A DNA stretch of 64,000 bases, taken from the NCBI GenBank assembly GCA_963845185.1, contig CAWJRG010000009.1, forward strand, positions 352,001 through 416,000. Direction: 5' to 3'. How positions within the stretch are numbered: position 1 is the first letter of the stretch; each line of letters opens with the position of its first letter. The notes under the pieces are model-generated. The model searched no databases and had not been told where the DNA came from. It worked only from the letters and a program-made list of their open reading frames with translations. The stretch is from an uncultured bacterium (GTDB taxonomy: Bacteria > Oederibacteriota > PGYV01 > CAWJRG01). The position numbers were made by a program, and so were the translations under genes. Shown here piece after piece: positions 1 through 64,000 of this stretch.

Positions 1-355
1 GGTTGACGTTGTAGTGTGCGACGGATTTGTAGGCAACGCGATTTTAAAGCTTGCCGAGGGGATAGCGGATTTGATAGTAAATATGTTAAAAAATAGTATT
101 AAAAATTTAAGCTTACGGGGTATGCTGGGAGCTCTGCTTCTAAAGCCGGTTTTTAGCGAGTTGAAAAAGAAGGTAAGCTATGACGAGTATGGAGGAGCGC
201 CGCTGCTTGGCGTAAAAAAACCGGTGATAATAACACACGGCAGCGCCACGGCCAAGGCAATAAAAAATTCAATTAAAGTAGCGGCTCAGTTCATCAGGCG
301 CCATATAAACGAAGAAATAGAACAGAAAATAAAAGAATACGGGGTGATTGAATGA
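1..355 (+). CDS. plsX: Phosphate acyltransferase PlsX, C-terminal part (5' truncated by window)
   Basis: VVCDGFVGN, YGGAPLLGV and HGS motifs; directly upstream of fabH. Confidence 0.93.
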   Translation, partial: VDVVVCDGFVGNAILKLAEGIADLIVNMLKNSIKNLSLRGMLGALLLKPVFSELKKKVSYDEYGGAPLLGVKKPVIITHGSATAKAIKNSIKVAAQFIRRHINEEIEQKIKEYGVIE

Positions 356-1338
356 TAAAAAAGGCTGCAATACTTGGCATAGGATATTATGTGCCTGAAA
401 AGATTCTTACCAATTTTGACCTAGAGAAAATCATGGATACAACTGACGAGTGGATATTCCGCCGTACAGGAATAAAAGAGCGGCATATATCGGCAAAAGA
501 CGAGCCGACTTCGGAACTGGCGGTCAGAGCAGCTGAAAAAGCTTTAAAAAACGCAGGCATCGAAAAGGAAGATATTGATTTAGTAATAATGGGAACATTA
601 ACTGGCGATTATGTCTGGCCGGCCACAGCCAATATAGTTGTCGATAAGATGGGTATAAACGGCGTGCCTTCCTTTGACATATCAGCCGCATGCTCAGCTT
701 TTGTTTACGGGTTGTCTATAGCAAAGGCATTTGTAGAGTCCGGTATTTATAAAAATATCCTACTTATTGCGGCTGATGAATTTGCGAAAGTCGCTGACTG
801 GAACGACAGGTCTACATGCGTACTTTTTGGAGACGGTGCAGGCGCGGCAATAATAGGCGAAAGCAGGAAAGACGGCGGAGAAATAATGTCCACTTACATC
901 GCTTCCGACGGCACAAAACTTCTATATCTTTTTCAACCTGGTGGCGGGACTGTTCACCAGTTCACGCAGGAGGTTCTTGATAAAAAAATGCAATTTTTGC
1001 AGATGAACGGCAAGGAAGTTTTTAAATCGGCTGTGGTTAAAATGCCGGAGGCCATGGAAAAAGCGATGCAAATAGCCGGAGTGACAGCCGAACAGATAGA
1101 TTATTTTATTTTTCATCAGGCGAATAAAAGGATAGTAGATGCCGTAGTAGAAAGGCTTAAATTAAACGAGAATAAAGTTATAATTAATATCCAGAAGTAC
1201 GCTAATACATCCGCTGCCACCATCCCCATAGCGATTGCCGAGGCAATCGAGCAGGGTAAAATAAAAAAAGGCCATCTTCTTGGTTTTTCAGCTTTAGGAG
1301 CAGGATTTACATGGGGAGCAGCTGTAGTAAGACTATAA
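352..1338 (+). CDS. fabH: 3-oxoacyl-ACP synthase III
   Basis: DISAACSAF catalytic Cys, LFGDGAGA, FHQAN, NTSAA motifs. Confidence 0.96.
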   Translation: MIKKAAILGIGYYVPEKILTNFDLEKIMDTTDEWIFRRTGIKERHISAKDEPTSELAVRAAEKALKNAGIEKEDIDLVIMGTLTGDYVWPATANIVVDKMGINGVPSFDISAACSAFVYGLSIAKAFVESGIYKNILLIAADEFAKVADWNDRSTCVLFGDGAGAAIIGESRKDGGEIMSTYIASDGTKLLYLFQPGGGTVHQFTQEVLDKKMQFLQMNGKEVFKSAVVKMPEAMEKAMQIAGVTAEQIDYFIFHQANKRIVDAVVERLKLNENKVIINIQKYANTSAATIPIAIAEAIEQGKIKKGHLLGFSALGAGFTWGAAVVRL

Positions 1339-1395
1339 TCTATTTGTTAAACATAATTTGAGGTTTTTCCAGATTGATAAAATAAATAATATCTA

Positions 1396-1492
1396 ATACC
1401 GCTTGTCCTCGGTATAGATACTTCGGACTTGAGCAGGTATAAAATAGCATAATATTTTGTCGTCGACTTTGGCTTGACAAAATAAACGCTAT
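1396..1492 (+). ncRNA. Candidate structured two-hairpin intergenic element, copy 1 (homologous to 50536-50634)
   Basis: Hairpin 1: ATACC-GCTT-GTCC...GGAC-TT-GAGC-A-GGTAT. Hairpin 2: ATAGC..TATTTTGTC...GACAAAATA..GCTAT. The second copy shows compensatory changes. Confidence 0.55.
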
Positions 1493-1506
1493 CTAAGGAG
1501 GCAATA

Positions 1507-2442
1507 ATGTCATTAGCGCTGGTATTTCCCGGCCAGGGCGCGCAGTCAGTAGGCATGGGAATTGAATTCTATGAAACAAATGAAAAGGCAAAGGCAATAT
1601 TTGAACAGGCAGATTTAATTCTGCGGGGGTCTCTTTCAATCAGCCTGAAACAAGTAATGTTTAAAGGGCCAGAAGAGGAATTAAAAAAAACAGATTATAC
1701 CCAGCCTGCGATTTTTACAATAAGTTGCGCAATATTTGAATCCTTTAAAGATAAATTTTCAGGCAAAGTATTCTTTACTGCTGGGCATTCGCTGGGTGAA
1801 TACAGCGCATTATACGCTGCAGGAGCCTTTGATTTTGAAACAGGAATCAAGCTCGTTAGCCGAAGAGGTGAATTGATGCAGGAAGCATCGGTCAAAAATA
1901 AGGGATCCATGGCAGCGGTACTCGGACTTGAAAAAGACCAGATATTAGCGTTATGCGAAAAAGTAAAATCTATAGGGTATATGGCGCCGGCAAATTTTAA
2001 CTCTCCGGGACAAATTGTGGTATCTGGCGATACTGCGGCAATAGAAGCCGGAGAAGCAATAGCAAAAGAACTCGGTGCAAAAAGATACATCAAACTTGCA
2101 GTGGCAGGAGCGTTTCATTCAAATCACATGCAAGCAGCAGCGGACGCTTTCGCAATGGAAGTGGACAGATATGATATAAAAGATATCAAAATTCCAGTGA
2201 TATCTAATTTTTACGCAAAAGAAGTCAGCAAAAAGGAAGAAATTAAGGACGCGTTAATAAAACAAATAACAGGATCGGTAAGGTGGATCGAAAGTACGGA
2301 ATACATGAAATCAAAAGGCGTTGATACTTTTATTGAACTTGGTCCTGGCACGGTGCTTTCGGGGCTTATAAAAAAGATTGACAAGAATTTAAAAGTATAT
2401 AACATAGAAAAGCCGACAGATGAGGCAAAGATAGTTTTATAA
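1507..2442 (+). CDS. fabD: Malonyl-CoA:ACP transacylase
   Basis: FPGQGAQ, GHSLGEY, GAFHS, ELGPG motifs; AAGGAGG RBS. Confidence 0.97.
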   Translation: MSLALVFPGQGAQSVGMGIEFYETNEKAKAIFEQADLILRGSLSISLKQVMFKGPEEELKKTDYTQPAIFTISCAIFESFKDKFSGKVFFTAGHSLGEYSALYAAGAFDFETGIKLVSRRGELMQEASVKNKGSMAAVLGLEKDQILALCEKVKSIGYMAPANFNSPGQIVVSGDTAAIEAGEAIAKELGAKRYIKLAVAGAFHSNHMQAAADAFAMEVDRYDIKDIKIPVISNFYAKEVSKKEEIKDALIKQITGSVRWIESTEYMKSKGVDTFIELGPGTVLSGLIKKIDKNLKVYNIEKPTDEAKIVL

Positions 2443-2462
2443 CAATAAACTAAAAAATAAAG

Positions 2463-3215
2463 GTGAAAAAAATGGGATTATTGGAAGGTAAAGTAGCACT
2501 TATTACAGGAGGGGCACAGGGAATAGGGGAGGCAATAGCCATGACCCTTGCGAAAGAGGGTGCGGCAATTGCTGTGGTTGACATAAATCCAGAAAAAGCG
2601 GCTGAAACAGCTGTAAAAATAAAAGCCTTAGGCGTTGATTCACAGGAATATAAGGCAGATGTATCAAATACATCAGAAGTCGAAACTGTCGTGGATAAAA
2701 TTATTGACAAATTTAAAAGGATTGATATACTTGTCAACAATGCCGGAATTACCAGGGATAATCTTATAATAAGGATGTCCGAGCAGGAATGGGATATGGT
2801 AATAGGCATAAACCTTAAAGGTGTGTTCAATTTTACTAAAGCTGTTTCAAAGGTAATGATGAAACAAAAATCAGGAAGTATAATCAACATATCCTCTGTT
2901 GTAGGAATTTTCGGCAACGCCGGCCAGATAAATTATTCGGCATCCAAAGCCGGAGTGATAGGCATGACTAAGACAGCGGCGAAAGAACTTGCTTCAAGAA
3001 ACATAAGGGTAAATGCAGTGGCGCCAGGATTTATCAAAACAGCGATGACGGACAAACTTACCGAAGAGCAAAAAGTCAAGCTCGCAGAGTATATACCGGC
3101 AAAAACGCTTGGAGAACCACAGGATGTCGCAAATGCGGTGCTTTTTTTAGCATCTTTAATGTCGTCATACATAACCGGAGAAGTTATAAGGGTTGATGGC
3201 GGAATGGCTATGTAA
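2463..3215 (+). CDS. fabG: 3-oxoacyl-ACP reductase
   Basis: TGGAQGIG, NNAGITRD, YSASK, PGFI; fab operon context. Confidence 0.96.
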   Translation: MKKMGLLEGKVALITGGAQGIGEAIAMTLAKEGAAIAVVDINPEKAAETAVKIKALGVDSQEYKADVSNTSEVETVVDKIIDKFKRIDILVNNAGITRDNLIIRMSEQEWDMVIGINLKGVFNFTKAVSKVMMKQKSGSIINISSVVGIFGNAGQINYSASKAGVIGMTKTAAKELASRNIRVNAVAPGFIKTAMTDKLTEEQKVKLAEYIPAKTLGEPQDVANAVLFLASLMSSYITGEVIRVDGGMAM

Positions 3216-3301
3216 ATGCGGATTGAGGTGTTAAAAGCTAAAGTTGTAAAATTCCCAATACTTAAAAAATGAGTTAAACCAATTCAAGGAGGTAATAAGA
3301 A

Positions 3302-3547
3302 ATGGCAGAAGAAAAGACAATTGAAGAAAGAGTAAAGAATGTTATTGTAGCGCAGCTTGGAGTAGACCCATCTGAAGTTAAGCCTGAAGCATCATACATT
3401 GACGATCTTGGCGCAGATTCCCTGGACACGGTCGAGCTTGTTATGGCGCTTGAGGAAGAGTTTGGGCTCGAAATACCTGACGAGGACGCAGAAAAAATCA
3501 GGTCAGTTGGTGAAACTATAGAGTACATTAAAGGAAAGACAGCGTAG
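3302..3547 (+). CDS. acpP: Acyl carrier protein
   Basis: [19 protein letters not shown]. Confidence 0.98.
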
Positions 3548-3582
3548 GGCTGTTTCTTAAAAAAAATTCAAACAAAATTTTT

Positions 3583-4821
3583 ATGAAAAAACGCATTGTT
3601 GTTACAGGCATGGGAACAATAACTCCCGTTGGAAACACAGTAAAAGACACATGGGAATCACTTCTTGCCGGAAAATCGGGGATAGGGCAAATAACTATTT
3701 TTGACTCATCCCAGCATGATGTCCATATAGCGGGTGAAATAAAGAATTTCGACCCACTTGAAGTGCTTGAGAAAAAGGAATTAAAAAGGATACCCAGGTT
3801 CATACAGTACGCGCTTAAAGCTTCAAAAGAAGCCATTGAGATGTCAAAACTTGACCTTGCTACCATAAATAAAGACAGAGTTGCAGTGCTTATCGGTTCG
3901 GGCATAGGCGGCTTGAATGTTATAGAAGAGCAACAGACCGTATTTTTACAGAAGGGGCCAGGAAGAGTTTCGCCCTTCCTAATTCCCATGCTTATTCCAA
4001 ACATGGCAGCGGCATTTGTTTCAATAAAATACGGTTTCCGGGGGCCAAATTTTACTATAGTTACGGCATGTGCTACGGGCTCGCATTCAATAGGCGAAGC
4101 CTTTAAGTTGATACAAAGGGGCGATGCGGATATAGCTTTGGCAGGAGGCGTGGAGGGTGCACTGACGCCTCTGGGACTGGCAGGTTTCTGCGCCGCGCGA
4201 AGTTTGTCGACAAGAAACAATGAGCCCGAAAAAGCTTCACGTCCGTTTGATAAAGACAGGGATGGATTTGTTATGTCGGACGGCGGTGGTGTAATTGTAC
4301 TTGAAACCCTGGAGGGAGCGCTTGCGCGAGGCGCCGAAATACTGGGCGAGATTGCCGGTTACGGCGCATCCGACGATGCTTTTCATATGACAGCACCTCC
4401 TGAAAACGGCGAGGGAGGAGCGCTTGCGATGTCAAATGCTATAAACGACGCTGAGATAAAACCGGAAGATATAAATTACATTAATGCACATGGTACATCG
4501 ACTTTGATAGGGGACATAGCGGAAACAAGGGGAATTAAATCAGTTTTCGGCAGCCACGCAAAAAAAGTGGCGATAAATTCTACGAAATCAATGACAGGGC
4601 ATATGCTCGGAGGCACGGGTGCAGTTGAGTTTATTGTTACAATGTTGTCAATAAAAAACAATATTGTTCATCCCACAATAAACCTCGACAATCCGGATCC
4701 TGAATTAGACCTTGATTATGTGCCTAAAGTAAAAAGGGATATGGAAGTAAATTACGGGTTGTCAAATTCATTCGGGTTCGGCGGACACAACGCCACATTA
4801 ATAGCCAAAAAATACAGATGA
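3583..4821 (+). CDS. fabF: 3-oxoacyl-ACP synthase II
   Basis: TACATG, NAHGTST, KSMTGHMLG, NSFGFGGHN. Confidence 0.97.
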   Translation: MKKRIVVTGMGTITPVGNTVKDTWESLLAGKSGIGQITIFDSSQHDVHIAGEIKNFDPLEVLEKKELKRIPRFIQYALKASKEAIEMSKLDLATINKDRVAVLIGSGIGGLNVIEEQQTVFLQKGPGRVSPFLIPMLIPNMAAAFVSIKYGFRGPNFTIVTACATGSHSIGEAFKLIQRGDADIALAGGVEGALTPLGLAGFCAARSLSTRNNEPEKASRPFDKDRDGFVMSDGGGVIVLETLEGALARGAEILGEIAGYGASDDAFHMTAPPENGEGGALAMSNAINDAEIKPEDINYINAHGTSTLIGDIAETRGIKSVFGSHAKKVAINSTKSMTGHMLGGTGAVEFIVTMLSIKNNIVHPTINLDNPDPELDLDYVPKVKRDMEVNYGLSNSFGFGGHNATLIAKKYR

Positions 4822-5516
4822 TCTGGAACAAAAACTCAAATTACCTTGAAAATTACCTCAAAAAAAACAAATTATTTAGCACTGATGAAATACGGCATGC
4901 CCTGACGCATAAGTCTATTAACATGGAAAACTACGAAAAACTTGAATTTTTAGGCGATTCAATACTTAACCTTATAATAAGCGAGTTTTTGTATAAAAAT
5001 AGGCCTGAGTTTGACGTGGGCGAGCTGGCAAAAATAAAAAGTTACCTTGTCAGCAAAGAAGTGCTTTTTAAACTGGGACGGAACAACAACGTTATCAATT
5101 ACCTGAAATTCAGCAAGGCATTAAGCAAAAAAGAAGTTGGAAATAATAAAAAGATAATCAGTGACGCGGTTGAGTCGCTGCTGGGTGCTTTATACATGAC
5201 AAAAGGTTTTGATACAACAAGGGAAATAATACTTAATATTTTTGAAAAAGAGCTCAAATTGGTTAAGGAAAAAGGATATTCCGGCGATTACAAGTCCGAG
5301 CTGCAGATGAAGACTCTGGGTGCTTTCAGCCAACTTCCTGAATATTCAGTAGTAAAAACCGAAGGCGAGGAACACAGAAAGATTTTTTACGTGAATGTAT
5401 CGTTAAAAGGCAAGGTTATAGGCCACGGGAAAGGCAAGTCGATAAAGGATGCGGAAAAAATCGCAGCAGGTGAGGCTTTAAATAATTCGATATTTAAAGG
5501 AGGTATTGAAAAGTGA
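4818..5516 (+). CDS. rnc: Ribonuclease III
   Basis: ALTHKS, EKLEFLGDS, DAVESLLGA and a C-terminal dsRBD (DYKSELQ...GKSIKDAEKIAA). Confidence 0.95.
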   Translation: MIWNKNSNYLENYLKKNKLFSTDEIRHALTHKSINMENYEKLEFLGDSILNLIISEFLYKNRPEFDVGELAKIKSYLVSKEVLFKLGRNNNVINYLKFSKALSKKEVGNNKKIISDAVESLLGALYMTKGFDTTREIILNIFEKELKLVKEKGYSGDYKSELQMKTLGAFSQLPEYSVVKTEGEEHRKIFYVNVSLKGKVIGHGKGKSIKDAEKIAAGEALNNSIFKGGIEK

Positions 5517-6685
5517 ATTATTTTCTTACAGAAGAACAACAAATGATAATTGATACGGCAAGGGAACTTGCGCAAAAAAAGATAAAACCAGTCAGAGAAA
5601 AATATGATGAGGAAGGAATATTTCCGTGGGACATAGTAAAAGAAATGTCCGACGCCGGATTGATGGGGCTTTACATACCGGAGGAATACGGCGGCATGGC
5701 AAAAACAGGAGAGCACGGGATCATGAATTTATGCCTCGCGGTGGAAGAACTCAGTAAAGTATGCGGCGGAATATCGCTGGCGATGGCAGCCACGGCACTC
5801 GGAACCTTCCCAATTTTACTTTTTGGAAGTGATGAGCAGAAGAAAAAATACCTTCCTGACATAGCTTCCGGTAAAAAGCTCGCGGCTTTTGCGCTCACTG
5901 AAGCTGGAGCAGGCAGCGACGCGGGAAACATGCTTACCACAGCGAAAAAAGACGGGGATAATTATATTTTAAACGGCACGAAACAGTGGATAACAAACGG
6001 CGGTGAAGCAGAAATATATTCCGTAATCGCGATGACAAATAAAGCAAAAGGAACCCGCGGCGCCACGGCCTTTATTATAGAAAAAGGAACGCCGGGTTTT
6101 ACATTCGGGAAAAAGGAAAATAAAATGGGCATAAGGGCTTCGGCAACGAGGGAGCTTGTGTTTCAGGACTGCAAAGTGCCGGCTTCAAGCATACTGGCAA
6201 AAGAAGGCATGGGATTTATTGTTGCTGTGAATACACTGAATAATTCAAGACCTGGAGTTGCGGCACAAGCGCTGGGCATTGCAGCAGGCGCACTTGAAGA
6301 AGCCCTACAGTATTCGCGTCAGAGGATACAATTTGGGCATACGATATCATCAATTCAGGCAGTACAGCATATGCTGGCGAACATGGCGGTAGAAGTTGAA
6401 GCGGCGCGTGCACTTCTTTATTCCACGGCAAAAACAATAGACGCGGGAGCTGAAGGCTTTGCAAAAGAATCGGCAATGTCAAAATATTTCGCCGCGGAAG
6501 TGGCAATGAGGGTTACAACGAACGCGGTGCAGGTAATGGGCGGTTACGGATATATGAAGGAATACCCTGTAGAGAAAATGATGAGGGACGCTAAAATAAC
6601 CCAAATATACGAGGGTACGAGCCAGATACAGTTAAACGAGATAGCATTGCAAATGATAAAGGAAGCGGCGCAGAGGAAAAAATAA
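5513..6685 (+). CDS. Acyl-CoA dehydrogenase (butyryl-CoA dehydrogenase-like)
   Basis: FALTEAGAGSDA, GTKQWITN, QVMGGYGY, IYEGTSQIQ; followed by etfBA. Confidence 0.93.
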   Translation: MNYFLTEEQQMIIDTARELAQKKIKPVREKYDEEGIFPWDIVKEMSDAGLMGLYIPEEYGGMAKTGEHGIMNLCLAVEELSKVCGGISLAMAATALGTFPILLFGSDEQKKKYLPDIASGKKLAAFALTEAGAGSDAGNMLTTAKKDGDNYILNGTKQWITNGGEAEIYSVIAMTNKAKGTRGATAFIIEKGTPGFTFGKKENKMGIRASATRELVFQDCKVPASSILAKEGMGFIVAVNTLNNSRPGVAAQALGIAAGALEEALQYSRQRIQFGHTISSIQAVQHMLANMAVEVEAARALLYSTAKTIDAGAEGFAKESAMSKYFAAEVAMRVTTNAVQVMGGYGYMKEYPVEKMMRDAKITQIYEGTSQIQLNEIALQMIKEAAQRKK

Positions 6686-6798
6686 TTAGTGTTTGATAGG
6701 CGATAAAGGAAAAGTAAAAGGTGAAAAAAGACAGTTGATAGAGTATAGATTAAGGTTAAAATTATATAAACTTTCAAGTTTAAATAGGAGTTCAAACC

Positions 6799-7587
6799 AT
6801 GGATATAGTAGTTTGCGTAAAGCAGGTTCCTGACACCACGAATATAACAGTTAATCCTGAAACAGGAACTTTAAAAAGAGAAACAGCAGGCACAATATTA
6901 AACCCTTTTGACTTGTACGCCATAGAGGAAGGTTTGAGGATAAAGGAAAAGCTCGGCGGCAAGGTGACTGTAATAACTATGGGCCCTCCCATGTCCAAGG
7001 AAATATTAAAAACAGCTATAGCTATGGGTGTCGATGAGGCTGTTTTAATTTCAGACAGGCGCGTGGCAGGTTCGGATACATGGGCGACGTCTTATGTGCT
7101 TTCAAAAGCAATACAGAAGCTTGGATTTAATCTTGTGCTCTTCGGCAAACAGGCAATAGACGGAGATACTGCGCAGGTAGGTCCGTCAACAGCCGAATTT
7201 TTAAAAATTCCTTGCATAACATGGGTAAAAAAAATAAGGGAAATATCAGACAAGGAAATGGTAGCTGAAATGATGATGGAAGACGGAGTGGACGTTGTTA
7301 AAGTTTCAATTCCTGCCGCAATTACAGTAGTGAAAGACATTAATTCGCCGCGGCTTGAATCTTTAAAAGGTAAAATGAGGGCAAAAAAATACGAGCCTGC
7401 CACATGGACGCTTGATGATATAGGCGGGGAAGAAGCCAAAGCAGGCTTGAAAGGCTCGCCCACGAGGGTCAAGCAGACTTGGTCCCCACAGAGGGATTTT
7501 GGGCATGCGGAAATTTTCCAGGGTGAAACAGAAGAAAAAGTCACGAAGTTGTATGATAAATTAAAATCCATGGGATTTATCAAGTGA
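6799..7587 (+). CDS. etfB: Electron transfer flavoprotein beta subunit
   Basis: CVKQVPDT, NPFDLYAIE, GKQAIDGDTAQVGP, GLKGSPT. Confidence 0.96.
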   Translation: MDIVVCVKQVPDTTNITVNPETGTLKRETAGTILNPFDLYAIEEGLRIKEKLGGKVTVITMGPPMSKEILKTAIAMGVDEAVLISDRRVAGSDTWATSYVLSKAIQKLGFNLVLFGKQAIDGDTAQVGPSTAEFLKIPCITWVKKIREISDKEMVAEMMMEDGVDVVKVSIPAAITVVKDINSPRLESLKGKMRAKKYEPATWTLDDIGGEEAKAGLKGSPTRVKQTWSPQRDFGHAEIFQGETEEKVTKLYDKLKSMGFIK

Positions 7588-7602
7588 TTAAGGAGGCTTT
7601 AC

Positions 7603-8610
7603 ATGGCTGAAATAACAAAAGAAAACTGCAAAGGCGTATGGGTTGTAGCGGAGCAGAGGAAAAACGAATATCATAATGTAACATTTGAACTTTTGGGCAA
7701 GGCCAGGGAGCTTGCGGATATTTTAAAAGAAGAGCTTGCAGCTGTTCTCATAGGCGAAAACGTAAAGAGCATGGCAGCTGAACTGGTAAAATATGGCGCC
7801 GACAAAGTATATGTTATAGATCACGCCAAACTTAAAGACTATAACGACGAACTTTACTCAGAAGCGCTTAGCGACCTCGCAAAACAATACAAACCAAGCA
7901 TAATGATTACAGGTGCGACAGCAATCGGCAGGTCTTTTTTTCCGAGAGTATCAATAAAACTTGAGGCGGGCCTGACAGCTGACTGCACCGCCTTTGAAAT
8001 AGACCCAGAAACAAAAAATCTGTTTCAGATAAGGCCTGCTTTCGGTGGAAACCTCATGGCAAAAATTATGACTCCTGACAGGAGGCCGCAGATGGCAACT
8101 GCAAGGTATAAAGTATTCAAGCCGCTTGCGATTGACGAGGCGAGAAAAGGCGAGATAATAGATGCAAAAATTCCTGTGGATACATATAAAACATCAAGCC
8201 AGATGCTTGAATTTATAGAGGAAGTTGAGACAACCGTAAACCTGTCAGAGGCCGATATTATAGTTTCCGGAGGCAGGGGAATCGGAGGCGCAGAAAATTT
8301 TAAAATAATAAGGGAGCTGGCAGAAGCCATTCAGGGCGCTGTGGGTGCTTCAAGGGCGGCTGTTGATTCAGGCTGGATACCTTATTCGCACCAGGTAGGC
8401 CAGACAGGCAAAACAGTTTCACCCAAGATTTATATTGCGTGCGGCATTTCAGGCGCGGTCCAGCACCTCGCAGGCATGTCATCATCGGACATTATTGTTG
8501 CTATTAATAAAGACCCGGAGGCCCCGATATTTTCAGTGGCAAAATACGGAATTGTTGGGGATATTTTTGAGATAGTCCCTGCGCTGACAAGGAAAATTAA
8601 GGGAGCGTAA
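7603..8610 (+). CDS. etfA: Electron transfer flavoprotein alpha subunit
   Basis: [33 protein letters not shown]. Confidence 0.96.
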
Positions 8611-8611
8611 A

Positions 8612-9217
8612 ATGGCGAAAAAACCTTTCTGGGAAAAAGCATATAAGGATGCTTCAGTCAGCACATTCGGCAAACCAAGCGATGAGTTTAACTCGCTAGT
8701 TAAAAAGCTTCCGCAAGGCGCGAAAGTGCTCGACCTTGGCGCAGGCGATGGAAGGAATGCGATTTTTCTTGCAAAAAAAGGTTTTGATGTTACTGCAGTT
8801 GATGTTTCCGAAGCGGGGATAAAAAAACTCGAAAAGATTGCAGGGGAAAAAGGCGCTAAGGTAAAAACAAAAGTACAGGATATGAGGGAATTTAAATTTG
8901 ATGAACAATATGATCTTATAATATCCCATGGCTGCCTTCACATGATTGAAAGAAAAGAATGGCAGAAACTGATTGAACGGATAAGGGAAAACACAAAGCT
9001 TGGTGGTTATAACGTAATACTGGTTTTTACAGATAAAATTGAACCTTCGAAAAATTTAAAGGAATTTATGGTTGGACTTTTCAGGGAAGGCGAAATTTTT
9101 AGCTTGTATTCGGACTGGGAAATAATACAGCAAAAAAGTTATGTTTTTAACGACAAACATCCCGGGGGAGTAAGGCATACACATTCTGTTAATAAGATAG
9201 TGGCAAAAAAAATATAA
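8612..9217 (+). CDS. Class I SAM-dependent methyltransferase (TehB-like)
   Basis: [16 protein letters not shown] motif I; GGYN. Confidence 0.85.
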
Positions 9218-11012
9218 TTTTTTCTTTTTTGGGGAAACAAACAAACCTATCAACACACAATAGTGTACATTAACCCCTTTGCATCGCCCTTTATTTTTTG
9301 CTAAATAAGGTGTATAATTGAAATAGAAAGGAGGTTAAAAAGAATGGTTAGGCACGCTTTAAATCTTCCACTTATCTATAAGCCGAAAACCTCAAAAAAC
9401 ACCACCCCGTTACAGCATTTAAAAAAGCCACACATATTTATAATATCCCTGCTTTTTATTGTCAGCATCGCATTGCCTGTTTATGTTTACGGCGACGACG
9501 TCTGGGCCGATTTCTTCGGCACATCAAGCACATCAGGCACGTGGGATACAGGCACAAGATATAACCCAAATACAACAATGAAACCGCCTCTTGTATTATT
9601 ATGGCAGAGTTACGACTGGAGAGGAAATACAATTAATGTTAATCCAACATGGAATGGCGCAAGTATAGTAAATGGAGTTGTATATTATGGTGAAGGCTCT
9701 CAAATTGGTATTCCACCCGGCTATTTATGGGCATGGGACAGCGCAACCGGAATTACAAAAACAGGTTTTCCTTTACAAACTTTAAACGGCATAGGCGATA
9801 CGCCTTGTATATTAGGAGAATATATCGGAGCAGGAACACTTCCTATAGAGGGTACTGGTAATAATTATTTATGGGATAGTTTAAGTTTAAATATAATTTC
9901 TGGATTTCCCGTTACAGTAGCTGCAAATACGGAAATTGAAGGTAGCCCGATTATACAAAATAATAGAATATATTTTTGTAATGGTGATACTGTCGGCACT
10001 AATAATTATTATTTATATTGTTATGACACAACAACCGGGAATTTAATATATAAAAATCCATTGCCTGCGTATGGCTCGGATTCAACGCCGTTTATTTATC
10101 AGGGCAAAATAATAATAACAAACTGGAACACAGGGCTTCGTGTATATTGTTTCAATGAATCCGACGGAAGCACGGTGCCGGGATATCCTTTGCAATTATC
10201 CGCAAACGGCGGGACAAACGCCTCGCCGGTCGTATATAACAACCGGATATATATTGATTCCGGAGAGGCGTTTTGGGCAATTGACATAAACACGGCTACA
10301 GTGCCAGCGCCTTTTCCGCTGACAATCACAGGCGGCAATATGTCCTCAACAATCGCGGCAGGGAATGGAAAAGTATATTTTGGGACAGCAGGCGGTTATA
10401 TATATGGAAATTATTTATACGGAATTGACGCGACAACAGGAGCAAATATTGCGGGTTTTCCTGTTACGCTTAACGGCAGCGCCAACATAGACGGCCCGAT
10501 AACTCTTGCAAACGGCGTGGCATATTTTGGAACTGATGAAAATAAAGTTTATGCCGTTGACGCGAATAACGGAACAAATTTATGGAGTTATCAATTGCCT
10601 GCGGGCATTGGTTATAGTGGTATTCAGTACATAATGGCGTCGGTTGCAGAAAATAAACTGGCAGTAACTAGTGTAAGTGGAAACGGGGTTTTTGTATTTT
10701 GTATGCCAAGCCCGACAATAACGCCGACAATAACTGAAACAGCAACACCAACTATGACCGAAACCATAACGCCTACTATGACTTACACAAACACATCTAC
10801 TTTGACCGGTACTTATACAATAACAGCCACGATTACGCAAAGCCAGACAATCTCACAGACAACGACAGAAACAATTACGCCGACAATATCAATGACATCA
10901 ACAATAACTCAAACTCTGATAATATGTTAAGTGTTTATTAGAATGCACGTGGGTTCCAAATCTTTGTTAAAATAGTTATGCGAGTAACAAAATAACAAAG
11001 GAGGAACCACAC

Positions 11013-12047
11013 ATGCATTATGTCGGAGTTGATCTTCACAAAGAACAGTCATGGTTTTACGTTTCAGATCATGAAGGCAAAAGACTTATCAGTAAGAGTA
11101 TATCAAATTCGGAAGAGGAATTGAAACGGATATTTGAAATGATCCCAAAGCCATTCAAGTTGGGAGTAGAGGCCACAAGAAACTGGTACTTTTTTGTTGA
11201 TTTAGCCGAGCTTTATGCGGAAGAAGTCAATCTCGCGAATTCTTTCGAGCTCAAGGCTTTTGCAAAACGAAATAAGAAAACCGACAAGATAGACGCAAAA
11301 CTAATTTGCGATGTTCTGCGAATGGGTTTTCTTCCGAAAGTCAACATACCGCCAAAGCCCATAAGAGAAATACGTGAATTAATAAAATATAGAATGTCCC
11401 TTGTGTATGAGCGAACTTATAATATCAACAGGCTCAAAAATACGATGGGAAAACTAGGGCACGAATGTTGCAGCGATCTTACAAGATATAAACACTTAGA
11501 CAAAGTACAGACGGAGGAATTACCGGAGATATATAAAACTGTTATTAAAGGGCATCAAGAAAGGATTAGATTTTTAACTGAAAAAATTAATAGTATGAAA
11601 TTGTATCTCAAAGAAACGTTTGAAAATGACCCTGATATTAAGAACCTGATTACAATACCAGGCTTGAGTTATCTAAGCGCGGCAATAGTAAAGAGCGAGA
11701 TGATAGATGTAGCAAATTTTGCATCTTTTAACCGCCTTTGTTCCTTTGCCGGACTAGCTCCGCGAGTGAGCCGGAGTGCTAAAAAAGATATACACGGGCC
11801 TTTAAGCAGAAACAGGCGTAAATTACTTCAGTGGATATTGTTGGAAATAGTTCCTCATTATGTTAGAGCCTCAGAGGAAAAGAAAGCAAGATTCGATGAA
11901 ATAGTTAAAAGAAAAAGTTATAATACGGCAAAAGTTGTATTGGCCAGGGATCTTTTAAAGGTAATATATAATGTGCTACGAGATAAAAGAGAATATTATA
12001 GAAATACAATTCGGTCAACGGCGGGTGTCGCGCTCCACGGTGTCTGA
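11013..12047 (+). CDS. IS110-family DEDD recombinase/transposase
   Basis: VGVDLHK, GVEAT, KTDKIDA (DEDD RuvC domain); C-terminal FAGLAPRVSRSAK with the conserved Ser. Confidence 0.96.
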   Translation: MHYVGVDLHKEQSWFYVSDHEGKRLISKSISNSEEELKRIFEMIPKPFKLGVEATRNWYFFVDLAELYAEEVNLANSFELKAFAKRNKKTDKIDAKLICDVLRMGFLPKVNIPPKPIREIRELIKYRMSLVYERTYNINRLKNTMGKLGHECCSDLTRYKHLDKVQTEELPEIYKTVIKGHQERIRFLTEKINSMKLYLKETFENDPDIKNLITIPGLSYLSAAIVKSEMIDVANFASFNRLCSFAGLAPRVSRSAKKDIHGPLSRNRRKLLQWILLEIVPHYVRASEEKKARFDEIVKRKSYNTAKVVLARDLLKVIYNVLRDKREYYRNTIRSTAGVALHGV

Positions 12048-12190
12048 AGTGCGTTTTTTAACGCAGCTTCGTTAGGTCTGATTAGCGGGCATCCGCTGTC
12101 CAAGATTATCAAGCAGGCAGGCAATAGTCCTGCGCTGCCAATGGGTGACTGAAACCGGATTATTCCGGGTTTCTTGAGATAACAACGGAC
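12018..12190 (+). ncRNA. Bridge RNA/seekRNA of the IS1111-type element (target- and donor-binding loops); ends approximate
   Basis: Guides match the empty target (ACGGTGTC 12037-44, TCTGA 12077-81) and the circle junction (ATTATCA 12105-11, AATGGGTGA 12140-48); each pair flanks an inner hairpin. Confidence 0.8.
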
Positions 12191-12680
12191 GGCTGAATGA
12201 AATTACAGAGGATTAACAAGGATTGGAATTCATTAACGTGATACGTGTCTTTATATTTGACAAACACTTAAATGGGTGACACCGTCGCCCACATATACTA
12301 TAACGCCGACAAAGACTGAAGTTCCGGCATCTTTTTATTTTAGATTAATAGCAAACTCTCCAAACCCAGCGAATAACTATACTTATATTATTTATGAGAT
12401 AGGCATAGGAGCAGAAGTAAAAGTAATAATATACACAATAAGCGGTGAAAAAGTAACTACGCTTGAGCAAGAAGGCTCGCAGGGAAGAAACCGCCTTCGA
12501 TGGAACTGCAAAAATTTTGCAGGCCATGACGTAGCAAGCGGAGTATATATTTATAGAATTGAAGCAGTATCAGGCAGCAATAAAGCAAAAGCGTGGAGTA
12601 AACTGGCGGTTTTAAGGTGATAGAACTATCTTAAGTGGTGTTTTATATGGTGAAAACCATTTCTGTTTATTAAAATTAAC

Positions 12681-12709
12681 TTGACCTTTTGAATTTTATG
12701 CTATATAAT
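12681..12709 (+). promoter_or_regulatory. Sigma70-type promoter upstream of GH74 gene
   Basis: TTGACC-N17-TATAAT. Confidence 0.6.
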
Positions 12710-12815
12710 TTATATAAAAGGTGAGGCAGCAGGTTAATAATACTTAATTTGTTTTGGGAAAAATTATAGCAAATTAAAATTATTTAACCAAATATAAAAT
12801 CCAAAAGGAAAAACC

Positions 12816-15800
12816 GTGAACACAAGAAACCAGGTCAATAAATTCAAAAATACAATAATATTATTATTTTTATTTATGATATTTCTTTCATTAGTCCAAA
12901 GCCTTTCAGCCGCGGCAGCTTATACGTGGACGAATGTAGTTGTTCCAGCCGGAGGATTTGTGGCTGGCGTGGATTACAGCCCGGTGCAGCAAGGGCTTAT
13001 TTATGCCAGAACCGATATGGGCGGTTTTTACCGCTGGGATAACACCAACAACGTCTGGATACCTTTAACCGATATGTATGGCCTAAGCCAGTATACCTAT
13101 CACGGCGGTGAAAGCATAGCACCTGACCCGGTCAATGCTAATAACGTTTATGCGGCGGCTGGAATGTATTTAACCAACGGTAATGGGGCTATACTCAGTT
13201 CAACTAACCAGGGCACTTCCTGGACAATCAATCCAATTGCAGTTCCCATGGGAGGCAATAATGACGGCAGGGAAGCAGGTGAACGCCTTGCTGTCGACCC
13301 GAACCTAAACAGCATACTCTATTTCGCTTCACGTAATAACGGTCTTTGGAAAAGCACCAATTCAGCTGCCACTTGGGCACAGGTCGCAAGTTTCCCGACA
13401 AACGGCGACGCCAATTATGGATTAACCTATGTAATTTTTCTTCCTGGCGGAAATCCTTCCTCCGGCACAGAAACTATTTTTGTCGGCGTGGATTCCATGA
13501 GCGCGGGAAACAGCAGCCTCTACCGTTCCACGAACGCCGGCAGTAGCTGGGCCGTGGTCCCAGGCGGGCCTACCAACATGATAACTCCACATGCTTCATT
13601 AGGAACAGACGGGACTTTGTGGATTGTATATGACAGCGGCGGATACGGTCCCAACAGCATTACCACGGGGCAAATTTGGAAATTAAACACCAGCACACTG
13701 GCTTGGACACAGGTAACTTTACCTGGACCGGCTGCAGGTAACGGGGGATATGGTGGGATATGCGTGGACCATCAAAACGCCCAACACGTAGTTGTCTCAA
13801 CCCTGGATTGGTGGGGTGGCCCAGACCATATCTACAGTACCACCAATGGCGGGACAAGCTGGTCAGTCATAGGGAACGCACAAAACAGCTGGGACGCTGC
13901 GCCTTATGCTGTTTACAACAACAATGGAGCATTATGGACAAGATTTTGCGGTACATATGACGGAGGTACAGGATGGCAGGGGGACATCAAGATAGACCCT
14001 TTTAATTCAAACAATGCTATATATACCACAGGAGGAGGCGTTTGGAGCAGTACCAGTATAGAGGCAGGGACGCAGCCCGCTGGTGTCACCTGGATTTTCA
14101 CCGACTATGGATTGGAGGAAACGGCTGTAACCGATATGATAACTTCAGCACCGGGTGGGGTTTTCTTCAGCGCAGTGGGGGATATAACCGGGATGCGGCA
14201 TCCAAACGTAACACAATCTCCTCCGCTTGGAATGTATTGTGACCCATCCATGAGTACCACAGACGGCATTGATTATGCTGAACTTAACACGAATTTTGTG
14301 GTTCGCGAGGGGCACAGTTTATCAAGCGGCACCACTTCTGCCGGCGGATATTCCACTGATAACGGGCAGACCTGGACAGCTTTTGGCTCAAACCCGAACG
14401 GTTATTCTACAAGCGGCGGAAACGGGCAAATATCAGTAAATGCCAACGGTACTGTGATTCTTTGGGCGCTGCCTTCCAGCACAGCAGTATATTCTTCAAA
14501 CAACGGCACGACCTGGAATAATACATCAGGACTCCCTAACGGAGCTCAAATATGTTCGGACAGGGCAAATAATACTATATTTTATGGTATTTCAGGCACA
14601 ACACTTTATGTCAGTACAAACAGCGGGGCCAGCTTTTCCAGCGCGGGTACATATTCAGGCAGCATATCATGGGCTAACAGGCCAAGGGCTGTTTTTGGCA
14701 TAGCAGGTGAAGTCTGGGTTCCGACAGGCAGTGGCCTCTATCGGTTTACTAATGTAGGTTTGGGAACTGTGGCAACCACGCAGATTGCAAATGTGTCAAG
14801 CGCAGTGGCTGTAGGATTTGGCAAGGCGGCTTCAGGACAAACACATCCAGCGGTTTACCTGGCTGGGACTTTGAGCGGAACCTATGGCTTTTTCCGTTGC
14901 GATGACGGAGTCGGTACCACCTGGACCCAAATAAACGACGCTAATCACCAGTTCGGCGCGGCTGAATTCGCAGCAGGGGACGAAACGGTTTACGGCCGCA
15001 TGTATGTAGGTACCAATGGAAGGGGCATTCTTTATGGCGACATTTCTACTTCAGGTACTTCTACTGTAACACCGGCAATAACTTTAACTTATACAAGTAC
15101 AGCTACGCCAAATCCGACGAGAACTTTTACACCAACATATTCATACACATTGACTTCAACAAGGACGTCAAGCCCGACATATACCAGCACCCAGCAGATG
15201 ACACCGACTTCGACAGGAACAGCAACCGCAACTGTTACGAACACATCTTCATACACTTCAACTTCTACACGAACAGCAACGCAGACCTCAACGCTATCGC
15301 GGACATCTACCTTTACTCCAACAAATACGCCGACATATACAATTACAATAACATCAACAAGCACGCAACAGAATACGGTTACTTTAACAGAAACAAGGAC
15401 AAATACCGGCACTTATACAGCGACAGGGACTAATACCCCGGTACCCACAGGAACAAATACTGTAACACCTTCTTTAACGGCAACAAGAACAAACACGGTA
15501 ACATCTACCTTGACTGCGACTTCTACATCAACATATACAGTAACTCTGACATGGACAAACACCTTACAGAATACTGAAACTTTAACGGCTACAGGGACAA
15601 ATACAACATTGTCAACGGCAACAAGGACAAATACAAGCACATATACTGCGACAGAAACAAATACAGCAACACAGACATCAACAGCAACACGGACAAACAC
15701 TGCAACGACGACATTTACTGCGACAGCTACTCCAACATACACAATTACTCTGACATGGACAAGCACGTCACAAAACACAGTAACTTTAACTTCAACAGGA

Positions 15801-18161
15801 ACAAATACTGCAACACCTTCCTTAACGGCAACACGAACAAATACGGTAACGTCGACTTTGACTGCTACACCTACGCCAACATATACAGTTACATTAACAT
15901 GGACAAACACGTTGCAGAACACGGCAACTTTAACGGCGACACGTACAAATACATCAACGCTGACATTCACTGAGACAATTACGCCAACATATACAGTTAC
16001 ATTAACATGGACAAACACGTTGCAGAACACAGCAACTTTAACGGCGACACGTACAAATACATCAACGCTGACATTCACTGAGACAGTTACACCAACATAT
16101 ACAGTTACATTAACTTGGACAAATACACCACAGAACACGGCAACTTTATCAACGACATCTACTCTTACGGCGACAAGGACAAATACTGCGACGAATACAC
16201 CCACATATTCTGCTACAGCGACATGGACACTTACATTTACAACTACTTTTACGGTGACAGGAACATTCACGGAGACATTAACTTTAACAAGAACGATAAC
16301 ATCAACGCTAACTAATTCACCTGTGGTATCAGAAACACCAACTTATACAGCAACGATTTTTACCCCGACAATTACGCCAACGTCCACAATATCACCGACA
16401 ATTACATTGACAGATACAGCATCGCCTACTGGGACACCAACTTTTACTGCGACAAGGACAAACACAGGCACAAATACGCCGACTTATACAGTAACTTTGA
16501 CATGGACAAACACATCACAGAACACAGTAACATTTACAGCTACGGGAACAAATACGACAAATCCTACAGGTACAAGTACAGGGACACCTACACTTACAGT
16601 TACACGGACAACTACAGTTACAAATACGCCGATAAACACACCTTCATATACAGTAACATTGACTTATACATTGACAGTTACATCAACATTTACCAATTCA
16701 CCGGTGGTATCACCTACGCCGACATTTACTAATATAATATTCACATGGACAATTACGCAGACTTCTACCTCATCGCCAACAATCACATTGACAAATACAC
16801 CATTACCAACAGGTACAGATACGGAGACGGTTACGTTCACTGCGACAAAAACAGACTCCGCAACCACAACCTTCACTGTTACACCTACGCCAACATATAC
16901 AGTTACATTAACATGGACAAGTACGTTGCAGAATACTGCCACTTTAACAGCAACAGGAACAAATATAGCGTCGCCTACAGTTACATATACAAATACCTGC
17001 GATTGTACGGGCACAGAAACAGTGACACCTACATTTACGTTTGTAGCGACAAGGACAAACACCGGAACATCGACAGTGACGAATACGTCCACAAATACAC
17101 CTTCGTTTACAGAAACATTGACATCCACAACAACAATTACATTAACATTAACTAATACTGAGGTTGTGTCAGAAACACCGACTTATACAGCGACAATTTT
17201 TACGCCGACAATTTCACCGACGTCTACCGTAACACCAACAATAACATTGACAGATACACCATCACTAACAGACACGGTAACGTCGACTGCAACAGAAACA
17301 GAGACAAGGACAAATACATTATTACCTACACTTACAAATACGCCAGAGAATACCGCAACAAGCACAGTGACGCCTACTGTAGGAGCAAACCTTGTAGCGG
17401 ATATTACTATTTCACAGGGGAGTGCAATGATAGGGCAGGATATAACCGTAATAATGCAGGTAGTAAATACAGGGACAAATGGCGTGAATAATTTACAGCC
17501 TTCAGCGCTGGCTCAAACAGGCGGTGGAACAGCTATCCTTATAAGCGGGCCCATGCCTGCAAGCACTGCAATAGTCTCAGATTCATCAGGATCATTTACG
17601 TGGGTATATACAGTGACTTCCGTGGCAGGAAATATAGCATTCAGCGGGTCGGCAAGCGGCACAGACGCGATAAACGGCACAATAGTATCAACTGCGATAG
17701 TGACCAGCAATCCATTAATATGCGTTACAGCCACGGCAACAATAGCAAATTCAATTACAATTACCGTAACGCCGACATATACAATAACGCCTAGTATTAC
17801 GACAACAAATCCAGTTGCGACAGCCAGCTTTACACCGACAAACCAGGTTCCTGTTTTCACGGCTACAGCCACATTTGTAATTACTACACAGCCGCCAGGG
17901 CCGCCAAGGATATATCCAAACCCAGTAAAAGACAGGTTTAGATATGTATTTACCCTGACGGAAGATGCAGATATAGAAATAACTATATATACAGCGTCAT
18001 ACAGGCTGATAGCAAAATTTGATCAGTGGCAGAGCGCAGGATTAAATACTATTATAATCGGCGTACAAGGCTTGGCAAACGGTACATATTTTATCGTATA
18101 CAAGCAAAAAGGTCAGACAACAAATACAAAGAGAATTGATAAATTTATCATTTTAAAATAA
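12816..18161 (+). CDS. Secreted GH74 xyloglucanase/endoglucanase + ~780-aa Thr-rich tract + Ig-like domain + T9SS type-A-like C-terminal domain
   Basis: Signal peptide; YARTDMGG, GERLAVDP, GDITG, YVGTNGRGI (GH74); C-terminal IYPNP...IYTASYRLI...LANGTYFI...KFIILK. Confidence 0.9.
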   Translation: MNTRNQVNKFKNTIILLFLFMIFLSLVQSLSAAAAYTWTNVVVPAGGFVAGVDYSPVQQGLIYARTDMGGFYRWDNTNNVWIPLTDMYGLSQYTYHGGESIAPDPVNANNVYAAAGMYLTNGNGAILSSTNQGTSWTINPIAVPMGGNNDGREAGERLAVDPNLNSILYFASRNNGLWKSTNSAATWAQVASFPTNGDANYGLTYVIFLPGGNPSSGTETIFVGVDSMSAGNSSLYRSTNAGSSWAVVPGGPTNMITPHASLGTDGTLWIVYDSGGYGPNSITTGQIWKLNTSTLAWTQVTLPGPAAGNGGYGGICVDHQNAQHVVVSTLDWWGGPDHIYSTTNGGTSWSVIGNAQNSWDAAPYAVYNNNGALWTRFCGTYDGGTGWQGDIKIDPFNSNNAIYTTGGGVWSSTSIEAGTQPAGVTWIFTDYGLEETAVTDMITSAPGGVFFSAVGDITGMRHPNVTQSPPLGMYCDPSMSTTDGIDYAELNTNFVVREGHSLSSGTTSAGGYSTDNGQTWTAFGSNPNGYSTSGGNGQISVNANGTVILWALPSSTAVYSSNNGTTWNNTSGLPNGAQICSDRANNTIFYGISGTTLYVSTNSGASFSSAGTYSGSISWANRPRAVFGIAGEVWVPTGSGLYRFTNVGLGTVATTQIANVSSAVAVGFGKAASGQTHPAVYLAGTLSGTYGFFRCDDGVGTTWTQINDANHQFGAAEFAAGDETVYGRMYVGTNGRGILYGDISTSGTSTVTPAITLTYTSTATPNPTRTFTPTYSYTLTSTRTSSPTYTSTQQMTPTSTGTATATVTNTSSYTSTSTRTATQTSTLSRTSTFTPTNTPTYTITITSTSTQQNTVTLTETRTNTGTYTATGTNTPVPTGTNTVTPSLTATRTNTVTSTLTATSTSTYTVTLTWTNTLQNTETLTATGTNTTLSTATRTNTSTYTATETNTATQTSTATRTNTATTTFTATATPTYTITLTWTSTSQNTVTLTSTGTNTATPSLTATRTNTVTSTLTATPTPTYTVTLTWTNTLQNTATLTATRTNTSTLTFTETITPTYTVTLTWTNTLQNTATLTATRTNTSTLTFTETVTPTYTVTLTWTNTPQNTATLSTTSTLTATRTNTATNTPTYSATATWTLTFTTTFTVTGTFTETLTLTRTITSTLTNSPVVSETPTYTATIFTPTITPTSTISPTITLTDTASPTGTPTFTATRTNTGTNTPTYTVTLTWTNTSQNTVTFTATGTNTTNPTGTSTGTPTLTVTRTTTVTNTPINTPSYTVTLTYTLTVTSTFTNSPVVSPTPTFTNIIFTWTITQTSTSSPTITLTNTPLPTGTDTETVTFTATKTDSATTTFTVTPTPTYTVTLTWTSTLQNTATLTATGTNIASPTVTYTNTCDCTGTETVTPTFTFVATRTNTGTSTVTNTSTNTPSFTETLTSTTTITLTLTNTEVVSETPTYTATIFTPTISPTSTVTPTITLTDTPSLTDTVTSTATETETRTNTLLPTLTNTPENTATSTVTPTVGANLVADITISQGSAMIGQDITVIMQVVNTGTNGVNNLQPSALAQTGGGTAILISGPMPASTAIVSDSSGSFTWVYTVTSVAGNIAFSGSASGTDAINGTIVSTAIVTSNPLICVTATATIANSITITVTPTYTITPSITTTNPVATASFTPTNQVPVFTATATFVITTQPPGPPRIYPNPVKDRFRYVFTLTEDADIEITIYTASYRLIAKFDQWQSAGLNTIIIGVQGLANGTYFIVYKQKGQTTNTKRIDKFIILK
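15873..16150 (+). repeat. 108-bp (36-aa) near-identical tandem repeat inside the GH74 Thr tract
   Basis: TPTYTVTLTWTNTLQNTATLTATRTNTSTLTFTET(I/V) at 15873 and 15981, partial third copy at 16089. Confidence 0.85.
17162..18161 (+). repeat. ~1-kb direct repeat copy 1 (end of Thr tract, Ig domain, C-terminal domain); copy 2 at 22774-23773
   Basis: Colinear, highly similar DNA at constant 5612-bp offset, beginning GGTTGTGTCAGAAACACCGACTTATACAGCG. Confidence 0.9.
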
Positions 18162-18311
18162 AATATAATTTTATCATTTAAACAAGAAATTTTACTTTAA
18201 AATGTTCTTAAAAAGGGAAAAGAAAAATTTTTTTAATACTTCGGAACTTTTTTGGAAAATATTTGTCTAATAATTATGAGATATTACCGAAAACTACCCG
18301 GAGGCAATTTG

Positions 18312-18674
18312 ATGAATATTATAAAAGAAGACTTTAGGGACATTTTATCATATAAAGAAGCCCTTGCAATAATATGTATATCCATAAATTATGCTTATCA
18401 TCAGGCCATAATAGATATTGAACGAATGGCGAAATTTATTGGTTTATCAACTGACGATTTAAAAAAAATGGGAAGAGTATTTGAAATTCTCAAGCTTGGA
18501 AAAATTCAGTTAAAAGACGGCAGGGAAATACTTGAAGTTTATGATGTTAAAGATGAAGAAGTAAAAAATACCATGTATGAGGCAATCTGGAATAAAAAGG
18601 ATGACTATGCAGCAATCTGCCAAAAGCTTATTGCGGATGGCATAGAAGGTGTATACGAGATAAACGCGAATTAA
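18312..18674 (+). CDS. Hypothetical cytoplasmic protein (possible winged-helix fold)
   Basis: GGAGG RBS before ATG 18312 (in frame with listed ORF 18252); segment IERMAKFIGLSTDDLKK is HTH-like, weak. Confidence 0.6.
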   Translation: MNIIKEDFRDILSYKEALAIICISINYAYHQAIIDIERMAKFIGLSTDDLKKMGRVFEILKLGKIQLKDGREILEVYDVKDEEVKNTMYEAIWNKKDDYAAICQKLIADGIEGVYEINAN

Positions 18675-18738
18675 TTATTCTATTCAAGTGTTCGTGAATT
18701 ATTGCTAAGCATGATAAACCATTCAAAACAAAGCCAAG

Positions 18739-18767
18739 TTGACAAGCACTGTTTTATATAGTAAACT
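18739..18767 (+). promoter_or_regulatory. Sigma70-type promoter upstream of GH30 gene
   Basis: TTGACA-N17-TAAACT. Confidence 0.55.
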
Positions 18768-18829
18768 TAGTTAAAGGTTTAAACAAGTGTGAATTGTGAA
18801 CAATACCAAGTCCGGGAGAATTCAGTCAA

Positions 18830-21800
18830 ATGAAAATCAAAGTAATATCCATATTAATTTGCCTTATTGCATTAGGCATGTCATCAATTATTTATGGTGG
18901 AAACTGCACTGTTGATTGGGGAACAGTGCATCAAAGCATAAGAGGTTTTGGCGCATGCAGTGCATGGAGCAGTACTGCCTTTCCGAGTGCACTTGCCGAC
19001 TTTTTTTTCGATACCAGCGGGTCAAATTTAGGCATATCAATTTACCGAACAAGAATACCCCCCGACGGAACAATGACAGGAGAAATTTCTTCAGTGCAGG
19101 AAGCTCTTGCCCGGAATGCAAATATTATTGTTTGGGCAGCGCCGTGGTCGCCGCCAGCGAGCATGAAAAACACCGATAATGTCGATACTGGTGTACTTTT
19201 GACATCGGATTACCAAGCATATGCAAATTATCTCACTACTTACGCTAAAAATTTCCAAACGGCAGCCGGTGTAGGATTGTATGCTATGTCAGCACAGAAT
19301 GAACCTGATTGGCCCACAGGCTCTTATGAGGGTTGCACATGGAGCGCCCAGCAACTGCATGATTTTATATTAAATAACCTTGGCCCAGCAATGGCATCAA
19401 GCAACCCAAATGTAAAAATAATGATGCCAGAATCTTTTGGCGATAATCTGGCTATGTCAGACACTACATTAAATGATTCCAATGCGGCGAAATATGTAAG
19501 TGTAGTAGGAGAGCATCTGTACGGCCTGAGCGGAAATGAACCCAAAACTCCCAATGCTTATCCATTGGCTGTTTCACTCGGCAAGGAGTACTGGGAAACA
19601 GAATTCTACAATAACAGCCTTTCTTCTTATGACGCCACCATGACCGAAGGGTTAAATACAGCAGTCCAAATGCATGATGCCCTTACAATAGCAAATTTTA
19701 ATGCCTACCATTACTGGTGGTTTGTCTCGAGCGGGACAGACAACGGCGGTTTGGTGCCAACCGGCACCACATCATCATCAGGTGCGCCAAAAACGGCTTT
19801 TTGTTTTGGCCAATTCTCGAAGTTTATTAGGCCCGGTTATGTCAGGATGGACAGTACTGTCAATCCTACAAGCGGAGTTTATGTATCGGCATATCAATTG
19901 GCATCAACCGGCGCCTTCGTAATAGTAGCCATTAATACAAATTCATCCACAACGAGCCAGTCGTTTACCCTGAATGCAATGTCTGTTTCATCAGTTACAC
20001 CGTGGGTTACCGACCCAAACAACAGCCTGACACAGCAAGGCGCTCAGGCGGTATCGGGAAATAGCTTTACATACAATTTGACTGCCAGCAGCGTAACAAC
20101 TTTTATCGGAGTAAGCGGGAATATTACTGTTTCACCCACTGTTACGTTTACGATAACGCAGACTCCCACGCCGGTTTGCGGAGTGGAGCTTGATAATTTT
20201 GCCTCGTGCAGCACCACAAATGCCTGGGGTGCAGGCTGGTATGATTTTGCTGATACAGGTACTACTTTAACACCATCACCATTAACGCTTGCATCAACTT
20301 CATCTGGATCGTCGGGATGTTCCGCACAGATAAGCGGAACACAGAGTACCAGTGGTTATGCCGGTCTTGGCACAAACCTGGATTCCGCTGGAACAACAGT
20401 GAATATGACTGCTTATACGGGTGTCCAATTTTACGTGAAGGGAGATGGTGGTACATATTGGTTTCAGGTTACAGAACCAAGTGTAACAGATGGGGATAAT
20501 TTTGGACATTCTTTTACTGCTCCGACAACATGGACGCTAGTTACCATATACTTTTCAAGTCTTGCGCAGCGCGGATTCGGGACAGCAGAAACTTTTACTC
20601 AAAATCAACTTGAAGCCCTTCAGTGGATGACAACTGCAGCGGGAAGCTTTAATCTTGATATTGATGATATAGTTTTGATCAGCTCTGCGTGCAATTCTCC
20701 CACTAATACGCCAAATATGACTAAAACTAATACGCCGACTCTTACAAGGACTCCTACGTCAGCACAAAGTCCGACATCTTCTTCAACCGCAAGTTATACT
20801 GTAACAGCAACAAGGACAAGCACATTAACAACAACAGCCACGGCAACTCTAACAGGCACATATACGGCAACAGGAACATTAACGCCTGTTAATACTGCCA
20901 CATTGACCATAACTCAGACTTTCACACTAACGTCAAGCAGGACAGCTACTTCTTCAAATACAGCAACAGGCACGTTAACATTCACACCGACACTTACAGT
21001 TACAAAAACAAACACATTAACAAATACGCCTACATATACAGTCACTCTGACTTGGACAATAACATCACAAAACACAGCAACTTTAACAGCCACAAATACA
21101 AATACAGCATTGCCGGCAGCTACAAGGACAAATACCGGGACAAATACCATTACAATGACAGAGACAAGCACAGGAACGCCTACGCTTACTGTGACAAAAA
21201 CAAACACATTGACAAATACTCCTACTTATACAGTTACGCTGACCTGGACAAACACGGCACAGAACACGATAACTTTAACAGCAACAGGGACAAACACACT
21301 ATTGCCGACAGGGACAAGTACATCGACGCCTACATTTACTTCGACAAGGACAAATACACCGACATATACATTAACTCTGACTTGGACAAATACACCGCAG
21401 AACACGTCGACTTTAACTTCAACGGGCACAAACACAGTATCAATGACGGCTACAAGGACAAATAGCGGGACAAATACAATTACAATGACAGAAACCAGCA
21501 CGCCATTGAATACAGCGACTTTAACAGCAACAGACACAAATACTGCAACGCTAACGCTTACTACTACAAGAACAAATACTTTAACTGTCACTTTGACAAG
21601 TACAATGTCCAACACAGCGACGCCGACATTGACAGTGACATTAACTTTCACGAGGACAGTTACACCAACAAATACAAATTCACCAGCAGTATCACCAACG
21701 CCGACATTTACGAATATAGTATTTACGTGGACAATTACGCAAACATTCACTGTATCGCCGACAATTACATTGACAGATACACCGCTGCCAACGGGAACTA

Positions 21801-23773
21801 ATACGGGGACGCCAACATTTACAGTAACAAGAACAAACACGGTGACAAATACGCCGACGTATACAGTTACACTAACTTGGACAAGCACACTACAAAACAC
21901 GGCAACTTTAACGGCAACAGGCACAAGCACTACGACAAGGACGCCCACGTACACAATTACACTGACTTTTACATCGACAGTTACACCGACAAATACCAAT
22001 TCACCTGTGGTGTCACCCACACCTACATTTACTAATATAGTTTTTACATGGACAATAACGCAGACATTTACTATATCGCCGACAATAACAATAACAAATA
22101 CACCTCTGCCGACTGGAACAAATACGGGAACACCTACGTTTACTACAACAAGGACAAACACAGAAACATCAACTTTTACTATGACACATACGCCAACGAA
22201 CACAGCAACTCTGACTTGGACAAGCACAGCACAGAATACGGCGACTTTAACAGCAACAGATACAAATACACCGTTACCGACAAGCACAAGCACAAACACA
22301 ACGACACCTACTTTTACAGCTACGAGGACAAACACAGCGACTGATACTCCGACAAACGCGCCTTCATATACAGTAACATTGACTTTTACATTGACGGTTA
22401 CATCAACATTTACCAATTCGCCGGTGGTATCACCTACGCCGACATTTACTAATATAATATTCACGTGGACGATTACGCAAACATTTACAATATCGCCGAC
22501 AATAACAATTACAAACACTCCTACGCATACACCGAGCGATACTCCAACAAATACACTTACTAATACAGAAACAAACACACTGGTAAATACAGCGACAGAT
22601 ACGCTTGTTAATACAAAGACAAACACGCCAGTAAATACAGCAACTGATACACCCATCAATACAGAGACAGATACACCGGTTAATACTGCGACAGATACAC
22701 CAATAAATACAGCAACGGATACACCAGTAAATACAGCAACAGACACACCGGTTGATACAGATACAGACACGCCGGTTGTGTCAGAAACACCGACTTATAC
22801 AGCGACAATTTTTACGCCGACAATTTCACCGACGTCTACCATAACACCAACAATAACATTGACAGATACACCATCATTAACAGACACGGCAACATCGACT
22901 GCAACAGAAACAGAGACTTGGACAAATACATTATTACCTACACTTACAAATACGCCAGAGAATACCGCAACAAGCACAGTGACGCCTACTGTGGGAGCAA
23001 ATCTTGTAGTGGCTATTACTATTTCGCCAGGGAATGCAATGGTTGGCCAGAATATAACCGTAATAATGCAGGTAGTAAATACAGGGACAAATGGTGTGAA
23101 TAATTTACAACCTTCAGCGCTGGCTCAAACAGGCGGTGGAACAGCTGTCCTTGTAAGCGGACCCATGCCTGTAAGCACTGCAATAGTTTCAGATTCAACA
23201 GGATCATTTACATGGGTATATACAGTGACTTCCGTGGCAGGAAATATAGCATTTAGCGGGTCGGCAAGCGGAACAGACGCGATAAACGGCACAATAGTAT
23301 CAAGCTCAATAGTATCAAGTAGTCCATTAATATGCGTTACAGCCACAGCAACAATAGCAAATTCAATTACAGTTACCGTAACATCAACATATACGATAAC
23401 GCCGAGTATTACGGCGACAAATCCAGTGGCGACAGCCAGCTTTACACCGACAAACCAGGTTCCTGTTTTCACGGCTACAGCCACATTTGTAATTACTACG
23501 CAGTTGCCAGGGCCGCCAAGGATATATCCAAACCCGGTAAAAGACAGGTTTAGATATGTATTTCCCCTGACGGAAGATGCAGATATAGAAATAACCATAT
23601 ATACAGCGTCATACAGGTTGATAGCAAGATTTGACCAGAGACAGAGCGCGGGATTAAACACTATTGTAATAGACACACAAGGCATGGCAAACGGAACATA
23701 TTTTATAGTATATAAGCAAAAAGGGCAGACAACAAATACAAAGAGAATTGATAAATTTATTGTATTAAAATAA
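18830..23773 (+). CDS. Secreted GH30 (xylanase-like) + CBM11/CIA30-like module + ~760-aa Thr-rich tract + Ig-like + T9SS type-A-like C-terminal domain
   Basis: IRGFGA, WSPPASMK, QNEPD (acid/base), WETE (nucleophile); beta-sandwich YTGVQFYVKGDG...WTLVTIYFSSL...IDDI; C-terminal IYPNP...KFIVLK. Confidence 0.88.
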   Translation: MKIKVISILICLIALGMSSIIYGGNCTVDWGTVHQSIRGFGACSAWSSTAFPSALADFFFDTSGSNLGISIYRTRIPPDGTMTGEISSVQEALARNANIIVWAAPWSPPASMKNTDNVDTGVLLTSDYQAYANYLTTYAKNFQTAAGVGLYAMSAQNEPDWPTGSYEGCTWSAQQLHDFILNNLGPAMASSNPNVKIMMPESFGDNLAMSDTTLNDSNAAKYVSVVGEHLYGLSGNEPKTPNAYPLAVSLGKEYWETEFYNNSLSSYDATMTEGLNTAVQMHDALTIANFNAYHYWWFVSSGTDNGGLVPTGTTSSSGAPKTAFCFGQFSKFIRPGYVRMDSTVNPTSGVYVSAYQLASTGAFVIVAINTNSSTTSQSFTLNAMSVSSVTPWVTDPNNSLTQQGAQAVSGNSFTYNLTASSVTTFIGVSGNITVSPTVTFTITQTPTPVCGVELDNFASCSTTNAWGAGWYDFADTGTTLTPSPLTLASTSSGSSGCSAQISGTQSTSGYAGLGTNLDSAGTTVNMTAYTGVQFYVKGDGGTYWFQVTEPSVTDGDNFGHSFTAPTTWTLVTIYFSSLAQRGFGTAETFTQNQLEALQWMTTAAGSFNLDIDDIVLISSACNSPTNTPNMTKTNTPTLTRTPTSAQSPTSSSTASYTVTATRTSTLTTTATATLTGTYTATGTLTPVNTATLTITQTFTLTSSRTATSSNTATGTLTFTPTLTVTKTNTLTNTPTYTVTLTWTITSQNTATLTATNTNTALPAATRTNTGTNTITMTETSTGTPTLTVTKTNTLTNTPTYTVTLTWTNTAQNTITLTATGTNTLLPTGTSTSTPTFTSTRTNTPTYTLTLTWTNTPQNTSTLTSTGTNTVSMTATRTNSGTNTITMTETSTPLNTATLTATDTNTATLTLTTTRTNTLTVTLTSTMSNTATPTLTVTLTFTRTVTPTNTNSPAVSPTPTFTNIVFTWTITQTFTVSPTITLTDTPLPTGTNTGTPTFTVTRTNTVTNTPTYTVTLTWTSTLQNTATLTATGTSTTTRTPTYTITLTFTSTVTPTNTNSPVVSPTPTFTNIVFTWTITQTFTISPTITITNTPLPTGTNTGTPTFTTTRTNTETSTFTMTHTPTNTATLTWTSTAQNTATLTATDTNTPLPTSTSTNTTTPTFTATRTNTATDTPTNAPSYTVTLTFTLTVTSTFTNSPVVSPTPTFTNIIFTWTITQTFTISPTITITNTPTHTPSDTPTNTLTNTETNTLVNTATDTLVNTKTNTPVNTATDTPINTETDTPVNTATDTPINTATDTPVNTATDTPVDTDTDTPVVSETPTYTATIFTPTISPTSTITPTITLTDTPSLTDTATSTATETETWTNTLLPTLTNTPENTATSTVTPTVGANLVVAITISPGNAMVGQNITVIMQVVNTGTNGVNNLQPSALAQTGGGTAVLVSGPMPVSTAIVSDSTGSFTWVYTVTSVAGNIAFSGSASGTDAINGTIVSSSIVSSSPLICVTATATIANSITVTVTSTYTITPSITATNPVATASFTPTNQVPVFTATATFVITTQLPGPPRIYPNPVKDRFRYVFPLTEDADIEITIYTASYRLIARFDQRQSAGLNTIVIDTQGMANGTYFIVYKQKGQTTNTKRIDKFIVLK
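22577..22775 (+). repeat. 24-bp (8-aa) degenerate tandem repeats T(P/L)(V/I)NTATD
   Basis: About 8 units TLVNTATD/TPVNTATD/TPINTETD in the GH30 tract. Confidence 0.75.
22774..23773 (+). repeat. ~1-kb direct repeat copy 2 (shared with GH74 gene 3' end)
   Basis: See 17162-18161. Confidence 0.9.
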
Positions 23774-23876
23774 CCGATATAAATAAGCACGCAATAGAAA
23801 ATAAATTGCGGCCATATTTTTTTAATGATGATTATCTAACTGGCAAAATAATTATTGCAAAGGTGAACGAAATAAA

Positions 23877-26800
23877 ATGAAAAAAAAATTACAGAATACC
23901 TTGAGAGTCATAACTGCATATTTAATAATATTATTTTTATTTTCATTTAAACTTTTTGCAGCAAATACTGATATTCGCCTGAATTCGCTGGGTTTCCAGC
24001 CAAGTTACAATAAATATGCATCAATAGATTTGACTTGTACAAATTTCTATGTTGTAACTGTACCAGCTGGTGTGACTGTTTATACTGGCACGGTTGGAAA
24101 TGCCATTAACGCAACAGACAGCGGGGAAACAGTAAGAGTAGCAGATTTTTCATCGTTAACGACCGAAGGAACATATTGCGTTAATGTACCTGGAGTCGGG
24201 AACTCAGCGACCTTTTCAATAAATAAAACGGTTTATAATAATGCATTTTATATGGCCATGAAAGCAATGTATTTGTGGAGATGCGGAACAGCGGTATCAT
24301 ATACATATCCGGCAGACGGTAATACTTATTCCCATGCAGCCTGCCATGAAAATGACGCTTATCTTGATGATGTAGGAGGGCCTAATGGGACTATTAAAAC
24401 AGCCACAGAAGGCTGGCATGATGCAGGTGATTATAATAAATATACTGTAAACGCGGCTATAACACTGGGCATGATGTATATGGCCTGGGAACAGTTCCAA
24501 AATAAGATTAACCAAATACCTTTGAACCTTCCTGTAACTGCTGCCGGATACCCGGAATACCTCGAAGAAACAAAATGGGAGACTGACTGGCTGCTTACAA
24601 TGCAGGCTTCAAATGGAGGAGTATATGACAAGGTAAGTGAAGCTGCTTTCTGCGCTTTTATAATGCCTGAAGCAAATACCGTAGACAGGTACTTTTGGGG
24701 TTATGGCAATATTGGGACGGTTGAAACGGCAACATTCTGCGCTGTGATGGCGATGGGCGCGAGAATATATTCACCTTATGATTCTGCTTATTCGACGAAA
24801 TGCCTTAATGCAGCATCAGCCGCCTATAGTTATCTGACAAATAATGCGACTAACACCACGGCAAACCTTACGGGATGCACGACCGGGAACTATAGCACAA
24901 GCGATGCCAATGAAGGAAGACTTTGGGCAGCTGCGGAAATGTGGGAGACGACAGGTACCGCTACGTTTTTGAATGATTTTGAAACAAGGGCAAATGGATA
25001 TTCTCCAACTTATGTTGATTCTGATTTTGACTGGTCGAATGATAAAAACCTTGGCATGTATACATACGTTCTGTCAACAAAATCAGGAAAGAATGCCACG
25101 CTTCTGACAAATATTAAAAATAATATCATATCCGATGCTAATGGAATCACGACAACTGCATTCAGCCATCCTTATGGACGTCCGCTTGGCACAAACTATT
25201 ACTGGGGATGCAACGGAGGCAATGAGAGGACGGCCATGCTCCTGCAAATAGCAAACCAAATATCGCCGAGTACTAATTATCTTAACGGCGTACTTGATGC
25301 TGTTGCTTATGTCTTTGGCAGAAATATGCATGACAGGTCGTATATTACAGGTGTTGGAATCAACCCGCCGATGAACCCGCACCACAGGCCTTCGGGAGCA
25401 GACGGCATTACCAATCCATGGCCGGGATACATGGTCGGAGGGTCATCAGGAGCAAACAGCAATGACCCTGTTGAAACACTCACGCCGACAGGGCTACCGC
25501 CTGCAGAATACTGGACAGACCAGCAGGGAGCGTATTCGTCAAATGAGGTTGCAATAAATTGGGAGGGCGCGCTTATTTACGCTCTTGCAGGGTTTATAGA
25601 TTTTGATATAACTAATACAGTGACAGTATCGCCGACCCTTACAAAGACAACACAACCAACGTTCACAATTACTCCAACACAAACAGCCACAGGGACTAGG
25701 ACAGATACTTTTACCATAACTCCGACAAGTACTCCAAGCAGAACTGCTTCAGGCACTTTTACAGCTACGGCAACGTTTTCCGGAACCCAAACGTTGACAT
25801 TAACGCAAACATTTACTTATTCTGTAACTGCCACATGGTCGCCTACGAGAACAGGCACACCCACTTATTCAAGCACTGTTTCCGCTACGTCTACATTCAC
25901 CGGGACAGTGACACCAAGTTTTTCCCAAACCAACACAATACTTTTATCAAGGACAGCAACTCCTACTTTCAGCTTTACGGCAACAATGTCATTTACAGCG
26001 ACAGGGACAGAAACGCCAACCAGCACTCCTACAGCTTCCAATACCATTACAAGCACATTTACTGGAACAACGACACAGACACGCACGTCGTCATTTACAG
26101 ATACGGCTACTTTTACCTTGACAGTAACGTCAACATTTTCTCCTACGTCGACTTATACGCAGACTTCTACCGCCACAAGAACAGCTACTTTGACATATAC
26201 TTTGACTAATACGGCCACTTCAACTTTTAGTGCAACGGGCACGGATACACTTACAGCCTCGGCTACCAGAACTCCTTCGGCAAGTTTAACAATAAGCATT
26301 ACACTCACGAATACGTCAACGCCATCATTTACGCAAAGCGCGACAGTAACTAATTCAAGTACATTAACACAAACAGCTTTTTATACTGCAACAAAGACAT
26401 TTACGTTAACAGCGACAGGGACAGAAACGCCAACCAGCACTCCTACAGCTTCCAATACCATTACAAGCACATTTACTGGTACAACGACGCAGACACGCAC
26501 ACCTTCGTTTACAAATACATTGACTTTTACTTTCACATCAACATCAACTCTTTCTGTCACGCCGACAGATACACGGACTTCTACCTTGACCGCCACAATA
26601 ACAAATTCGCCGGTAGTATCGCCAACTCCCACATTTACAAATATTGTGTTTACATGGACAATAACACCAACATATTCCATTTCCCCAACGGTAACGCTGA
26701 CGTCGAGTAGCACACTAACGAATACGGCAACGCCCTCGTTTACAGCGAGTGTTACAGGAACTAATTCAAGTACGGCAACACAAACAGTTTCTTATACAGC

Positions 26801-28478
26801 AACAAGGACATTTACATTAACGGCGACAGGGACAGCAACGCCAACCAGTACGCCTACAGCTTCAAATACCATTACAAGCACTTTGACTGGCACAGCGACG
26901 CAGACGCGGACGCCTTCGGTTACAGATACGGGCACTTTTACTGCAACAACAACATTAACCATCTCTAATACACCAACACATACACCAACTTTTACTTTGA
27001 CAATTACAATTACAAATTCGCCGACCATTACATTAACAGCGACAGGGACAAGTACGCCAACCAGTACTCCCACAGCTTCAAATTCAATAACAGTCACTTT
27101 TACGGGTACAGCGACTCATACTCAGACACCTACACTTACAGATACGCCGACTTTTACTTTAACAGTAACGTTAACACTTTCTTATACTCCAACACATACC
27201 CCTACTTTCACTTTGACCGTCACAATAACAAATTCACCGGTTGTATCGCCAACACCCACATTCACAAATATAGTGTTTACGTGGACAATAACACCGACAT
27301 ATACTATTTCCCCAACAATAACACTTACGATGACGTCGAGCAATACACTAACAAATACAGCAACACCGACAAGCACATTTACAGGGACTGTGACACAGAC
27401 ACCTTCATTTACATATTCGGCAACTTTCACTTTGACGGCTACATTAACTCTGTCTCCAACGCAGACATATAGCTCAACTTCTACTTTGACAATAACACTA
27501 ACGCTTTCTTCCACGAAAACAGAAACGACGACTTGCACTTTGACAGCCACAATTACAGATTCGCCAGTAATATCACCGACACCTACATTTACTTCTATTA
27601 TTTTTACATGGACAATAACACCGACATTAACAATTTCCCCAACGATAACACTGACTCAGGCAAATACATTTACAAATACTCCAACATCCTCTATCACAGT
27701 TACAAGCACGGAGACACAGACACCTTCGTATACAGATACGGAGACTCTTACTCTGACATTAACGTCAACGCTTTCTTCGACGGCTACAGAAACGTCGACT
27801 TGCACTTTGACAGTCACAATTACAAATTCTCCTGTGGTAACGCCAACGCCGACATTCACAAATATTGTGTTTACGTGGACAATAACGCCGACATATACTA
27901 TTTCCGCAACAATAACGCTGACGCCAAGCAATACACTTACAAATACACCAACGATTTCATTGACACCAAGCGCTACAGGAACTAATTCGAGCACAGAGAC
28001 GCAAACAGTTTCCTTTACAGCAACCGCAACAGTTACATTTACAAATTCAATAACGCCTTCAGAAACATTAACACTTTCTCAAACACTTACAGCTTCAACC
28101 ACATTAACTCCAACGATAAACCCCATATTAACAATAACAGCGACAGCCACTGTAGAGCAGGAAAAACACAAAAAGCCAAAACCATATCCCAACCCTTTGA
28201 ATCCAAAAATAATACCGGAATTATATATTGCATATAGTTTTGATGATACAGATATTGACAGTGTAAAGTTCAGAATGTATACATCGGCTTACAGATTAAT
28301 AAGGGAAATAAAATTTGAAAAGTCAGAAGCCATGGCAATGGCACAACAGGGAATAATAACGTGCTCGACGGACGGGTTAAAAGATTTAAGCAGCGGTTCA
28401 TATTTTTATATTATTTTAACAGAAAAAGCAGGAAAAGAACAAAGTTCAAAAATCGATACTATTATTATTTTAAAATGA
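23877..28478 (+). CDS. Secreted GH9 endoglucanase (N-terminal Ig domain) + ~850-aa Thr-rich tract + T9SS type-A-like C-terminal domain
   Basis: IRLNSLGF (CelD_N), [24 protein letters not shown]-terminal PYPNP...[10 protein letters not shown]...LSSGSYFY...TIIILK. Confidence 0.9.
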
Positions 28479-28675
28479 CCGGTATTTTTAAATCTGCAAT
28501 GAAATAAAATCAAATGAATTCCAAAATATTTATTTCACAATGGGGGACTTTTTATGATTATAATGAAAAAATCTGTTTACAACAAATAATTTTAATAATA
28601 TAATAAAAGGGATATAACAGAAAATAAAGTAAAATATTATAAAATCTAAGGTATCATATGGTGAAATGAGTTAAC

Positions 28676-30526
28676 ATGAAAATAACAAGAAAAACAAGGA
28701 AATTAAAAAAGGCATTATCGAAACATACAAACAAATCAAAAAATATAAAAAAATACTTAAATAATATAAAATCAAAACTCCATTTTTCTGAAGAATTCTG
28801 CAACAAACTTGTCATGACATCGCCTGACTCCGTTGTTCTTATTGATACAAAAAGCAAAATTATTTACGTGTCCGAAAGAACCGTTGAAATGTGCGGGTGC
28901 AAGTCCAGCGATGATTTAATCGGCAAAAACGCGTTTGATTTTTTCGCTTCCGAAGACAGGCAAAGGGCAACCTTCAATCTCCAAAAAACATTTGGCGAAG
29001 GTTTTGTCGGCAAAACGCAATACACAATGCTCAAAAGCAATGGGGAAAAATATTTAGCTGAATTAAACGCCACGGTTATCAAAGACATTAAAGGTACACC
29101 TATGGCTGTCATGGCTACAATAAGAGATATGACGGAATCCAAGAAAAAGGATGAAAAGGTAAAAACGAGCGAGGAAAAATATGAAACTCTTTTTAATTCT
29201 GCGAATGATTCAATATTTGTCCACGAAATAACAAAAGACCTTCAACCAGGCAGGTTTATAGAGGCAAATGAAATATCATACAAGAGACTCGGATATACAA
29301 GGGAGGAATTTTTAAAATTAGGACCATTTGACATAATTCCGCAGGGGAATATGCAAAAGACATTGTGGGCATGGGAAAAAATTTTTAAAGAAAAGAGTGC
29401 AGTATTTGAAACCGAGGCAAAAACCAAAAACGGCAATATGATTCCTATTGAAGTGAACGCCCATTTAATTGAAAAAAATGGCGGACTTCAATTATTGGTT
29501 ATAGCCCGCGATATTACTCAGCGAAAGCGAGATGAGGAAATTTTAAGGATTTCGGAGTCAAATTACAGGTCTATTTTCAACGGAATGGATGATTCGGTAG
29601 TGCTTTTAGACATTGAAACCAAAAAAGTAATTGACATGAACGAAGCCGCCGTAGAAAAACTCAGCATTGCCAATAAAGAAATTAAAAATTTTAATATAAA
29701 AGATTTTGGCTCTGCTGAGCCGCCGTATTCAAAACAGGACGTGATGAAGTGGATTGAAAAGACCATAAACGAAGGGCCGCAGTTATTTGAGTGGAAAAGA
29801 ATAGACAGCAAAGGCGATATTATGTGGATGGAAGTCAGCTTGAGAAAAACAGTAATAAACAACAGAGAATGCCTGCTTGCTATAAACAGAAATATAAACG
29901 CACGGAAAAAAGCGGAGGATGAATCAAAGCAAAGCTATAAAATGATTGAAAAAATTTTGGATGGTGTTATCCAGACAATGGAAAATCTTGTTGAAAAAAA
30001 AGACATATATACCGTGGGGCATCAGCGCAGGACAGCTGAAGTCGCCACTTTAATAGCGCTTGATATGGGTTTTTCTGAATCCAGGGCAAACGGCGTTTAT
30101 ACGGCCGCAAGGATACACGATATAGGGAAAATATTTGTACCGGGCAATATATTAAATAAAGTTGAACCACTGACTGGGGAAGAATTTGGGCAGATAAAGA
30201 TGCATGCGCAGGCCGGTTATGAAATATTAAAAGCAATAGATTTCCCGTGGCCCATAGCACAGATGATTCGACAGCACCACGAAAGAATGGACGGTTCCGG
30301 ATACCCATTGGGATTAAAAGGCGAGGATATACTCATCGAAGCAAGGATAATCGCTGTGGCTGACGTTGTAGAGGCAATCACGTTTGAGCGGCCATACAGG
30401 GCAGCTTTTGGCCTTAACATAGCACTTAACGAATTAAAAAAGAACCGAGGAAGGCTTTATGATGAGAAAGTTGTAGATGCATGCCTTAAAATATTCGAGG
30501 AAAATAAGTTTGTATTCAAAAAATAA
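28676..30526 (+). CDS. PAS-PAS-PAS HD-GYP c-di-GMP phosphodiesterase
   Basis: Three PAS/PAC units (RDMTE, RDITQRK, RNINARK); IHDIGK, HHERMDGSGYP, IAVADVVEA, RPYR. Confidence 0.92.
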   Translation: MKITRKTRKLKKALSKHTNKSKNIKKYLNNIKSKLHFSEEFCNKLVMTSPDSVVLIDTKSKIIYVSERTVEMCGCKSSDDLIGKNAFDFFASEDRQRATFNLQKTFGEGFVGKTQYTMLKSNGEKYLAELNATVIKDIKGTPMAVMATIRDMTESKKKDEKVKTSEEKYETLFNSANDSIFVHEITKDLQPGRFIEANEISYKRLGYTREEFLKLGPFDIIPQGNMQKTLWAWEKIFKEKSAVFETEAKTKNGNMIPIEVNAHLIEKNGGLQLLVIARDITQRKRDEEILRISESNYRSIFNGMDDSVVLLDIETKKVIDMNEAAVEKLSIANKEIKNFNIKDFGSAEPPYSKQDVMKWIEKTINEGPQLFEWKRIDSKGDIMWMEVSLRKTVINNRECLLAINRNINARKKAEDESKQSYKMIEKILDGVIQTMENLVEKKDIYTVGHQRRTAEVATLIALDMGFSESRANGVYTAARIHDIGKIFVPGNILNKVEPLTGEEFGQIKMHAQAGYEILKAIDFPWPIAQMIRQHHERMDGSGYPLGLKGEDILIEARIIAVADVVEAITFERPYRAAFGLNIALNELKKNRGRLYDEKVVDACLKIFEENKFVFKK

Positions 30527-30592
30527 AATCCAAAAGATATTGCTTTCGCAAAAAAATATGATTGGGGAAATCAATGACACAAGAGGTGAAAA

Positions 30593-32191
30593 ATGAAAAA
30601 AATATATTTTTGTATAATTAATATTGTAATAATTTTATCATCTTCAATTTTTGTATCGGCGGTAGATATTACTATCGATACATCGAAGGGAAGAACGAAG
30701 ATAAGTCAATATATTTATGGGACCAATCAGCCGATTGAAGGCGGGGAAAATTTTACAGCATGGCGGCTTGGCGGAAACAGGATGACGGGTTATAATTGGG
30801 AAAACAACGCGTCAAATGCCGGCAATGACTGGCAGCATTCAAGCGATAATTACATGATTGATTCGCTTGCAATTTCCACAAACCAGTCAAACGAGCCGGC
30901 AAGGACAATCACTTATTTCCATGAGAAATCCCTTTCAATGAATGCGTATTCGCTTGTAACACTCCAAATGGCAGGTTATGTTGCAAAAGATAAAAATGGT
31001 ACGGTGACGGAGCAGGAAACAGCTCCTTCGCCAAGATGGGCGCAGGTCGTGTTCTCAAAAGGCAAGCCTTTTTCCATGAACCCGGATACAGAAGATAATT
31101 TTGTTTATATGGATGAGGAAGTAAATTATTTAGTTAATAAATTCGGCAATGCATCCACGCCGAAAGGCATTAAGGGCTATGCGCTCGACAACGAACCTGA
31201 TATCTGGATGGGTACTCATCCGAGAATACATCCCAAAAAGCAGACGTGTGAGGAAATTATTTCAAAATCCGTCGCACTGGCAAAAGCAGTGAAAAACGTG
31301 GATCCTTACGCCGAAATATTCGGGCCTGCATCTTATGGGTTTAACGGGTTTAAAACTTTTCAGGATGCTCCTGACTGGTACAGTAAATACCAGGATAAAT
31401 ATGACTGGTTTTTATCCTATTATCTTGACATGATGAGAAAGGAATCAAAAAAAGCAGATAAAAGGCTGCTTGATGTTCTGGATGTTCACTGGTATCCTGA
31501 AGCACAGGGAGAAGGCAAAAGAATTGTAACCAACGGAGTTTTTCCCGGGATAAATGCCGCTGCAAGGGTACAGGCGCCAAGATCTTTATGGGACCCAACA
31601 TATACGGAAACAAGTTGGATATGCCAAACAGGCGGTTGCCCAATACAATTGATTCCACACCTGCAAAAATCCATAAAAAAATATTATCCGGGTACCAAAA
31701 TAGGCATCACCGAATATGATTACGGAGGCGGTGAACATATATCGGGCGGCATAGCCATGGCTGATGTACTAGGGATATTCGGCAAATACAGCATCTATTT
31801 TGCCACTTACTGGAATTCAGAAAGCGGCACATATACATCTGCTGCCTTTAAACTTTACAGGAACTATGACGGTAATTACGGGACATTCGGCGACACCAAG
31901 GTAAAATCAGAAACCGATGATGTAGCCGATATGCCTGTATATGCTTCGATAAATGGCAAGGATGACTCATCACTCCATGTTATCGTTATCAACAGGGATA
32001 TGAGCAATACACAGACAGCACATTTTACGATAACATCACCGCAAGAATATAAGTCCGGAGTAGCATGGGGTTTCGATAGAATAGACGCAAAAATAAAAAT
32101 TAAAGCAAATATTGCTGAGATTAAAAAGAATTCATTTAGTTTGGAAATACCACCGCTTAGCGCATATCATATAATATTAAATTCAAAATAA
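30593..32191 (+). CDS. GH44 endoglucanase/xyloglucanase, secreted, no Thr tract or C-terminal sorting domain
   Basis: RLGGNRMTGYNWENNASNAG, LDNEPDIW, LDVHWYPE, ITEYDYGG. Confidence 0.9.
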   Translation: MKKIYFCIINIVIILSSSIFVSAVDITIDTSKGRTKISQYIYGTNQPIEGGENFTAWRLGGNRMTGYNWENNASNAGNDWQHSSDNYMIDSLAISTNQSNEPARTITYFHEKSLSMNAYSLVTLQMAGYVAKDKNGTVTEQETAPSPRWAQVVFSKGKPFSMNPDTEDNFVYMDEEVNYLVNKFGNASTPKGIKGYALDNEPDIWMGTHPRIHPKKQTCEEIISKSVALAKAVKNVDPYAEIFGPASYGFNGFKTFQDAPDWYSKYQDKYDWFLSYYLDMMRKESKKADKRLLDVLDVHWYPEAQGEGKRIVTNGVFPGINAAARVQAPRSLWDPTYTETSWICQTGGCPIQLIPHLQKSIKKYYPGTKIGITEYDYGGGEHISGGIAMADVLGIFGKYSIYFATYWNSESGTYTSAAFKLYRNYDGNYGTFGDTKVKSETDDVADMPVYASINGKDDSSLHVIVINRDMSNTQTAHFTITSPQEYKSGVAWGFDRIDAKIKIKANIAEIKKNSFSLEIPPLSAYHIILNSK

Positions 32192-32841
32192 GTTATCAGC
32201 ATTAACATTAATTGGAAACAGTTATTATTGGCAATGGCACATCTGGTTTTTCAGGATATTGCAAATTTATAATAGCAGATTGAATTTATTTTTTATTGAA
32301 AAATGTTGCAATTTATCAGCAAATCCTTTATTATAATGTTCGGCTTTAAAGTTAATTAAAATATAAGGGAGAATAAGTAATGAACTTACAGGATATTTTT
32401 GCCATGCTTGCTGGTGCAGCAGTTGTATTTTTGGGAATTTTCATAGCAATAGTTATAAAGAATATTAAAGTATTGAAAAAACCAAAAATATCTGCAACAA
32501 CTGCTGATGATAAAACAGCTCTAAAGAATAAAAATATAGTAATAACCAATTTAAACTTAAAAGAAAACAATTCGTGGGATAATCCGCAAATACAACTATG
32601 GCTGTCAAATCCGCTAGGGTACGGCAGGAGGGATGCTGATGAAAAACTGCCTTTGGAAGGCAAAGTAATTAATCCGCCTAAAGAAGGCTTCGTGAGAATA
32701 TTTATAATGCTGGCGCCCAAAAATTTTTGGAAACAGGGTGATTTTGTACTGAACAATAGGGGTGAATGGAAAGCAATGATTTATCTTGCCTCCGGCCCTG
32801 ATGAGAAATATAAAAAAACAATAAGAATAGAGTTATATGAA

Positions 32842-34519
32842 CCCGCATCCGTTATATCAAATTCATAAAAGAGAATGAAAAAGGGCTAAAAGTATTATAT
32901 AATAAGGTAAATAAAAGTTTTTGAGCTGTAAAAAGGAGGACACCTAATGGGTGAAGCGAAAAAACACTGTTTTAAATTCAGTTTTACTGACAAAGTAAAA
33001 GCATATTTTAAGGGTTCTGAAATTACGTCGGACGGTGGATTAATTGCTATTCGAGAACTTGATGAAAAAATGGGTCTGACTATTTTGGCTGAAAAACACC
33101 TGACTGATAAAAGAAACGGAAGAAATATTCAACATGACTTAACCGAACTTTTACGACAATCCATATATAGCCGTTTGGCGGGCTACGAAGATGTAAATGA
33201 TGCCAAGCAACTAAGGAACGACCCTTCTTTAAGGGCAGTACTTGGTGACCGGGCATTACAGAGAAATGGCAGCAGTGAGGCCACTGTTGGAAAATTCGAA
33301 ACAGAAATACTCACCGAAGGAAATAACCTGGAAAAACTCGATGAGATGTTAATGAATTGGATAGGCAAAGCGGATAAGATTAGGGGCGTTAAAAAAATAG
33401 TGCTTGATTTGGATTCGTCCGAAAGCCCGGTATATGGTGAACAGGAAGGAAGCGCTTATAACGGTTATTTCGGATCAAAATGTTATCACCCCCTTTTCTG
33501 TTTCAATCAATTTGGAGATTGTCTTAAGGCAAAATTAAGACCGGGTAATGTCCATAGCGCCGATGCGTGGTTGGAGTTTATCGAACCCGTTTTAAGAAAT
33601 TATATCAGCAAAGGGTTTAAAGTCACCTTCCGTGCAGACGCGGCTTTTGGGATACCGGAATTATATGAACTCTGCGAAGAACTTGGCGTAGAATACGTCA
33701 TTAGGCTAAGAGAGAATAATTGCCTTGCAGAAGAGATATCCGGCTTACTGAAAAAGCCCGTCAAAAAAACCGACAAAAAGTTCATCACGCTGTATAAAGA
33801 TTTTATGTATCGAGCCAAGTCGTGGAATAAAAAAAGAAGAGTGATTGCAAAAATAGAATATCACCATGGCGAATTGTTTCCGCGGGTGGGATTTATTATA
33901 ACAAGTTTAAACTGGCTCGATAAAAAAGCAGTAAAATTTTATAACAAACGTGGTACTTGCGAACAATGGATCAAGGAGGGAAAACACACGCTGAATTGGA
34001 CGAAGCTATCCTGCAAGAGATTTAAGGAGAATGAAGCGAGATTGAAATTATTTATTTTGGCATATAATTCAGGAAATTTCTTACGGACCCTGGTTTTACC
34101 AAAGAAGATAAAACACTGGTCGTTAAAAACGATACAGTTAAAGTTGATAAAAATAGGTGGCAGATTAATAAAACATGCCAGGTATTACTGGTTGTTATTG
34201 GCCGAGGTTTCTATTACAGCAAAGATATTTTCCGGTTTAATGCATAATATTCGGAAATTACGCCCGGCAAGCGGCTGATAGAATTGGCTTGGTAACATGT
34301 AACATATTTATAGAGGAGCAAACAAAAATGATTGGACAGGCTTGTCTAAAAATATGGAATTGGGAAAGATTAGACCGAAAAATCGGGTAATCGGTATAGT
34401 TTGGAGGAAAATATTTCATTGAACCAACAGAATAAAAACATTTCTCTTGATTTTGACATCATTTGGAGTAAAATTAATGATGAAAATAGGCTGGTTGATT
34501 TTGATATGACGGATACCAG
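32842..34519 (+). mobile_element. IS1380-family insertion sequence, 1678 bp, 5-bp TSD ATGAA
   Basis: Imperfect terminal IRs CCCGCATCCGTTATATCAAATTCA and TGATTTTGATATGACGGATACCAG; ATGAA at 32837-41 and 34520-24. Confidence 0.9.
32947..34278 (+). CDS. IS1380-family DDE transposase
   Basis: ITSDGG, GYEDVND, LDLDSS, YHPLF, LRPGN, RADAAF, YNKRGTCEQWIKEGK. Confidence 0.95.
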   Translation: MGEAKKHCFKFSFTDKVKAYFKGSEITSDGGLIAIRELDEKMGLTILAEKHLTDKRNGRNIQHDLTELLRQSIYSRLAGYEDVNDAKQLRNDPSLRAVLGDRALQRNGSSEATVGKFETEILTEGNNLEKLDEMLMNWIGKADKIRGVKKIVLDLDSSESPVYGEQEGSAYNGYFGSKCYHPLFCFNQFGDCLKAKLRPGNVHSADAWLEFIEPVLRNYISKGFKVTFRADAAFGIPELYELCEELGVEYVIRLRENNCLAEEISGLLKKPVKKTDKKFITLYKDFMYRAKSWNKKRRVIAKIEYHHGELFPRVGFIITSLNWLDKKAVKFYNKRGTCEQWIKEGKHTLNWTKLSCKRFKENEARLKLFILAYNSGNFLRTLVLPKKIKHWSLKTIQLKLIKIGGRLIKHARYYWLLLAEVSITAKIFSGLMHNIRKLRPASG

Positions 34520-34627
34520 ATGAAGGTATAACAGGCAAAGCTCAGATAATAGAAATTGATGATTTTAATCTGGAATAGCAAATTTTATGCACATAAGAAT
34601 TTCATTACACCGCATTTAAAAAATTAA

Positions 34628-34656
34628 TTGACAGGATTTTGTTATTGTGTTAAATT
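34628..34656 (+). promoter_or_regulatory. Sigma70-type promoter for the PorV-like/flagellar gene run
   Basis: TTGACA-N17-TAAATT with extended TG. Confidence 0.55.
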
Positions 34657-34715
34657 GTTATAAATTTTTCAGAGTTGCAACGATTTTTTATATATTGAAA
34701 TTAACGGAGGATATT

Positions 34716-36809
34716 GTGCGCAAAAAGAGGATATTTCTGTTTATTTTAACGGGTATTTTTACTTTTGGCATGGGAATATCGGTTTTTTCGGATGATTTAA
34801 GTGATACACAGCAAATATTGTGGGAAAAGACAAAGGATCCTTTCTTTGATAAATACGGGAGCTTTGGCGCTGGTGCACGCGCAATTGGTATGGGAGAAGC
34901 ATTTTCCGCAATAGCTGATGATGCATCAGCTATTTATTACAATCCAGCAGGACTTGCTCAGATGGACCATAATGAACTATTTTGGACAGGGGGATCATAT
35001 TACAGTAGTCAGCCATATACTGATTTTGCATCCTTAGTTGCGGCATTAGGTTCCCAGTATATTGGATTGTCTTATTACAAACCATATCATCCCATTGGTG
35101 ATTACCCGGCAACAGTTCAGATACCATCAGGCGTGGGCCCGGGTGTAGGAAATTTATTTAATGACCAGCCTATAAGTATCGGTCCTGGTACATATAAGTG
35201 GTATGGCGGACTTACTGCTGCCCAGCAACAACTTCTTGGAGGTATGTATCGTAAATATATTAACCCTCCTTTTCAGGCAGACCAGGCAGCTTTGACTTAT
35301 GCCACGCCACTTACAGGCGACAAGAGTTTTATGTTCGGATTAAACGTAAAATATCAGTTTACCGATTCAGCGTACCAAAATGTACTCGGAAATAATTTTG
35401 CAGCATGGGCATGGGGACTCGACCTTGGCTTTCTGTATAAATTAAGAATGATCGAACATTTAAAAGATTTTAATATTTCCATAGTTTTGCATGATGTGTC
35501 AGGGAGCATGAAAGACTATACAACTGGTATTGAAAAGAGCCTTTATTTTTCCTCAACTATAGGTTTGTCTTTAAGAACAACCGACCTGATAGAAAAGGAA
35601 ATAACAAGTTTTTCATTTGATTTTAATTCTGTAAATGACCCGGGCGCATTTGATAATGAAAAGTACAGGATGAATTTTGGATTTGAGCAGTGGTTTCTCG
35701 AAGGGCATTTTGCGGTCCGCGGCGGTTTGGTTGATTTCCTTTATCCAGGTACGTGGAGGTTTAGCTTGGGTTTGTCAGGGAGATATTTGTTAGGAATAGA
35801 TTACGCTTATGTAAAAGCAATACCTTTTTCAGGAAAAGCGGAAAACGAAAACGACAGCCAATGGATTTCGATTTACTGGATGTGGGGCAAGACTAAAAAA
35901 GAACTTCCGACTCCTGAAGTTTTTGCGGCTGTTGAACCAATTTCTTTCGCGCCTAAAAACGGAGAAACGGTGATATTCAAGCTTAACGCGATATCTTCGG
36001 CAGGAATAGACAGATGGGCGTTAAATATACTTGATAAAAACAATAATCTTGTAAAATCTTACGCCGATATTAGCATGCCTCCGTCGCAGATAGTTTGGAA
36101 CGGCACGGATAACAAATACCAGTTGCTTCCTGATGGCGAATATACCTTTGTCTTTGAGGCGACAGATAAGCTTGGCAGCACTTCATCAACGCCTGTGCAG
36201 ACAGTAAAAATTTATACGCCTGTTCTCGAGGCAGTCAATAAATCGGCTTTAAACCAATTAAAGCAACTTTTAAACCAGTTAAAAGACAGGGAAGAGAAAG
36301 AAGATAAAGCTGTTGCAGCTGTTGCCTCTACTGAGCTTACAAAAGTAAAAAAAGCAAAAGAAAAACCTACACCTGCGCCAGTACCTCAGGTTGCATTAGT
36401 TCCGCAGGCTGTTACGCCGCCGGCAAACGTAACCGGCACAGCAGGCACGCAGGCGCAGATAAATATTGTAGGATTCCCGAATATAGAATCCGGCGCGATA
36501 AGATCGGCATATATTTCCACTGCACCGGACGGAACAAAGACGTTTAATATTGATTATATGACTGATAATACGATGCCAAAATATATATTGGGTGAGATGG
36601 CTCTTATGGCAAGGACAACAGCCGAGAGTCTCGGTTACTCAATTGACCAGATAGGTATAAATGCTTTGTACGGGCCGAATAATACAATGGCAATGGTTGT
36701 GCCTACAGCTCAGGCGCAAAATTATGCAAAAGGCGTGATTACAGCCGAACAGATGCTGCGAGGGGCTCAGATAACATTAAATGGAGAAGCAATTCTTCCA
36801 AATTTTTAG
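34716..36809 (+). CDS. PorV/UPF0164-like outer-membrane barrel protein fused to an FlgD-Ig-like domain and an unknown C-terminal domain
   Basis: GARAIGMGEAFSAIADDASAIYYNPAGL signature; amphipathic strands (WGLDLGFLY, IDYAY); IVWNGTD...LPDGEYTF; GTG start after GGAGG, in frame with listed ORF 34647. Confidence 0.75.
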   Translation: MRKKRIFLFILTGIFTFGMGISVFSDDLSDTQQILWEKTKDPFFDKYGSFGAGARAIGMGEAFSAIADDASAIYYNPAGLAQMDHNELFWTGGSYYSSQPYTDFASLVAALGSQYIGLSYYKPYHPIGDYPATVQIPSGVGPGVGNLFNDQPISIGPGTYKWYGGLTAAQQQLLGGMYRKYINPPFQADQAALTYATPLTGDKSFMFGLNVKYQFTDSAYQNVLGNNFAAWAWGLDLGFLYKLRMIEHLKDFNISIVLHDVSGSMKDYTTGIEKSLYFSSTIGLSLRTTDLIEKEITSFSFDFNSVNDPGAFDNEKYRMNFGFEQWFLEGHFAVRGGLVDFLYPGTWRFSLGLSGRYLLGIDYAYVKAIPFSGKAENENDSQWISIYWMWGKTKKELPTPEVFAAVEPISFAPKNGETVIFKLNAISSAGIDRWALNILDKNNNLVKSYADISMPPSQIVWNGTDNKYQLLPDGEYTFVFEATDKLGSTSSTPVQTVKIYTPVLEAVNKSALNQLKQLLNQLKDREEKEDKAVAAVASTELTKVKKAKEKPTPAPVPQVALVPQAVTPPANVTGTAGTQAQINIVGFPNIESGAIRSAYISTAPDGTKTFNIDYMTDNTMPKYILGEMALMARTTAESLGYSIDQIGINALYGPNNTMAMVVPTAQAQNYAKGVITAEQMLRGAQITLNGEAILPNF

Positions 36810-36823
36810 GAGAGTGGTAAACA

Positions 36824-38491
36824 ATGAGGAAAATTTTCTTCCTAACAGTAATTTATAGTTTATTTTCACTTTCCCTATTCGGCGCTTTTGATAAAGAAGG
36901 CGTCCTTGGTGTAGGGGGCAGGGCAACCGGTATGGGCGATGCATTCGGAGCTGTTGCCGATGACGGAAGCGCTTTTTACTGGAATACAGCAGGACTAACA
37001 CAGCTTGACAGGAGCGAGGTTAATTTATTTCTTGGGCCTCTTTTAAACGGCAAGGAATATTATACGCTTATTTCATATGGAGCGCCTTTTGTGCAGGATA
37101 CAGCGTGGCAATTGACGGCAATGTCACTTATACACAATGATCCTAGTTCTACCAAAGAATTTCAAATAATAGGCAGCTTCGCGTCGGCTTTAAATTTGGA
37201 AAGAACTTTTTCAGTCGGAGTAAATTTAAAATACCTGGCCTATAATTCAAACGCGTCATATACAGATCCGGTTACTAATGTAACTCTGCAGGGAATAGCA
37301 AATGGTATCGGGCTTGATGTAGGATTACTTTATCAAATACCAATGCCAGCATTTGGAAAGAAAATAAATATTGGGTTATTTATACAAGATATAGATACTG
37401 TGCTGCACTGGCAGGGCGGTACCGAAGATGAAAGAATACCCACATTATTTAAATTAGCAGGCGCGTATTATTTAGACGATAACCTACTGATAGCAGGTGA
37501 TATGGACTTTTTTTCTGATATGAATATAAGCGGAATACCATTGACAAACCCAATAACAAACTCGCAAACAGGACAGACCATAACTGCGCTGCAGCCGGAT
37601 GAAACCAGGGGACATATAGGGGTTGAGGGTTGGTTTTTTAAGAAACACCTTGGTTTACGCGGAGGATATACCAGTTTTGCGACAATGCCGGGAAGCTTTA
37701 CAGGTGGAGTATCATATAAAGAAAACAATTGGGAAATTGATTATGCATATGTAGGTCAGGCAGAGTACCTTGGCGATAGCCACAGGTTCTCTGTTATTTT
37801 AAGATTTGGGCCTGAAAAAGAGAAATTAAGGGCAATAAGCGTTGTAAGGCCTCCGACAGAACTAAAAGCATATCCCGCTAATAACGCTGTTAACCTGACA
37901 TGGGATGTAAATGAGGACCCGAATGTTACGGGTTATGCCGTGTATATGAGTAAATCTCCGGGGTCACGTTATATTCCGATTGCCAAAAGGATAAGAGAAA
38001 ATTATGTCACAGTTGACGGACTACAAGATGGCACGAGATATTATTTTGTGGTAACATCCATAAACAACACATACCCTTCGGTGGAGAGCGCATATTCAAA
38101 TGAAGCTTCAACGGTACCTGCACCTGTTGTGCCGGGAACCCCGGAAGTTTTCCCGATACAGCAGAGAAAAGCAGTTGATAGAAACGGCTTTATTGATGTT
38201 GCGTGGGGGAAGGTACCACCAGCCAATATTGCGGGTTATAATATATATATAACAGAGACATCTGGCAAGGGGTATGCTAAAGCTAACGCGTCTCCAATAA
38301 AAGATACTCATTTTACAATCAAAAATCTTGAAGTGGGGAAAAAATATTTCTATGTTTTAACAGGAGTTACAAATGATGTTCCACCGATTGAGTCAAAATT
38401 TTCAAAAGAATCGAGCGATATAGCTAAACCAGCAAGTGCTTTAGAAACACAACAGACACAGCAGTCTCAAGGTAAGCCTCAAACGAAGTAG
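36824..38491 (+). CDS. PorV/UPF0164-like outer-membrane barrel protein with two fibronectin type III domains
   Basis: GGRATGMGDAFGAVADDGSAFYWNTAGL; IDYAY...LGDSHRFSV barrel end; FN3 motifs LTWD..GYAVY..GLQDGTRYYFVVT and NLEVGKKYFYVLT. Confidence 0.78.
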   Translation: MRKIFFLTVIYSLFSLSLFGAFDKEGVLGVGGRATGMGDAFGAVADDGSAFYWNTAGLTQLDRSEVNLFLGPLLNGKEYYTLISYGAPFVQDTAWQLTAMSLIHNDPSSTKEFQIIGSFASALNLERTFSVGVNLKYLAYNSNASYTDPVTNVTLQGIANGIGLDVGLLYQIPMPAFGKKINIGLFIQDIDTVLHWQGGTEDERIPTLFKLAGAYYLDDNLLIAGDMDFFSDMNISGIPLTNPITNSQTGQTITALQPDETRGHIGVEGWFFKKHLGLRGGYTSFATMPGSFTGGVSYKENNWEIDYAYVGQAEYLGDSHRFSVILRFGPEKEKLRAISVVRPPTELKAYPANNAVNLTWDVNEDPNVTGYAVYMSKSPGSRYIPIAKRIRENYVTVDGLQDGTRYYFVVTSINNTYPSVESAYSNEASTVPAPVVPGTPEVFPIQQRKAVDRNGFIDVAWGKVPPANIAGYNIYITETSGKGYAKANASPIKDTHFTIKNLEVGKKYFYVLTGVTNDVPPIESKFSKESSDIAKPASALETQQTQQSQGKPQTK

Positions 38492-38523
38492 TAATAATAT
38501 AATAATCAGGAGGTGAATTATTA

Positions 38524-39321
38524 ATGATAAGCGGGTTGTACACAGCAGCTTCGGGTCTAATGGCCCAGTTAACAGAACAGGACGTTATTGCAAATAATCT
38601 TGCAAACGTTAACACAACAGGGTATAAAAAGGATAATGCTCTTTATGTTTCCTTCCCAAATATTTTTATGAATCGTCTGTATGATGATCAGGTAAAAATA
38701 CCAGGTGGAAGTTTAGATACTCTTTCGCCAATAGGCGTTGTAGGAAAGGGAGTACAACTCCGTGTCGATGGTGTTGTTCCGGATTTTACAACAGAAGGTT
38801 CGTATACACCGACAAACAATCAGCTTAATCTTGCTATAAAAGGCAACGGCATGTTTGTTATAGCTACAGATAAAGGTATAAGATATACAAGGGATGGTAA
38901 TTTTAAGGTCGATGCGGATCAAAGGCTGGTTACAAACGATGACTGTCCGGTACTCGGTCAAAGAGGCGAGATAATAATAGATGGCAGTGATGTTCATGTT
39001 GATGGTGGAGGGCGAGTCTTTGTTAACGGCGCTGAAACAGACACTTTACGTATAGCCTTGTTTGATAAGGCTGATAAATTAAGAAAGGAAGGCAATAATC
39101 TGTTTTATCTGCTTGATGGAGGAGCTTTGCCGGAAGATAGCTATGTTGAGAACGTAAAAATAATGCAGGGCTATCTTGAATCATCAAATGTAAACGTTGT
39201 AAAAGAAATGGTTGATATGATAACAGCTAACAGAGCATATGAAGCTTCACAACGAGCAGTACAGGCTCAGAATGAAACATTAAATAGAGCAGTAAACGAC
39301 GTAGGAATCGTTACAATATAA
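38524..39321 (+). CDS. flgF: Flagellar basal-body rod protein FlgF
   Basis: ANNLANVNTTGYK, YTRDGNF, GYLESSNVN; precedes flgG. Confidence 0.85.
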   Translation: MISGLYTAASGLMAQLTEQDVIANNLANVNTTGYKKDNALYVSFPNIFMNRLYDDQVKIPGGSLDTLSPIGVVGKGVQLRVDGVVPDFTTEGSYTPTNNQLNLAIKGNGMFVIATDKGIRYTRDGNFKVDADQRLVTNDDCPVLGQRGEIIIDGSDVHVDGGGRVFVNGAETDTLRIALFDKADKLRKEGNNLFYLLDGGALPEDSYVENVKIMQGYLESSNVNVVKEMVDMITANRAYEASQRAVQAQNETLNRAVNDVGIVTI

Positions 39322-39414
39322 AAATATCGGGAGAGAAGAGACTGGCGAAAGCGGATGTCGAATGAACTTTCGTTTTTTTCCGGACTCTCCGGATAAAAAA
39401 GGAGGTAATGTAAA

Positions 39415-40209
39415 ATGTTAAGATCTTTATGGACGGCAGCAACAGGTATGGCTGCGCAACAGCACAACATTGACACAATATCAAACAACATTGCAAACGT
39501 TAGTACAACAGCGTTTAAGAAAAACAGGGCAGAATTTCAGGATTTGCTTTATCAGACAATAAGGCCTGCCGGGGTTACAAACAATGTGGGAGCTCAGTAT
39601 CCAACACCGATTGAGATAGGACATGGAGTAAAGCTTTCGGGTACGACAAGGATATTTGAGCAAGGCGAAGCTGTTACTACGAATAATACCCTTGATTTAA
39701 TGATTAATGGTGACGGTTTTTTTCAGATTCAGATGCCTGATGGCTCTATCGCTTATACGAGAGATGGTTCATTTAAACAAGATGCAAACGGAAATATTGT
39801 GACTTCTGACGGATACTATATGGAGCCACAGATGACAATTCCGTCTGGGACATCGTCTGTTACTATAAGACAGAATGGAGAAATCGACGTAGCTATACAG
39901 GGTCAAACCAATACACAAACTGTAGGACAGATACAACTTGTAAAATTTGTGAATCCGTCGGGTTTGGCGGCTATGGGAACCAACTTATATTCAGAAACTG
40001 AAGCATCAGGAGAACCGACTGAAGGAACACCAAGCCTTGCAGGATATGGCAGCATATCACAGGGTATGCTTGAAGGGTCAAATGTGTCTGTAGTTGATGA
40101 AATGGTAAATCTTATAGCGGCGCAAAGAGCTTATGAGTTAAACGCCAGGGCTATACAAACATCCGACGAGATGCTTCAGACAGCGAATGCTCTGCCGACA
40201 GCTTTATAA
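39415..40209 (+). CDS. flgG: Flagellar distal rod protein FlgG
   Basis: MLRSLWTAATGM, RAEFQDLLYQT, AQRAYELN. Confidence 0.95.
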   Translation: MLRSLWTAATGMAAQQHNIDTISNNIANVSTTAFKKNRAEFQDLLYQTIRPAGVTNNVGAQYPTPIEIGHGVKLSGTTRIFEQGEAVTTNNTLDLMINGDGFFQIQMPDGSIAYTRDGSFKQDANGNIVTSDGYYMEPQMTIPSGTSSVTIRQNGEIDVAIQGQTNTQTVGQIQLVKFVNPSGLAAMGTNLYSETEASGEPTEGTPSLAGYGSISQGMLEGSNVSVVDEMVNLIAAQRAYELNARAIQTSDEMLQTANALPTAL

Positions 40210-40306
40210 ATAAAATAGGCGGTTTATAATGTAGCCAATTTATATTTTGGCATAAGTTGCGAAAATTTTATTAATGACTGCAAAAAAGGAAATGTGATTT
40301 TTTAAA

Positions 40307-41266
40307 ATGAAATATTGGATTATAACAGTTCTTTTAGTTATTTTTGCGGAAAACGTTGCAGCAGTGTCGATAAATACACCAACTGTTGCGCTTAAGGATA
40401 AAGAGATTTATATTGCCAAAGATAAAATTTACCTTGATGACATAGCTTTTATATACGGTTTTGACAAGGACAGGGAAGAAAAGTTAAAAGTTCTTTATAT
40501 TAAAAGAGCTGCTATACCTGGTGAAAAGGTTATAATCAGCAAAGAGCTTGTCGGGGACAAGGTGAAGCGTATTTACCAGGCGGCTGTTATTGAAGGCCCT
40601 GATGAGATTGCAGTTTTTACAAAGGAAACTGAAATAGAAGGCCAGGATGTTTTGAAAACCGCAGAGAATTATATTATGGAACACATAAAATGGCCTAAAG
40701 AAGATGTTGAAATTACGGCAGGCAAAGCAAGAGAAAATATGAAACTTACAGAAGGAAAAGTTCTTTTAAAAGTAAAAGAAAACAGCAATATCAGATTTAA
40801 GGGAAATTTAATTATTCCGGTTGAAATATATATAAACGATCAATTTTATAGAATAGAGCCTATACAGTTTTTTGTCAAGGTTACAACCGAGTGCGTAGTG
40901 ACTGAAACTGGCATAAAAAAGGGCGCCGCCCCGGATTTGAATGCCATAAAAAAGGAAAGAAAAGATATAAGTTTTTTACCAGATGATGTAATATTGGATC
41001 CGGTTGATATTGAAAATAAAATAGCAAGAAGAGCAATAGCGCCGGGATCGATTCTGCTTGCTAATATGTTTGAAGGCAAACCTTGTTTTAAAAGAGGTGA
41101 TTCAGTTTACGTTGTTGTCAAAATAAAGAATATTGAAGTCGAAACAATGGGCGTGGCTTATTCCGAAGGCAGGGAAGGCGAAAAAGTCAAGGTTAGACTT
41201 TCTAGCAATAATAAAATGGTTGAAGGTATAGTAAACAAAGAGGGAAAGGTAATAATAGAAAGATAA
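40307..41266 (+). CDS. flgA: Flagellar P-ring chaperone FlgA
   Basis: SAF-like C-terminus (KRGDSV...GREGEKVKVR); position between flgG and flgH. Confidence 0.85.
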   Translation: MKYWIITVLLVIFAENVAAVSINTPTVALKDKEIYIAKDKIYLDDIAFIYGFDKDREEKLKVLYIKRAAIPGEKVIISKELVGDKVKRIYQAAVIEGPDEIAVFTKETEIEGQDVLKTAENYIMEHIKWPKEDVEITAGKARENMKLTEGKVLLKVKENSNIRFKGNLIIPVEIYINDQFYRIEPIQFFVKVTTECVVTETGIKKGAAPDLNAIKKERKDISFLPDDVILDPVDIENKIARRAIAPGSILLANMFEGKPCFKRGDSVYVVVKIKNIEVETMGVAYSEGREGEKVKVRLSSNNKMVEGIVNKEGKVIIER

Positions 41267-41281
41267 AAGGAGAAAAGAAAT

Positions 41282-41899
41282 ATGAAGAAAAAAATTATTT
41301 TTATCACACTTCTATTTTCATGGATTTTAATAGTTGGCCAGGTCTTAGTAAAATCCGATGATGTTGCGGAAGAGGATAATATAAATTCGATTTATTCTGA
41401 CCATAAAGCCTATAAAGTTGGGGATATAGTGACAATCAACGTAGTGGAAAGTGCCCAAGCGACTCAAAGTTCTGCATTGACCACACAAAAGCAGCAAAGC
41501 CTTGGTGGAGGAATGGGCATGAGCGCGTGGGGAGGCGGTACAACAAATCCTTTTCCAAACGTGCCTTCATGGGGAATGGCCGGTGAGGAAACACAGAATG
41601 GGCAGGGGACTTCAAGCAGAAGCGGTACTTTAATGGCAAAAATAGCAGCCAAGGTTGAAAAAATTTTATCAAACGGCAACTTGGTTGTAAGAGGAGTAAA
41701 AATAGTTGATATAAATGATGAAAAACAAAATCTTATTATTACAGGGACAATAAGGCCAGAGGATATAAAAAGTGATAATACAGTAGATTCGATTAATGTC
41801 GCAGATGCAAATATTCAATACGAAGGCAAAGGCCCTCTTGCAGAGAAAACGTCTCCCGGAATTATTACCAGAATACTAGACTGGCTTGGCATATTTTAA
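41282..41899 (+). CDS. flgH: Flagellar L-ring protein
   Basis: DHKAYKVGDIVTI, NGNLVVRG, GTIRPEDI, VADANIQY. Confidence 0.93.
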   Translation: MKKKIIFITLLFSWILIVGQVLVKSDDVAEEDNINSIYSDHKAYKVGDIVTINVVESAQATQSSALTTQKQQSLGGGMGMSAWGGGTTNPFPNVPSWGMAGEETQNGQGTSSRSGTLMAKIAAKVEKILSNGNLVVRGVKIVDINDEKQNLIITGTIRPEDIKSDNTVDSINVADANIQYEGKGPLAEKTSPGIITRILDWLGIF

Positions 41900-41914
41900 A
41901 GAGGTGATTAAATA

Positions 41915-43036
41915 ATGATAAACAAAAAAAGTTTGGTTTTAATAGTTGCTGTCATTCTTATTTTAACGGCAGTTACCAGCGCCTTTGCTGTTGAGTATAA
42001 AATTAGGAATATAGCGCGTTTTAAAGGAGTAAGGGATAATCAACTTACGGGATTCGGCCTTGTGGTTGGATTGAAAGGAACCGGCGATAGACAGACAACA
42101 GTTTTTACAAATCAGGCAATAGTAAATATGCTGAAAAGATTTGGCATTGCGGATCCAGCTCAGCAAATTACAGTTAGAAATGTTGCAGCTGTTATGGTTA
42201 CTGCAAACCTACCTCCTTTTGCTAAAAAAGGAGATAAAATTGATGTTGTTGTATCATCTATGGGAGATGCCATGAATTTGGATGGAGGTGTGCTATTACA
42301 AACTGCTTTAAAAGGTGTTGATGACAAAATTTATGTAATAAGCCAGGGACCTGTTTCAACTGGCGGGGCAGATCTTTCTTCAACAGGCACAGTAGCAATA
42401 AATAATAGAAATACTGCTGGAAGAGTCCCTTCTGGTGGATCGGTTGAGCGCGAGGTTCCTGTGACTTTTGTTGATGATAAAAATAATATGTATATATTAT
42501 TGGATATTCCTGATTTTGTTACGGTTTCCAGAATGACGGATGTAATAAATTCACAGTTTTGGGGCGAGGTAGCGAATGCGGTTGATGCAGGGACTATCAG
42601 GGTAAAGGTGCCATTTGATTTCCAGAATAATCTTGTGGAATTTGCAGCTGCAGTTGAAGGGTTGTATGTTGATATAGAAGAAAAGGAAAATAAAGTAGTT
42701 GTTAATGAGAGAACAGGCACAGTTGTTATAGGCGGTGCTGTTATGTTGGATACCTGCGCTGTGGCTCACGGGAATTTCAACGTGAATATAAATGTTACAA
42801 GCCAGGTTTCACAGCCGAATCCCTTTTCACCAGGGGCATCCGCGCTTGTATATTCTGATTCAAATGTAAAAGTTGAGGGCGGCGGAAATCAGCTTGTTAC
42901 ACTCCCTGCCAGTACAAACGTGCAGGACTTGGTAAACGCGTTAAATGTCCTTGGCGCCTCTCCAAAAGATATAATAAGCATACTGCAGGCAATAAAAGCA
43001 GCTGGTGCTCTTCATGCCGAGCTTGAAATAATGTAA
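41915..43036 (+). CDS. flgI: Flagellar P-ring protein
   Basis: GVRDNQLTGFGLVVGLKGTGD, NVAAVMVTA, ILQAIKAAGAL. Confidence 0.96.
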   Translation: MINKKSLVLIVAVILILTAVTSAFAVEYKIRNIARFKGVRDNQLTGFGLVVGLKGTGDRQTTVFTNQAIVNMLKRFGIADPAQQITVRNVAAVMVTANLPPFAKKGDKIDVVVSSMGDAMNLDGGVLLQTALKGVDDKIYVISQGPVSTGGADLSSTGTVAINNRNTAGRVPSGGSVEREVPVTFVDDKNNMYILLDIPDFVTVSRMTDVINSQFWGEVANAVDAGTIRVKVPFDFQNNLVEFAAAVEGLYVDIEEKENKVVVNERTGTVVIGGAVMLDTCAVAHGNFNVNINVTSQVSQPNPFSPGASALVYSDSNVKVEGGGNQLVTLPASTNVQDLVNALNVLGASPKDIISILQAIKAAGALHAELEIM

Positions 43037-43046
43037 GGAGAAAAAA

Positions 43047-43400
43047 ATGGTTGATTTTTTAGGCGGTTCAGAAGCGTTTATAAGGACTGAAATTACAAAT
43101 CTTAATAATAAAGTTCAAGAGGCGCAGTTGCAGGCAAGTAGAGTTGAAAATAAAGATACAAAACAAATGGCCAGGTTAAAACAAGTTTCTGGCGAATTTG
43201 AATCAATATTTCTTGGCTATATGATAAAAGAGATGAGAAAAACTGTGCCTGAAGACCCCTTATTCGGTTCAAGCCAGGCAAAAGAAATCTATTACGACAT
43301 GTACGACGACGCAATGGCAAAGGAGTTGTCAAAAGCAGGCGGTATTGGGCTTGCAGCCATGCTGTATAACCAACTTTCAAAAGGGCCTGATGTGAAGTAA
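43047..43400 (+). CDS. flgJ: Rod-binding protein FlgJ (short form, no muramidase domain)
   Basis: EFESIF...MRKTVP...GIGLAAMLYNQL. Confidence 0.88.
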   Translation: MVDFLGGSEAFIRTEITNLNNKVQEAQLQASRVENKDTKQMARLKQVSGEFESIFLGYMIKEMRKTVPEDPLFGSSQAKEIYYDMYDDAMAKELSKAGGIGLAAMLYNQLSKGPDVK

Positions 43401-43506
43401 AACATGCTTTAAGATTTTTAGTTCGAATTCCAAAATAACAACCAACAATTAAAAATCAAAAACAGAAATTTTTTCGTTTTTCAAATTTATCGCGGGAGAA
43501 AGCTAA

Positions 43507-43842
43507 ATGCCAATTGTTAATTGCGAAAGATGCGGCATGATATTTAACCAGGAAAATGCAGAAACAACATGCCCAAACTGCGTGTTCGAGGAAAAAAAGA
43601 CCTTAAAGAAAGTTACTGATTATCTCAGGAATCATCCGCTTGCAAATATAATGGAAGTCCATGAAAAAACACACGTAGAAGAGATACAGATAATAAGATT
43701 TATAAAAGCAGGAAGTTTAAAAATAAGAAAACCAACAAAAGAATTTGAATGCAGGTTTTGCGGTAAACCAGTAAAACACGGAACAATCTGCGACAATTGC
43801 GCGGACAAATTGTCCGACTCGTTTGATGAAGACAAAAAATAA
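43507..43842 (+). CDS. YvyF-like flagellar operon zinc-ribbon protein
   Basis: CERCG..F, CPNC, V.DYLR.HP.A, CRFCG..ICDNC; upstream of flgM. Confidence 0.8.
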   Translation: MPIVNCERCGMIFNQENAETTCPNCVFEEKKTLKKVTDYLRNHPLANIMEVHEKTHVEEIQIIRFIKAGSLKIRKPTKEFECRFCGKPVKHGTICDNCADKLSDSFDEDKK

Positions 43843-43957
43843 TAATTTGATTTATTTATATTTTAAATTTGCAAACCGGGGGATAAAGTTTAAATTGGAC
43901 CATAATGTTTGATTGAAAATAAGCCTTAATAAACTTAAAAATTAGCAAAGAAATCAT

Positions 43958-43984
43958 TAAAGTTATTATAGATTATTACGATAT
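43958..43984 (+). promoter_or_regulatory. Sigma28 (FliA)-type promoter for flgM-flgN-flgK
   Basis: TAAA-N15-TACGATAT. Confidence 0.6.
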
Positions 43985-44021
43985 ATATTATGAAAACAAA
44001 ATAAAAAGGAGGTAAGAGACA

Positions 44022-44318
44022 ATGGCTACAACAAATAATGCAGGGAATATAAATCCGATTCTCAACAGAAAGATGATAGACATACCCGCAAAACCAGTTA
44101 TTGCAAAGAAAGCAAATAATAACCAGACGCCGGCTGCGGGGGACAAAATCGAGATTTCTAGAAACGCAGCGCAGATAAGCAAAGCAGTCAGTAATATTAA
44201 CACCATACCGGAAATAAGAATTAATGCCGTCAATACAGCTGTTACTCAAAGAGTAATAAACCAGCAGAGAATACCTGCTGCTGTACTTGCCGCAAAAATG
44301 TTGCTAGAAGAACAATAA
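44022..44318 (+). CDS. flgM: Anti-sigma28 factor FlgM (divergent)
   Basis: DKIEISR, PEIR, LAAKML; position yvyF-flgM-flgN-flgK. Confidence 0.75.
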   Translation: MATTNNAGNINPILNRKMIDIPAKPVIAKKANNNQTPAAGDKIEISRNAAQISKAVSNINTIPEIRINAVNTAVTQRVINQQRIPAAVLAAKMLLEEQ

Positions 44319-44335
44319 ACAAAGGACGTAACAAA

Positions 44336-44833
44336 ATGAAAAGCGAATTAAAGGTTAATTTAATTAAGATAATAAAGAGCCAGATAGAAGGCTATAAAAA
44401 GTTAAAAGGCGTAATTGTTGAAGAGAATAAAGTACTGCTTGGCAAAGACATCAAAGGAGTGGAAGAAATAGCAAAAAAGGAAGAAAATATAGTAACTGAA
44501 ATAAAAAAAGACGAGAAGGAAAAGCATTCGCTGCTTCGGCAGATAAAAGAAGACCTAAAGTTAAACAATGACAGAACAATAACTCTTGTAGATATGCTTG
44601 CGAAGATGGATAAAGAAGAAGCGAAAGAAATAGAAAATGCTATAGTTGAACTTATAAACGTTGTAAAAGATTTTGAGACGACCAACAGAAGCAATATTCA
44701 TATGATAAAAAATTACCTTGAATATACCGACTTCACGCGAAAAATTAAAGAAAGAAGTGAGCAGGCTATCCAGACTACATATAACGAATACGGGTATAAG
44801 AAGACAATACAGGCGGAGAAAAATTCACCGTAG
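44336..44833 (+). CDS. flgN: Flagellar export chaperone FlgN
   Basis: Helical, N.SN..MI..YL motif, TYN..G tail; upstream of flgK. Confidence 0.8.
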   Translation: MKSELKVNLIKIIKSQIEGYKKLKGVIVEENKVLLGKDIKGVEEIAKKEENIVTEIKKDEKEKHSLLRQIKEDLKLNNDRTITLVDMLAKMDKEEAKEIENAIVELINVVKDFETTNRSNIHMIKNYLEYTDFTRKIKERSEQAIQTTYNEYGYKKTIQAEKNSP

Positions 44834-44865
44834 ACAGAACAATATAAACGAAAGGAGAAAGTACA

Positions 44866-46965
44866 ATGGCCACCATTAATTTAGCTATAGAAACAGCTTT
44901 GAGGGGTTTGATAGCAAATCAAACTGCAATAGACACAACGGCACATAATATTGCCAACATGAATAATATAAATTATTCGAGGCAAATTGCCGATATAACC
45001 GCAACGCAGCCGTTTACAGACAACAACGTACAGGTAGGCACAGGGTCATATGTTTCCGACATTGAACGGATAAGGGATATATACCTTGACAAGCAGATAT
45101 GGAGCGAGCTGCAAAATCAGGGCAAATGGTCAGTTATAGATTCCACCATGCAGAGCTTAGAGACTATTTTTCCTGAGGTCGAAAACGCAAGCGCTCCAGG
45201 TATAAATGCGCAGCTTACAGCATTCTGGAACGCATGGGCTACCCTTGCAGCAAATCCCGGCAATACTGCGGATCAAAATGCTGTATACAATACGGCGCAA
45301 AACCTTAGTGACCTTTTTAATCAAACTTCATCGGCTCTTACAGGCCTTCAACTTGATTTAAACCAACAAATGAGAGATACGCTAAACACCATAAATAATT
45401 ATCTGTCACAGATTGCGGAATTGAATAAACAAATAGTAATAGTAAAAGGGCTTGGCCAGCAGCCAAATGATTTAATGGATCAAATGGATGGCATCCTGAA
45501 CCAGCTTTCTCAACTTATAAATGTAAATGTTGTAAATATGCCGGATGGGTCAATAGGGGTATTTTTGCAGGGCATACCACTTGTGAGCGAAACTGATTAT
45601 AGACAATTTTCTGCAGTAGCGGGCAAAAAGGACTCCAAACTTGAAGATGTAGGACTTGATGAATATGTTGGCGCAAGTCCAGTAGATGTAACATCCATGA
45701 TTCAAAGCGGAGAGCTGGGAGGGATATTACAATCAAGGGACAATGAGATAACAACATTCAAAAATCAGCTTGACAACCTTGCGAGCTCGCTTATTACGGT
45801 CGTAAATGAGTTTGAAAGCGCAGAACCGGCCTCTGCTTTGGGCACTTATACGAACTTTTTTGTAGGTTCGGACGCAGCCAGTATAGGCGTAAACCCTGCT
45901 TTACAAAACGGCGCGAATATACTCACCACCAGCAATCAGGGGAATGTTGCAACATTAATTACAAATCTTCAGGATAAACTGCTTAATAATTTTATAATGT
46001 CCGATCCTAACCTGCAAATTAAAGGTGTTACCTCAGCAACAAAAATTGGGACTAATGGTCAACTTATATTAAGCGACGGAAGCAATGTTAATACCGTGAC
46101 TTTCAATTCGGGCGAAACTATAGCGCAACTTATTCAGGCGATAAATGTTAATGCGACGACATATTCGGCAATTTTTAACGATAAAACGCAACAATTTTTT
46201 ATGGTTAGTGACGGTCCCATGACCATGGAGGAATTTGATAACGGCGGGCCAGGGACCGCAGTTATGAGTTTATTGAATCTCGTTGAAACCCAGGTCAGCG
46301 CGGCACCTACAAATTATAATATAGGTTCATTATCAAAAAGCCAGATGTTGTATGGGGGCGTTATTCCTGCTTCTCCACCGATTCCTGCACTTCCTGCAAC
46401 ATGGCTTAATCAAATAAAAAATTTAAATTCTCCAATATCGACTCTTGGGACGGTTAATCTGGTAAAAGGTGGCGTGAGTACTTCCATCAATTGGACGGAA
46501 AATCAGACGCTAAATTTTACGGCTGCAATAATAGCAGCTGCAGGGCTAACCTTTGGTTCTTTTTCTCAAAACGACCAGAAATTTCATTTTGAGACTACGC
46601 CCAACGGCAACACAATTAGTCCGTTTAATATCGTTGATCAGAATGGAAATCTTACAACGGTAATGCGGCTTACAGGAAATCTGAATTTCGGTGACGCATA
46701 TAATGCACTTATAGGGGAAGTCAGCGCCGATGCGACAGGTGCCGATAATATGCTGTCCGAGTATAACAGCGCAGTCAGCCAGCTGCAGACCCTTCAGAAT
46801 AACATTAAAGCCGTCAATGAACAGCAGGAAGAGATGCTTGCGGCCGAATACCAGAATGCATATGATGCCTCTACAAAGGTACTCGGCATTATTGACGAAA
46901 TGATGACCACACTGATTAATATAGGGGTACCGTCATCTTCGTCCAGCGCGGCTGTGAGTTTATAA
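44866..46965 (+). CDS. flgK: Flagellar hook-associated protein FlgK
   Basis: AHNIANMNNINYSRQ, IERIRD.YLD, PNDLMDQ, YQNAYDAS.KV. Confidence 0.92.
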   Translation: MATINLAIETALRGLIANQTAIDTTAHNIANMNNINYSRQIADITATQPFTDNNVQVGTGSYVSDIERIRDIYLDKQIWSELQNQGKWSVIDSTMQSLETIFPEVENASAPGINAQLTAFWNAWATLAANPGNTADQNAVYNTAQNLSDLFNQTSSALTGLQLDLNQQMRDTLNTINNYLSQIAELNKQIVIVKGLGQQPNDLMDQMDGILNQLSQLINVNVVNMPDGSIGVFLQGIPLVSETDYRQFSAVAGKKDSKLEDVGLDEYVGASPVDVTSMIQSGELGGILQSRDNEITTFKNQLDNLASSLITVVNEFESAEPASALGTYTNFFVGSDAASIGVNPALQNGANILTTSNQGNVATLITNLQDKLLNNFIMSDPNLQIKGVTSATKIGTNGQLILSDGSNVNTVTFNSGETIAQLIQAINVNATTYSAIFNDKTQQFFMVSDGPMTMEEFDNGGPGTAVMSLLNLVETQVSAAPTNYNIGSLSKSQMLYGGVIPASPPIPALPATWLNQIKNLNSPISTLGTVNLVKGGVSTSINWTENQTLNFTAAIIAAAGLTFGSFSQNDQKFHFETTPNGNTISPFNIVDQNGNLTTVMRLTGNLNFGDAYNALIGEVSADATGADNMLSEYNSAVSQLQTLQNNIKAVNEQQEEMLAAEYQNAYDASTKVLGIIDEMMTTLINIGVPSSSSSAAVSL

Positions 46966-46987
46966 GTTAAAAACAACAATATAAAAC

Positions 46988-47022
46988 ACCCCGGGAGCTA
47001 AAAACTCCTGGGGTATTTTTTT
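46988..47022 (+). terminator. Intrinsic terminator after flgK
   Basis: ACCCCGGGAG-loop-CTCCTGGGGT followed by a T7 tract. Confidence 0.85.
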
Positions 47023-47055
47023 ACCCACATAGGCTCAATTAAAACCAAATAATTC

Positions 47056-47103
47056 TTGACAAATCAAGCTATATTTTGTATATTACGTATGAATAAATGT
47101 TCA
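47056..47103 (+). promoter_or_regulatory. Sigma70 promoter with downstream SmtB/CzrA-type operator
   Basis: TTGACA-N17-TATATT, then TATGAA-TAAATG-TTCA (47088-47103). Confidence 0.75.
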
Positions 47104-47118
47104 CTAATAGGTGATTAA

Positions 47119-47472
47119 ATGTCTGCAAAGAAAAGCAATAAAAAGACCCAGGATGAAAAAAAGGACATCGCCGAAGTACGAACCTTGATGAAGCCCGAAG
47201 AGACGTTTGAAAAACTCGCGCAGACTTTCAAGGTGCTGGGTGACCCGACCAGGACAAAAATAATATTTGCTCTTTCGAAAAAAGAGCTTTTTGTGCATGA
47301 GATAGCAGCGCTCCTGAATATTAGTCATTCGGCAATATCGCATCAGCTCAGCATACTGCGGCACATGGAACTTGTAAGAGTACGCAGGGAAGGAAGGGTT
47401 TTTTACTATACCCTCGATGACGTGCACATAAGCCACCTTTTTAACGAAGGAATAAGGCACGTGGAAGAGTAA
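47119..47472 (+). CDS. ArsR/SmtB family metal-sensing repressor (alpha5 Zn/Co site)
   Basis: FKVLGDPTR, SAISHQL HTH; DxH-x10-HxxE (DVH...HVEE). Confidence 0.92.
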   Translation: MSAKKSNKKTQDEKKDIAEVRTLMKPEETFEKLAQTFKVLGDPTRTKIIFALSKKELFVHEIAALLNISHSAISHQLSILRHMELVRVRREGRVFYYTLDDVHISHLFNEGIRHVEE

Positions 47473-47498
47473 ATAAGCCATAAATTTTTTTAGACTAT

Positions 47499-47520
47499 TA
47501 TATGAATATATGTTCATATA
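47499..47520 (+). promoter_or_regulatory. Second SmtB/CzrA-type operator, upstream of the transporter
   Basis: Palindrome TATATGAA-TATATG-TTCATATA. Confidence 0.8.
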
Positions 47521-47542
47521 TAATTACAAAAAGGAGCTGGGC

Positions 47543-48790
47543 ATGAGCGAAATAAAGAAAAAGACAAGCGGCAAAAAATGGTGGCTGTTATTGATTGCGG
47601 CAATAGGACCAGGCCTTACGGTCATGCTTGCGGACACGGACGCGGGTTCGCTCATAACCGCGGCACAGTCAGGCGCGAGATGGGGATATCATCTGCTTGG
47701 CCTGCAACTTGTGATAATTCCAATACTGTATTTTATCCAGGAGCTGACAACCCGTATCGGCATTACGACAGGAAAAGGGCATGCAGCTTTAATACGGGAT
47801 GTTTTCGGGATAAAATGGGCATGGATATCCGTCACAGCTTTATTTGTGGCGTCCATAGGCGCGCTTGTGACGGAATTTGCCGGCATTGTAGGAGTGGGGC
47901 TGATTTTTGGAGTTTCCAAATGGATTACGGTGCCATTGAGCGTGGTCGGTCTCATAGCGGTTTCCATGACGGGAAAATATAAAAGGGTGGAATCGATTTC
48001 CATCATTGTCGGCATGTTTGAGATAGTATTTATCCCTGCCGCCATATTCGCAAAACCTTCCTTAAGCGAGATTGCAGGCGCTTTCATCCTTAACCAGCCG
48101 TTCGGTGACCATTCATACTGGGTGCTTATTGCTGCCAATGTCGGCGCGATTATCATGCCGTGGATGCTATTTTACCAGCAGGGCGCCGTAGTGGACAAGG
48201 GTCTAAGCAACGATTCAATTAAATACAGCAGGATTGATACATTCATGGGCGCAATAGTCACCCAGGTTATCATGTCCGCGGTATTAATCCTGACAGCAGC
48301 CACCATAGGAAAGACAAACCCAAACGCGCCGCTTTCAAGCGTACAGGAGATAGCCGGGGTACTTACACCGCTGCTCGGGCCTTTTATCGGCAAGATATTA
48401 TTTGCCATAGGCCTGACAGGAGCTGCTTTAATTGCCGCGATTGTAGTTTCCCTGGCCATATCCTGGTCGCTGGGCGAGATATTAAAAGTAACCTGCACCC
48501 TTAACTGCAAATGGGACGAGGCGCCGGTTTTTTACGGCATTTACGCGGGAGGAATCATTGCCGCGGCCATACTGGTGCTGCTTGGCATACCGCTGGTAAC
48601 CCTGACAATAGCCATAGAAGTCATGAACTGCCTGCTTTTGCCTATAGTCCTCGGGTTTTTACTGGTACTTGCTTGGAAAATCATTCCTATCCCGTATAAG
48701 CTGAAACTATTGGAAAAAATTATTTTGGTCATAATATATACCCTGATTTGTGCTCTTGGAATTTATACTGTTTTTCAGTTATTTTTTTAA
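47543..48790 (+). CDS. NRAMP-related divalent metal transporter (non-DPGN clade)
   Basis: GPGL..LADTDAG, GARWGY, QELTTRIG..TGKG, GAIIMPW; ~11 TM helices; ATG after AAGGAG, in frame with listed ORF 47510. Confidence 0.88.
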   Translation: MSEIKKKTSGKKWWLLLIAAIGPGLTVMLADTDAGSLITAAQSGARWGYHLLGLQLVIIPILYFIQELTTRIGITTGKGHAALIRDVFGIKWAWISVTALFVASIGALVTEFAGIVGVGLIFGVSKWITVPLSVVGLIAVSMTGKYKRVESISIIVGMFEIVFIPAAIFAKPSLSEIAGAFILNQPFGDHSYWVLIAANVGAIIMPWMLFYQQGAVVDKGLSNDSIKYSRIDTFMGAIVTQVIMSAVLILTAATIGKTNPNAPLSSVQEIAGVLTPLLGPFIGKILFAIGLTGAALIAAIVVSLAISWSLGEILKVTCTLNCKWDEAPVFYGIYAGGIIAAAILVLLGIPLVTLTIAIEVMNCLLLPIVLGFLLVLAWKIIPIPYKLKLLEKIILVIIYTLICALGIYTVFQLFF

Positions 48791-48809
48791 TTTTGCTTTG
48801 TAAAGCGCA

Positions 48810-48873
48810 AACATCTTCCAACATTGACAACATCTTCCAACATGTTGACAAAGATAAAATGTTATTATATCAT
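48810..48873 (+). promoter_or_regulatory. lnt promoter preceded by a short tandem duplication
   Basis: AACATCTTCCAACAT at 48810 and 48829; TTGACA(48845)-N17-TATCAT. Confidence 0.55.
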
Positions 48874-48908
48874 TTGAAGACATCAATAAAATAATTCAAA
48901 GGATAAAC

Positions 48909-50531
48909 ATGAAAATAAATAAATTATATATTATTTTAAGCCTTTCAACAGCGGTAATGCTGATATTCAGCTTCCCGAACTTTATTGAATACGGCATAAA
49001 ATACCACACCTGGTTTTTCGCGTGGTTTGCTTTTGTGCCTTTATTTGTCGTGATGATAAAAGCTGAAAATAAAGAACAGGCTTTTTTATACGGGTTCATA
49101 ACGGGCAGTGTTTTTTATCTCGGATCGCTTTACTGGCTGTGTTTTGTAAGGATTATGGGGATATTTGCATATATATGCTGGCTCGCGCTTTCGCTTTATA
49201 TTGCCCTGTTTATAGCTTTAAGCGTAATGCTGGGGAGATACCTGAAAGACAAATTAAACATTGGCTATTTGCTCTGCGTGCCTTTGATATTTACCGTGCT
49301 TGATTTTGTACGCGAATGGCTTTTTTCCGGGTTTCCGCTACTTACCATAGCGCAGAGCCAGCAAAGCTTTGCTTACGCGCTGCAGCTGCTTAAATTTACA
49401 GGCGTGCATGGGTTGAATTTCCTGATAATTTCTTCCAATATCTTAATTACCCTTTTAATATGCAGGATAATACCGGTTCATCAAAAATCCCAGCTTGACG
49501 CAGGAGCGGGAGATACCATTCCGGTTACGCAGGAACCTCAACCCGGTGCAGGGGCGGGCAACTTCACAAAGGCAGAAAATATCGCGTGGCTGGCAATAAC
49601 CCTGCTGCTTTTGGTTATGATGTATACGGCAAACACAAACAAAAAGGAAAATTTTCAGCCAATTAAAACAGCATTACTGCAGTCAAATATGGACCAGAAC
49701 GTGGAATGGAACAAAGATTATAAAATTACCACGATGGATTTATATAAACAGCTTGTCCTGAGCGTGGTAAACAGCAGGCCGGCACTTTTTATATGGTCGG
49801 AAACGGCATATCCCGGCGCGCTTAACATGGAGCCTGAAGGGGCAAAAACAATAAGCGGCTGGGTTAAAGGTTATGAGGCTTTTAATGTTGTCGGTTCAGA
49901 CTGTGTTTTGTCAAACCAAGGCGAATACAGGTATTATAACAGCGCATTTTTGATTTCACCCAAAGGGGCAATCCTGGGGGATTACAGCAAATATCACCTC
50001 GTGCCTTTAGGGGAATATGTACCTTTCAGTGATGTATTTCCAATTATCAGGAAAGTTATAAGGCGTTACGGCTATGAAAGCTTCAGCCCGGGCAAAAAAA
50101 TCGCGCCGTTGTCAATGGACGGCAAGTATTTCGGCGTGCTAATATGCTATGACAGCCTGTTCCCGGAAATCAGCAGGGATTTTGTGAAAAAAGGCGCGGA
50201 ATTCCTGGTACATTTATCCTATGAAACTTGGTACGGAAAAACACCTGCATCGGCGCAGATTTTCACAAATACGGCGTTAAGGGCAGTTGAAAACGACGTT
50301 TGGATAGCACGGTGCGTGGAATCAGGCATATCGGGCATAGTTGACAACAGGGGGACGATAGTTCTTTCCACCAAGTTATTCGAGCGCATTTCAATTGCAG
50401 GGGATATTTTTATAAAGCGTGATAAATCCAGGAGTTGTTACACGGCCTGCGGCGACTGGTTCATATATGTACTACTTCTTGTTTTGGCGTTGGCCGTAAT
50501 TTTAAGGATTAAAGAAAAGAGAAAATTATAA
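48909..50531 (+). CDS. lnt: Apolipoprotein N-acyltransferase
   Basis: WSETA (E), YSKYHLVPLGEYVP (K), LICYD (C) nitrilase triad; TM N-terminus. Confidence 0.93.
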   Translation: MKINKLYIILSLSTAVMLIFSFPNFIEYGIKYHTWFFAWFAFVPLFVVMIKAENKEQAFLYGFITGSVFYLGSLYWLCFVRIMGIFAYICWLALSLYIALFIALSVMLGRYLKDKLNIGYLLCVPLIFTVLDFVREWLFSGFPLLTIAQSQQSFAYALQLLKFTGVHGLNFLIISSNILITLLICRIIPVHQKSQLDAGAGDTIPVTQEPQPGAGAGNFTKAENIAWLAITLLLLVMMYTANTNKKENFQPIKTALLQSNMDQNVEWNKDYKITTMDLYKQLVLSVVNSRPALFIWSETAYPGALNMEPEGAKTISGWVKGYEAFNVVGSDCVLSNQGEYRYYNSAFLISPKGAILGDYSKYHLVPLGEYVPFSDVFPIIRKVIRRYGYESFSPGKKIAPLSMDGKYFGVLICYDSLFPEISRDFVKKGAEFLVHLSYETWYGKTPASAQIFTNTALRAVENDVWIARCVESGISGIVDNRGTIVLSTKLFERISIAGDIFIKRDKSRSCYTACGDWFIYVLLLVLALAVILRIKEKRKL

Positions 50532-50535
50532 GCAT

Positions 50536-50634
50536 TACAGCTTGTTTTCGGTAAAAGCCTCAGACTTGAGCGGGTATAAGCAAGAGTAATATTTTTGCCG
50601 AGCCTATTGATGACTTGCAAAAATAAACTCTTGC
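50536..50634 (+). ncRNA. Candidate structured two-hairpin intergenic element, copy 2 (homologous to 1396-1492)
   Basis: TACAGCTTGTTT-TC-GGT..GCC-TC-AGAC-TT-GAGCGGGTA; GCAAGAGT..TATTTTTGC...GCAAAAATA..ACTCTTGC. Confidence 0.55.
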
Positions 50635-50663
50635 AATAATTTTAACGGAGGATAATTTTTTTA

Positions 50664-51452
50664 GTGAAAAAACCATATATTGTAATATCGAACGACGACG
50701 GCATCAATGCCAAAGGATTTAAAGAGTTATACAGCGCAATCCCAGATGGATGCGAAATACTCGCAATAGCCCCAAGTAATGAAAGAAGCGGGGCATCCCA
50801 CAGCGTGACGCTTGACAAGCCCCTGACAGCAGAAATAGTAAAATTTCTTTATATTCATGCTTACAAAGTTAATGGGACGCCGACTGACTGCGTAAAACTG
50901 GCGCTTGCGAATTTCATAAAACGCGTGCCTGACCTCGTGGTATCGGGAATAAACCACGGGCCGAATACCGCTAGCAACATCATCTATTCCGGCACTATAG
51001 GCGCGGCAGCCGAAGCGGCTTTCCTTGGAATACCGGCGCTTGCTTTTTCCCTATACAGCTATGACGAAGACGCGGATTTTACATTTGCAAAAAAAATAAT
51101 AAGAAACACCATAAAAAAGGTCCTGAAAAAGGAAATCAAAATAAAAAAATACGGCCTTCTTAACGTCAACATCCCATACGTGAAAGAAAATAAAATAAAG
51201 GGTATTAAAATACTTCCCTTGGGAAAATATTTTTACAATGAAAAATATAGGTGCAAAGGCAAGGGCAATAAAAGGGAATATTTCCTGTTTTCCGAAGGCA
51301 GGAAAATACAAAGCAACAAAACAGGCATGACCGACGCGCATGCCATTGAAAAAGGCTTTGTCACCATGACTCCACTGCACTTTGACATGACGGATTACGG
51401 GTTCTTGAAAGAGTTAAGGAATAAAACCGCGCACGGCATAATTTCCGAATGA
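50664..51452 (+). CDS. surE: 5'/3'-nucleotidase SurE
   Basis: SNDDG, GTPTDCV, VVSGINHGPN, YSGT. Confidence 0.95.
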   Translation: MKKPYIVISNDDGINAKGFKELYSAIPDGCEILAIAPSNERSGASHSVTLDKPLTAEIVKFLYIHAYKVNGTPTDCVKLALANFIKRVPDLVVSGINHGPNTASNIIYSGTIGAAAEAAFLGIPALAFSLYSYDEDADFTFAKKIIRNTIKKVLKKEIKIKKYGLLNVNIPYVKENKIKGIKILPLGKYFYNEKYRCKGKGNKREYFLFSEGRKIQSNKTGMTDAHAIEKGFVTMTPLHFDMTDYGFLKELRNKTAHGIISE

Positions 51453-53656
51453 ATTACATAAAAGTGGCGGTATATGCAAATATAGACAGGCTGCTGACAT
51501 ATAAAACAGACCTTGATGTTTCTGATAAAAAGGGCTGTAGGGTAATTGTGCCACTGGGCAGGAAATACGCAAGCGGAGTCATTATCGAGCAGTTAGCCGG
51601 GGGAAAGTCAAACAATCTGCCTGAGGAAAAAATCAAACAGGTTTACAAATTTCTTGATGAAAAACCTGTGATTGACGATAAAATGATAAAACTGGGATTG
51701 TGGGCCTCAGACTATTATTTGTCGGCGCCGGGTACGATATTTTCAGCTATGCTTTCTGCCCTGAACAAGATCGTCTCAAGGCGGGTTATCGCCTTGGTAT
51801 TACCGGCAGCGGATTTGGAAAAGCTTGGGGATAATGAGAAAAAAATAATCGAATTTCTTAAGAGCAAAAGGAGAAAAAGGGCCTTTTTCAAGGACATGGA
51901 AAAAAAGCTCGGGATAAAGGATACGGACGGGGCTGTCAAGGCCCTGAAAGAAAAAGGCATAATAACCGACGCGGACGAGGCTGCGATAAATATAGTAAAA
52001 AGCAAAATGTTCGGGCAAGATACAATTGGCCAGGACAAGGCAAAAGAAATAGAATTAAACAGTTTCCAGAAAGAGGCACTGGGGAAAATATCGGAGAATA
52101 TCGGCAAAAACCAGTACAAGACTTTTCTGCTTTTCGGCATAACAGGTTCGGGCAAGACCGAAGTTTATATACGCGCGGTAAAATGCTGCATCCAAAAAGG
52201 CAGGAAGGCGATAGTGCTCGTGCCCGAGATATTCCTGACGCCGCAGATGCTCGAGAGGTTCCAGCAGGAATTCAAGGATAGTATAGCGGTGTTCCACAGC
52301 GGCCTGAAGCAAAGCGAGCGGCTTAATGAATGGCAGAAGATGAAAGACGGGGCTGTGGACATAGTCATAGGCACGCGCTCGGCAGTATTCGCGCCTTTTG
52401 CGGACCTGGGGCTTATAATAGTGGACGAGGAATTCGACAGCTCTTTCAAGCAGGAAAACAACCCCAAATACAACGCAAGGGACCTGGCTGTTTACAGGGG
52501 GAAAATAAGCAATGCGACCGTGATACTCGGGAGCGCAACACCGTCCATTGAAACCTATAATAATGCCAGGTCCGGGAAATATGAATTTATAAAGCTGCCC
52601 GAAAGGATTGCGGCAAGGCCGATGCCTGAGGTTAAAATCATTGATTTAAAGTTTGACAGCAAAGTTGAGAAATTTTTTTTTCTTTCCGAAACACTTCTGC
52701 AGGAAATGAGGGCTTCGCTTGGAAATAACGAGCAGGTAATACTTTTTATCAACCGCAGGGGGTTTTCGAATTATGTGTTATGCAGGAAATGCGGATACGT
52801 GGAGAAATGCGTCAACTGCGACATACCGCTTATATACCATAAGCACGATGACATGTTTATCTGCCATTACTGTGGGTTCGAAAAGAAACCTGAGGTTTTT
52901 TGCCCTATGTGCAAAACCAGGCTTTTGTACAAGGGAGTCGGCACGCAAAAAGTCGAGGAAATAATAAGTAAGTTTTTCCCGGGGAAAAAAATAGAAAGGA
53001 TAGACATTGACTCAATGCGCGACAAGCAAAGGTACTTTGAGGTTTATAAAGCCATTAAAGACAGGGAAGTGGATATACTCATAGGTACACAGATGATAGC
53101 CAAAGGTTTTGACTTTCCTGAAGTGACTTTTGTCGGCGTCGTAAGCATTGATACTATATTAAACCTGCCTGATTTTAGGTCGGAAGAAAGGGTGTTCCAG
53201 CTTTTAATGCAAGTTGCAGGCAGGACAGGAAGGGGGGACAAGCCAGGTAAAGTAATAATCCAGACTTTTAACCCAGGGAATACGGCAATACAAAGCGTAA
53301 AGAACTATGAAACCGAAAAATTTTACGAGGAACAAATTAAAATAAGGAAAAAATTAAATTACCCGCCTTTTTCAAGGCTGGCGCAGATAATAGTACACGA
53401 TAAAAATGAGGAAAAATGCGCGAAAAGCGCGGATGAAGCGCGCAATCATATCGACGTATTAATAAAAAGGGAAAATATAAAATCGATAGGCATCCTTGGG
53501 CCAGCTCCGGCGCCCTTGTCAAGAATCAGGGGAAAATATCGCTACAGCATCATATTGAAAGGCACGTCTTTGTCTGATTTGAATTATATCGCGAGGGAAA
53601 TGAAGACAGGGATAAAGGGCTTGGAAATAACAATAGACCCGATAAATGTGTTATAA
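51449..53656 (+). CDS. priA: Primosomal protein N'
   Basis: GITGSGKTEVY, LVPEI, DEE, GSATPS, Cys zinc fingers, GTQMIAKG, QVAGRTGR. Confidence 0.96.
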   Translation: MNYIKVAVYANIDRLLTYKTDLDVSDKKGCRVIVPLGRKYASGVIIEQLAGGKSNNLPEEKIKQVYKFLDEKPVIDDKMIKLGLWASDYYLSAPGTIFSAMLSALNKIVSRRVIALVLPAADLEKLGDNEKKIIEFLKSKRRKRAFFKDMEKKLGIKDTDGAVKALKEKGIITDADEAAINIVKSKMFGQDTIGQDKAKEIELNSFQKEALGKISENIGKNQYKTFLLFGITGSGKTEVYIRAVKCCIQKGRKAIVLVPEIFLTPQMLERFQQEFKDSIAVFHSGLKQSERLNEWQKMKDGAVDIVIGTRSAVFAPFADLGLIIVDEEFDSSFKQENNPKYNARDLAVYRGKISNATVILGSATPSIETYNNARSGKYEFIKLPERIAARPMPEVKIIDLKFDSKVEKFFFLSETLLQEMRASLGNNEQVILFINRRGFSNYVLCRKCGYVEKCVNCDIPLIYHKHDDMFICHYCGFEKKPEVFCPMCKTRLLYKGVGTQKVEEIISKFFPGKKIERIDIDSMRDKQRYFEVYKAIKDREVDILIGTQMIAKGFDFPEVTFVGVVSIDTILNLPDFRSEERVFQLLMQVAGRTGRGDKPGKVIIQTFNPGNTAIQSVKNYETEKFYEEQIKIRKKLNYPPFSRLAQIIVHDKNEEKCAKSADEARNHIDVLIKRENIKSIGILGPAPAPLSRIRGKYRYSIILKGTSLSDLNYIAREMKTGIKGLEITIDPINVL

Positions 53657-53745
53657 AGACACTGCTTATTGGCATAAGGAAAATGCAGGCGGCAGGGTGT
53701 TTTGGAGTTGAAAATGATTTTTTTCTGTGTTAAAATCTTTTTGCC

Positions 53746-54111
53746 ATGATAAAAGGAATCGGAATTGACATATGTGATACACAAAAATTAAAATCAAAAA
53801 TAAGGAATAACAGGAAGTTTTTGAAGCGTGTGTTCAGCGCAAGGGAAATAAAGTACTGCAAAAATAAAAGAAATTCAATCCTGCACCTGGCTGGCAGGTT
53901 TGCGGCAAAGGAAGCTTTTATAAAGGCTATTTCGATTGTAAACGGAATTAATTTGAATAAGATTGAAATCGCAAATAACCGCAACGGGATGCCTGATATT
54001 GTTCTTAACAAAGGCATAAAGGCTCTTTTAAGAAAGAAGAAAGGGAAAAAAATAACAATCAGCATAACGCATATAGATACGGTTTCAGCAGCCACGTGCG
54101 TGATTGAGTGA
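53746..54111 (+). CDS. acpS: Holo-ACP synthase
   Basis: GIGID, AGRFAAKEAF.KA, ISITH. Confidence 0.93.
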   Translation: MIKGIGIDICDTQKLKSKIRNNRKFLKRVFSAREIKYCKNKRNSILHLAGRFAAKEAFIKAISIVNGINLNKIEIANNRNGMPDIVLNKGIKALLRKKKGKKITISITHIDTVSAATCVIE

Positions 54112-54152
54112 TGAAAAATTGGGTTGTGCTGCAATCAAATTGAGGAGAAAAA

Positions 54153-55700
54153 ATGTATCTTGTTACTTCTTCTGAAATGAAGGAAATAGACAGAATAACG
54201 ACAGAGGAATATAAAATTCCTGCTTCTGTTTTGATGGAAAACGCAGGTGCAAATGTTGTGATGGCTTTAAACCAGGAATTCGCGTCATTATTTATGCGTC
54301 GGGTTTATGTCTTTTGCGGGCAGGGGAATAATGGCGGCGACGGTTTTGTAGTTGCACGCCACGCAAAGGCTGAAGGTGCACAGGTAAAAGTATTTTTTAC
54401 AGGGGATGTTTCAAAACTTACTTCCGAATCAAAAATGAATTTTGACATACTGGATAAATACGGAGTGGAAGTAACGGAATTAAAAGAATCAAGCGACATT
54501 GAAAAGTACCAAAGTGACATATTATCGTCCGATATTATAGTTGACGCGTTATTTGGCACTGGCATTAATAAAGCAGTGGAGGGTTTTTTTGCCAAATTGA
54601 TAGTATTTTTAAATATGACAGGCAAATATATTGTAAGTGTTGATATTCCTTCTGGTATAGACGCTGATACCGGCGACGTCAAGGGCGTGGCAATATATGC
54701 GGACTTGACAATCACGTTTGGCCTGCCGAAAATCGGCCTGGCAATTTACCCTGGGCTGGAATATGTCGGCAAGCTTGTAGTTGCAGACATTACTTTTCCG
54801 CAGCAACTCTTATCGGAGCCAAGGCAAAATGTATTGATAACGAGAGATATTGTTGTACCTTTACTGCCTTACAGGCATCCAAATGCGAATAAAGGCCATT
54901 TTGGGCCTATTTTTATAATCGGCGGTTCGCCGAGTTTGTTAGGGGCTGTTGTGTTGACAGGCAAGGCTGCTTTAAAAACAGGTGCAGGGATAGTTAATAT
55001 CGGACTGCCTGAAAGCTTGTGCAATACAGCTAAAAGCAGAAGCGACGAAATAATAGTGTCGGCATTTAAGGAAACAGCGGATGGCTGCATTGCGGAAGCA
55101 AATTACGACAGGATAATGGAAATTTCAGGAAAGGCAAAAGTCGTTGCCATAGGGCCGGGGATAGGTAGAAATAAGGAAACGCAATCTCTTGTAAGGAAAC
55201 TGGTAAAAACAATTAAAAAACCCATGGTTATTGATGCGGACGGCCTTAATGCAATAGCTGAAGATAAAGAATGCTTGCAAAAAATTTATAAAGATGTTAT
55301 ACTAACTCCACATATTGGCGAAATGTCAAGGCTTGCAAATATTAAGATGGAAGATATTATAAGAGATAAAATTGGAGTTTTAAGAAAATTTGTCAATGAT
55401 TATAAAGTGAATGTTCTTTTGAAAGATGGACGTTCTATTCTGGCAGATGCGGATAAAAATGTGTATGTAAATACCACTGGTAACTCCGGAATGGCAACAC
55501 CCGGAAGCGGCGATGTATTAACCGGTGTAATTGCCGCATTCATGGCTCACGGCATGTTATCTGCGCAAGCAGGAATAATAGCAAACTATGTGCACGGTTT
55601 GGCTGGTGATATATTACGCGGTGAAAACGGCGAAGAAGGAATAATAGCCGGGGATTTGGCAAAAGCCTTACCGCGCGCAATAAAAAATTTAAAACAATAG
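54153..55700 (+). CDS. nnr: Bifunctional NAD(P)H-hydrate epimerase/dehydratase
   Basis: LMENAG, GNNGGDG, VDIPSG, IDADGLN, TPHIGEM, GSGDVLTG. Confidence 0.95.
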   Translation: MYLVTSSEMKEIDRITTEEYKIPASVLMENAGANVVMALNQEFASLFMRRVYVFCGQGNNGGDGFVVARHAKAEGAQVKVFFTGDVSKLTSESKMNFDILDKYGVEVTELKESSDIEKYQSDILSSDIIVDALFGTGINKAVEGFFAKLIVFLNMTGKYIVSVDIPSGIDADTGDVKGVAIYADLTITFGLPKIGLAIYPGLEYVGKLVVADITFPQQLLSEPRQNVLITRDIVVPLLPYRHPNANKGHFGPIFIIGGSPSLLGAVVLTGKAALKTGAGIVNIGLPESLCNTAKSRSDEIIVSAFKETADGCIAEANYDRIMEISGKAKVVAIGPGIGRNKETQSLVRKLVKTIKKPMVIDADGLNAIAEDKECLQKIYKDVILTPHIGEMSRLANIKMEDIIRDKIGVLRKFVNDYKVNVLLKDGRSILADADKNVYVNTTGNSGMATPGSGDVLTGVIAAFMAHGMLSAQAGIIANYVHGLAGDILRGENGEEGIIAGDLAKALPRAIKNLKQ

Positions 55701-55710
55701 GAGGAAATAT

Positions 55711-56175
55711 ATGATTTCACCAATTCTAATTCTGCTAGTTTCCTTTTTATTTTTGATAATGTGGGGATGGATAATTACTATGTTTGTCGCTAATTTTTTA
55801 ATAAAAAGGAAAATAAACGTCTTAATAAGCCAGCCATTGTCAATAGAACAGAAGGAAGAACTTGATAACCTCCAGCTTGACCTTGATATAAATGCTTACC
55901 GCGCAAAAATGTCAAAAAGAATAGTTTTTGTATTCAGTTTGTTTTATGTAATACTTGCCTTGGCGCTGGTTTGGCTCAACAGCAAATACACGCTTTTTAC
56001 TTATGACGGGCTTGTTGATAATTTGAAACTTACCATGCTTATAGTGATATTGCTTTTTGTGCCATCATATGTTGGCCTGGAAATTATAAGCAATACGGAG
56101 GGCGCATCGAGCGACATAGCGGCCAAGCTTAAATTCACTGAAGAGTTAAAGCCGGGCGAAGAAGTTGAAGTTTAA
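55711..56175 (+). CDS. Hypothetical membrane protein (3 TM)
   Basis: GGAGG RBS; hydrophobic segments. Confidence 0.7.
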   Translation: MISPILILLVSFLFLIMWGWIITMFVANFLIKRKINVLISQPLSIEQKEELDNLQLDLDINAYRAKMSKRIVFVFSLFYVILALALVWLNSKYTLFTYDGLVDNLKLTMLIVILLFVPSYVGLEIISNTEGASSDIAAKLKFTEELKPGEEVEV

Positions 56176-56533
56176 ATACATAGCAGCGGTAATAATAGCA
56201 ATAGTTTTGATTGCGGGGTGCGCAGGAGCACAAATAAAAAAAGGGGCACTGGAAGTCAAAATTGATCCCGAAAAAGGCATAGCCCCTGGTACAATTGTCA
56301 GCGTGGAAGTAAAAGCGCCTGATGATGCTGTAAAAGTTTACGGGTATCTCGATATATGGCCGGATTTCCGTATATTCCTGAAATACGACCCCAATAATAA
56401 AATTTGGTTTAGAAAACAAATGATTCCTGTTGATTTAGTATTTCCACAAAGAGGAGAGTTTTTAATAAAGATTGAAGCTATAAATAAAGCAGGGGAAAAA
56501 TACCAGGCCGAAAAGAAAATTTCAACATTTTGA
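56165..56533 (+). CDS. Hypothetical lipoprotein
   Basis: Signal peptide with lipobox IAGC; TTG start. Confidence 0.65.
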   Translation: MKFKYIAAVIIAIVLIAGCAGAQIKKGALEVKIDPEKGIAPGTIVSVEVKAPDDAVKVYGYLDIWPDFRIFLKYDPNNKIWFRKQMIPVDLVFPQRGEFLIKIEAINKAGEKYQAEKKISTF

Positions 56534-56585
56534 CATAAAACACCCAAAGGATTCATACCTATTATTTGAAGGAGGATTTTAGATT

Positions 56586-57404
56586 ATGACAAAATCAGGC
56601 AAAAATAAAATAAGAACAGCAGAAGTACAGCCGGCTGAACCGCATACGATTGAAACGCAGCATCAAAATCCAAAGAGCAACATGAGCAAGATATTTGGAC
56701 TTATTATCCTTATTATCCTTCTCTTTTTCGCATATAAAATAATTGATTATTATACCGGCTGGGGTAATACTGAAAAGGTAATAAAAAGACATATTGACGA
56801 TGCGGAAAAAAGCATAATTTATAAAAGGTACAGTTCGGCGATATTTGAATATAATTTCATCATTAAAAAATGGGGCGGGAAGGAAAAATATAAGGATTAT
56901 GTAAAGCAGGCAAAACTCTCACTCGCAAAAACATACAAAGATTCAGAGCAATATATTAGCGCCATAGACGCATATAAAGCACTTATTAACGAATACAAGG
57001 ATAGCAACAGGGATATGTATGCGTGGCTTTTATTAGAACTTGGGGATTCCTATAACAGCATATTAAATACTGAAGAAGCTATAAGAACATATCAGTTGGT
57101 TATAGATGAATTCAAAGACAGCGACTGGGCCGCTGAAGCTTTTTTCGGCATAGCGGAGGCGTATAAATCAAAAAAAGATTATAAAAATGCGCTTGTTTAC
57201 TATAGCACAGTTGTGAATAAATACCAAAAAGGGTTTTTAAGCGCCGAGGCAATGACTAATATGGGAAAAATATACGAGCAGGAAAATAACATCAAGCAAG
57301 CATTTAAAATATACGAAAAAATAATTAAAGATTATCCGGATATTGTAACCGAAGAAGCAAAATTGAGATACGATGTTTTATCCCAAAAATTAAAGATTAA
57401 ATGA
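56586..57404 (+). CDS. Membrane-anchored tetratricopeptide repeat protein
   Basis: One TM helix then TPR repeats (AIDAYKALINEY, AIRTYQLVIDEF, YEKIIKDYP). Confidence 0.82.
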   Translation: MTKSGKNKIRTAEVQPAEPHTIETQHQNPKSNMSKIFGLIILIILLFFAYKIIDYYTGWGNTEKVIKRHIDDAEKSIIYKRYSSAIFEYNFIIKKWGGKEKYKDYVKQAKLSLAKTYKDSEQYISAIDAYKALINEYKDSNRDMYAWLLLELGDSYNSILNTEEAIRTYQLVIDEFKDSDWAAEAFFGIAEAYKSKKDYKNALVYYSTVVNKYQKGFLSAEAMTNMGKIYEQENNIKQAFKIYEKIIKDYPDIVTEEAKLRYDVLSQKLKIK

Positions 57405-58390
57405 GAGAATTTGAGTTTATTAAACAAATAAAAAAAAATATAACTTATAAAAATGCCGGAGTAATTAAAGGCATAGGGGACGACTGCGCAATAATCAATT
57501 TTGAACACGCGAAAAATAAATTCCTTATTGTAACTGCGGATTCTTTGTTTGAGGATGTACATTTTAAGAAAAAATATTTTAAACCATTGGAAATAGGCGC
57601 AAGGGCAATGGCTGTCAACATATCTGATATATGTGCAATGGGAGGGATTCCATTATATGCCATTGTAAGCATCGGTTATCCGGCCAAAGAAAAACAGGAC
57701 TTAATTAATAATTTGTACAAGGGAATTATCGAGTATGGAACAAATTACGGCATAGAGGTTGTAGGCGGCGATATAATATCGGCTGATAAAATATTTATTT
57801 CCATAACTTTAATCGGCGAGGTAGAGAAAGAAAAAGTCCTAAGACGCGACACCGCAAAGGCAGGCGATATTATTTTTGTTACCGGAGTTTTAGGAGACTC
57901 TTATTCCGGGCTTAAAATATTGAGCCGACGGAAGAATAACCAAATAAAGGATTTTGAATATATCCCAATAAAAAGACATATATTGCCTGTTCCCAGGTAT
58001 ATAGAAGGACGCATGCTGGCCGAATCCGATTTATTAAATTCATGCATTGATGTTTCCGATGGTATTGTAAATGATGTTACTAGAGTAGCCGAAGAAAGCG
58101 GTCTTGGCGCAGAGATATACGCAGAAACATTACCGGTTTCCCCGTCCGCTTATTGTGTCGCCATGAAATACAGAGACGACCCTCTGGATTATGCCTTATA
58201 CGGCGGAGAGGATTATGAACTTTTATTTACAGTTAGTGCGGTAAACAGGAATAAAATTTTAAAATTTGCCAGTGAAAATAATCTCGATATATCCGAGATA
58301 GGGAAAATGACTTCGAATAAAGCTATTTATATAATCAGAAAAGGCAAAAAAATAAAGGAAACTTATAAAAAAGCATGGAGACATTTTTAA
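57401..58390 (+). CDS. thiL: Thiamine-monophosphate kinase
   Basis: GIGDDCA, VNISDICAMGG, IDVSDG, GGEDYEL. Confidence 0.95.
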   Translation: MREFEFIKQIKKNITYKNAGVIKGIGDDCAIINFEHAKNKFLIVTADSLFEDVHFKKKYFKPLEIGARAMAVNISDICAMGGIPLYAIVSIGYPAKEKQDLINNLYKGIIEYGTNYGIEVVGGDIISADKIFISITLIGEVEKEKVLRRDTAKAGDIIFVTGVLGDSYSGLKILSRRKNNQIKDFEYIPIKRHILPVPRYIEGRMLAESDLLNSCIDVSDGIVNDVTRVAEESGLGAEIYAETLPVSPSAYCVAMKYRDDPLDYALYGGEDYELLFTVSAVNRNKILKFASENNLDISEIGKMTSNKAIYIIRKGKKIKETYKKAWRHF

Positions 58391-58839
58391 ATAAAAGATT
58401 CAAGAAGATTGATTATTATATTTCCGAAAGTACCAAAGAGACTATTAAGTATGCGGAGAACTTTGCAAGAATTTTAAAAAGGGGAAATATTATAGGGTTG
58501 ATGGGGAGATTAGGAGCGGGAAAAACATATTTTGTCAAAGGGGCAGCCAGGGCTTTTGGAATAAAAAGGGATCTGATTATAAGCCCCACATTTAACCTGA
58601 TAAAGGAATATAATGGAAAAATAATCCTTTATCATTTTGATTTTTATAGGCTTAAAAATATGAAAGAATTATATGGTATAGGTTTTAGACATTATTTTGA
58701 AAATGAAAAAGCCATAATTTTTATTGAATGGGCGGACAAAATAAAAGAAATTTATAGTGATTACACACACATTGTAAGTATGGAGATTGCCGGAAGGCAA
58801 AAAAGAAATATAACTATTTATGCGAATAAAATGAAATAA
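58375..58839 (+). CDS. tsaE: tRNA threonylcarbamoyladenosine biosynthesis ATPase
   Basis: GRLGAGKT, SPTF, HFDFYRL, IEW. Confidence 0.93.
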   Translation: METFLNKRFKKIDYYISESTKETIKYAENFARILKRGNIIGLMGRLGAGKTYFVKGAARAFGIKRDLIISPTFNLIKEYNGKIILYHFDFYRLKNMKELYGIGFRHYFENEKAIIFIEWADKIKEIYSDYTHIVSMEIAGRQKRNITIYANKMK

Positions 58840-58853
58840 TTTGAGGGGACCCA

Positions 58854-59561
58854 ATGCTGACACTTACAGTTGATTCATCCACCAAAGAGATAGGGCTTGG
58901 TATTTTTGACGGGCAAAAAGTTCTTGCTGAACAATATGTTGTCGCAGAAGCACGATATAATAAGATCCTTGTACCTTTGATAGATGAAATTTTAAAAAAA
59001 ATAGATTTGAATATTGAAGATATTGATGTCTTTGCATCTACGCTGGGCCCTGGTTCTTTCACGGGCATAAGGGTAGGGATGGCGTCAATGAAAGCTTTTG
59101 CACAGGGGCTTAATAAAAAGTTTTTTGGTATAACAATACTGGAAATAATGGCTAATTCAGTACAAAAAGAAAATACTGTAATATACCCGATAATAGATGC
59201 AAAAAGAAATGAGATTTATGCAGCGGCATACGTAAATAAGAATAATAAACTAAATTTAAAAACCGATATTAAGCTTATGAGCAAAGAAAAATTTTTTAAT
59301 AATATACAAAATGAGGATACAATTTGTTATTTAAAATATGAAAATATTCAGGTTGATTTATTCGAGAAAAATAGTAAAATTTCTTTTATTGAACTGGAGC
59401 ATGTGGACATGAAAAGCTTTAACGAGATTATTTTAAAAGAAAAGGAAAATTTAGAAAAGGCAAATAACGTCATGTTTACTCCGGCATATATAATGAAACC
59501 TGATGCAAAAACAAATTTTAAAGAAAGGAAATTATATGCAAAAAGCAGGCTTGATTTTTAA
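58854..59561 (+). CDS. tsaB: tRNA threonylcarbamoyladenosine biosynthesis protein TsaB
   Basis: VDSS, GPGSFTGIRVG, IDAKRNEIY. Confidence 0.93.
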   Translation: MLTLTVDSSTKEIGLGIFDGQKVLAEQYVVAEARYNKILVPLIDEILKKIDLNIEDIDVFASTLGPGSFTGIRVGMASMKAFAQGLNKKFFGITILEIMANSVQKENTVIYPIIDAKRNEIYAAAYVNKNNKLNLKTDIKLMSKEKFFNNIQNEDTICYLKYENIQVDLFEKNSKISFIELEHVDMKSFNEIILKEKENLEKANNVMFTPAYIMKPDAKTNFKERKLYAKSRLDF

Positions 59562-60069
59562 AGGAACTATTATAGCGGCCATTACGCTTTTTGTAATCGA
59601 ATTATTAAGTTTTTTATTATTTAACGATATATATAATGCCAATATAGGTACGGCTTTAATTTCACAAAAACCTTTTATTCTGATTTTAAAATTATTTTTT
59701 GTAAACATTATTGTTGGTTTTTTAATTGCATGTATTTTTGATTTTTTTTATCTTATGCTACCGGGAGGTTTTTTACGAAAAGCTTTATATTTTGCCTTTA
59801 TACTATTTGCTTTAGGAACAATTACCTGGCTTTTACATTTTTTTATAATATTTAATATGAACAATGGTTTTTTCTTTTTATTACTTATTGAATATATGCT
59901 ACTTGATTTCATTATAGCACTTATTTTAGTGGGTATTTATAACGAATATTACTTAATAAAACAAAAAGGAATTAAAACGGAGCCAAACGCAAACACGGCA
60001 GCAATTAATAAGCAGGAGGAAAAAAATGTTAAAAAAGACATTAATACTAACTACAATAAGCCTGTTTAA
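59536..60069 (+). CDS. Hypothetical membrane protein (4 TM)
   Basis: AGGA RBS before ATG 59536 (in frame with listed ORF 59503); hydrophobic. Confidence 0.65.
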   Translation: MQKAGLIFKGTIIAAITLFVIELLSFLLFNDIYNANIGTALISQKPFILILKLFFVNIIVGFLIACIFDFFYLMLPGGFLRKALYFAFILFALGTITWLLHFFIIFNMNNGFFFLLLIEYMLLDFIIALILVGIYNEYYLIKQKGIKTEPNANTAAINKQEEKNVKKDINTNYNKPV

Positions 60070-60685
60070 CACATTTTTTGTTTTGGGGCAGAATATTACA
60101 CCTACAACTTATCAAAATTCATCCAGCACTACATCGATAAAACAGACTGCAACTATTGATTTATCGGGAAATACTGTTGTTCAAAGAAATTTTTATTTAA
60201 GAATAGGCGCTATTGAGTCAATTAAAAACGATAAGTATTTATTAAAACAAAAAACTTCAGAAATTGAATTCTATATTAATAATGATACAAGAATATTTTT
60301 GACAAGTAAAGGCTCTTTTGATGACATAAATATAGGTGATTATGTTCTTATCAGGGGGCCACGCAACAAAAGAGTTGCACTTGCAAATTCTGTTTCGATC
60401 TATAAAGATAAAAAACTATTTATGGCATTTAATGTCAAAGACGAGTATGTCATAAAAGGTATAATTAGACAAAAAGAGCCTTTTATAATAACGCCAGATA
60501 ATGAAGGCAGGGATTTAAAAGTTGAATACGATGAAGATACTTACTGGATTTTAAATAAAGAAGTGGACGCGAATGAAATCAAAGTGGGTGATAGGGCAAA
60601 TCTTTACTTTGATACAGTAGTAAGCATTCGCTACAAAAATTATCCCATTAAAATAACAATAAACAGGGATAAGCCAGAGAATTAA
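60026..60685 (+). CDS. Secreted hypothetical protein with two OB-fold-like (DUF5666-like) repeats
   Basis: Signal peptide; repeats DTRIF..FDDINIGDYV and DTYW..NEIKVGDRA. Confidence 0.6.
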   Translation: MLKKTLILTTISLFNTFFVLGQNITPTTYQNSSSTTSIKQTATIDLSGNTVVQRNFYLRIGAIESIKNDKYLLKQKTSEIEFYINNDTRIFLTSKGSFDDINIGDYVLIRGPRNKRVALANSVSIYKDKKLFMAFNVKDEYVIKGIIRQKEPFIITPDNEGRDLKVEYDEDTYWILNKEVDANEIKVGDRANLYFDTVVSIRYKNYPIKITINRDKPEN

Positions 60686-61173
60686 TTTTATAAGAAGCTA
60701 AATTTTCTATATAATTATTTAGGGGAAAATACAATTACATTAAAACATATATCCTAAATACAGTTTCATTTGAAGAAATAACAGTTTTTTATTGCGCAAC
60801 AAACTGCACTGTTTATGGGACGTTTCATATTATAAAAACAATTGCAATAAAACCTGAAATAGATATTGAAAACAAAGATAATTAGTATATAATCATTTAA
60901 GTTTTAGTTTTTAAGTTATGAAACAAATAAATAGCCGTCCAAAATAAGCTATTTATTAAAATCAAGTGTTCTTATTTGAAAAAATAGAGCATATAAAATA
61001 ATCTTTAGAAATCAAATTAAATTTATCTATTATTGGTTTTGTAATTTAATAAACGAGCCTAATTATGTTTTAGTAAGTTATATTGAAGTTATAATACCCG
61101 GATAAATATGCCATGCTAGACATTATTGGGATTTGTTTTAGAAGGCGAGGTAATTTAAGCACAAAGTATTAAT

Positions 61174-61854
61174 ATGGCAAATATTAAACAGAATATAGAA
61201 AATATCAAAAAAGTAATTAGCAATTTAAATAAAGAGACAAAAATAGTAGGGGTTACAAAGTCAGTTGATGTTGAAAGAATAGTAGAAGCAATAGAAGCAG
61301 GTTTAACTGATTTTGGCGAAAATAAAGTTCAAGAAGCGATACCCAAGATAGAAATATTGAAACATAAAAACATAAAATGGCATTTTATCGGGCATTTGCA
61401 AAGCAATAAGATTAACAAAACAATAAAATATTTTAATATTGTGCAATCAATAGACACCGTTGAGCTGGCAATGAAAATGTCCGAAGCCCTTGCCAGAGAT
61501 AATATGTCAATTGATGCGTTCATTGAAGTAAAAGTTTCGCGAGAGCCAACTAAGTTTGGGGCTTCGCCAGAGCAGATACTTCGGATTATAGAGAAAATTT
61601 CAAAGCTGAAAAATATTAATTTATATGGATTTATGGCTATTGCGCCGTATTCCGAAAACGTTGAGGACGCTAGGCCTTATTTTAAAATTGCAAAATCTTT
61701 ATTTGATGAGATAAAAAGAAATTATTCGAACGAAAATGTAAAAATGCAATACCTGTCAATGGGAATGACAGACGATTATGTTGTGGCAATTGAAGAAGGT
61801 GCGAATATGGTCAGGATAGGAACAGGAATATTCGGGAATAGAATAATAAAGTAA
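61174..61854 (+). CDS. yggS: PLP homeostasis protein YggS
   Basis: VTKS, FGENKVQE, WHFIGHLQSNK, LSMGMTDD, RIGTGIFG. Confidence 0.95.
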   Translation: MANIKQNIENIKKVISNLNKETKIVGVTKSVDVERIVEAIEAGLTDFGENKVQEAIPKIEILKHKNIKWHFIGHLQSNKINKTIKYFNIVQSIDTVELAMKMSEALARDNMSIDAFIEVKVSREPTKFGASPEQILRIIEKISKLKNINLYGFMAIAPYSENVEDARPYFKIAKSLFDEIKRNYSNENVKMQYLSMGMTDDYVVAIEEGANMVRIGTGIFGNRIIK

Positions 61855-61880
61855 ACATAAGAAAGGTATAAAGAGGAAAA

Positions 61881-62699
61881 ATGTCAAATAACAGTCTAAA
61901 AATAGGTTTTATAGGTGCAGGTAATATGGCTGAGGCAATAATAAAAGCTTTAATAATATCAAAACAAACTGCGCCAAAGTTTATTATTGTTTGCGACATA
62001 AATAAGAAACGTCTTAATACGTTAAGCCGTAAATATAAAATAAGCATTGCTGCCGGAATAGATGAGATAATTAAAAGGGCGGATATAATAATGCTTGCTG
62101 TAAAGCCTATGAGCGCAAATGATGTTCTGCTTGATATGAGAGAAAAAATTAATTCAAGAAAGCTTATAATAAGCATAATGACTGGCATATCTATAGGCCG
62201 GATTCAGACTTTGTTGGGTAAAAAAATACCTGTTGTGAGGGTTATGCCAAACACTCCTGCGCTTTTATGTGAAGGGGCATGTGCTTACTCGGAAAGCAGT
62301 GAAGTGAAGGTGGGCCTGGGAAAAACTGCGGTAAAAATACTTAATACTTTCTGTAAAATATGCGTTAAACTTCCAGAAAAAAGTCTAAACATAGTCACGG
62401 TTTTAAGCGGTAGCGGCCCTGCATATTTTTTCTATTTTGCGCAGGCAATGCTTGAATACGCAAAAGAGCGTGATTTCGATTATGAAACAGCTGTAAAACT
62501 TATCGGGCAGACAATCGTAGGCGCAGGCAAGCTTATTCTTGAATCCAAGGACAACCCGGAGATATTAAGGCAAAAGGTCGCGTCAAAAGGCGGCACAACA
62601 GAAAGGGCCATAAATATTATGGACGACGCAGGATTGAACGAAATAATAAAGTGCGCCCTTTCTGCTGCTGAAAAACGGGCTGTAGAACTGGGCGGCTGA
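61881..62699 (+). CDS. proC: Pyrroline-5-carboxylate reductase
   Basis: GFIGAGNMA, RVMPNTP, SGSGPAY, VASKGGTT. Confidence 0.96.
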   Translation: MSNNSLKIGFIGAGNMAEAIIKALIISKQTAPKFIIVCDINKKRLNTLSRKYKISIAAGIDEIIKRADIIMLAVKPMSANDVLLDMREKINSRKLIISIMTGISIGRIQTLLGKKIPVVRVMPNTPALLCEGACAYSESSEVKVGLGKTAVKILNTFCKICVKLPEKSLNIVTVLSGSGPAYFFYFAQAMLEYAKERDFDYETAVKLIGQTIVGAGKLILESKDNPEILRQKVASKGGTTERAINIMDDAGLNEIIKCALSAAEKRAVELGG

Positions 62700-62722
62700 A
62701 GCCGTATGGCTTTGAGCCAGTA

Positions 62723-63037
62723 ATGCTTAATATCAGAGAAACGGCATACGGGCTGATAGTTGATGTTAAGGCGCTTCCCAGAAGCGAGAAAACACAGGTT
62801 TTCGGAATTCAGGGAAATGTTTTGAAAGTCAGGATAAACGCGCAGGCTGAAAAAGGAAAGGCAAATAAAGAGCTTATTGAATTTTTATCGGATTTACTGG
62901 ATATAAGAAAAATGGATGTTGAAATTATAAAAGGTGAGACAGTCAGGACCAAACAAGTTCTGATTAAAGGTATAAAAAAAGAAGAATTTTTTACCAAAAT
63001 AGGAGGAAATAATGAAGGAACTGAAATCAAATATTAA
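62723..63037 (+). CDS. yggU: DUF167/YggU family protein
   Basis: LKVRINA.AEKGKANKEL, IIKGET. Confidence 0.85.
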   Translation: MLNIRETAYGLIVDVKALPRSEKTQVFGIQGNVLKVRINAQAEKGKANKELIEFLSDLLDIRKMDVEIIKGETVRTKQVLIKGIKKEEFFTKIGGNNEGTEIKY

Positions 63038-63839
63038 TGACGCGCTTGAGAAAATCAGAAAAACAGCTGGGGATTTTAAACCGACTGTCGGCATAATATT
63101 AGGCACCGGATTAGGCGCTCTTTCAAAAGAAATTCAAAATGCTAAAGTGATACCATATAAGGATATCCCGCATTTCCCCCTTTCGACTGTAGAGACACAT
63201 TCAGGGATGCTTGTTTTGGGCGATATTGAAGGAAAGAAAATCGTGGCAATGTCAGGTCGTTTTCACAGATATGAAGGCTATTCTATGGAGGAAATAACGT
63301 TACCAGTACGTGTTATGAAGACTATGGGTATAAAATACCTGCTGATATCAAATGCCGCAGGCGGCATGAACAGGAGCTATGAGGCAGGAGATCTTGTAAT
63401 AATAGAAGACCATATTAATTTTATGGGAGACAACCCTCTGATCGGATTTAATGACAACGACATTGGACCCAGGTTCCCTGATATGATAGAACCGTACTCT
63501 AAAGAACTCATTAAAATTGCCGAAGAGTCGGCATGGGATTTAAAAATCATGATAAAAAAAGGCGTTTATATCGGTGTAACTGGGCCGAATCTTGAGACAA
63601 AAGCGGAATACAGGATGATGGGACAGTTTGCGGATATGGTCGGCATGTCAACAGTGCCAGAAGTAATAGCAGCAGTACATTCGAGCTTGAAGGTGCTTGG
63701 TATATCGGTTATAACAGACAAATGTGTACCGGATACGCTTGAGCCTGCCGATGTAAATAAAATAATCGCTACGGCGCAAAAAGCGGAACCAGCTTTGACT
63801 AAAGTCATGAAAGAAGTAATCAAAAGGATTAAAATCTGA
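63012..63839 (+). CDS. punA: Purine-nucleoside phosphorylase (trimeric type)
   Basis: ILGTGLG, GRFHRYEGY, NAAGG, DHIN, GPNLET, GMSTVPE. Confidence 0.93.
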   Translation: MKELKSNINDALEKIRKTAGDFKPTVGIILGTGLGALSKEIQNAKVIPYKDIPHFPLSTVETHSGMLVLGDIEGKKIVAMSGRFHRYEGYSMEEITLPVRVMKTMGIKYLLISNAAGGMNRSYEAGDLVIIEDHINFMGDNPLIGFNDNDIGPRFPDMIEPYSKELIKIAEESAWDLKIMIKKGVYIGVTGPNLETKAEYRMMGQFADMVGMSTVPEVIAAVHSSLKVLGISVITDKCVPDTLEPADVNKIIATAQKAEPALTKVMKEVIKRIKI

Positions 63840-63856
63840 AATAAGGGGAGGTTTTC

Positions 63857-64000
63857 ATGAAAGAGAATATCTCCTATAGAATGGAAAAATTATTCGCTTA
63901 ATATACTTGACCAGACACTTTTGCCGGGGGCTAAAAAGTATATACTGTGCAAAAATTACAGGGAAGTTGAAAAGGCAATAAAGGAAATGAAACTAAGAGG
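63857..64000 (+). CDS. mtnA: Methylthioribose-1-phosphate isomerase, N-terminus (runs off window; apparent frameshift right after ATG)
   Basis: Frame from 63861 reads KRISPIEWKNYSLNILDQTLLP...AIKEMKLR, typical of the MtnA N-terminus; GGAGG RBS. Confidence 0.75.

Follow-up and report, generated by a model that had tools for sequence, protein, structure and literature searches.

What is the sequence with two predicted hairpins that lies between fabH and fabD in this genome, and what does its second occurrence, 49 kb away and in front of another gene, reveal about its nature? The window analysed here is a 64,000-nt stretch (C9:352001-416000) of a 3.50-Mb genome, G000, assembled in 11 contigs and 99.4% complete. 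An earlier note on this DNA had described the two occurrences as a two-copy motif with compensatory differences in the stems, and had considered a new cis-regulatory RNA, an element for processing or protein binding, or a structured dispersed repeat. Our results favour the repeat, and they also show an unusual relation to ribosome-binding sites.

The element was searched with R1, a covariance model built from 22 copies (alignment A3). With filters off, R1 finds exactly two copies in the whole window. The relevant features are as follows.

352-1338, plus strand: fabH, upstream of copy 1 (open reading frame; Pfam ACP_syn_III and ACP_syn_III_C)
1339-1396, plus strand: spacer 5′ of copy 1, the last ~30 nt of which resemble a decayed 3′ half of hairpin 2 (aligned with this hairpin in three copies)
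1397-1493, plus strand: two-hairpin repeat, copy 1, between fabH and fabD (R1 match)
1396-1440, plus strand: hairpin 1 of copy 1, whose conserved arms are interrupted by a UU bulge, a UC/UC loop and a one-against-two internal loop (minimum free energy fold)
1444-1492, plus strand: hairpin 2 of copy 1, made up of an 8-bp outer and a 9-bp inner stem, separated by an AA/A internal loop and capped by a variable tip (fold)
1495-1501, plus strand: Shine-Dalgarno site AAGGAGG of fabD, 1 nt after copy 1 (sequence reading)
1507-2442, plus strand: fabD, malonyl-CoA:ACP transacylase, downstream of copy 1 (open reading frame; Pfam Acyl_transf_1, E 6.5e-37)
48909-50531, plus strand: lnt, apolipoprotein N-acyltransferase, upstream of copy 2 (open reading frame; Pfam LNT_N and CN_hydrolase)
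50536-50634, plus strand: copy 2, in the lnt-surE spacer, with hairpin 1 at 50536-50576 and hairpin 2 at 50580-50634 (R1 match and fold)
50647-50651, plus strand: GGAGG, the Shine-Dalgarno site of surE, 12 nt past copy 2 (sequence reading)
50664-51452, plus strand: surE, downstream of copy 2, with a GTG start (open reading frame; Pfam SurE, E 5.6e-59)

Copy 1 scores 87.0 bits over model positions 1-97 and copy 2 scores 86.7 bits, whereas the third-ranked match in the window reaches 14.9 bits (E 0.26). The alignment of the two copies, flanks included, has a mean column identity of 80% over 149 columns. Minimum free energy folding of the plus strands gives two hairpins for each copy (-30.4 kcal/mol, z -3.4 for copy 1; -30.0 kcal/mol, z -2.5 for copy 2). 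Both these folds and the R1 matches bear out the aligned copies and the compensatory stem differences that had been claimed. A 17-nt core sequence occurs twice in the window against 0.39 expected occurrences. Copy 2 starts 4 nt past the lnt stop codon. The statement that both copies end just before a ribosome-binding site is accurate for copy 1, which is separated from it by 1 nt, and too generous for copy 2, which ends 12 nt before its GGAGG. The last ~30 nt of the 58-nt spacer upstream of copy 1 are probably the remnant of an older unit. No sigma-70-like promoter was found on the plus strand of either copy, and a search for intrinsic terminators (a GC-rich hairpin followed by a U-tract) returned 0 sites in 1250-1600 and 50400-50750.

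The description as a two-copy motif does not survive a search of the complete assembly, in which the family comprises about 170 copies. R1 gives at least 149 matches at E ≤ 0.01, among the best 150 of 1953 candidates scored. A profile search with nhmmer yields 173 matches, 112 of them near full length and 61 partial, and the 17-nt core with up to two mismatches occurs 90 times versus twice for a reversed control. The search of this and related genomes with a covariance model thus produced many further homologues with covarying stems, and the structured dispersed repeat, one of the options of the earlier note, is what these copies (at least 149, without a known Rfam family) represent. Some units are arranged in tandem arrays, the longest with seven units and a 100-nt period. 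This array (C9:916535-917175, minus strand) consists of nearly identical units at an exact 100-nt period and ends in another conserved sequence, which is also present at C5:198905. Elsewhere the copies have diverged: 106 full copies share 66.5% pairwise identity on average, their nearest non-local neighbour is at a median of 87.5%, and only 4 of the 106 have a non-local neighbour at 95% identity or more. By these identities, the copies are old.

A second repeat of ~75 nt, a GGGTAG...CTACCC hairpin followed by a perfect palindrome, was also noticed in this genome, with at least 34 copies and none in the window (examples at C9:112343(+), C5:311452(-) and C5:280232(-)). Most of its copies lie inside or against the two-hairpin element: 17 are in the hairpin 2 tip, and others are in the 5′ arm of hairpin 1 or just past hairpin 2. 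At C8:30820-31120 (plus strand), an element copy with a nested mini-repeat stands directly before a gene whose N-terminus resembles Cas2 by eye.

Outside this genome, R1 detects the element within the order in 12 of the 23 other genomes, in five of nine families and with at least 1-15 copies each; 17 genomes that represent other orders of the phylum gave no match. When 185,579 species genomes were scanned for an exact pattern, 22 loci were returned. R1 confirms 11 of them at E ≤ 5.6e-06, seven in metagenome-assembled genomes titled candidate division FCPU426 and four in two further assemblies whose titles name no phylum; of the remaining loci, one is marginal (E 0.0093) and 10 are singletons in unrelated phyla without an R1 match. 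The family is lineage-restricted, belonging to candidate division FCPU426 (‘Goldbacteria’). Viral contigs yielded no element. Carriage by phages was rejected, since the lone viral pattern match scores only 8.9 bits with R1 and is not an element.

The secondary structure was examined in 61 matches (57 distinct rows) from this genome and its relatives, aligned to R1; the values that follow are to be read with the caveats that the alignment was fitted to the model and that the copies are kin. Standard pairs make up 94.2% of the stem cells in the 57 distinct rows. Changes on both sides are observed in 22 of 27 pairs, and in 15 of the 16 pairs of the hairpin 2 helix. The covariation score is 0.431 versus 0.131 for shuffled alignments (0 of 500 reach the observed value) and 0.04-0.06 when the partners are slid. 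The 3′ arm of hairpin 1 behaves differently: it is invariant or nearly so in the 22 copies, including the unpaired UU bulge, and its conservation extends across families. Rare changes are found in 3.2% of stem versus 5.4% of loop positions, and those in stems are mostly compensated; this comparison is weak because single-linkage clustering lumped 86 of the 106 copies, which makes the ‘private mutation’ counts suggestive only.

Which strand carries the structure is less evident. The argument that G-U pairs favour a plus-strand RNA holds for the raw counts, 71 G-U versus 17 A-C cells, and loses most of its weight once it is recognised that 47 of the G-U cells come from one conserved U-G pair, leaving 24 versus 17. 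The minus strands of both copies fold as well as the plus strands, and for this reason folding energy is uninformative on strand.

A compact covarying structure with conserved unpaired bases could suggest a structured RNA of a known class, for instance a riboswitch or a self-cleaving ribozyme. The comparison with Rfam speaks against such an assignment. At gathering thresholds, Rfam 15 has 0 matches in the whole window, and the terminator search described above found no U-tract terminator at the two copies; the earlier statement that no known riboswitch, ribozyme or terminator could be recognised is upheld. Permissive searches of the two copy regions gave only chance hits, the best at 16.4 and 24.9 bits against gathering thresholds of 43 and 74, and the best hits overall are chance matches to snoRNA and miRNA models at 15-25 bits against thresholds of 37-87. 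Furthermore, about 170 copies before unrelated genes fit a ligand sensor poorly, and the ribosome-binding site is not sequestered. We regard a known RNA class as hardly credible.

The position of the copies is more telling. Among copies with an intact 3′ end, 95 of 136 stand in a fixed register with the next gene, defined by a Shine-Dalgarno site 0-4 nt away and a start codon 12-17 nt away with an open reading frame of at least 60 aa, versus 3 of 153 in an antisense control read from the 5′ end. Many of the remaining 41 copies precede another unit of the element. Between co-directional reading frames, 136 copies are sense and 9 antisense (crude map, frames of at least 120 aa). The gap to the upstream reading frame varies between 0 and more than 400 nt, and 31 of 128 copies are found within 40 nt of that frame. 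As the upstream gap is broad and the spacing to the ribosome-binding site is fixed, the anchor is the downstream ribosome site and not the upstream stop codon. In a sample of 23 copies, the genes that follow are unrelated in function according to Pfam, four of them without a match. They include those for FabD, SurE, a Mur ligase, PFK, SecG and ArgG as well as ribosomal protein L3, glycerol kinase, a response regulator and a transposase. No element was found downstream of the single 16S rRNA gene of the genome, and an origin next to the 16S rRNA 3′ end was rejected on this ground.

These placements could be those of a functional cis-acting RNA leader, in which a global RNA-binding protein or RNase would bind hairpin 1, with hairpin 2 placing this module at the foot of the ribosome-binding site. 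About 95 genes would then share a post-transcriptional control or a protected 5′ end, and mobility would have assembled the regulon. The strong sense bias and the fixed spacing to the ribosome site are in line with this idea, as are the nearly invariant 3′ arm of hairpin 1, unpaired bases included and across families, and the retention of pairing in 94% of stem cells by copies that are only 66.5% identical. In addition, the copies whose upstream stop codon is within 40 nt lie, by this proximity, inside operon transcripts. On the other hand, the downstream genes share nothing, and the strand support from wobble pairs is weak without the one conserved pair. The predicted unpaired probability from the ribosome-binding site to the start codon is unchanged, at 0.51 (n=87) versus 0.49 for other genes (n=248; p=0.15). 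This equal accessibility also led us to reject the idea of a ribosome-site insulator. The orientation is of limited help: 77 of 83 copies follow the region with respect to replication and 75 of 83 follow the gene, and the eight copies that are informative between the two are divided into three that follow the gene and five that follow the region. In this genome, the orientation of the copies and the replication-linked gene strand bias cannot be told apart.

The fabH-fabD site itself can be compared with its counterparts. FabD is found in all 24 genomes of the order. In the region upstream of fabD the element is present in 0 of 21 same-order relatives, each of which has its own GGAG-type site, and R1, applied to 20 of these loci and to L070, gives no match in the fabH-fabD spacer. 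The latter, a metagenome contig, is the closest relative found (FabD 79% identical). Its fabH-fabD spacer measures 28 nt and contains the identical TAAGGAG at the same 6-nt distance from the ATG, without the element. Since the same site at the same spacing exists in the element-free L070, the fabD ribosome site is ancestral and the element was added directly 5′ of it. The element is thus not a conserved leader of fabD and seems to be a gain, with L070 as the single truly close empty site. The sites are not conserved between families either, which further weakens the functional-leader explanation. One gene preceded by the element in the relative G001 has a homologue in this genome (32% identical) without a copy, and another such gene of G001 was not found here. 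A dedicated cis-regulation of fabD and surE finds no support: the downstream genes are unrelated, the fabD site is empty in relatives and the accessibility of the ribosome-binding sites is ordinary.

In relatives, a second mode of placement is observed. Twenty copies from G014, G023, G019, G003 and G001 were sampled with a crude map of reading frames of at least 70 aa. The downstream frame is on the opposite strand for 17 of these, and 14 are antisense between co-directional frames. Only one, in G001, abuts a Shine-Dalgarno site, as does a second G001 copy outside the sample. Typically, the end of hairpin 2 is followed within ~13 nt by a GC-rich hairpin with an A-run that is mostly on the element's side. 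One and the same script flags terminator-like hairpins with an A or T run behind 13 of 23 of the relatives' copies and behind 7 of 136 here; several more of the relatives' copies have such hairpins by eye, the script having absorbed their A/T runs into the stem. One of the relatives' copies abuts the 3′ end of a tRNA gene. Short arrays of apparently hairpin-2-like units only, after a conserved GC-rich stretch, were also seen at L036 and L038 (G003 and G021).

With an A-run on the element's side and a position at the 3′ end of a convergent gene, the hairpin is to be read as the terminator of that gene. The alternative is that the copies are stand-alone small RNA genes which became fused to mRNA leaders in this genome, and some details of the second mode recall such genes: strong hairpins follow within ~13 nt, several with U-runs on the same strand, and AT-rich -10-like boxes precede copies that are antisense to both neighbours. 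Most of these hairpins nevertheless belong, by the side of the A-run, to the convergent gene. Moreover, with a -10 box that ends 1-2 nt ahead of the element, transcription would begin within the basal stem, which covaries, neither copy in the window has a promoter or terminator, and terminator-like sites after copies of this genome are as scarce as stated above. We therefore judge small RNA genes to be very improbable. The second mode also tells against the functional leader, as its copies are antisense to both neighbours and abut terminators. Likewise, it limits a test suggested earlier, in which random orientation relative to genes would mark a DNA repeat. Orientation is indeed non-random in this genome but is reversed in other families of the order, and because of this reversal it is unable to settle RNA versus DNA.

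One second-mode site is orthologous between genomes. An antisense copy at the fabG stop codon, in the fabG-acpP spacer, is shared by five genomes from three genera and two families; the present genome is without a copy in this spacer.

L047, L049, L050, L051 and L040 (genomes G017, G019, G009, G021 and G016, respectively): antisense copies at the fabG locus

These five copies keep the fold, and 8 of their 33 pairs have changed on both sides; such compensatory changes between orthologous copies are among the points in favour of a functional leader. The maintenance of the structure despite the age of the copies, together with the fabG-locus orthologues, suggests selection on structure, i.e. a function. 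Structure retention, the invariant unpaired bases of hairpin 1 and the fabG-locus copies keep an RNA-level function alive as a tentative option. Weighing both sides, the functional leader is a serious explanation that we nevertheless hold to be somewhat unlikely.

Common to both modes is that the end of hairpin 2 faces a purine-rich tract, TAAGGAG in this genome and A-runs followed by GG in the relatives. From these sequences, the constant feature across modes is the purine-rich tract at the hairpin-2 end and not the transcriptional context.

Direct repeats at the ends are not a feature of the family: over 96 copies the mean longest match is 3.08 versus 2.91 ± 0.11 in shuffled pairings, and flank matches of at least 6 nt occur at six copies versus 3.0 expected. 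A 7-nt flank repeat of copy 1 was considered as a target-site duplication and dismissed, as it is no family feature and is explained by the decayed upstream unit. Terminal inverted repeats are also lacking; the 5′ end of the consensus and the reverse-complemented 3′ end, read directly from A3, are dissimilar. With neither target-site duplication nor terminal inverted repeats, a MITE derived from a DDE transposon was rejected. Nor do the two copies of the window look like parts of an integron attC or cassette array, as they sit among housekeeping genes, in the clusters plsX-fabH-fabD-fabG-acpP-fabF and lnt-surE.

The absence of terminal inverted and direct repeats, and hairpins with conserved mismatches, are compatible with a non-autonomous single-strand-DNA transposon of the REP/RAYT or IS200/IS605-derived type. 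A Y1 (HUH) transposase would then recognise the hairpins in their DNA form, and insertion would take place beside a short target word. The opposite-strand flank at hairpin 2 is a pyrimidine-rich word ending in TTWG in both modes, the second small repeat with its GTAG-type hairpin lands inside elements, and Y1 genes are common in the order (14 of 23 relatives). Several findings are difficult to reconcile with this proposal. Despite about 170 copies, the Y1 transposase domain PF01797 has 0 matches in the 99.4% complete genome, in a search whose control was positive in 6 of 14 known genomes, and no TnpB was found in the genome. Y1 presence does not track the element: it is recorded in 8 of 12 element-bearing versus 7 of 11 element-free relatives. 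R1 with filters off detects no element within 1.5 kb of six Y1 genes of relatives (best 16.5 bits, E 0.03). The ends of single-strand-DNA transposons carry hairpins similar to each other, whereas the two hairpins of the element are unlike each other. Finally, orientation to genes, and presumably to replication, flips between families. Taken together, we consider such a transposon improbable. Multi-copy Y1 (IS200-like) domains, at the N-terminus of unusually long frames of ~320-345 aa, are found in G001, G014, G019, G021, G013 and G007 (e.g. L135-L140).

Other mobile elements were examined in turn. The IS110 family has seven matches in the genome, and its four-copy member targets a CTCTCCC...GGGAGAG palindrome; as its copies use a different target, IS110 was rejected as mobiliser. 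Within the window, one of the seven matches, an IS110-family transposase domain (PF01548, E 2.4e-23) distinct from the four-copy member, is located at 11022-11447 on the plus strand (C9:363022-363447). An IS5-like transposase gene behind one copy is single-copy in the genome and was set aside. Reverse transcriptase was likewise dismissed as mobiliser, since just 2 of the order's 24 genomes contain it and one of these two is without the element.

A group II intron is present in this genome in seven copies, at C1:269894(-), C9:699945(+), C9:813074(-), C9:846914(-), C10:385218(-), C10:831397(+) and C11:63444(-). Six reverse transcriptase matches have identical scores, and two intron copies follow a two-hairpin element. 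Every copy is immediately preceded by a ribosome-binding site, a short spacer and ATGA, beyond which the sequences are unrelated, so that the intron seems to home to translation-start-like sites. The element is not a fragment of it: the nhmmer profile of the element has no match on the seven intron copies, there is no Rfam intron match in the window, and an origin from a group II intron was rejected.

We favour, with a probability of roughly 55%, a lineage-specific, once-mobile structured repeat that lands beside purine tracts and is passive in the leaders of fabD and surE. We infer from the observations above that the element was mobile, is co-transcribed and is nearly neutral. A non-coding family of ~97 nt would have been spread through the genome by a target-selective mechanism, by which the hairpin-2 end came to lie beside a purine-rich tract. 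The tract is the Shine-Dalgarno site of a co-directional gene in the present genome, as it is in one other family, and elsewhere it is the A-run side of a convergent gene's terminator. Copy 1 would have been inserted directly 5′ of the pre-existing ribosome-binding site of fabD, behind the remnant of an older unit, and copy 2 would fill the lnt-surE spacer. Both are probably transcribed within polycistronic mRNAs. As two stable local hairpins that leave the ribosome site free, the copies would be tolerated. An effect on host genes, such as a protected 5′ end after processing or a site for a double-strand RNase, would be secondary and is conjectural.

A more far-reaching view, which we consider quite unlikely, is that of a portable RNA/DNA module placed by a translation signal (the Shine-Dalgarno register) or a termination signal (the second mode), through a novel target-guided integration or as the regulon of a factor that binds hairpin 1. 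If true, it would mean a transposase-independent or yet-unrecognised form of integration, or about 95 mRNAs (3-4% of genes) acting as one post-transcriptional regulon. Considering the group II intron at ribosome-binding site plus ATGA and the mini-repeat that homes into the element, translation-start regions may be an arena for mobile RNA and DNA in this genome.

Gene ends and scattered positions in spacers are the usual locations of small dispersed repeats. A structured repeat in the register of the ribosome-binding site at about 95 unrelated genes, even inside core operons such as fab and rplC, is unusual. It implies a precise targeting mechanism or a large hidden post-transcriptional layer, in a candidate phylum without cultured members. 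There is also a practical consequence. The copies inflate intergenic ‘conserved structure’ signals and should therefore be masked as one family in genome scans of the lineage.

As far as the accessible portions of the literature on Goldbacteria, FCPU426 or Goldiibacteriota and on Shine-Dalgarno-adjacent intergenic repeats show, the element is undescribed; no description of it was found there. In the one genomic paper among those listed for the lineage (PMC7031533), the words intergenic, hairpin, UTR and non-coding are absent. Among described systems, REP2 of Neisseria appears, by its description, to be the closest analogue. According to the sections of the source available to us, REP2 measures 120-150 bp, is present in ~26 copies and brings its own promoter, ribosome-binding site and ATG (Delihas 2011, PMC3184786); the IR-A/IR-B repeats of Borrelia plasmids are said there to resemble it. 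So far as these sections go, both REP2 and the present element are dispersed and intergenic, form two internal stem-loops, are without terminal inverted repeats and stand beside a ribosome-binding site directly upstream of genes. Unlike REP2 as outlined there, the element is 97 nt long, has about 170 copies and no promoter that we could find, its ribosome-binding site pre-exists at the empty site, and the genes it precedes are unrelated.

Correia, ERIC and BOX are transcribed, structured intergenic repeats, and Correia and bcr1 have terminal inverted repeats or duplicated targets. Like all four of these, the element belongs to a size class of ~100-150 nt, occurs in dozens to hundreds of copies, forms stable RNA folds, is probably co-transcribed with its neighbours and is patchy between relatives. 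None of the four is known for a fixed register with the ribosome-binding site. The element differs from Correia and bcr1 in that its ends are not duplicated and that its 3′ end is 0-4 nt from a Shine-Dalgarno site in the 95 of 136 copies. In the same partly consulted source, bcr1 of the Bacillus cereus group is reported to form two independent stem-loops (PMC3184786).

With REP/BIME-RAYT and IS200/IS605-derived elements it shares hairpins, the lack of inverted termini and target duplications, and an orientation beside a short word; the preference of REP/BIME for gene ends and terminators recalls the second mode. Unlike REP/RAYT and IS200/IS605-derived elements, it has no Y1 gene in this genome and none associated in relatives, and its two hairpins are dissimilar.

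The placement before start codons has a parallel in the TAACTGA heptamer repeats of marine Beggiatoaceae. In the portions of MacGregor (2015, PMC4679880) accessible to us, about 170 sets per genome are described, mostly a few nt before start codons, in front of unrelated genes including those of ribosomal proteins, in patchy lineages and with no known spreading mechanism, and the repeats are proposed to be sites for single-strand-binding proteins. Compared with these short, unstructured tandem heptamers, as they are described there, the element presented here is a 97-nt covarying unit of two hairpins.

Follow-up and report, generated by a model that had tools for sequence, protein, structure and literature searches.

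Does the DNA analysed here encode an export route for stalked glycoside hydrolases, and do the two barrel genes downstream of them belong to it? The window is the whole 64,000-nt stretch. A sequence-only reading had proposed a T9SS-like system with a beta-propeller protein, GH74, GH30 and GH9 as its cargo and the two barrels as its components. All ORFs named in that reading are confirmed on the + strand, and chance is of no concern for any of the confirmed features.

Stalked hydrolases and a split propeller gene

GH74, GH30 and GH9 follow one common build: a putative signal peptide, a head, a Thr stalk and a C-terminal domain (CTD). The GH74 xyloglucanase-type enzyme (12816..18161, +) has a stalk of 812 residues and an extra beta domain of ~110 aa between stalk and CTD. 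Its head matches solved GH74 xyloglucanases in the PDB at E 4e-149, and a Pfam search of the head gave no family above cut-off. Its CTD scores 29.8/37.4 bits with PF18962. In the GH30 enzyme (XynC-like; 18830..23773, +), a CIA30/CBM11-like module precedes a Thr stalk of 793 residues, the extra domain seen in GH74 and a CTD (PF18962, 33.6 bits). Over its last 1001 nt this gene shares 92.7% identity with the GH74 gene. The GH9 cellulase (23877..28478, +; GH9, 259 bits) has CelD_N, a Thr/Ser stalk that is 877 residues long and a divergent CTD. The three stalks contain 43, 42 and 39% Thr, respectively, and a Thr is found at +2 from a Thr in 78-84% of cases. For context, a GH44 enzyme with a putative signal peptide (30593..32191, +; 247.6 bits) shows no Thr-rich segment, no stalk and no CTD.

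The tails had been likened to the T9SS type-A sorting domain. Three of the four do pass TIGR04183/PF18962, but the GH9 tail fails every HMM, and its last 100 residues have no Pfam match at a threshold as lax as E<=1. It is linked to the others by BLASTP against the GH30 CTD (E 5e-11, 28% identity). The model of the GH9 CTD has seven strands (pLDDT 85.5), and every Foldseek match to it is weaker than E 1e-3, with T9SS CTDs mixed with generic fn3 folds. The C-terminal motif that had been described holds, as its PNP, G.Y and K...(K/R) columns are kept in an alignment of 22 CTDs. Sequence comparison supports the assignment of the window's tails as T9SS type-A-like CTDs.

The architecture that had been ascribed to four proteins is intact in the three hydrolases but not in the propeller. 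The 5' part of the propeller gene (9344..10930, +) encodes a putative signal peptide, a PQQ/BamB-like beta-propeller (PQQ_2, 52 bits in the Pfam search) and the start of a Thr-rich linker. Its translation terminates inside this Thr-rich tract (residues 435-528). An IS110-family insertion follows (10915..12275, +; right end approximate), whose transposase ORF (11013-12047) matches DEDD_Tnp_IS110 and Transposase_20 in Pfam. The left end of the IS110 has a second 155-nt copy elsewhere on contig C9. The orphaned 3' part (12276..12620, +), a 114-aa ORF, contains the end of the linker and a type-A-like CTD (PF18962 28.0 bits, cut-off 27; TIGR04183 37.5, cut-off 23; FlgD_ig 27.2). Since repeats of the linker family are present on both sides of the insertion, restarting at 12280, and the CTD lies in a separate ORF, the beta-propeller 'protein' is a disrupted gene.

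T9SS-like machinery and candidate cargo in the genome

CTDs of this type are abundant: TIGR04183 finds 88 in the genome, 84 of them over the cut-off. Among 91 compiled CTD ORFs, all but one (90/91) terminate no more than 21 residues past the CTD match, and 60 contain a Thr-rich tract of at least 100 residues. The genome further encodes 37 PorV/PorQ-family barrels, of which 29 score over the cut-off; the equivalog cut-offs for PorU, PorV and PorQ are reached by no protein. The PorV_fam profile gave no match in the flagellated control genomes. Two C25 (PorU/gingipain-family) peptidases are present, one of them bearing a CTD itself.

The pore component is represented by one homologue of SprA, divergent but genuine. 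Four stretches of it match TIGR04189 (E 9e-20 to 8e-8), all within one 2148-aa frame; its score is under the profile's cut-off, and Pfam SprA_N does not match it. By hhalign the probability is 100% (E 1.9e-63, 1058 columns). A search with it gave 47 relatives, reaching annotated Bacteroidetes SprA. In genome contigs 111 relatives were found, and the best 80 of these 111 are labelled Goldbacteria, FCPU426, Elusimicrobia, Coatesbacteria and others. The named relatives of the organism are Goldbacteria/FCPU426 MAGs and not Bacteroidota, in agreement with the resemblance to Ca. Goldbacteria that had been noted.

The remaining core is a different matter. GldL, GldM and GldN profiles have no match in the genome at E<=0.001 and PorP (PF11751) has none either, with all of these profiles also silent in the control genomes, none of which was a T9SS-positive one. 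GldK matches are confined to five short FGE-sulfatase lipoproteins. Because a true SprA homologue is present but no GldL/M/N match (with profiles that are silent in the controls), the system is not a canonical complete T9SS. The genome-level presence of a T9SS-like system is nevertheless supported. The export idea of the sequence-only reading is thus partly sustained, by CTDs, SprA and barrels across the genome, but not in the link that it drew between the window's barrels and the hydrolases.

Many barrels do adjoin cargo. A barrel lies directly 3' of a CTD cargo gene in 17/37 cases at the ORF level, and one overlapping case brings this to 18/37, where ~1 is estimated to occur by chance. In these pairs the barrel gene lies no more than 266 nt past the 3' end of its cargo gene. 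Periplasmic TPR tails are found on eight of these 18 barrels, Ig+OmpA tails on two and an fn3 tail on one. Two of the pairs have CHU_C (type-B-like) CTDs.

A barrel pair in the flagellar cluster

The first of the window's two barrel genes (34716..36809, +; the 720-aa ORF) encodes a PorV/PorQ-like barrel with a FlgD-Ig-like domain (FlgD_ig 29.4), a charged linker and an uncharacterised 130-aa C-terminal domain. Its likely start is the GTG at 34716, after GGAGG; the listed ORF begins at 34647. The second (36824..38491, +) encodes 555 aa, with the barrel at residues 29-328 and two C-terminal fn3 domains. The N-terminal motif on which a PorV-family assignment had been based is found in both. With PorV_fam (NF033709, cut-off 90) the 555-aa protein passes at 96.2, but the 720-aa protein stays below at 61.8. 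The 555-aa barrel model (pLDDT 86) has 8gl6_F and 6h3i_F as its best fold matches. Chain F of solved T9SS translocon entries ranks closer to it than FadL, which agrees with the earlier likening of the barrels to PorV/UPF0164-family proteins. Membership of both in the PorV/PorQ family is supported.

When the 555-aa barrel was co-modelled with the GH30 CTD, the score was 0.48 (runs 0.54, 0.43 and 0.48), against 0.05 for the best of three controls. The runs agreed in at least 66% of contacts, with a partner pLDDT of at least 73. In calibration the mark was reached by 116/157 solved complexes and 2/215 mismatched pairs, and only 18/157 solved complexes reached it at a score <=0.60. A CTD-bound translocon complex has already been solved (8gl6), so this outcome may stem from resemblance alone; the co-model weakly favours a CTD-binding role for this barrel.

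Gene order points elsewhere. Only 32 nt past the second barrel gene begins a run of flgF, flgG, flgA, flgH (L ring) and flgI (P ring) genes (38524..43036, +; Pfam), which bears out the P/L-ring flagella that had been noted. No terminator-like site is present on the + strand from 38491 to 38524. The window's barrels form one conserved pair among the 37 paralogues. The 555-aa barrel has an orthologue in 13/13 genomes of the order (67-75% identity), with flgF directly 3' wherever the downstream flank exists. Across the phylum flgF adjoins the orthologue in 19/23 further loci, the pair being directly upstream of flgF-flgG. The 720-aa orthologue precedes the 555-aa gene in the relatives. Among 41 genomes, 25 have both the orthologue (E<=1e-50) and FlgI, one the barrel only, three FlgI only (no orthologue at this threshold) and 12 neither; these counts overstate the evidence, as genomes that are related do not count as independent. 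Genome G004 has the orthologue, but away from flgF. The place of the barrels in the flagellar cluster is shown by this gene order and by co-occurrence with FlgI across the phylum.

Upstream of the pair, an IS4-type element (32840..34519, +; DDE transposase 32947-34278, DDE_Tnp_1_4, 427 bits) abuts the barrels and has five genome copies with at least 99.9% identity (blastn). In relative G006 a DUF4416 gene abuts the pair instead, and in the studied genome this gene is ~190 kb away. In the three relatives examined, the 17 kb preceding the pair contain no GH homologues. The closeness of hydrolases and barrels in the studied genome comes from rearrangement. The window's barrels probably go with the adjoining flagellar rod and ring genes, and the proposal that they serve the neighbouring hydrolases is probably wrong.

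Competing explanations and known systems

On balance, we favour the reading in which the hydrolases and the broken propeller are cargo of a reduced T9SS-like system and the window's barrels are members of the flagellar cluster, not hydrolase partners. The GH74, GH30, GH9 and propeller proteins would cross the inner membrane by Sec. At the outer membrane, PorV-like barrels and the SprA-like pore would read the CTD, and the enzyme would then be displayed, or else released, carrying its head on the distal end of a Thr stalk that is probably glycosylated. The window's barrels may act within the basal body of the flagellum or next to it, with their Ig or fn3 tails in the periplasm.

It is unlikely that these two barrels are instead PorV-type shuttles that receive the neighbouring CTDs, the flagellar setting being gene order without functional meaning. 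The PorV_fam pass, the translocon chain F folds and, weakly, the co-model would fit such a role, and strong conservation of the pair is expected of a general shuttle. However, 12/13 FlgI-negative genomes have no orthologue yet retain a SprA-like gene and many PorV-family barrels, the three relatives have no GH genes near the pair, and true cargo-barrel pairs are at most 266 nt apart with the barrel downstream, which is not so here. The frequent pairing and the varied tails of paired barrels, together with the two CHU_C pairs, recall dedicated partnerships, in the manner of type-B CTD cargo and its PorP/SprF-like proteins or of Slam and its lipoproteins. We hold it to be quite improbable, though, that each CTD protein relies on a PorV/PorQ-like barrel of its own for anchoring or translocation, with no central machine: the majority of the 91 CTD genes, the window's four among them, are not next to a barrel, and the cargo of the existing pairs consists for the most part of adhesin-like proteins and proteases rather than hydrolases. 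The SprA homologue, kept in 40/41 genomes of the phylum, argues for a shared pore. Under dedicated partnership the window's hydrolases would have to borrow a barrel or be released.

Very improbable, finally, is a complete canonical T9SS whose PorK/L/M/N, PorU and PorP are too divergent for Bacteroidota-trained profiles. The silence of the GldL/M/N and PorP profiles in every control genome would allow it, and the SprA homologue, in falling below its own cut-off, illustrates the extent of drift in these proteins. On the other side, SprA and PorV profiles from the same training organisms still matched at E 1e-20 to 1e-54, where GldL/M/N gave nothing. The five FGE-sulfatase (GldK-domain) genes, whose lipoprotein products measure 318-510 aa, are not followed by gldLMN-like genes, and neither the SprA-like gene nor the barrel pair of the window has any of the four MotA/ExbB loci next to it.

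The closest known system is the T9SS of Bacteroidota (Porphyromonas gingivalis, Flavobacterium johnsoniae). Both systems have an extreme C-terminal type-A CTD on cargo exported by Sec, together with a giant outer-membrane protein of the SprA/Sov type, FadL-like barrels of the PorV/PorQ family and a C25-family peptidase that itself bears a CTD. In contrast, GldK/L/M/N (PorK/L/M/N) and PorP are unmatched here, with the caveat of the silent controls. The barrels number 37 rather than a handful, and many of them have TPR, Ig+OmpA or fn3 tails in the periplasm; the host is a flagellated Goldbacteria/FCPU426 member. In F. johnsoniae, a type-B CTD cargo gene is followed by the gene for its own PorP/SprF-like partner. 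The same order of cargo and barrel genes is found here, but the partners are of the PorV/PorQ family and the paired CTDs are type-A-like in most cases; neither the hydrolases nor the barrels of the window fit this arrangement. In Vibrio, the H-ring proteins FlgO/FlgP/FlgT are envelope proteins whose genes lie within basal-body clusters and occur in certain flagellated lineages only. Their likeness to the window's barrels lies in the gene setting, and the barrels differ in being PorV/FadL-like.

According to the introduction of a 2024 paper, T9SS genes are absent outside FCB phyla, and Fibrobacter succinogenes is named in that paper among species with a studied T9SS (PMC11285876). Work on T9SS-dependent cellulases of Cytophaga hutchinsonii is cited in PMC7031533. 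The cellulases of both species resemble those of the window in being dockerin-free, in carrying T9SS CTDs and in acting at the cell surface. Both species possess a full T9SS core. To our knowledge, stalks of ~800-880 residues with ~40% Thr are not known from either. A cellulolytic and flagellated member of Ca. Goldbacteria, 'Cellulosimonas argentiregionis', has been described, and the FCPU426 16S cluster corresponds to Goldbacteria (Doud et al. 2019, PMC7031533). Judging from how related MAGs are labelled, it shares the candidate phylum of the present organism. In the main text of that paper 'type IX' occurs solely in a reference title, and the terms 'T9SS', 'Por secretion', 'signal peptide' and 'outer membrane' are absent. 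The picture that emerges is of an uncultured cellulose degrader outside the Bacteroidota that would carry its plant-fibre enzymes on Thr stalks ending in a type IX-style tail.

Stalked hydrolases and their C-terminal domains

All plausible genes of the window lie on the + strand. At the window start, fatty-acid synthesis, RNase III, acyl-CoA dehydrogenase/ETF and methyltransferase genes precede the hydrolase region. ORF 9344-10930 (+) encodes a hydrophobic N-terminal leader and a PQQ/BamB-like beta-propeller, followed by a Thr-rich tract in which the ORF stops. Behind it lie an IS110-family transposase gene (11013-12047, +) and a 114-aa ORF (12276-12620, +) encoding a C-terminal domain (CTD) and, before it, the last part of a Thr/Pro linker. 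The DNA repeat family of this linker runs up to 10927 and begins again from 12280. As the repeats occur on both sides of the insertion, the propeller protein corresponds to a single gene split by the IS110 element.

The three genes that follow on the + strand are intact and encode giant enzymes. The GH74 protein (12816-18161; 1781 aa) has a head that matches solved GH74 xyloglucanases (E 4e-149), the GH30 protein (18830-23773; 1647 aa) combines a XynC-like GH30 head with a CIA30/CBM11-like module, and the GH9 protein (23877-28478; 1533 aa) contains CelD_N and GH9 domains. Each has a hydrophobic N-terminus, as read by eye, and a stalk between head and CTD of 812, 793 and 877 residues, respectively, in which Thr accounts for 43, 42 and 39%, mostly at every other position. 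The sequence-only reading had counted four secreted proteins of this build; this holds for the three giants, whereas the propeller gene is interrupted. Over the last 1001 nt of each gene (17161-18161 versus 22774-23773), GH74 and GH30 share 92.7% identity; the stretch comprises the stalk end, an extra domain of ~110 aa that has no Pfam family, and the CTD, and suggests a recent duplication or gene conversion of adjoining genes.

The CTDs were compared with the profiles of the type-A sorting domain from type IX secretion systems (T9SS). Against PF18962, the GH74 domain scores 29.8 bits (37.4 with the C-terminus alone) and the GH30 domain 33.6 bits (40.3 with the C-terminus alone), in both cases over the curated cut-off. 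The propeller fragment (12276-12620) reaches 28.0 bits with PF18962 (cut-off 27) and 37.5 with TIGR04183 (cut-off 23). The GH9 C-terminus, however, has no profile match even at E<=1, so that the proposed type-A assignment stands for three of the four proteins. The sole link of the GH9 domain to the CTD family is its BLASTP alignment with the GH30 CTD (E 5e-11). Its model is a seven-strand sandwich (pLDDT 85.5) for which every Foldseek match, including those to generic fn3 folds, is weaker than E 1e-3; the top 10 include PorU (6za2), PorZ (5m11) and the mirolase CTD (8qb1).

In the genome to which the window belongs (3.50 Mb, 11 contigs, 99.4% complete), TIGR04183 matches at 88 places, 84 of them over the cut-off. 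Together with two domains seen only with the C-terminal part of the PorU profile and that of GH9, this set amounts to 91 CTD ORFs, and in 90 of these the CTD lies within 21 residues of the protein end. A tract of at least 100 residues with at least 30% Thr is present in 60 of the 91; the tract measures at least 300 residues in 30 and at least 600 in 22.

Between the GH9 and GH44 genes lies the gene of a PAS-PAS-HD-GYP protein (28676-30526), possibly a c-di-GMP phosphodiesterase. The GH44 gene (+), located between this gene and a 162-aa ORF (32380-32868), encodes an enzyme without stalk and CTD. The 162-aa ORF matches no family and has a single hydrophobic helix, at its N-terminus; its last 29 nt are inside an IS4-type element (32840-34519; 1680 bp). 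Loss of a GH44 stalk and CTD through this insertion was considered and rejected, as neither the 162-aa ORF nor the spacer showed a trace of them. The element is apparently active: five copies at least 99.9% identical are present, three on contig C9, which holds the window, and the others on C10 and C8. In the window, it sits at the junction of the hydrolase region and a barrel-flagellar cluster.

Secretion components across the genome

In T9SS, the PorLM motor and the PorKN ring are regarded as core parts, and the system is treated as one of Bacteroidota and the other FCB phyla. The genome studied here encodes a homologue of the SprA/Sov-type translocon, as judged by sequence comparison. Four matches to the SprA profile TIGR04189 (E 9e-20 to 8e-8) fall within a single 2148-aa frame, each under the 200-bit cut-off. 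In a protein collection, 47 relatives of the frame grade into proteins that carry Pfam SprA_N and into annotated Bacteroidetes SprA. Six SprA-type sequences taken from this search, all with SprA_N and four annotated as SprA, were aligned with it profile to profile, with a probability of 100% (E 1.9e-63, 1058 columns). A phmmer search of the SprA-like protein against PDB sequences gave no match.

The locus of this homologue (2145 aa; C9:174000-193900) has a gene order that is retained in ~15 relatives. Upstream are genes for a LacI protein, a Wzy_C O-antigen-ligase-type protein, a GT9 heptosyltransferase, a conserved protein of 219 aa with no Pfam match, and an MCP. Downstream, an fn3 protein of 1136 aa whose end is weakly CTD-like is followed by MutL. 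In FCPU426 and Elusimicrobia, the SprA-like loci contain a divergent LptF/LptG pair, a ComF-like gene and sometimes a PMT_2 glycosyltransferase. The neighbors are thus LPS and housekeeping genes, with no motor among them, and hint at a tie with LPS or glycan attachment. In many Elusimicrobia loci (L079:3-3068 and similar ones), a TraF_2/DUF5723-type barrel gene adjoins LptFG and the SprA-like gene and is followed by an M6-like peptidase with a FlgD_ig/CTD-like end.

With the PorV/PorQ profile, 40 matches were obtained in 37 genes, and 29 exceed the cut-off. Two C25 peptidases are encoded, one of which (1657 aa) carries CBM3 and a CTD; the PorU profile NF033707 (cut-off 420) matched CTD regions and one piece of 30.7 bits. 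The profiles of GldL, GldM, GldN and PorP/SprF returned nothing, an absence that is provisional, all 14 control genomes being without T9SS. Among the motor and ring profiles, TIGR03513, TIGR03517 and TIGR03523 had no match, and the GldK profile TIGR03525 found only the FGE-sulfatase domain of five lipoproteins (318-510 aa), encoded within lipoprotein arrays and with no L/M/N-like genes downstream. The GldL/M/N profiles were also silent in 10 genomes reached via SprA-like loci and in 25 genomes from the phylum to which a MAG with the label Ignavibacteria belongs. Of the components sought genome-wide, the SprA homologue, the PorV/PorQ family and C25 peptidases are present, while no GldL/M/N was detected, with the same proviso.

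A dedicated motor was also sought among four MotA/ExbB loci and three FliG_C matches, none of which lies beside the SprA-like gene or the window barrels. A PorV-like barrel split over two frames (C9:136588-137750) is found 4 kb from a split MotA/ExbB gene (C9:141658-142003), and a second FliG_C-like gene has an in-frame stop (C9:713313-713972). These may be remnants of a barrel and motor module.

In genome contigs, the SprA-like family has 111 relatives. The labels among the best 80 of these are Candidatus Goldbacteria/Goldiibacteriota, FCPU426, many Elusimicrobia/Endomicrobiales, Coatesbacteria and a few that are seemingly mislabelled, which places the host outside Bacteroidota and the other FCB phyla as far as these labels go. 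At NCBI, both Goldiibacteriota and FCPU426 stand among the candidate phyla incertae sedis; according to Doud et al. 2019 (PMC7031533), the FCPU426 16S cluster equals Goldbacteria, and flagellar genes are noted in Goldbacteria and absent from the sister clades.

The barrel pair, cargo cassettes and the flagellar cluster

The two barrel genes of the window encode proteins of 720 aa (34716-36809, probably starting at GTG 34716) and 555 aa (36824-38491). The N-terminal signature that had been quoted for them can be read in both translations. With NF033709 (PorV/PorQ family, cut-off 90), the 555-aa protein scores 96.2 bits over residues 29-328 and the 720-aa protein 61.8 bits, below the cut-off. 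The equivalog level is not reached: with NF033710 (PorV, cut-off 250) the 555-aa barrel attains only 46.9 bits, and with NF033711 (PorQ, cut-off 220) the 720-aa barrel only 31.4. A model of the 555-aa barrel, built from an alignment of 36 paralogues (pLDDT 86, pTM 0.82), has its best PDB fold matches in the T9SS translocon entries 8gl6_F and 6h3i_F (TMq 0.70 and 0.68), chain F of which we take to be PorV. FadL, TbuX and TodX rank next, at 0.53-0.63. The grouping with FadL that had been named as a test of the barrel assignment is therefore not seen, translocon chain F being ahead by a modest margin. Beyond the barrel, two fn3 domains follow in the 555-aa protein, and a FlgD-Ig-like domain, a charged linker and a 130-residue domain in the 720-aa protein, the last 131 residues of which have no Pfam match. 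A phmmer search against PDB sequences returned nothing for the 720-aa barrel and only fn3 matches for the 555-aa protein.

According to the sequence-only reading, these barrels would belong to an export system for the stalked proteins. A genomic tie between barrels and CTD proteins does exist, for 18 other barrels of this genome. In 16 of the 37 barrel genes, a TIGR04183 match ends <400 nt upstream on the same strand. At the ORF level, with the added CTDs included, 17 of 37 barrels are located <=266 nt downstream of a CTD gene, and an 18th pair (C5:792541-794460 and C5:794334-801743) falls outside the script count as its ORFs overlap as called. Since CTD genes make up ~3% of all genes (taking ~3000 genes, an estimate of our own), about one such pair is expected by chance. 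The paired cargoes are mostly non-hydrolases (Big_1, FG-GAP, CarboxypepD_reg, CBM9, S8 subtilase, PQQ propeller), and two have CHU_C (type-B-like) tails. At C1:124865-140959 (loci L101 and L102), tandem giants of 2894 and 1724 aa with CHU_C tails are each followed by a 335-aa tailless barrel, recalling pairs of the SprB/SprF type. In Flavobacterium, type-B CTD cargo works with PorP, and the cassettes resemble this logic. The window's barrels and hydrolases form no such cassette.

Among 34 barrels scanned for tails, TPR repeats were found in 10, FlgD_ig with OmpA in 5, FlgD_ig alone in 2 and fn3 in 1. The TPR and OmpA tails are consistent with a periplasmic C-terminus. The proteins combining barrel, FlgD-Ig and a peptidoglycan-binding OmpA domain are encoded at C5:773336-775657, C6:114190-116163, C9:786483-788417, C10:689147-691120 and C10:781060-783159. 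In a protein atlas, a cluster of this build is commonest in Goldiibacteriota, and clusters with PorV/PorQ and FlgD_ig occur in several candidate phyla.

Downstream, the surroundings of the window's pair are flagellar. From 32 nt after the second barrel gene, flgF, flgG, flgA, flgH, flgI, a rod-binding protein gene, flgN and flgK follow. All 13 genomes of the order have one clear full-length orthologue of the 555-aa barrel (67-75% identity); the 720-aa orthologue is directly upstream in 12/12 loci with an upstream flank, and flgF-flgG are directly downstream of the pair in 11/11 loci with a downstream flank. In a phylum sample of 41 genomes, the 555-aa orthologue (E<=1e-50, 35-74% identity) was found in 26 and FlgI in 28: both in 25, the barrel only in one (G001, where flgF and flgG adjoin the barrel), FlgI only in three (G012, G019, G024) and neither in 12. 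Because related genomes are not independent, the evidence is weaker than such numbers suggest. Within one otherwise positive family of the phylum, a genome (G008) lacks barrel orthologue and FlgI alike, which gives at least one joint loss. Adjacency of flgF to the barrel holds for 19 of 23 further loci in the phylum; contig ends account for two of the four exceptions and a weaker second match for one, which leaves G004 as a true exception. By comparison, a SprA homologue is present in 40/41 genomes and PorV-family barrels in 61/61, flagellated or not.

Upstream of the pair, three relatives have no homologue of the window's GH74, GH30, GH9, GH44 or propeller proteins within 17 kb. In relative G006, the pair is directly preceded by genes for a SprA homologue, an fn3 protein, MutL, MiaA, an MFS transporter and, last, a DUF4416 protein. 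In the window's own genome, ~190 kb separate the end of the DUF4416 gene (C9:196206) from the start of the first barrel (~C9:386716), which an IS4 copy abuts. Together, the lack of hydrolase genes in the relatives, the displaced DUF4416 gene and the abutting IS4 copy mark the closeness of hydrolases and barrels as specific to this genome. In relative G096, an HD-GYP region 40% identical to that of the window lies ~8 kb upstream of the pair. A promoter and terminator scan yielded counts not above those of shuffled sequence (47 versus 36 +/- 6 and 10 versus 8.4 +/- 3.2).

The proposed tie of this pair to CTD cargo is thus not borne out by gene order, as the pair tracks flgF-flgG and FlgI. What keeps the shuttle reading alive is a predicted complex of the 555-aa barrel with the GH30 CTD, which scored 0.48 (runs 0.54, 0.43 and 0.48), the best of three controls reaching 0.05. 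Between runs, at least 66% of the contacts are shared, and the partner pLDDT is at least 73. In the calibration of the tool, the mark was reached by 116/157 solved complexes and 2/215 mismatched pairs, but by only 18 of these 157 solved complexes at a score of <=0.60. The co-model lends weak support to a contact, and, as a CTD-bound translocon has already been solved, the pass may reflect likeness only. Overall, a flagellum-linked role of the pair is more likely than that of a hydrolase shuttle.

A proposed reduced system and its meaning for Goldbacteria

The combined reading, in which the hydrolases are cargo of a reduced T9SS-like system and the barrel pair belongs with the flagellar cluster, is considered fairly probable. 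In the proposed mechanism, the hydrolases would cross the inner membrane by Sec and then, depending on the CTD, pass a SprA-like pore, with PorV-like barrels acting as receptors or anchors. The catalytic head would be displayed at the surface on a long stalk that is probably O-glycosylated. A more far-reaching reading is rather unlikely. It takes the barrel pair as a new outer-membrane component of the flagellar basal body, next to a motor-less or differently powered SprA-PorV-CTD module that is shared with Elusimicrobiota; the periplasmic Ig and fn3 tails of the PorV-like barrels would then extend in the direction of the P and L rings.

In annotation pipelines, the same HMMs probably label these proteins already, so that the individual parts are not invisible. 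In the main text of PMC7031533, as far as consulted, 'type IX' is confined to the title of a reference; the terms 'T9SS', 'Por secretion', 'signal peptide', 'outer membrane' and 'dockerin' are absent. FCB phyla that may have T9SS are listed in the introduction of PMC11285876. The consulted parts of PMC7031533 and PMC12204202 describe no such system, nor was an account of one found in the portion of the literature covered on T9SS in Goldbacteria or Elusimicrobia and on PorV with flgG.

What stands out is that the cargo signal, a SprA pore and a large PorV-like family are jointly present in a cellulolytic candidate phylum while neither motor nor ring is detectable, and that the SprA relatives reach into Elusimicrobia. 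If upheld, the absence of motor and ring would bear on which T9SS parts are ancestral and sufficient, and on what powers export without PorLM. For Goldbacteria, the favored reading is a proposal for how cellulases may be deployed, a point that the main text of PMC7031533, which described the cellulolytic Goldbacteria, does not address in the parts consulted. The barrel pair itself is a concrete candidate for a new accessory of the flagellar basal body. Should the further-reaching reading be true, a barrel that recognizes CTD or FlgD-Ig domains would be an old envelope module serving both the flagellum and type IX-like secretion.

Follow-up and report, generated by a model that had tools for sequence, protein, structure and literature searches.

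The window, i.e., the whole stretch of 64,000 nucleotides that was analysed, carries a 1.36-kb element lodged inside, and splitting, a gene for a secreted protein (Table 1). The junctions read AAACTC-TGA/TAATAT on the left (10911-10925) and AATGGG-TGA/CACCGT on the right (12271-12285), and in-silico excision of 10920-12279 gives a single 638-aa open reading frame, the mark of a clean insertion. Six paralogues of the host gene, 81 to 85% identical, lie elsewhere in the genome, and four of these six uninterrupted genes have ...TTGA/C.. at the corresponding place. Because the 638-aa frame is restored and 4/6 paralogues read this way, the empty site probably held a single TGA; of the empty target AAACTC-TGA-CACCGT put forward in an initial annotation of this DNA, the junctions are thus read directly and the single TGA is deduced.

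The element has a short left end of 93 nt (10920-11012) and a long right end of 232 nt (12048-12279). Abutted as in a circle, the two ends would form the donor joint AATGGGTGATAATAT, i.e., AATGGGTGA-TAATAT, across which TTGACA and TAATAT stand 17 nt apart. Repeats at the same offset as the subterminal inverted repeats of this copy score 7 to 10 of 10 in 46 loci, with sequences that vary by lineage. The genome content of the element amounts to this full copy and one 149-bp left-end fragment, a truncated second copy.

The encoded recombinase has both the N-terminal RuvC-like DEDD domain (DEDD_Tnp_IS110, PF01548, 5.6e-23, residues 4-145) and the C-terminal Tnp domain (Transposase_20, PF02371, 2.7e-13, residues 211-292) by which the IS110 family is recognized, both above the Pfam cut-offs, and it scores 195.4 bits against a cut-off of 140 with the NCBIfam model NF033542, "IS110 family RNA-guided transposase." Residues D7, E53, D91, D94, and S255 are invariant across 11 relatives and align to those of ISCro4 and IS621, their catalytic roles being those known from IS621 (PMC11208158). 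The IS1111 group is defined by subterminal inverted repeats of 7 to 17 bp (PMC11208160), and its recombinases are described as 330 to 350 aa long with a motif GL-P----S(t)G that occasionally ends in TA (PMC11187229). In this protein of 344 aa, the motif reads GLAPRVSRSA, keeping G, L, P, and S but ending in A, where 4 of the 11 relatives in the alignment have G. The recombinase domains, the subterminal repeats, the lengths of the two ends, and the order of the guides support the assignment of the element to the IS110 family, IS1111 type. A search of 72,556 plasmid records returned 1,162 records, all below 60% identity, with a best value of ~30 to 31% to any IS110-family gene; no named close relative of the recombinase was found among these records, the names being only the generic "IS110 family transposase."

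Table 1. Features of the element and of the interrupted gene (window coordinates)
Feature	Position	Strand	Remarks
Host gene, 5' part	9344..10919	+	Beta-propeller, then Thr-rich linker; Pfam PQQ_2 9.8e-14; frame runs on into 12280-12620 without the element
Core TGA, left junction	10917..10919	+	Follows left target flank AAACTC; same TGA ends the right end at 12277-79
Whole insertion sequence	10920..12279	+	1360 bp, one copy of the shared TGA counted at the right end; junctions read, excision restores the ORF
TAATAT	10920..10925	+	-10 half of a predicted promoter existing only once the ends join in a circle
Left subterminal inverted repeat TTAAGTGTTT	10927..10936	+	10/10 complementary to 12262-71
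Recombinase (transposase) gene	11013..12047	+	344 aa; Shine-Dalgarno AAGGAGG at 10998-11004; stop codon 12045-47
Whole guide-RNA domain (bridge RNA or long seekRNA)	12009..12198	+	~190 nt; closing stem P1, 12009-16 with 12191-98; MFE fold; predicted ends
Target-binding hairpin	12021..12096	+	Outer stem P2 (12021-34/12084-96), internal loop with both target guides, inner stem P3 (12046-55/12060-70)
Right target guide ACGGTGTC	12037..12044	+	8/8 match to right flank
Left target guide AGGTCTGA	12074..12081	+	5/8 match to flank of this copy, 8/8 to flank of truncated copy
Right donor guide ATTATCA	12105..12111	+	Reverse complement of TGA-TAAT (core and left end of the element)
Stem-loop P4 between donor guides	12113..12138	+	12113-21 with 12129-38; 9/9 pairs compensatory, 96.8% of cells paired
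Left donor guide AATGGGTGA	12140..12148	+	Direct repeat of right end of the element, 12271-79
Stem-loop P5	12151..12173	+	8/9 pairs compensatory; 98.2% of cells paired
Conserved single-stranded GATA	12178..12181	+	Can pair with TATC (12107-10) within right donor guide (RNAalifold prediction)
TTGACA	12257..12262	+	-35 half of predicted circle-junction promoter
Right subterminal inverted repeat AAACACTTAA	12262..12271	+	Pairs with 10927-36, 10/10
Host gene, 3' part	12280..12620	+	Sorting tail for type IX secretion; Pfam Por_Secre_tail 2.7e-06, 28 bits (cut-off 27)

A structured RNA at the 3' end of the recombinase gene

The 3' end of the recombinase gene and the DNA behind it were proposed in the initial annotation, which saw the letters only, to encode a bridge RNA or seekRNA, and the folding check suggested there gave a fold better than that of all 200 shuffles (200/200, z -3.45). 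Covariation among 13 sequences supports 41 pairs, 97.5% paired and 26 compensatory (0/500 shuffles; slid controls, 36 to 48%). With 71 distinct sequences, in an alignment fitted to the covariance model itself, 40 pairs were 97.8% paired and 37 were compensatory, against 35 to 47% for slid controls. In this larger set, helices 1 and 2, which make up the target hairpin, have 98.9% and 96.7% of their cells paired, with compensatory changes at 12/13 and 8/9 pairs, and the closing stem P1 finds support in the pairing of cognate 5' and 3' flanks at -11.4 kcal/mol versus -8.4 kcal/mol for non-cognate ones (0/2,000 permutations, n = 64). The stems first drawn by eye agree with the covariation-supported helices P2, P3, and P4. 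The overlap with the last ~10 recombinase codons was also real, its extent being 9 codons, or 13 with P1 included.

The target hairpin corresponds to the short seekRNA, and the donor guides ATTATCA and AATGGGTGA sit in a multiloop. In the possible GATA/TATC pairing, the C-G pair is kept in 65/67 rows; a compensatory change is seen once (L051, TATT/AATA), and U-G occurs three times. Of the 100 sources searched, 84 have a full-length match to the RNA model on the 3' side of the recombinase gene, and the match in this element (12019-12185) scores 169.9 bits, in the upper range of the family. A search of Rfam 15 over 10800-12400 with E up to 10 found no matching family, only two chance matches elsewhere in the gene (E 3.9 and 7.8), and an Rfam scan of two leader loci returned nothing relevant. 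As for a promoter of the RNA itself, the sole upstream candidate, 11896-11924, is no better than chance (4 sites found versus 4.9 expected).

Four guides in this copy

The four motifs lie exactly where they had been placed by eye (Table 1; TCTGA, 12077-81, for the left target guide), with the right guide preceding the left one in both loops. The statement that all four match the target and donor is weakest for the left target guide: it is 8 nt long, and the left flank of this copy matches TCTGA only, i.e., two guide bases and the three-base core. By our own arithmetic, the chance of a given 8-mer, 9-mer, 7-mer, or 5-mer in 173 random nucleotides is ~0.0025, 0.0006, 0.01, and 0.17, respectively. 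Comparison with the flanks of other genomic copies, another check suggested at the outset, came down to the 149-bp fragment, the sole other copy, whose flank is AGGTCTGA and matches the left target guide 8/8. The specificity first predicted, near TCTGACACCGT, had to be corrected to a predicted programmed site AGGTC-TGA-CACCG(T), for a full predicted target of AGGTCTGACACCGT. The window copy occupies a half-matched site, perfect on the right and fitting 3/5 specific guide bases on the left. The core, first given as GA or TGA, may be either of these or TG.

The genome holds no perfect copy of the programmed site and six sites with at most 2 mismatches, versus ~14 expected by chance (our arithmetic), and with these counts a repeated-target (REP-like) reading was rejected for this genome; loci related to the leader around the truncated copy number only four. 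Also rejected as a second left-target match was the TCTGA of the 5' strand (12043-47), which stays GTCTGA where the left flank is GTGTGA or ACTTGA.

Guides follow flanks and ends in related elements

Loci of relatives were collected by covariance-model alignment. Their right ends were first located by a -35 rule derived from the circle-promoter arrangement, which mis-called three loci (L049, L018, and L101), and finally by the subterminal repeat where it scored at least 7/10 and otherwise by the first candidate; leftover mis-calls would weaken the signal rather than create it. Flanks were then permuted among loci 20,000 times over 65 to 70 insertions of related elements. The left target guide tracks the left flanks (n = 70, 0/20,000, z 14.5), the signal being confined to the 5 nt before TGA with nothing beyond, the right target guide tracks the right flanks (n = 65, 0/20,000, z 4.7 to 7.2), and the left donor guide tracks the right end (n = 65, 0/20,000, z 8.0). 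For the right donor guide and the left end, 8 of 20,000 permutations reached the observed match (n = 70). Mismatch between guides and other insertion sites had been named at the outset as grounds for giving up the guide reading, and flanks instead follow their own guides across these 65 to 70 independent insertions; the loci are related to one another, so the permutation figures overstate independence, and the target tests remain at 0/20,000 once collapsed to 61 distinct guide pairs. In the first 15 insertions, the signal of the right guide had been weak (416/20,000 over 6 nt and 2,240/20,000 over 8 nt); non-cognate right-flank matches are already high (3.8 of 6) because GACCCC predominates among the right flanks of the family.

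The donor guides vary little, cognate and non-cognate matches being 5.97 versus 5.46 of 8 and 5.20 versus 5.09 of 7, and the right donor guide is mismatched to its own left end in several lineages (L019, L055, and L105). Where the donor guides do change, the change is shared with the ends: the right-end variants GCTGA, GATGA, GAGTGA, AAGTGA, and TTGGTGA are mirrored in the left donor guide, and in L016 and L022 both the end (TGATACT) and the right donor guide (AGTATCA) are altered, the guide following the left end and not its possible RNA partner. In the closest relatives, the left donor guide ends in TGG.

Natural retargeting is seen in the near-identical elements L039 and L043, whose left donor guides end in TGG, not TGA. 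On the left, their target guides and flanks are GGGTCTGA and GGGGTCTGA versus GGCTCTGA and AGGCTCTGA; on the right, the guide reverse complements and flanks are GACCCCATG and GACCCCAG versus GACACCATG and GACACCTA. Both halves match in 38 of 59 insertions, the left half only in 12, the right half only in 8, and neither in 1. Moreover, the right target guide is formed by the last three recombinase codons, with a TGA stop directly after, in 54 of 70 distinct loci.

Discussion

With its anatomy read from the sequence, its RNA structure established by covariation, and its guides seen to co-vary with flanks and ends, the stretch 10920-12279 is very probably an intact IS1111-type element whose DEDD/Ser recombinase is guided by an RNA from the 3' end of its own gene (~12009-12198). 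We infer transcription, processing, protein binding, circle formation, and chemistry from a cycle modelled on ISEc11 and IS621. The element would leave as a circle with its right and left ends abutting (...AATGGG-TGA-TAATAT...), and this joint would create the promoter TTGACA-17 nt-TAATAT, placing the recombinase gene and the RNA on one transcript. The RNA would then fold into the closing stem, the target hairpin, and the multiloop. In the target hairpin, ACGGUGUC would pair with the top strand right of the target and AGGUCUGA with the bottom strand left of it, while in the multiloop AUUAUCA and AAUGGGUGA would do likewise on either side of the circle joint. Strand exchange by the recombinase at the shared core (TG/TGA) would leave no duplication.

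This picture is close to that of the IS1111 elements ISEc11, ISPa11, ISKpn4, and ISPst6, as their seekRNAs are described by Siddiquee et al. in 2024 (PMC11187229). That description includes a DEDD recombinase in the size range found here, subterminal inverted repeats, an RNA downstream of the recombinase gene, and two target matches that overlap at the insertion point without target duplication, as well as a promoter at the circle joint, which is predicted for our element. The long RNA form spans 145 to 170 nt there (168 to 190 here) and the short target hairpin 70 to 100 nt (76 here). In their seekRNAs, top-strand pairing falls to the 5' guide and bottom-strand pairing to the 3' one, and the same order is found here, with ACGGTGTC (12037-44) 5' of AGGTCTGA (12074-81). 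Unlike theirs, which ends in S/T-G, the motif here ends in S-A. Compared by description, our RNA also differs in starting inside the coding region, with the right target guide formed by the last three codons. The hosts of this subfamily are, by their record titles, uncultured lineages, and none of the IS110-family genes on the 72,556 plasmid records exceeds ~31% identity to the protein.

The likeness to IS621 and ISCro4, as reported in PMC11208160 and PMC11208158, lies in the two modules, each with its left guide read off the bottom strand and its right one off the top strand, in guides that all run into a short shared core, and in the alignment of the DEDD and Ser residues, although the two solved proteins have only marginal sequence similarity to this recombinase (E 2e-07 and 2e-06). 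In contrast with these elements, the RNA lies in the right end instead of the left, each module has its right guide ahead of its left one, a multiloop replaces the simple internal loop around the donor guides, TG/TGA replaces CT as the core, and long subterminal repeats are present. Durrant et al. predicted in 2024 bridge RNAs in 93% of the ISfinder IS1111 elements (PMC11208160). Going by their description (Fig. 6 and Extended Data Fig. 10 there), the predictions for ISCARN28, ISAzs32, and ISPa11 share with ours the location in the right end, donor-binding nucleotides in a multiloop, and base-pairing patterns of 8 to 14 nt.

A variant architecture with built-in gating, in which an interlocked guide and gene, a GATA closure, and a handshake base act jointly, is a rather doubtful extension of this model. 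As for the interlock, the final three codons of the recombinase gene (tail AL-x-G-V) double as the right target guide, and therefore each retargeting would rewrite the protein C terminus; in this proposal, the stop codon would open the inner stem. The near-invariant GATA may, by pairing with the right donor guide, hold the donor site shut, to be displaced in turn by the circle joint. Finally, a handshake role, in which the partner DNA is read once strands have been exchanged, may fall to the base that follows the TG core in both left guides, as L052 suggests.

It is possible, albeit on the unlikely side, that the system is of the right kind but inactive here, i.e., a single stranded copy whose programmed site is absent from the genome. 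There is only one full and one truncated copy, with no perfect target and near-matches that are not enriched, and the RNA model finds one match in this genome and matches in only 1 of 60 relatives searched. Nevertheless, an undamaged recombinase reading frame with every catalytic residue in place, the preservation of both ends, of the subterminal repeats, and of the two promoter halves, and the high score of the RNA speak against decay.

It seems improbable that only the target hairpin (12021-12096) acts as a guide RNA, in the manner of a short seekRNA, with the donor guides being internal DNA copies of the ends, read as DNA or used for end recognition. A short seekRNA of 70 to 100 nt with the target matches is reported to suffice for ISEc11 movement, the role of the long form being left open (PMC11187229), the donor guides vary little, and a protein that reads both copies would likewise make donor motifs and ends co-vary. 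However, the donor motifs occupy single-stranded joints between P2, P4, and P5, and because these flanking helices show 8 to 12 compensatory pairs each, the donor part is under selection as RNA. Moreover, one donor motif is sense and the other antisense to the joint, an arrangement shared with the target loop and with IS621, and donor-binding nucleotides in a multiloop have been described for many IS1111 orthologues (PMC11208160). It is hardly credible, and already disfavoured by the permutation tests, that the recombinase mRNA simply ends in a structured 3' untranslated region or terminator of the usual sort, with coincidental matches to flanks and ends. In its favour, one could invoke the terminator-like flag that a scan put on P5 and the lack of an Rfam match. 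Against it, the T tract behind P5 is poor and not conserved as such, four motifs of 5 to 9 nt have the loop positions and orientations expected of guides, each of the four co-varies with the DNA of its element in 65 to 70 insertions, and near-identical elements with different guides occupy correspondingly different sites.

The reading that we favour, an RNA-guided IS1111-type element, makes this locus a further, clear case of the insertion sequences reported in 2024 and no new kind of system; the designation as a complete new orthologue was fair, for a kind of system already known (PMC11208160). Our study adds a well-defined, apparently uncatalogued subfamily from uncultured bacteria (no Rfam 15 family; ISfinder elements compared by description only), with a mapped RNA structure and guide lengths of 8 nt and ~7 to 8 nt, core included. 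Its ~60 distinct guide pairs with their insertion sites constitute a natural data set that documents retargeting and half-matched insertion outside the laboratory, and the subfamily is a candidate for orthologue screens seeking better bridge editors. The overlap between a guide and the last codons of the recombinase is a small curiosity that leaves the current picture of how these elements function unchanged.

Results

The right-end guide RNA that the initial annotation had read by eye at 12018-12190 proved correct in nearly every detail: all four guide motifs lie exactly where they had been placed, and folding of 12010-12200, proposed there as a check, gave -75.3 kcal/mol, a value that none of 200 shuffles reached (z -3.45). 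Relatives were collected from genome contigs (24 loci, including 15 with 52-83% protein identity) and from metagenome contigs (98 found, 80 kept). In a 13-sequence alignment, four helices of 41 pairs were paired in 97.5% of cells, with 26 pairs changed on both sides; 0/500 shuffles were as good, and structures slid by 1-3 columns were only 36-48% paired. A covariance model built on 12 sequences (R1) recovered, in 84 of 100 sources, a full-length RNA lying directly 3' of the recombinase gene, and its alignment of 71 distinct rows was 97.8% paired with 37/40 pairs compensatory (slid controls, 35-47%), values that lean towards the model because the alignment was fitted to it. The model gave no match at three IS110-family loci elsewhere in this genome (L004, L008, and L009) or in two distant relatives (L027 and L031). 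The closing stem P1 is supported, since the 5' and 3' flanks of one locus pair more stably with each other than with those of other loci (-11.4 versus -8.4 kcal/mol; n = 64; 0/2000 permutations).

Features of the element and its guide RNA (window positions)
Feature	Position	Pairs with	Remark
Element	10920-12279		1360 bp, one copy of shared TGA counted
Recombinase ORF	11013-12047		344 aa
Subterminal inverted repeat	10927-36	12262-71	perfect, 10 bp
Putative -35, TTGACA	12257-62		17-nt spacer across joined ends
TAATAT	10920-25
P1 (closing stem)	12009-16	12191-98	outside covariance model
P2	12021-34	12084-96
Right target guide	12037-44
P3	12046-55	12060-70
Left target guide	12074-81		AGGTCTGA
Right donor guide	12105-11
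P4	12113-21	12129-38
Left donor guide	12140-48
P5	12151-59	12164-73
Conserved GATA	12178-81

Both donor guides sit in joints of a multiloop, where the text of Durrant et al. (PMC11208160) places the donor-binding nucleotides of many IS1111 orthologues. Downstream of P5, the near-invariant GATA is complementary to TATC (12107-12110) inside the right donor guide, and both sides are changed in the relative L051 (TATT/AATA), the single compensatory case; such a pairing might close a helix or block the donor site from within the RNA. In another relative, the P5 loop holds ~35 additional nt (L018:1307-1507), and this loop thus tolerates cargo. Partial or weak model matches (29-80 bits) lie away from full recombinase matches at L012:3200-3338 (= L038:2900-3038) and on contigs C14, C88, C10, and C91 of a relative's genome, G014, one of them ~440 nt past a full element's right end; such matches may represent decayed copies or guide RNAs that stand alone.

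The RNA starts within the recombinase coding region, and the recombinase frame stops at a TGA right after the right target guide in 54/70 distinct loci, the protein ending in AL-x-G-V with a residue at x that changes with the guide (S, C, H, L, Y, I, N, A, Q, T, V, or M). This overlap of guide and stop codon did not come up in a term search of Siddiquee et al.; figures or supplements there or in Durrant et al. may show it.

The guides were compared with DNA by taking guide columns from the model alignment, left ends from TGA-TAnTAT, and right ends from the -35 plus 17-nt rule, refined with the subterminal repeat, and by permuting flanks among loci 20,000 times. Each guide matched its own DNA better than that of other loci (see the permutation table), in figures that overstate independence because the loci are related. 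Both target-guide tests remained at 0/20000 on 61 distinct guide pairs. By position, the left-target signal covers exactly five bases before TGA and none further out, and the right-target signal is strongest at +0, +2, and +5 after G. The right guides gave a weak signal in an initial set of 15 insertions (416/20000 for 6 nt and 2240/20000 for 8 nt). Most right flanks of the family start GACCCC, and this raises the background.

Guide matches to cognate DNA and to that of other loci
Comparison	n	Cognate	Others	Permutations	z
Left target guide, 5 nt before TGA	70	4.34/5	2.65	0/20000	14.5
Right target guide, 4, 6, or 8 nt after GA	65	4.22/6	3.81	0/20000	7.2, 4.9, 4.7
Left donor guide, right end	65	5.97/8	5.46	0/20000	8.0
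Right donor guide, left end	70	5.20/7	5.09	8/20000	4.1

Two near-identical elements, L039 and L043, each ~81% identical to the window's protein, differ in both target guides, and their flank differences correspond to the guide differences: L039 has left guide GGGTCTGA at flank GGGGTCTGA and right guide (reverse complement) GACCCCATG at flank GACCCCAG, and L043 has GGCTCTGA at AGGCTCTGA and GACACCATG at GACACCTA. Where the right end varies among relatives, the left donor guide carries the same variation. In L016 and L022 the left end has become TGATACT and the right donor guide AGTATCA, with no change in GATAAT, the possible RNA partner, which shows that the right donor guide follows the DNA end.

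The element's junctions read AAACTC-TGA|TAATATG on the left and AAATGGG-TGA|CACCGT on the right. When it is excised in silico, the ORFs at 9344-10930 and 12276-12620 fuse in frame into one 638-aa protein with a PQQ-type beta-propeller, a Thr-rich linker, and a type IX secretion sorting tail (Pfam). Six paralogous C-terminal regions occur elsewhere in the genome (at least 6 sorting-tail domains, 81-85% identical), and four of the six read a single TGA at the equivalent place (...AAAC[AC]TTGA|C[AG]C...). The restored frame and these paralogues make the proposed empty site, AAACTC-TGA-CACCGT, a well-founded inference. Just 3' of the interrupted gene, a 1781-aa ORF (12816-18161) has very long repeated Thr/Ser/Pro-rich linkers resembling the linker of that gene.

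The initial annotation held that all four guides match the element's own target and donor. This stands for the right target half (5/5), but the left flank matches only TCTGA of the guide. The window copy is a half-matched insertion (left 3/5, right 5/5). The only other trace in the genome is a 149-bp left-end fragment, whose flank (...CAAGGTCTGA|TAATATG) agrees with the left target guide at 8/8, as the suggested comparison with other copies would predict. The earlier specificity, TCTGACACCGT, is replaced by the programmed site AGGTC-TGA-CACCG(T). No perfect programmed site occurs in the genome, and sites with at most 2 mismatches number 6 versus ~14 expected by an arithmetic estimate. Among 59 insertions with both flanks, both halves match (at least 4/5) in 38, the left only in 12, the right only in 8, and neither in 1, echoing the half-match insertions reported for IS621 (bioRxiv 10.64898/2026.08.31.748434). 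The core may be TG, GA, or TGA: the left guides span TGA and the right target guide GA, and the right junction reads TGG in L052 and L071, leaving only TG common to both junctions there. The left donor guide of L039 and L043 ends TGG.

The truncated copy (G000:C9:610057-610205, minus strand; L002/L036), outside the window, sits in a ~100-nt leader with an upstream arm (CAGACCTTGCTTGTTGC) able to base-pair with codons 11-16 of the gene that follows, so that the ribosome-binding site and start codon are enclosed. C9 has three related leaders (~14.1 kb, 14.77 kb, and 609.5 kb), and an Rfam search of the leader gave no match. The intact related leader near 14.0 kb reads CAAGGGGTGA|CACCGTC, as the element's 5' guide predicts for the right half; this leader may therefore be the programmed site.

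Discussion

The recombinase matches DEDD_Tnp_IS110 (5.6e-23) and Transposase_20 (2.7e-13) in Pfam and the NCBIfam equivalog "IS110 family RNA-guided transposase" (195 bits; cut-off 140). Its residues D7, E53, D91, D94, and S255, without change in 11 relatives, align to catalytic positions of the solved ISCro4 protein (E 2.2e-07), and IS621, in which the roles of such residues are described (text of PMC11208158), also matches (E 1.8e-06). The subterminal repeat, the end lengths (left 93 nt, right 232 nt), and a putative promoter present only across the joined ends are the traits by which the texts of PMC11208160 and PMC11187229 tell IS1111 from IS110 groups. Right-end bridge RNAs of IS1111 elements are established, by experiment for ISEc11, ISPa11, ISKpn4, and ISPst6 (text of PMC11187229) and by covariance models that predict them in 93.0% of ISfinder IS1111 elements (text of PMC11208160); thus, the kind is known and the element is new, part of a new, well-populated subfamily. 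By analogy with the known family, the element would form a circle whose joint promoter, as proposed for IS1111 elements (text of PMC11187229), would transcribe the recombinase gene and the RNA; the RNA would fold, its four guides would pair, and the DEDD and Ser active sites would exchange strands at the core (text of PMC11208158).

The covariance model finds one RNA in the element's genome and, among 60 relatives, matches confined to G014, with 10, a patchy distribution as expected for a mobile element. From 72,556 plasmid records searched, 1162 match the recombinase, every one <60% identical and the closest ~30%. In L013, the right flank starts at position 2772, and the element lies directly before a sequence that by eye resembles a tRNA gene (ending ...GGTTCGACTCCC). 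A second, unrelated IS110-family element (355-aa frame, protein 28% identical, no match to R1) is present in four equal-scoring copies in the genome of the window (G000), at C1:322483-323481, C5:335693-336691, C9:329810-330808, and C10:445301-446299 (L004-L007).

Follow-up and report, generated by a model that had tools for sequence, protein, structure and literature searches.

Three genes within a 64,000-nucleotide stretch of DNA from an uncultured bacterium (hereafter the window) encode glycoside hydrolases carrying very long tracts in which threonine alternates with other residues. The host belongs to the candidate division FCPU426/Goldbacteria group, a little-known, cellulose-degrading candidate phylum that puts about 4% of its genome into this one linker idiom, and the idiom therefore presumably matters for the attack on insoluble plant material. 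The locus raises the question of whether the tracts form a rigid beta-solenoid stalk, as a first-pass annotation had proposed, or floppy linkers, and what they would do for the enzymes that bear them.

Three enzymes with alternating threonine tracts

The first gene (12816-18161, + strand, as are all features below) was identified from its open reading frame and translation and encodes a GH74-like xyloglucanase of 1781 amino acids with an N-terminal signal-like hydrophobic segment. Residues 29-741 matched the solved structure PDB 6p2m (E 5e-150), and other solved GH74 xyloglucanases were matched too. The tract occupies residues 745-1520 (15048-17375; 776 residues, 44.7% Thr). The second gene (18830-23773) encodes 1647 amino acids, with a GH30 catalytic domain at residues 25-426 and a CIA30-like domain at residues 504-611 according to Pfam; its score of 239.6 bits against the NCBIfam XynC-like family was under that family's 650-bit cut-off. 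Here the tract spans residues 625-1386 (20702-22987; 762 residues, 43.2% Thr). The third gene (23877-28478) encodes a GH9 cellulase of 1533 amino acids with CelD_N (residues 30-108) and GH9 (residues 120-570) domains (Pfam, E 1.1e-76), followed by an alternating Thr/Ser-x tract at residues 578-1425 (25608-28151; 848 residues, 40.7% Thr and 12.4% Ser). The translations showed one open frame without stops from the catalytic to the C-terminal domain in all three.

Downstream of the tract, the GH30 protein contains an Ig-like beta-sandwich domain (22988-23341; residues 1387-1504, AlphaFold2 pLDDT 81-93), a second, short Thr-rich linker (23342-23539; residues 1505-1570, pLDDT about 31-43) and a T9SS-type C-terminal sorting domain (23540-23770; Pfam Por_Secre_tail at residues 1565-1639, 33.6 bits against a cut-off of 27, pLDDT 76-88). 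A Foldseek search with a model holding the Ig-like domain returned generic Ig-like sandwiches only. The corresponding DUF11/CARDB-like Ig-like domain of GH74 (17376-17729; residues 1521-1638) was placed by shifting the limits of the GH30 copy by 134 residues, an offset taken from a common sequence motif; the short linker of GH74 (17730-17927; residues 1639-1704) was likewise placed from the GH30 copy, whose pLDDT is that given above. The GH74 sorting domain (17928-18158) was identified by Por_Secre_tail at residues 1699-1773 with 29.8 bits (cut-off 27). The end of the stalk, the Ig-like domain and the sorting domain form a 1 kb cassette shared by GH74 (17162-18161) and GH30 (22774-23773) at 92.7% DNA identity (blastn), and this same cassette occurs in six ORFs of the genome. 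The C-terminal domain of GH9 (28185-28475) is sorting-like but under the Pfam threshold: a Pfam search at E ≤ 0.01 gave no match, and the assignment follows the tail pattern only, YRLI...YYY...KIDxIIILK, which is common to other tract ORFs of the genome. The C-termini, of the Por_Secre_tail type in GH74 and GH30 and similar to it in GH9, end in ...IILK or ...IVLK, with no LPXTG.

The alternation of the tracts far exceeds that expected from their composition. Pairs of Thr at positions i and i+2 numbered 295 in GH74, 278 in GH30 and 268 in GH9 with limits a few residues wider, and 294, 277 and 268 with the refined limits, about twice the means of 500 shuffles of each tract (154.6 ± 6.8, 140.3 ± 6.8 and 139.7 ± 6.8, respectively). 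Adjacent TT was rare (13, 10 and 10 occurrences), the longest unbroken [T/S]-x runs extended over 56, 58 and 102 residues, and the Thr register changed 20, 14 and 16 times per tract, in the same order. Ser and Thr together make up 49–53% of the tracts and Pro 6–8%. The residues between the threonines are A, S, L, N, V, P, Y, R, G, F, I and W, and the non-Thr residues are 45–47% hydrophobic, 9–12% aromatic and 6–9% charged. Such a composition is strongly beta-prone and odd for a disordered linker. These measurements bear out the first-pass description of giant, strictly alternating tracts of 750–850 residues, its coordinates (to within about 10 nt), its list of intervening residues and its names for the three enzymes; the motif it quoted was recovered as TPTYTVTLTWT-like words in GH74 (seven) and GH30 (five), with none in GH9.

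Distribution and sequence turnover of the tracts

The tracts of the three enzymes are neither the only nor the largest ones of the genome. Tracts were found in 156 ORFs, amounting to 51,274 amino acids or 4.4% of the DNA, with a longest tract of 2,652 residues; 37 ORFs had 500 or more residues of tract, and the three enzyme ORFs ranked 25th, 29th and 30th of the 156 by total tract length. Searching for ten alternating Thr codons gave 7,535 matches in the host genome against 36 for a reversed control. The alternating pattern was present in 28 of 30 related genomes, with hundreds to thousands of matches in each, including a GC-rich relative that encodes its tracts with ACG/ACC codons; five outgroup genomes gave 0, 0, 0, 2 and 0 matches. 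Across all phyla, 4 of 80 GH9 loci had at least 90 T-x-T pairs, and all four were the closest relatives. The lineage probably employs linkers of this type across its secreted proteome. An artefact (wrong frame, non-coding repeat or misassembly) was rejected on the open frame, the occurrence of all four Thr codons in the three tracts and the presence of the pattern in those 28 relatives.

The tracts tend to sit close to the C-terminus, the median distance from the last tract being 183 amino acids in ORFs with at least 200 residues of tract, and 54 of the 70 Por_Secre_tail matches of the genome fall in tract ORFs. Among a further 30 heads that precede tracts of at least 500 residues, 18 were without a Pfam family and 2 were Kelch or beta-propeller domains. 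One alternating-Thr tract of the genome has an IS110 element lodged within it. Protein-atlas matches to residues 960-1215 of GH74 scored no higher than 0.82, belonged to viral-labelled clusters and were set aside as leads only.

The closest GH9 homologs were 55–71% identical in the catalytic part and had ORFs of 787–1276 amino acids, compared with 1533 here; a paralog with 71% identity had 936. In these orthologs, Thr-x stretches of about 40–250 residues connect the GH9, CBM-like and C-terminal domains; every boundary between domains carries such a short linker, with a length that varies and intervening residues that vary between genomes. A CBM-like domain follows GH9 in six of nine close orthologs examined, while the GH9 of the window has no binding module in that place. 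An (I/V)(I/V)FTPTFT element present in GH9 orthologs was rejected as a general motif in the form searched: the exact pattern had four matches, spread over 3 of 31 genomes, and the host genome had none.

Comparison of 22 paralog segments revealed which positions are kept. Thr columns retained Thr in 2017 of 2285 cells (88%), with a different codon in 1172 of these; 64 of 67 near-invariant Thr columns used three or four codons, and 157 of the 268 changes at Thr columns were to Ser. Non-Thr columns were identical in 643 of 2629 cells (24%), and the hydrophobic class at these positions was retained in 53.3%, against 50.6 ± 1.2% in shuffles. Because Thr is so largely conserved and mainly replaced by Ser, selection keeps a hydroxyl residue at alternate positions and no particular sequence or fold. 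Tandem DNA repeats make up small parts of the tracts only. A module of about 36 residues, SPVV...FTWTIT...SPTITLT, is common to the three genes at 76–83% DNA identity, with four copies in the GH9 tract (at residues 911, 1120, 1229 and 1318); a pure spacer role offers no explanation for its conservation. Other genomes matched it at 46–57% identity only, about the level arising from alternating Thr alone.

Proposed surface tethers and competing explanations

Profile searches of the host genome gave two PorV matches above the cut-off and two Peptidase_C25/PorU-like matches, one of the latter sharing its ORF with a sorting domain. SprA-like pieces of 69, 56, 43 and 29 bits, all under the 200-bit cut-off, occurred in one 2148-residue ORF, and PF12081 (GldM_1st) gave no match to the T9SS motor protein GldM in this genome. 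Predicted flagellar L and P rings, together with Lnt, are signs of an outer membrane. The 3.5 Mb genome had 33 matches to PMT_2 (GT-C) and 13 to Wzy_C, numbers that are circumstantial only as regards glycosylation capacity. A link between PMT_2 and the tracts was rejected, as PMT_2 was present in all 31 genomes, with 10 and 47 matches in the two that are tract-less; nor did PMT_2 genes lie preferentially near tract genes, 6 of the 33 being within 5 kb of one where random placement gave 9.1 on average.

We consider it likely that the tracts are hyper-expanded, low-complexity tethers of surface-displayed enzymes, representing a linker type of the whole lineage. Each enzyme would start with a signal peptide, pass the outer membrane by a T9SS-like route that reads the C-terminal sorting domain, and remain attached by its C-terminus. 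The Thr-x tract would then act as a long non-globular tether, about 195–290 nm if extended and far shorter if coiled, allowing the catalytic head to reach insoluble plant polysaccharide past the cell's own surface layers. The first-pass proposal of a rod holding the enzymes off the cell thus survives as a long spacer between catalytic heads and sorting domains, though not as a rigid solenoid. The tract Thr and Ser may be densely O-glycosylated, which would keep a chain that is hydrophobic and beta-prone in solution, stretched out and resistant to proteases. Heavy O-glycosylation had also been suggested at first pass and is compatible with the retention of Thr and its replacement mainly by Ser, although the Bacteroidota sequon D(S/T)(A/I/L/V/M/T) is nearly absent, with 3, 2 and 2 occurrences in the GH74, GH30 and GH9 tracts. 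Tract length would shift fast as pieces of tract, and entire cassettes of stalk plus anchor, are duplicated and recombined. A more speculative extension, possible but doubtful, is that a sequon-free, mucin-like O-glycosylation system of the Goldbacteria group decorates the alternating Thr on more than 100 T9SS-type cargo proteins. The glycoprotein tethers, reaching about 200 nm at most, would form a brush or bacterial 'mucin coat' that bears the enzymes for polysaccharide breakdown and makes the cell adhere to fibres.

It is unlikely that the tract is itself adhesive or self-associating, either as a distributed cellulose binder acting through its Thr, aromatic residues and any glycans, or as a cross-beta glue, in place of or in addition to binding modules. 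The missing post-catalytic module of the window's GH9 would fit such a role, as would the TPTWTPTNTPT arrays, with W every eight residues, in about 12 other tract ORFs of the genome. Alternating polar and non-polar patterns favour sheet formation, and glycosylated cellulase linkers reportedly bind cellulose. According to the available text of PMC7031533, a Goldbacteria genome was obtained from cells sorted by their binding of labelled cellulose. However, the intervening residues are unconserved, unlike those of a defined binding face, and the tracts also follow heads that are not CAZymes, as the heads without a Pfam family and the Kelch or beta-propeller heads described above show.

It is quite unlikely that the tract is a rigid rod, a beta-solenoid or another regular beta-rich structure, with Thr outward on flat sheets and the intervening residues as its core, serving as a stiff stalk or offering a flat face for binding. 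The strict period of two puts Thr on one side, beta-prone and hydrophobic residues abound at the remaining positions, and T-x-T arrays occur on antifreeze and ice-nucleating proteins. GH74 also has a clean 36-residue period, but it is confined to residues 1020-1164 (145 residues), and no tract keeps a constant period throughout: at the best lags, which differed among the three tracts, non-Thr identity reached only 13–21%. The positions that would form the core are nearly free among paralogs, with the hydrophobic class kept about as often as by chance, and the 36-residue module is matched elsewhere only at about the alternating-Thr background. Structure prediction, which had been proposed as a check, was run on residues 960-1215 of GH74 by AlphaFold2 with paralog alignments and gave no confident fold (mean pLDDT 35.9, none of the 256 residues reaching 70); the model did draw a hairpin at residues 43-73 of that segment, with pLDDT of about 40–49, which counts in favour of the rod. 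In a second run the tract parts had pLDDT of about 28–43, including 28–42 for the last 137 residues of the GH30 tract, whereas the adjoining Ig-like and sorting domains had 76–93; such low confidence is no proof of disorder, the sequence being of low complexity and the paralog alignments shallow. Together with the short, variable linkers that serve the GH9 orthologs, these results argue against the first-pass view of a solenoid stalk rather than a floppy linker.

That the extreme length is in itself without function, being a tolerated runaway of the motif by slippage and unequal recombination under selection for a harmless Thr-x linker only, is very unlikely: several-fold length variation among GH9 homologs, the reshuffling of cassettes and modules among genes and the IS110-bearing tract fit this account, but the tract DNA is a large cost to a 3.5 Mb genome and mostly not recent tandem repeat, Thr columns are deeply diverged synonymously with the residue retained, and as many as 37 ORFs have 500 or more residues of tract.

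If the tethers are glycosylated, they would represent an undescribed bacterial route of O-glycosylation and a new mode of displaying enzymes on cells, and could serve engineered surface display. The tracts also have practical consequences. They give rise to long spurious antisense ORFs, short-read assemblies are liable to break at them, and similarity searches are inflated by them, composition by itself being enough to give about 50% identity.

Comparison with known systems

The T-x-T proteins of antifreeze and ice nucleation share with the tracts the placing of Thr at alternate beta-strand positions. They have short strands, coils of fixed length and a conserved core, whereas the tracts have neither a fixed period nor conserved core positions nor a confidently predicted fold. 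Mucin domains are long, repeat-variable, O-glycosylated spacers, and fungal adhesin stalks such as Epa1 are described likewise as projecting the head (PMC7199969, available text). As far as that text goes, the likeness to the tracts lies in a long repeat-variable spacer that projects a functional head from the cell surface; adhesin stalks and mucins are eukaryotic, lack the strict period-2 register and have known glycosylation machinery.

With T9SS type A cargo (Por_Secre_tail, PF18962), the enzymes share an N-terminal signal, a functional head and a C-terminal beta-sandwich sorting domain (in GH9 a look-alike), and PorV-like and PorU-like genes are present; they differ in that the lineage lies outside Bacteroidota and GldM was not found with PF12081. 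No report of T9SS cargo with such tracts was found in the literature searched, in which the phrase 'alternating threonine' was absent, and the available main text of the Goldbacteria cellulase paper (PMC7031533) contains no 'threonine', 'linker' or 'T9SS'.

The defining feature of the serine-rich repeat glycoproteins (SRRPs) of Gram-positive bacteria is a long repeat region with a hydroxy amino acid at alternating positions (PMC6973325). As in the tracts, the alternation extends over hundreds to thousands of residues with highly variable repeat number, and the repeats are part of a surface-anchored protein, in SRRPs an adhesin. SRRP repeats use Ser, while the tracts use Thr with far more varied and more hydrophobic partner residues. 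An outer membrane and a T9SS-type sorting domain stand here in place of LPXTG, the heads are enzymes, and 156 ORFs compare with one or a few; the proposed mucin coat would be a diderm, enzyme-bearing counterpart of these adhesins.

The linkers of cellulases are Ser/Thr-rich and glycosylated, are regarded as extended chains shielded by their O-glycans, and average 30–42 residues, the longest bacterial one having 75 and bacterial linkers about 35% Pro (PMC3490864, available text). Such PT-box or Ser/Thr linkers resemble the tracts, within what that text covers, in lying between hydrolase modules and in being low-complexity, Thr-rich, poorly conserved and variable in length. The tracts are far longer, have a fraction of that Pro content and nearly half of their non-Thr residues hydrophobic, and follow a strict period-2 Thr register that is absent there. 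The tracts look like an extreme variant, spread through a whole lineage, of the kind of spacer known from PT linkers and serine-rich repeat stalks.

Threonine tracts of the three window enzymes

The GH74, GH30 and GH9 genes lie co-directionally on the forward strand and all three translate without an internal stop. The GH74-type gene (12816-18161) encodes 1781 amino acids, residues 29-741 of which match solved xyloglucanases (best 6p2m, E 5e-150). It is followed by the GH30 gene (18830-23773, 1647 aa), whose product has a CIA30-like domain, and by the GH9 gene (23877-28478, 1533 aa), which encodes a cellulase carrying CelD_N. In each protein the catalytic part is followed by a tract with Thr at alternate positions, which occupies residues 745-1520 in GH74 (window 15048-17375; 776 aa, 44.7% Thr), 625-1386 in GH30 (20702-22987; 762 aa, 43.2% Thr) and 578-1425 in GH9 (25608-28151; 848 aa, 40.7% Thr). 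The first-pass annotation had located these tracts correctly, the refined limits differing by no more than about 10 nt, and the alternation that it described was confirmed in all three by a shuffle test, lying far above the expectation from composition only. Thr(i)/Thr(i+2) pairs, counted on limits a few residues wider than the refined ones, numbered 295, 278 and 268 in GH74, GH30 and GH9, against 154.6, 140.3 and 139.7 in shuffles (each +/- 6.8). Adjacent TT was rare (13, 10 and 10, in the same order), the longest [T/S]-x runs extended over 56, 58 and 102 residues, and the Thr register changed just 14-20 times per tract. Besides Thr and Ser, the chains are hydrophobic, poorly charged and beta-prone.

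The tracts are coding sequence under selection. That they are a mere DNA repeat is excluded by a frame open from the catalytic to the C-terminal domain, the use of four Thr codons (ACA 208, ACT 62, ACG 60 and ACC 18 in the GH74 tract) and the presence of only small tandem arrays by Tandem Repeats Finder, for example, three units of 108 bp (89%) and nine of 24 bp (75%). For the codon count, 22 paralogous tract segments were aligned to a GH74 window of 256 aa. Thr was retained in 2017 of 2285 cells of the Thr columns (88%, a value inflated by the tendency of aligners to pair Thr with Thr), with a different codon in 1172 of those retained, and 64 of the 67 near-invariant Thr columns used three or four codons. 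Identity in the non-Thr columns was 24% (643/2629 cells). Where Thr was replaced, the substitute was Ser in 157 of 268 cases; the share expected from single-base neighbours of Thr codons is about a quarter, as a rough estimate rather than a computed value. The selected pattern is thus a hydroxyl at every second position, with Ser as a tolerated substitute.

Three antisense ORFs overlie the tract genes on the reverse strand. Two of these, at 15413-16270 (285 aa) and 21226-22770 (514 aa), lie inside tracts and seem to be side effects of the period-6 ACN-NNN composition that might be mistaken for genes in annotation; the third (23125-23790, 221 aa) overlaps the region of the GH30 Ig-like and sorting domains. 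Mobile elements flank the glycoside hydrolase cluster. Upstream, a cargo gene of beta-propeller (PQQ_2-like) type has an IS110-family transposase gene within its Thr-x tract (9344-10930, 11013-12047 and 12261-12620), such that the upstream ORF terminates inside a tract and a 119-aa downstream ORF begins with tract residues and bears the orphaned Por_Secre_tail (27.7 bits). Immediately downstream of GH9 are genes for a PAS/HD-domain signalling protein (28676-30526) and a 532-aa GH44 enzyme without a long tract (30593-32191), the latter followed by a DDE transposase (32947-34278).

Predicted structure and modular composition

The tracts had been proposed to form a rigid beta-solenoid rod, a reading that was not supported: of the features of solenoid families, a constant period is absent from all three tracts and a conserved core from the aligned segments, and no confident fold was predicted. 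The best lags gave 13-21% identity at non-Thr positions and differed between tracts. Where aligned non-Thr residues differed, the hydrophobic class was retained in 53.3% compared with 50.6 +/- 1.2% in shuffles, so the would-be core positions are close to free. AlphaFold2 modelling of the 256-aa GH74 window from 23 aligned rows resulted in a mean pLDDT of 35.9, with no residue reaching 70. A second job, comprising the last 137 residues of the GH30 tract and everything downstream (22 rows), served as an internal control; here the Ig-like domain (pLDDT 81-93) and the sorting domain (76-88) were predicted to fold, while values remained at 28-43 in the tract and in a further Thr-rich linker of 66 aa. 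As far as prediction goes, AlphaFold2 can recognise folded parts of these proteins with alignments of this depth, and it finds none in the tracts.

The final 1,000 nt of the GH74 and GH30 genes (17162-18161 and 22774-23773) share 92.7% DNA identity. This cassette spans the tract end, Ig-like domain, short linker and sorting domain, and it terminates six ORFs in the source genome (G000), which suggests that stalk-anchor modules are exchanged between enzyme heads. Outside the cassette the tracts share patches only (73-83% identity), mostly across a module of roughly 36 aa that interrupts the Thr register and for which AlphaFold2 gave no fold. By a loose pattern, two copies were identified in GH74 (aa 1168 and 1295), three in GH30 (aa 1058, 1197 and 1314) and four in GH9 (aa 911, 1120, 1229 and 1318), these copies being 76-83% identical in DNA from gene to gene; the genome as a whole has 22 copies in 10 ORFs. 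Elements of the form (I/V)(I/V)F(T/S)PTFT, loosely like this module, immediately precede the sorting domain in GH9 orthologs.

Distribution in the genome and the lineage

Thr-x tracts were identified in 156 ORFs of the 3.5-Mb source genome, totalling 51,274 aa or 4.4% of its DNA. At least 500 aa of tract are present in 37 of these ORFs, among which the longest single tract has 2,652 aa; by total tract length the GH74, GH30 and GH9 genes come 25th, 29th and 30th. In the source genome, ten alternating Thr codons, searched as a pattern, matched 7,535 times, compared with 36 for the reversed control. The pattern was also present in 28 of 30 relatives (23/23 of the same order and 5/7 elsewhere in the phylum) at about 150 to several thousand matches per genome, with a GC-rich relative encoding its tracts by ACG/ACC codons. 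Tract use is thus lineage-wide. Five genomes from other phyla, chosen as holding GH9 relatives, gave 0, 0, 0, 2 and 0 matches to the pattern. Across a species-wide genome collection, four of 80 GH9 loci contained an ORF with at least 90 T-x-T pairs, the remaining 76 having 14 or fewer; the four are labelled candidate division FCPU426, Candidatus Goldiibacteriota, uncultured Spirochaetia and uncultured bacterium, the last two showing 59-62% identity. These labels, along with the names that sources give to proteins matching the tracts, support placing the source genome in the Goldbacteria. The motif is not exclusive to the phylum in a strict sense, since some metagenomic proteins of no assigned lineage have similar tracts. 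No published account of such tracts was found in the literature searched, which included the main text of PMC7031533.

Two relatives in the phylum, G025 and G026 (96% and 93% complete), gave no match to the alternating-Thr pattern; they contain 4 and 1 Por_Secre_tail matches and 10 and 47 PMT_2 matches, respectively, and are natural contrasts for finding tract-associated traits. Many other tracts of the source genome (about 12 ORFs) consist of TPTWTPTNTPT arrays with Trp at each eighth residue (TPTNTPT 423, TPTWTPT 340 occurrences). The largest tract ORF (3445 aa, 2,652 aa of tract; contig C1, minus strand) ends in an H/R/Q-rich low-complexity tail. As this tail looks like Thr-x sequence in a different reading frame, a frameshift or an assembly error close to the 3' end of the ORF is suspected.

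The nearest GH9 homologs (55-71% identity in the catalytic part; ORFs of 787-1276 aa) include a paralog in the source genome that is 71% identical in a 936-aa ORF. In six of nine, about 40-60 aa of Thr-x separate GH9 from a CBM-like domain, 3' of which a further Thr-x stretch, about 200 aa long where the locus includes the gene's end, continues up to the C-terminal domain; in the other three, GH9 and the C-terminal domain are joined by one Thr-x stretch. The residues between Thr vary by genome, for instance being rich in Arg in one genome and forming TNTATVPTNTFT arrays in a second. A GH74 module of four 36-aa units was 60-85% identical to paralogs in the source genome and only 46-57% to other genomes, the latter being about the level expected from alternating Thr alone.

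Secretion, probable tethering and proposed glycosylation

The C-termini of GH74 and GH30 are T9SS-type sorting domains (Por_Secre_tail) above the Pfam cut-off, and that of GH9 is a look-alike domain below it. Of 70 Por_Secre_tail matches in the source genome (E <= 1e-3), 54 were in tract ORFs; a crude tail regex, which by eye still misses many, was matched by 74 of 156 tract ORFs compared with 14 of 1361 other ORFs of at least 300 aa. Candidate T9SS genes comprised two PorV-like, two Peptidase_C25/PorU-like and one distant SprA-like gene, and no GldM was found with PF12081. An outer membrane is indicated by window genes for Lnt and for the L and P rings of the flagellum. Besides the three window enzymes, 30 heads preceding tracts of at least 500 aa were scanned against Pfam (E <= 1e-6): eight were glycoside hydrolases (five GH8 and one each of GH9, GH5 and GH116), one had DUF11 only, two others carried a Kelch domain and a DUF5122 propeller, respectively, and 18 had no match at this threshold. 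This mix of heads points to a tether that is general, not CAZyme-specific.

The tract probably acts as a long non-globular tether joining the surface-anchored C-terminus to the working head. Its contour length, computed at 2.5-3.4 Å per residue, would be about 195-290 nm, and far shorter if coiled. Dense O-glycosylation would keep the chain soluble and extended, and is probably the most economical solution for a hydrophobic, low-charge, beta-prone chain with alternate hydroxyls in which Ser is accepted. We infer such modification by analogy with the alternating Ser of serine-rich repeat domains, reported as O-glycosylated in PMC6973325, and with cellulase linkers, likewise glycosylated according to PMC3490864. 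The 33 PMT_2 (GT-C glycosyltransferase) and 13 Wzy_C (O-antigen ligase/O-oligosaccharyltransferase type) matches show glycosylation capacity only; they seem many for 3.5 Mb. PMT_2 was not linked to tracts by distribution, being equally present in the tract-less G025 and G026, nor by gene proximity in the source genome, where PMT_2 genes did not cluster near tract genes. The Bacteroidota O-glycosylation sequon is nearly absent from the three tracts.

In function the tracts would resemble the PT or Ser/Thr linkers of cellulases and the stalks of serine-rich repeat glycoproteins of Gram-positive bacteria. Compared with the linkers studied in PMC3490864 (mean 30-42 aa, longest 75 aa), the tracts are roughly 10- to 25-fold longer and have about a fifth of the Pro. 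They differ from the glycoprotein stalks in carrying Thr instead of Ser and in the absence of the LPXTG anchor, and the tract proteins belong to an outer-membrane host, bear enzymatic heads and are used proteome-wide.
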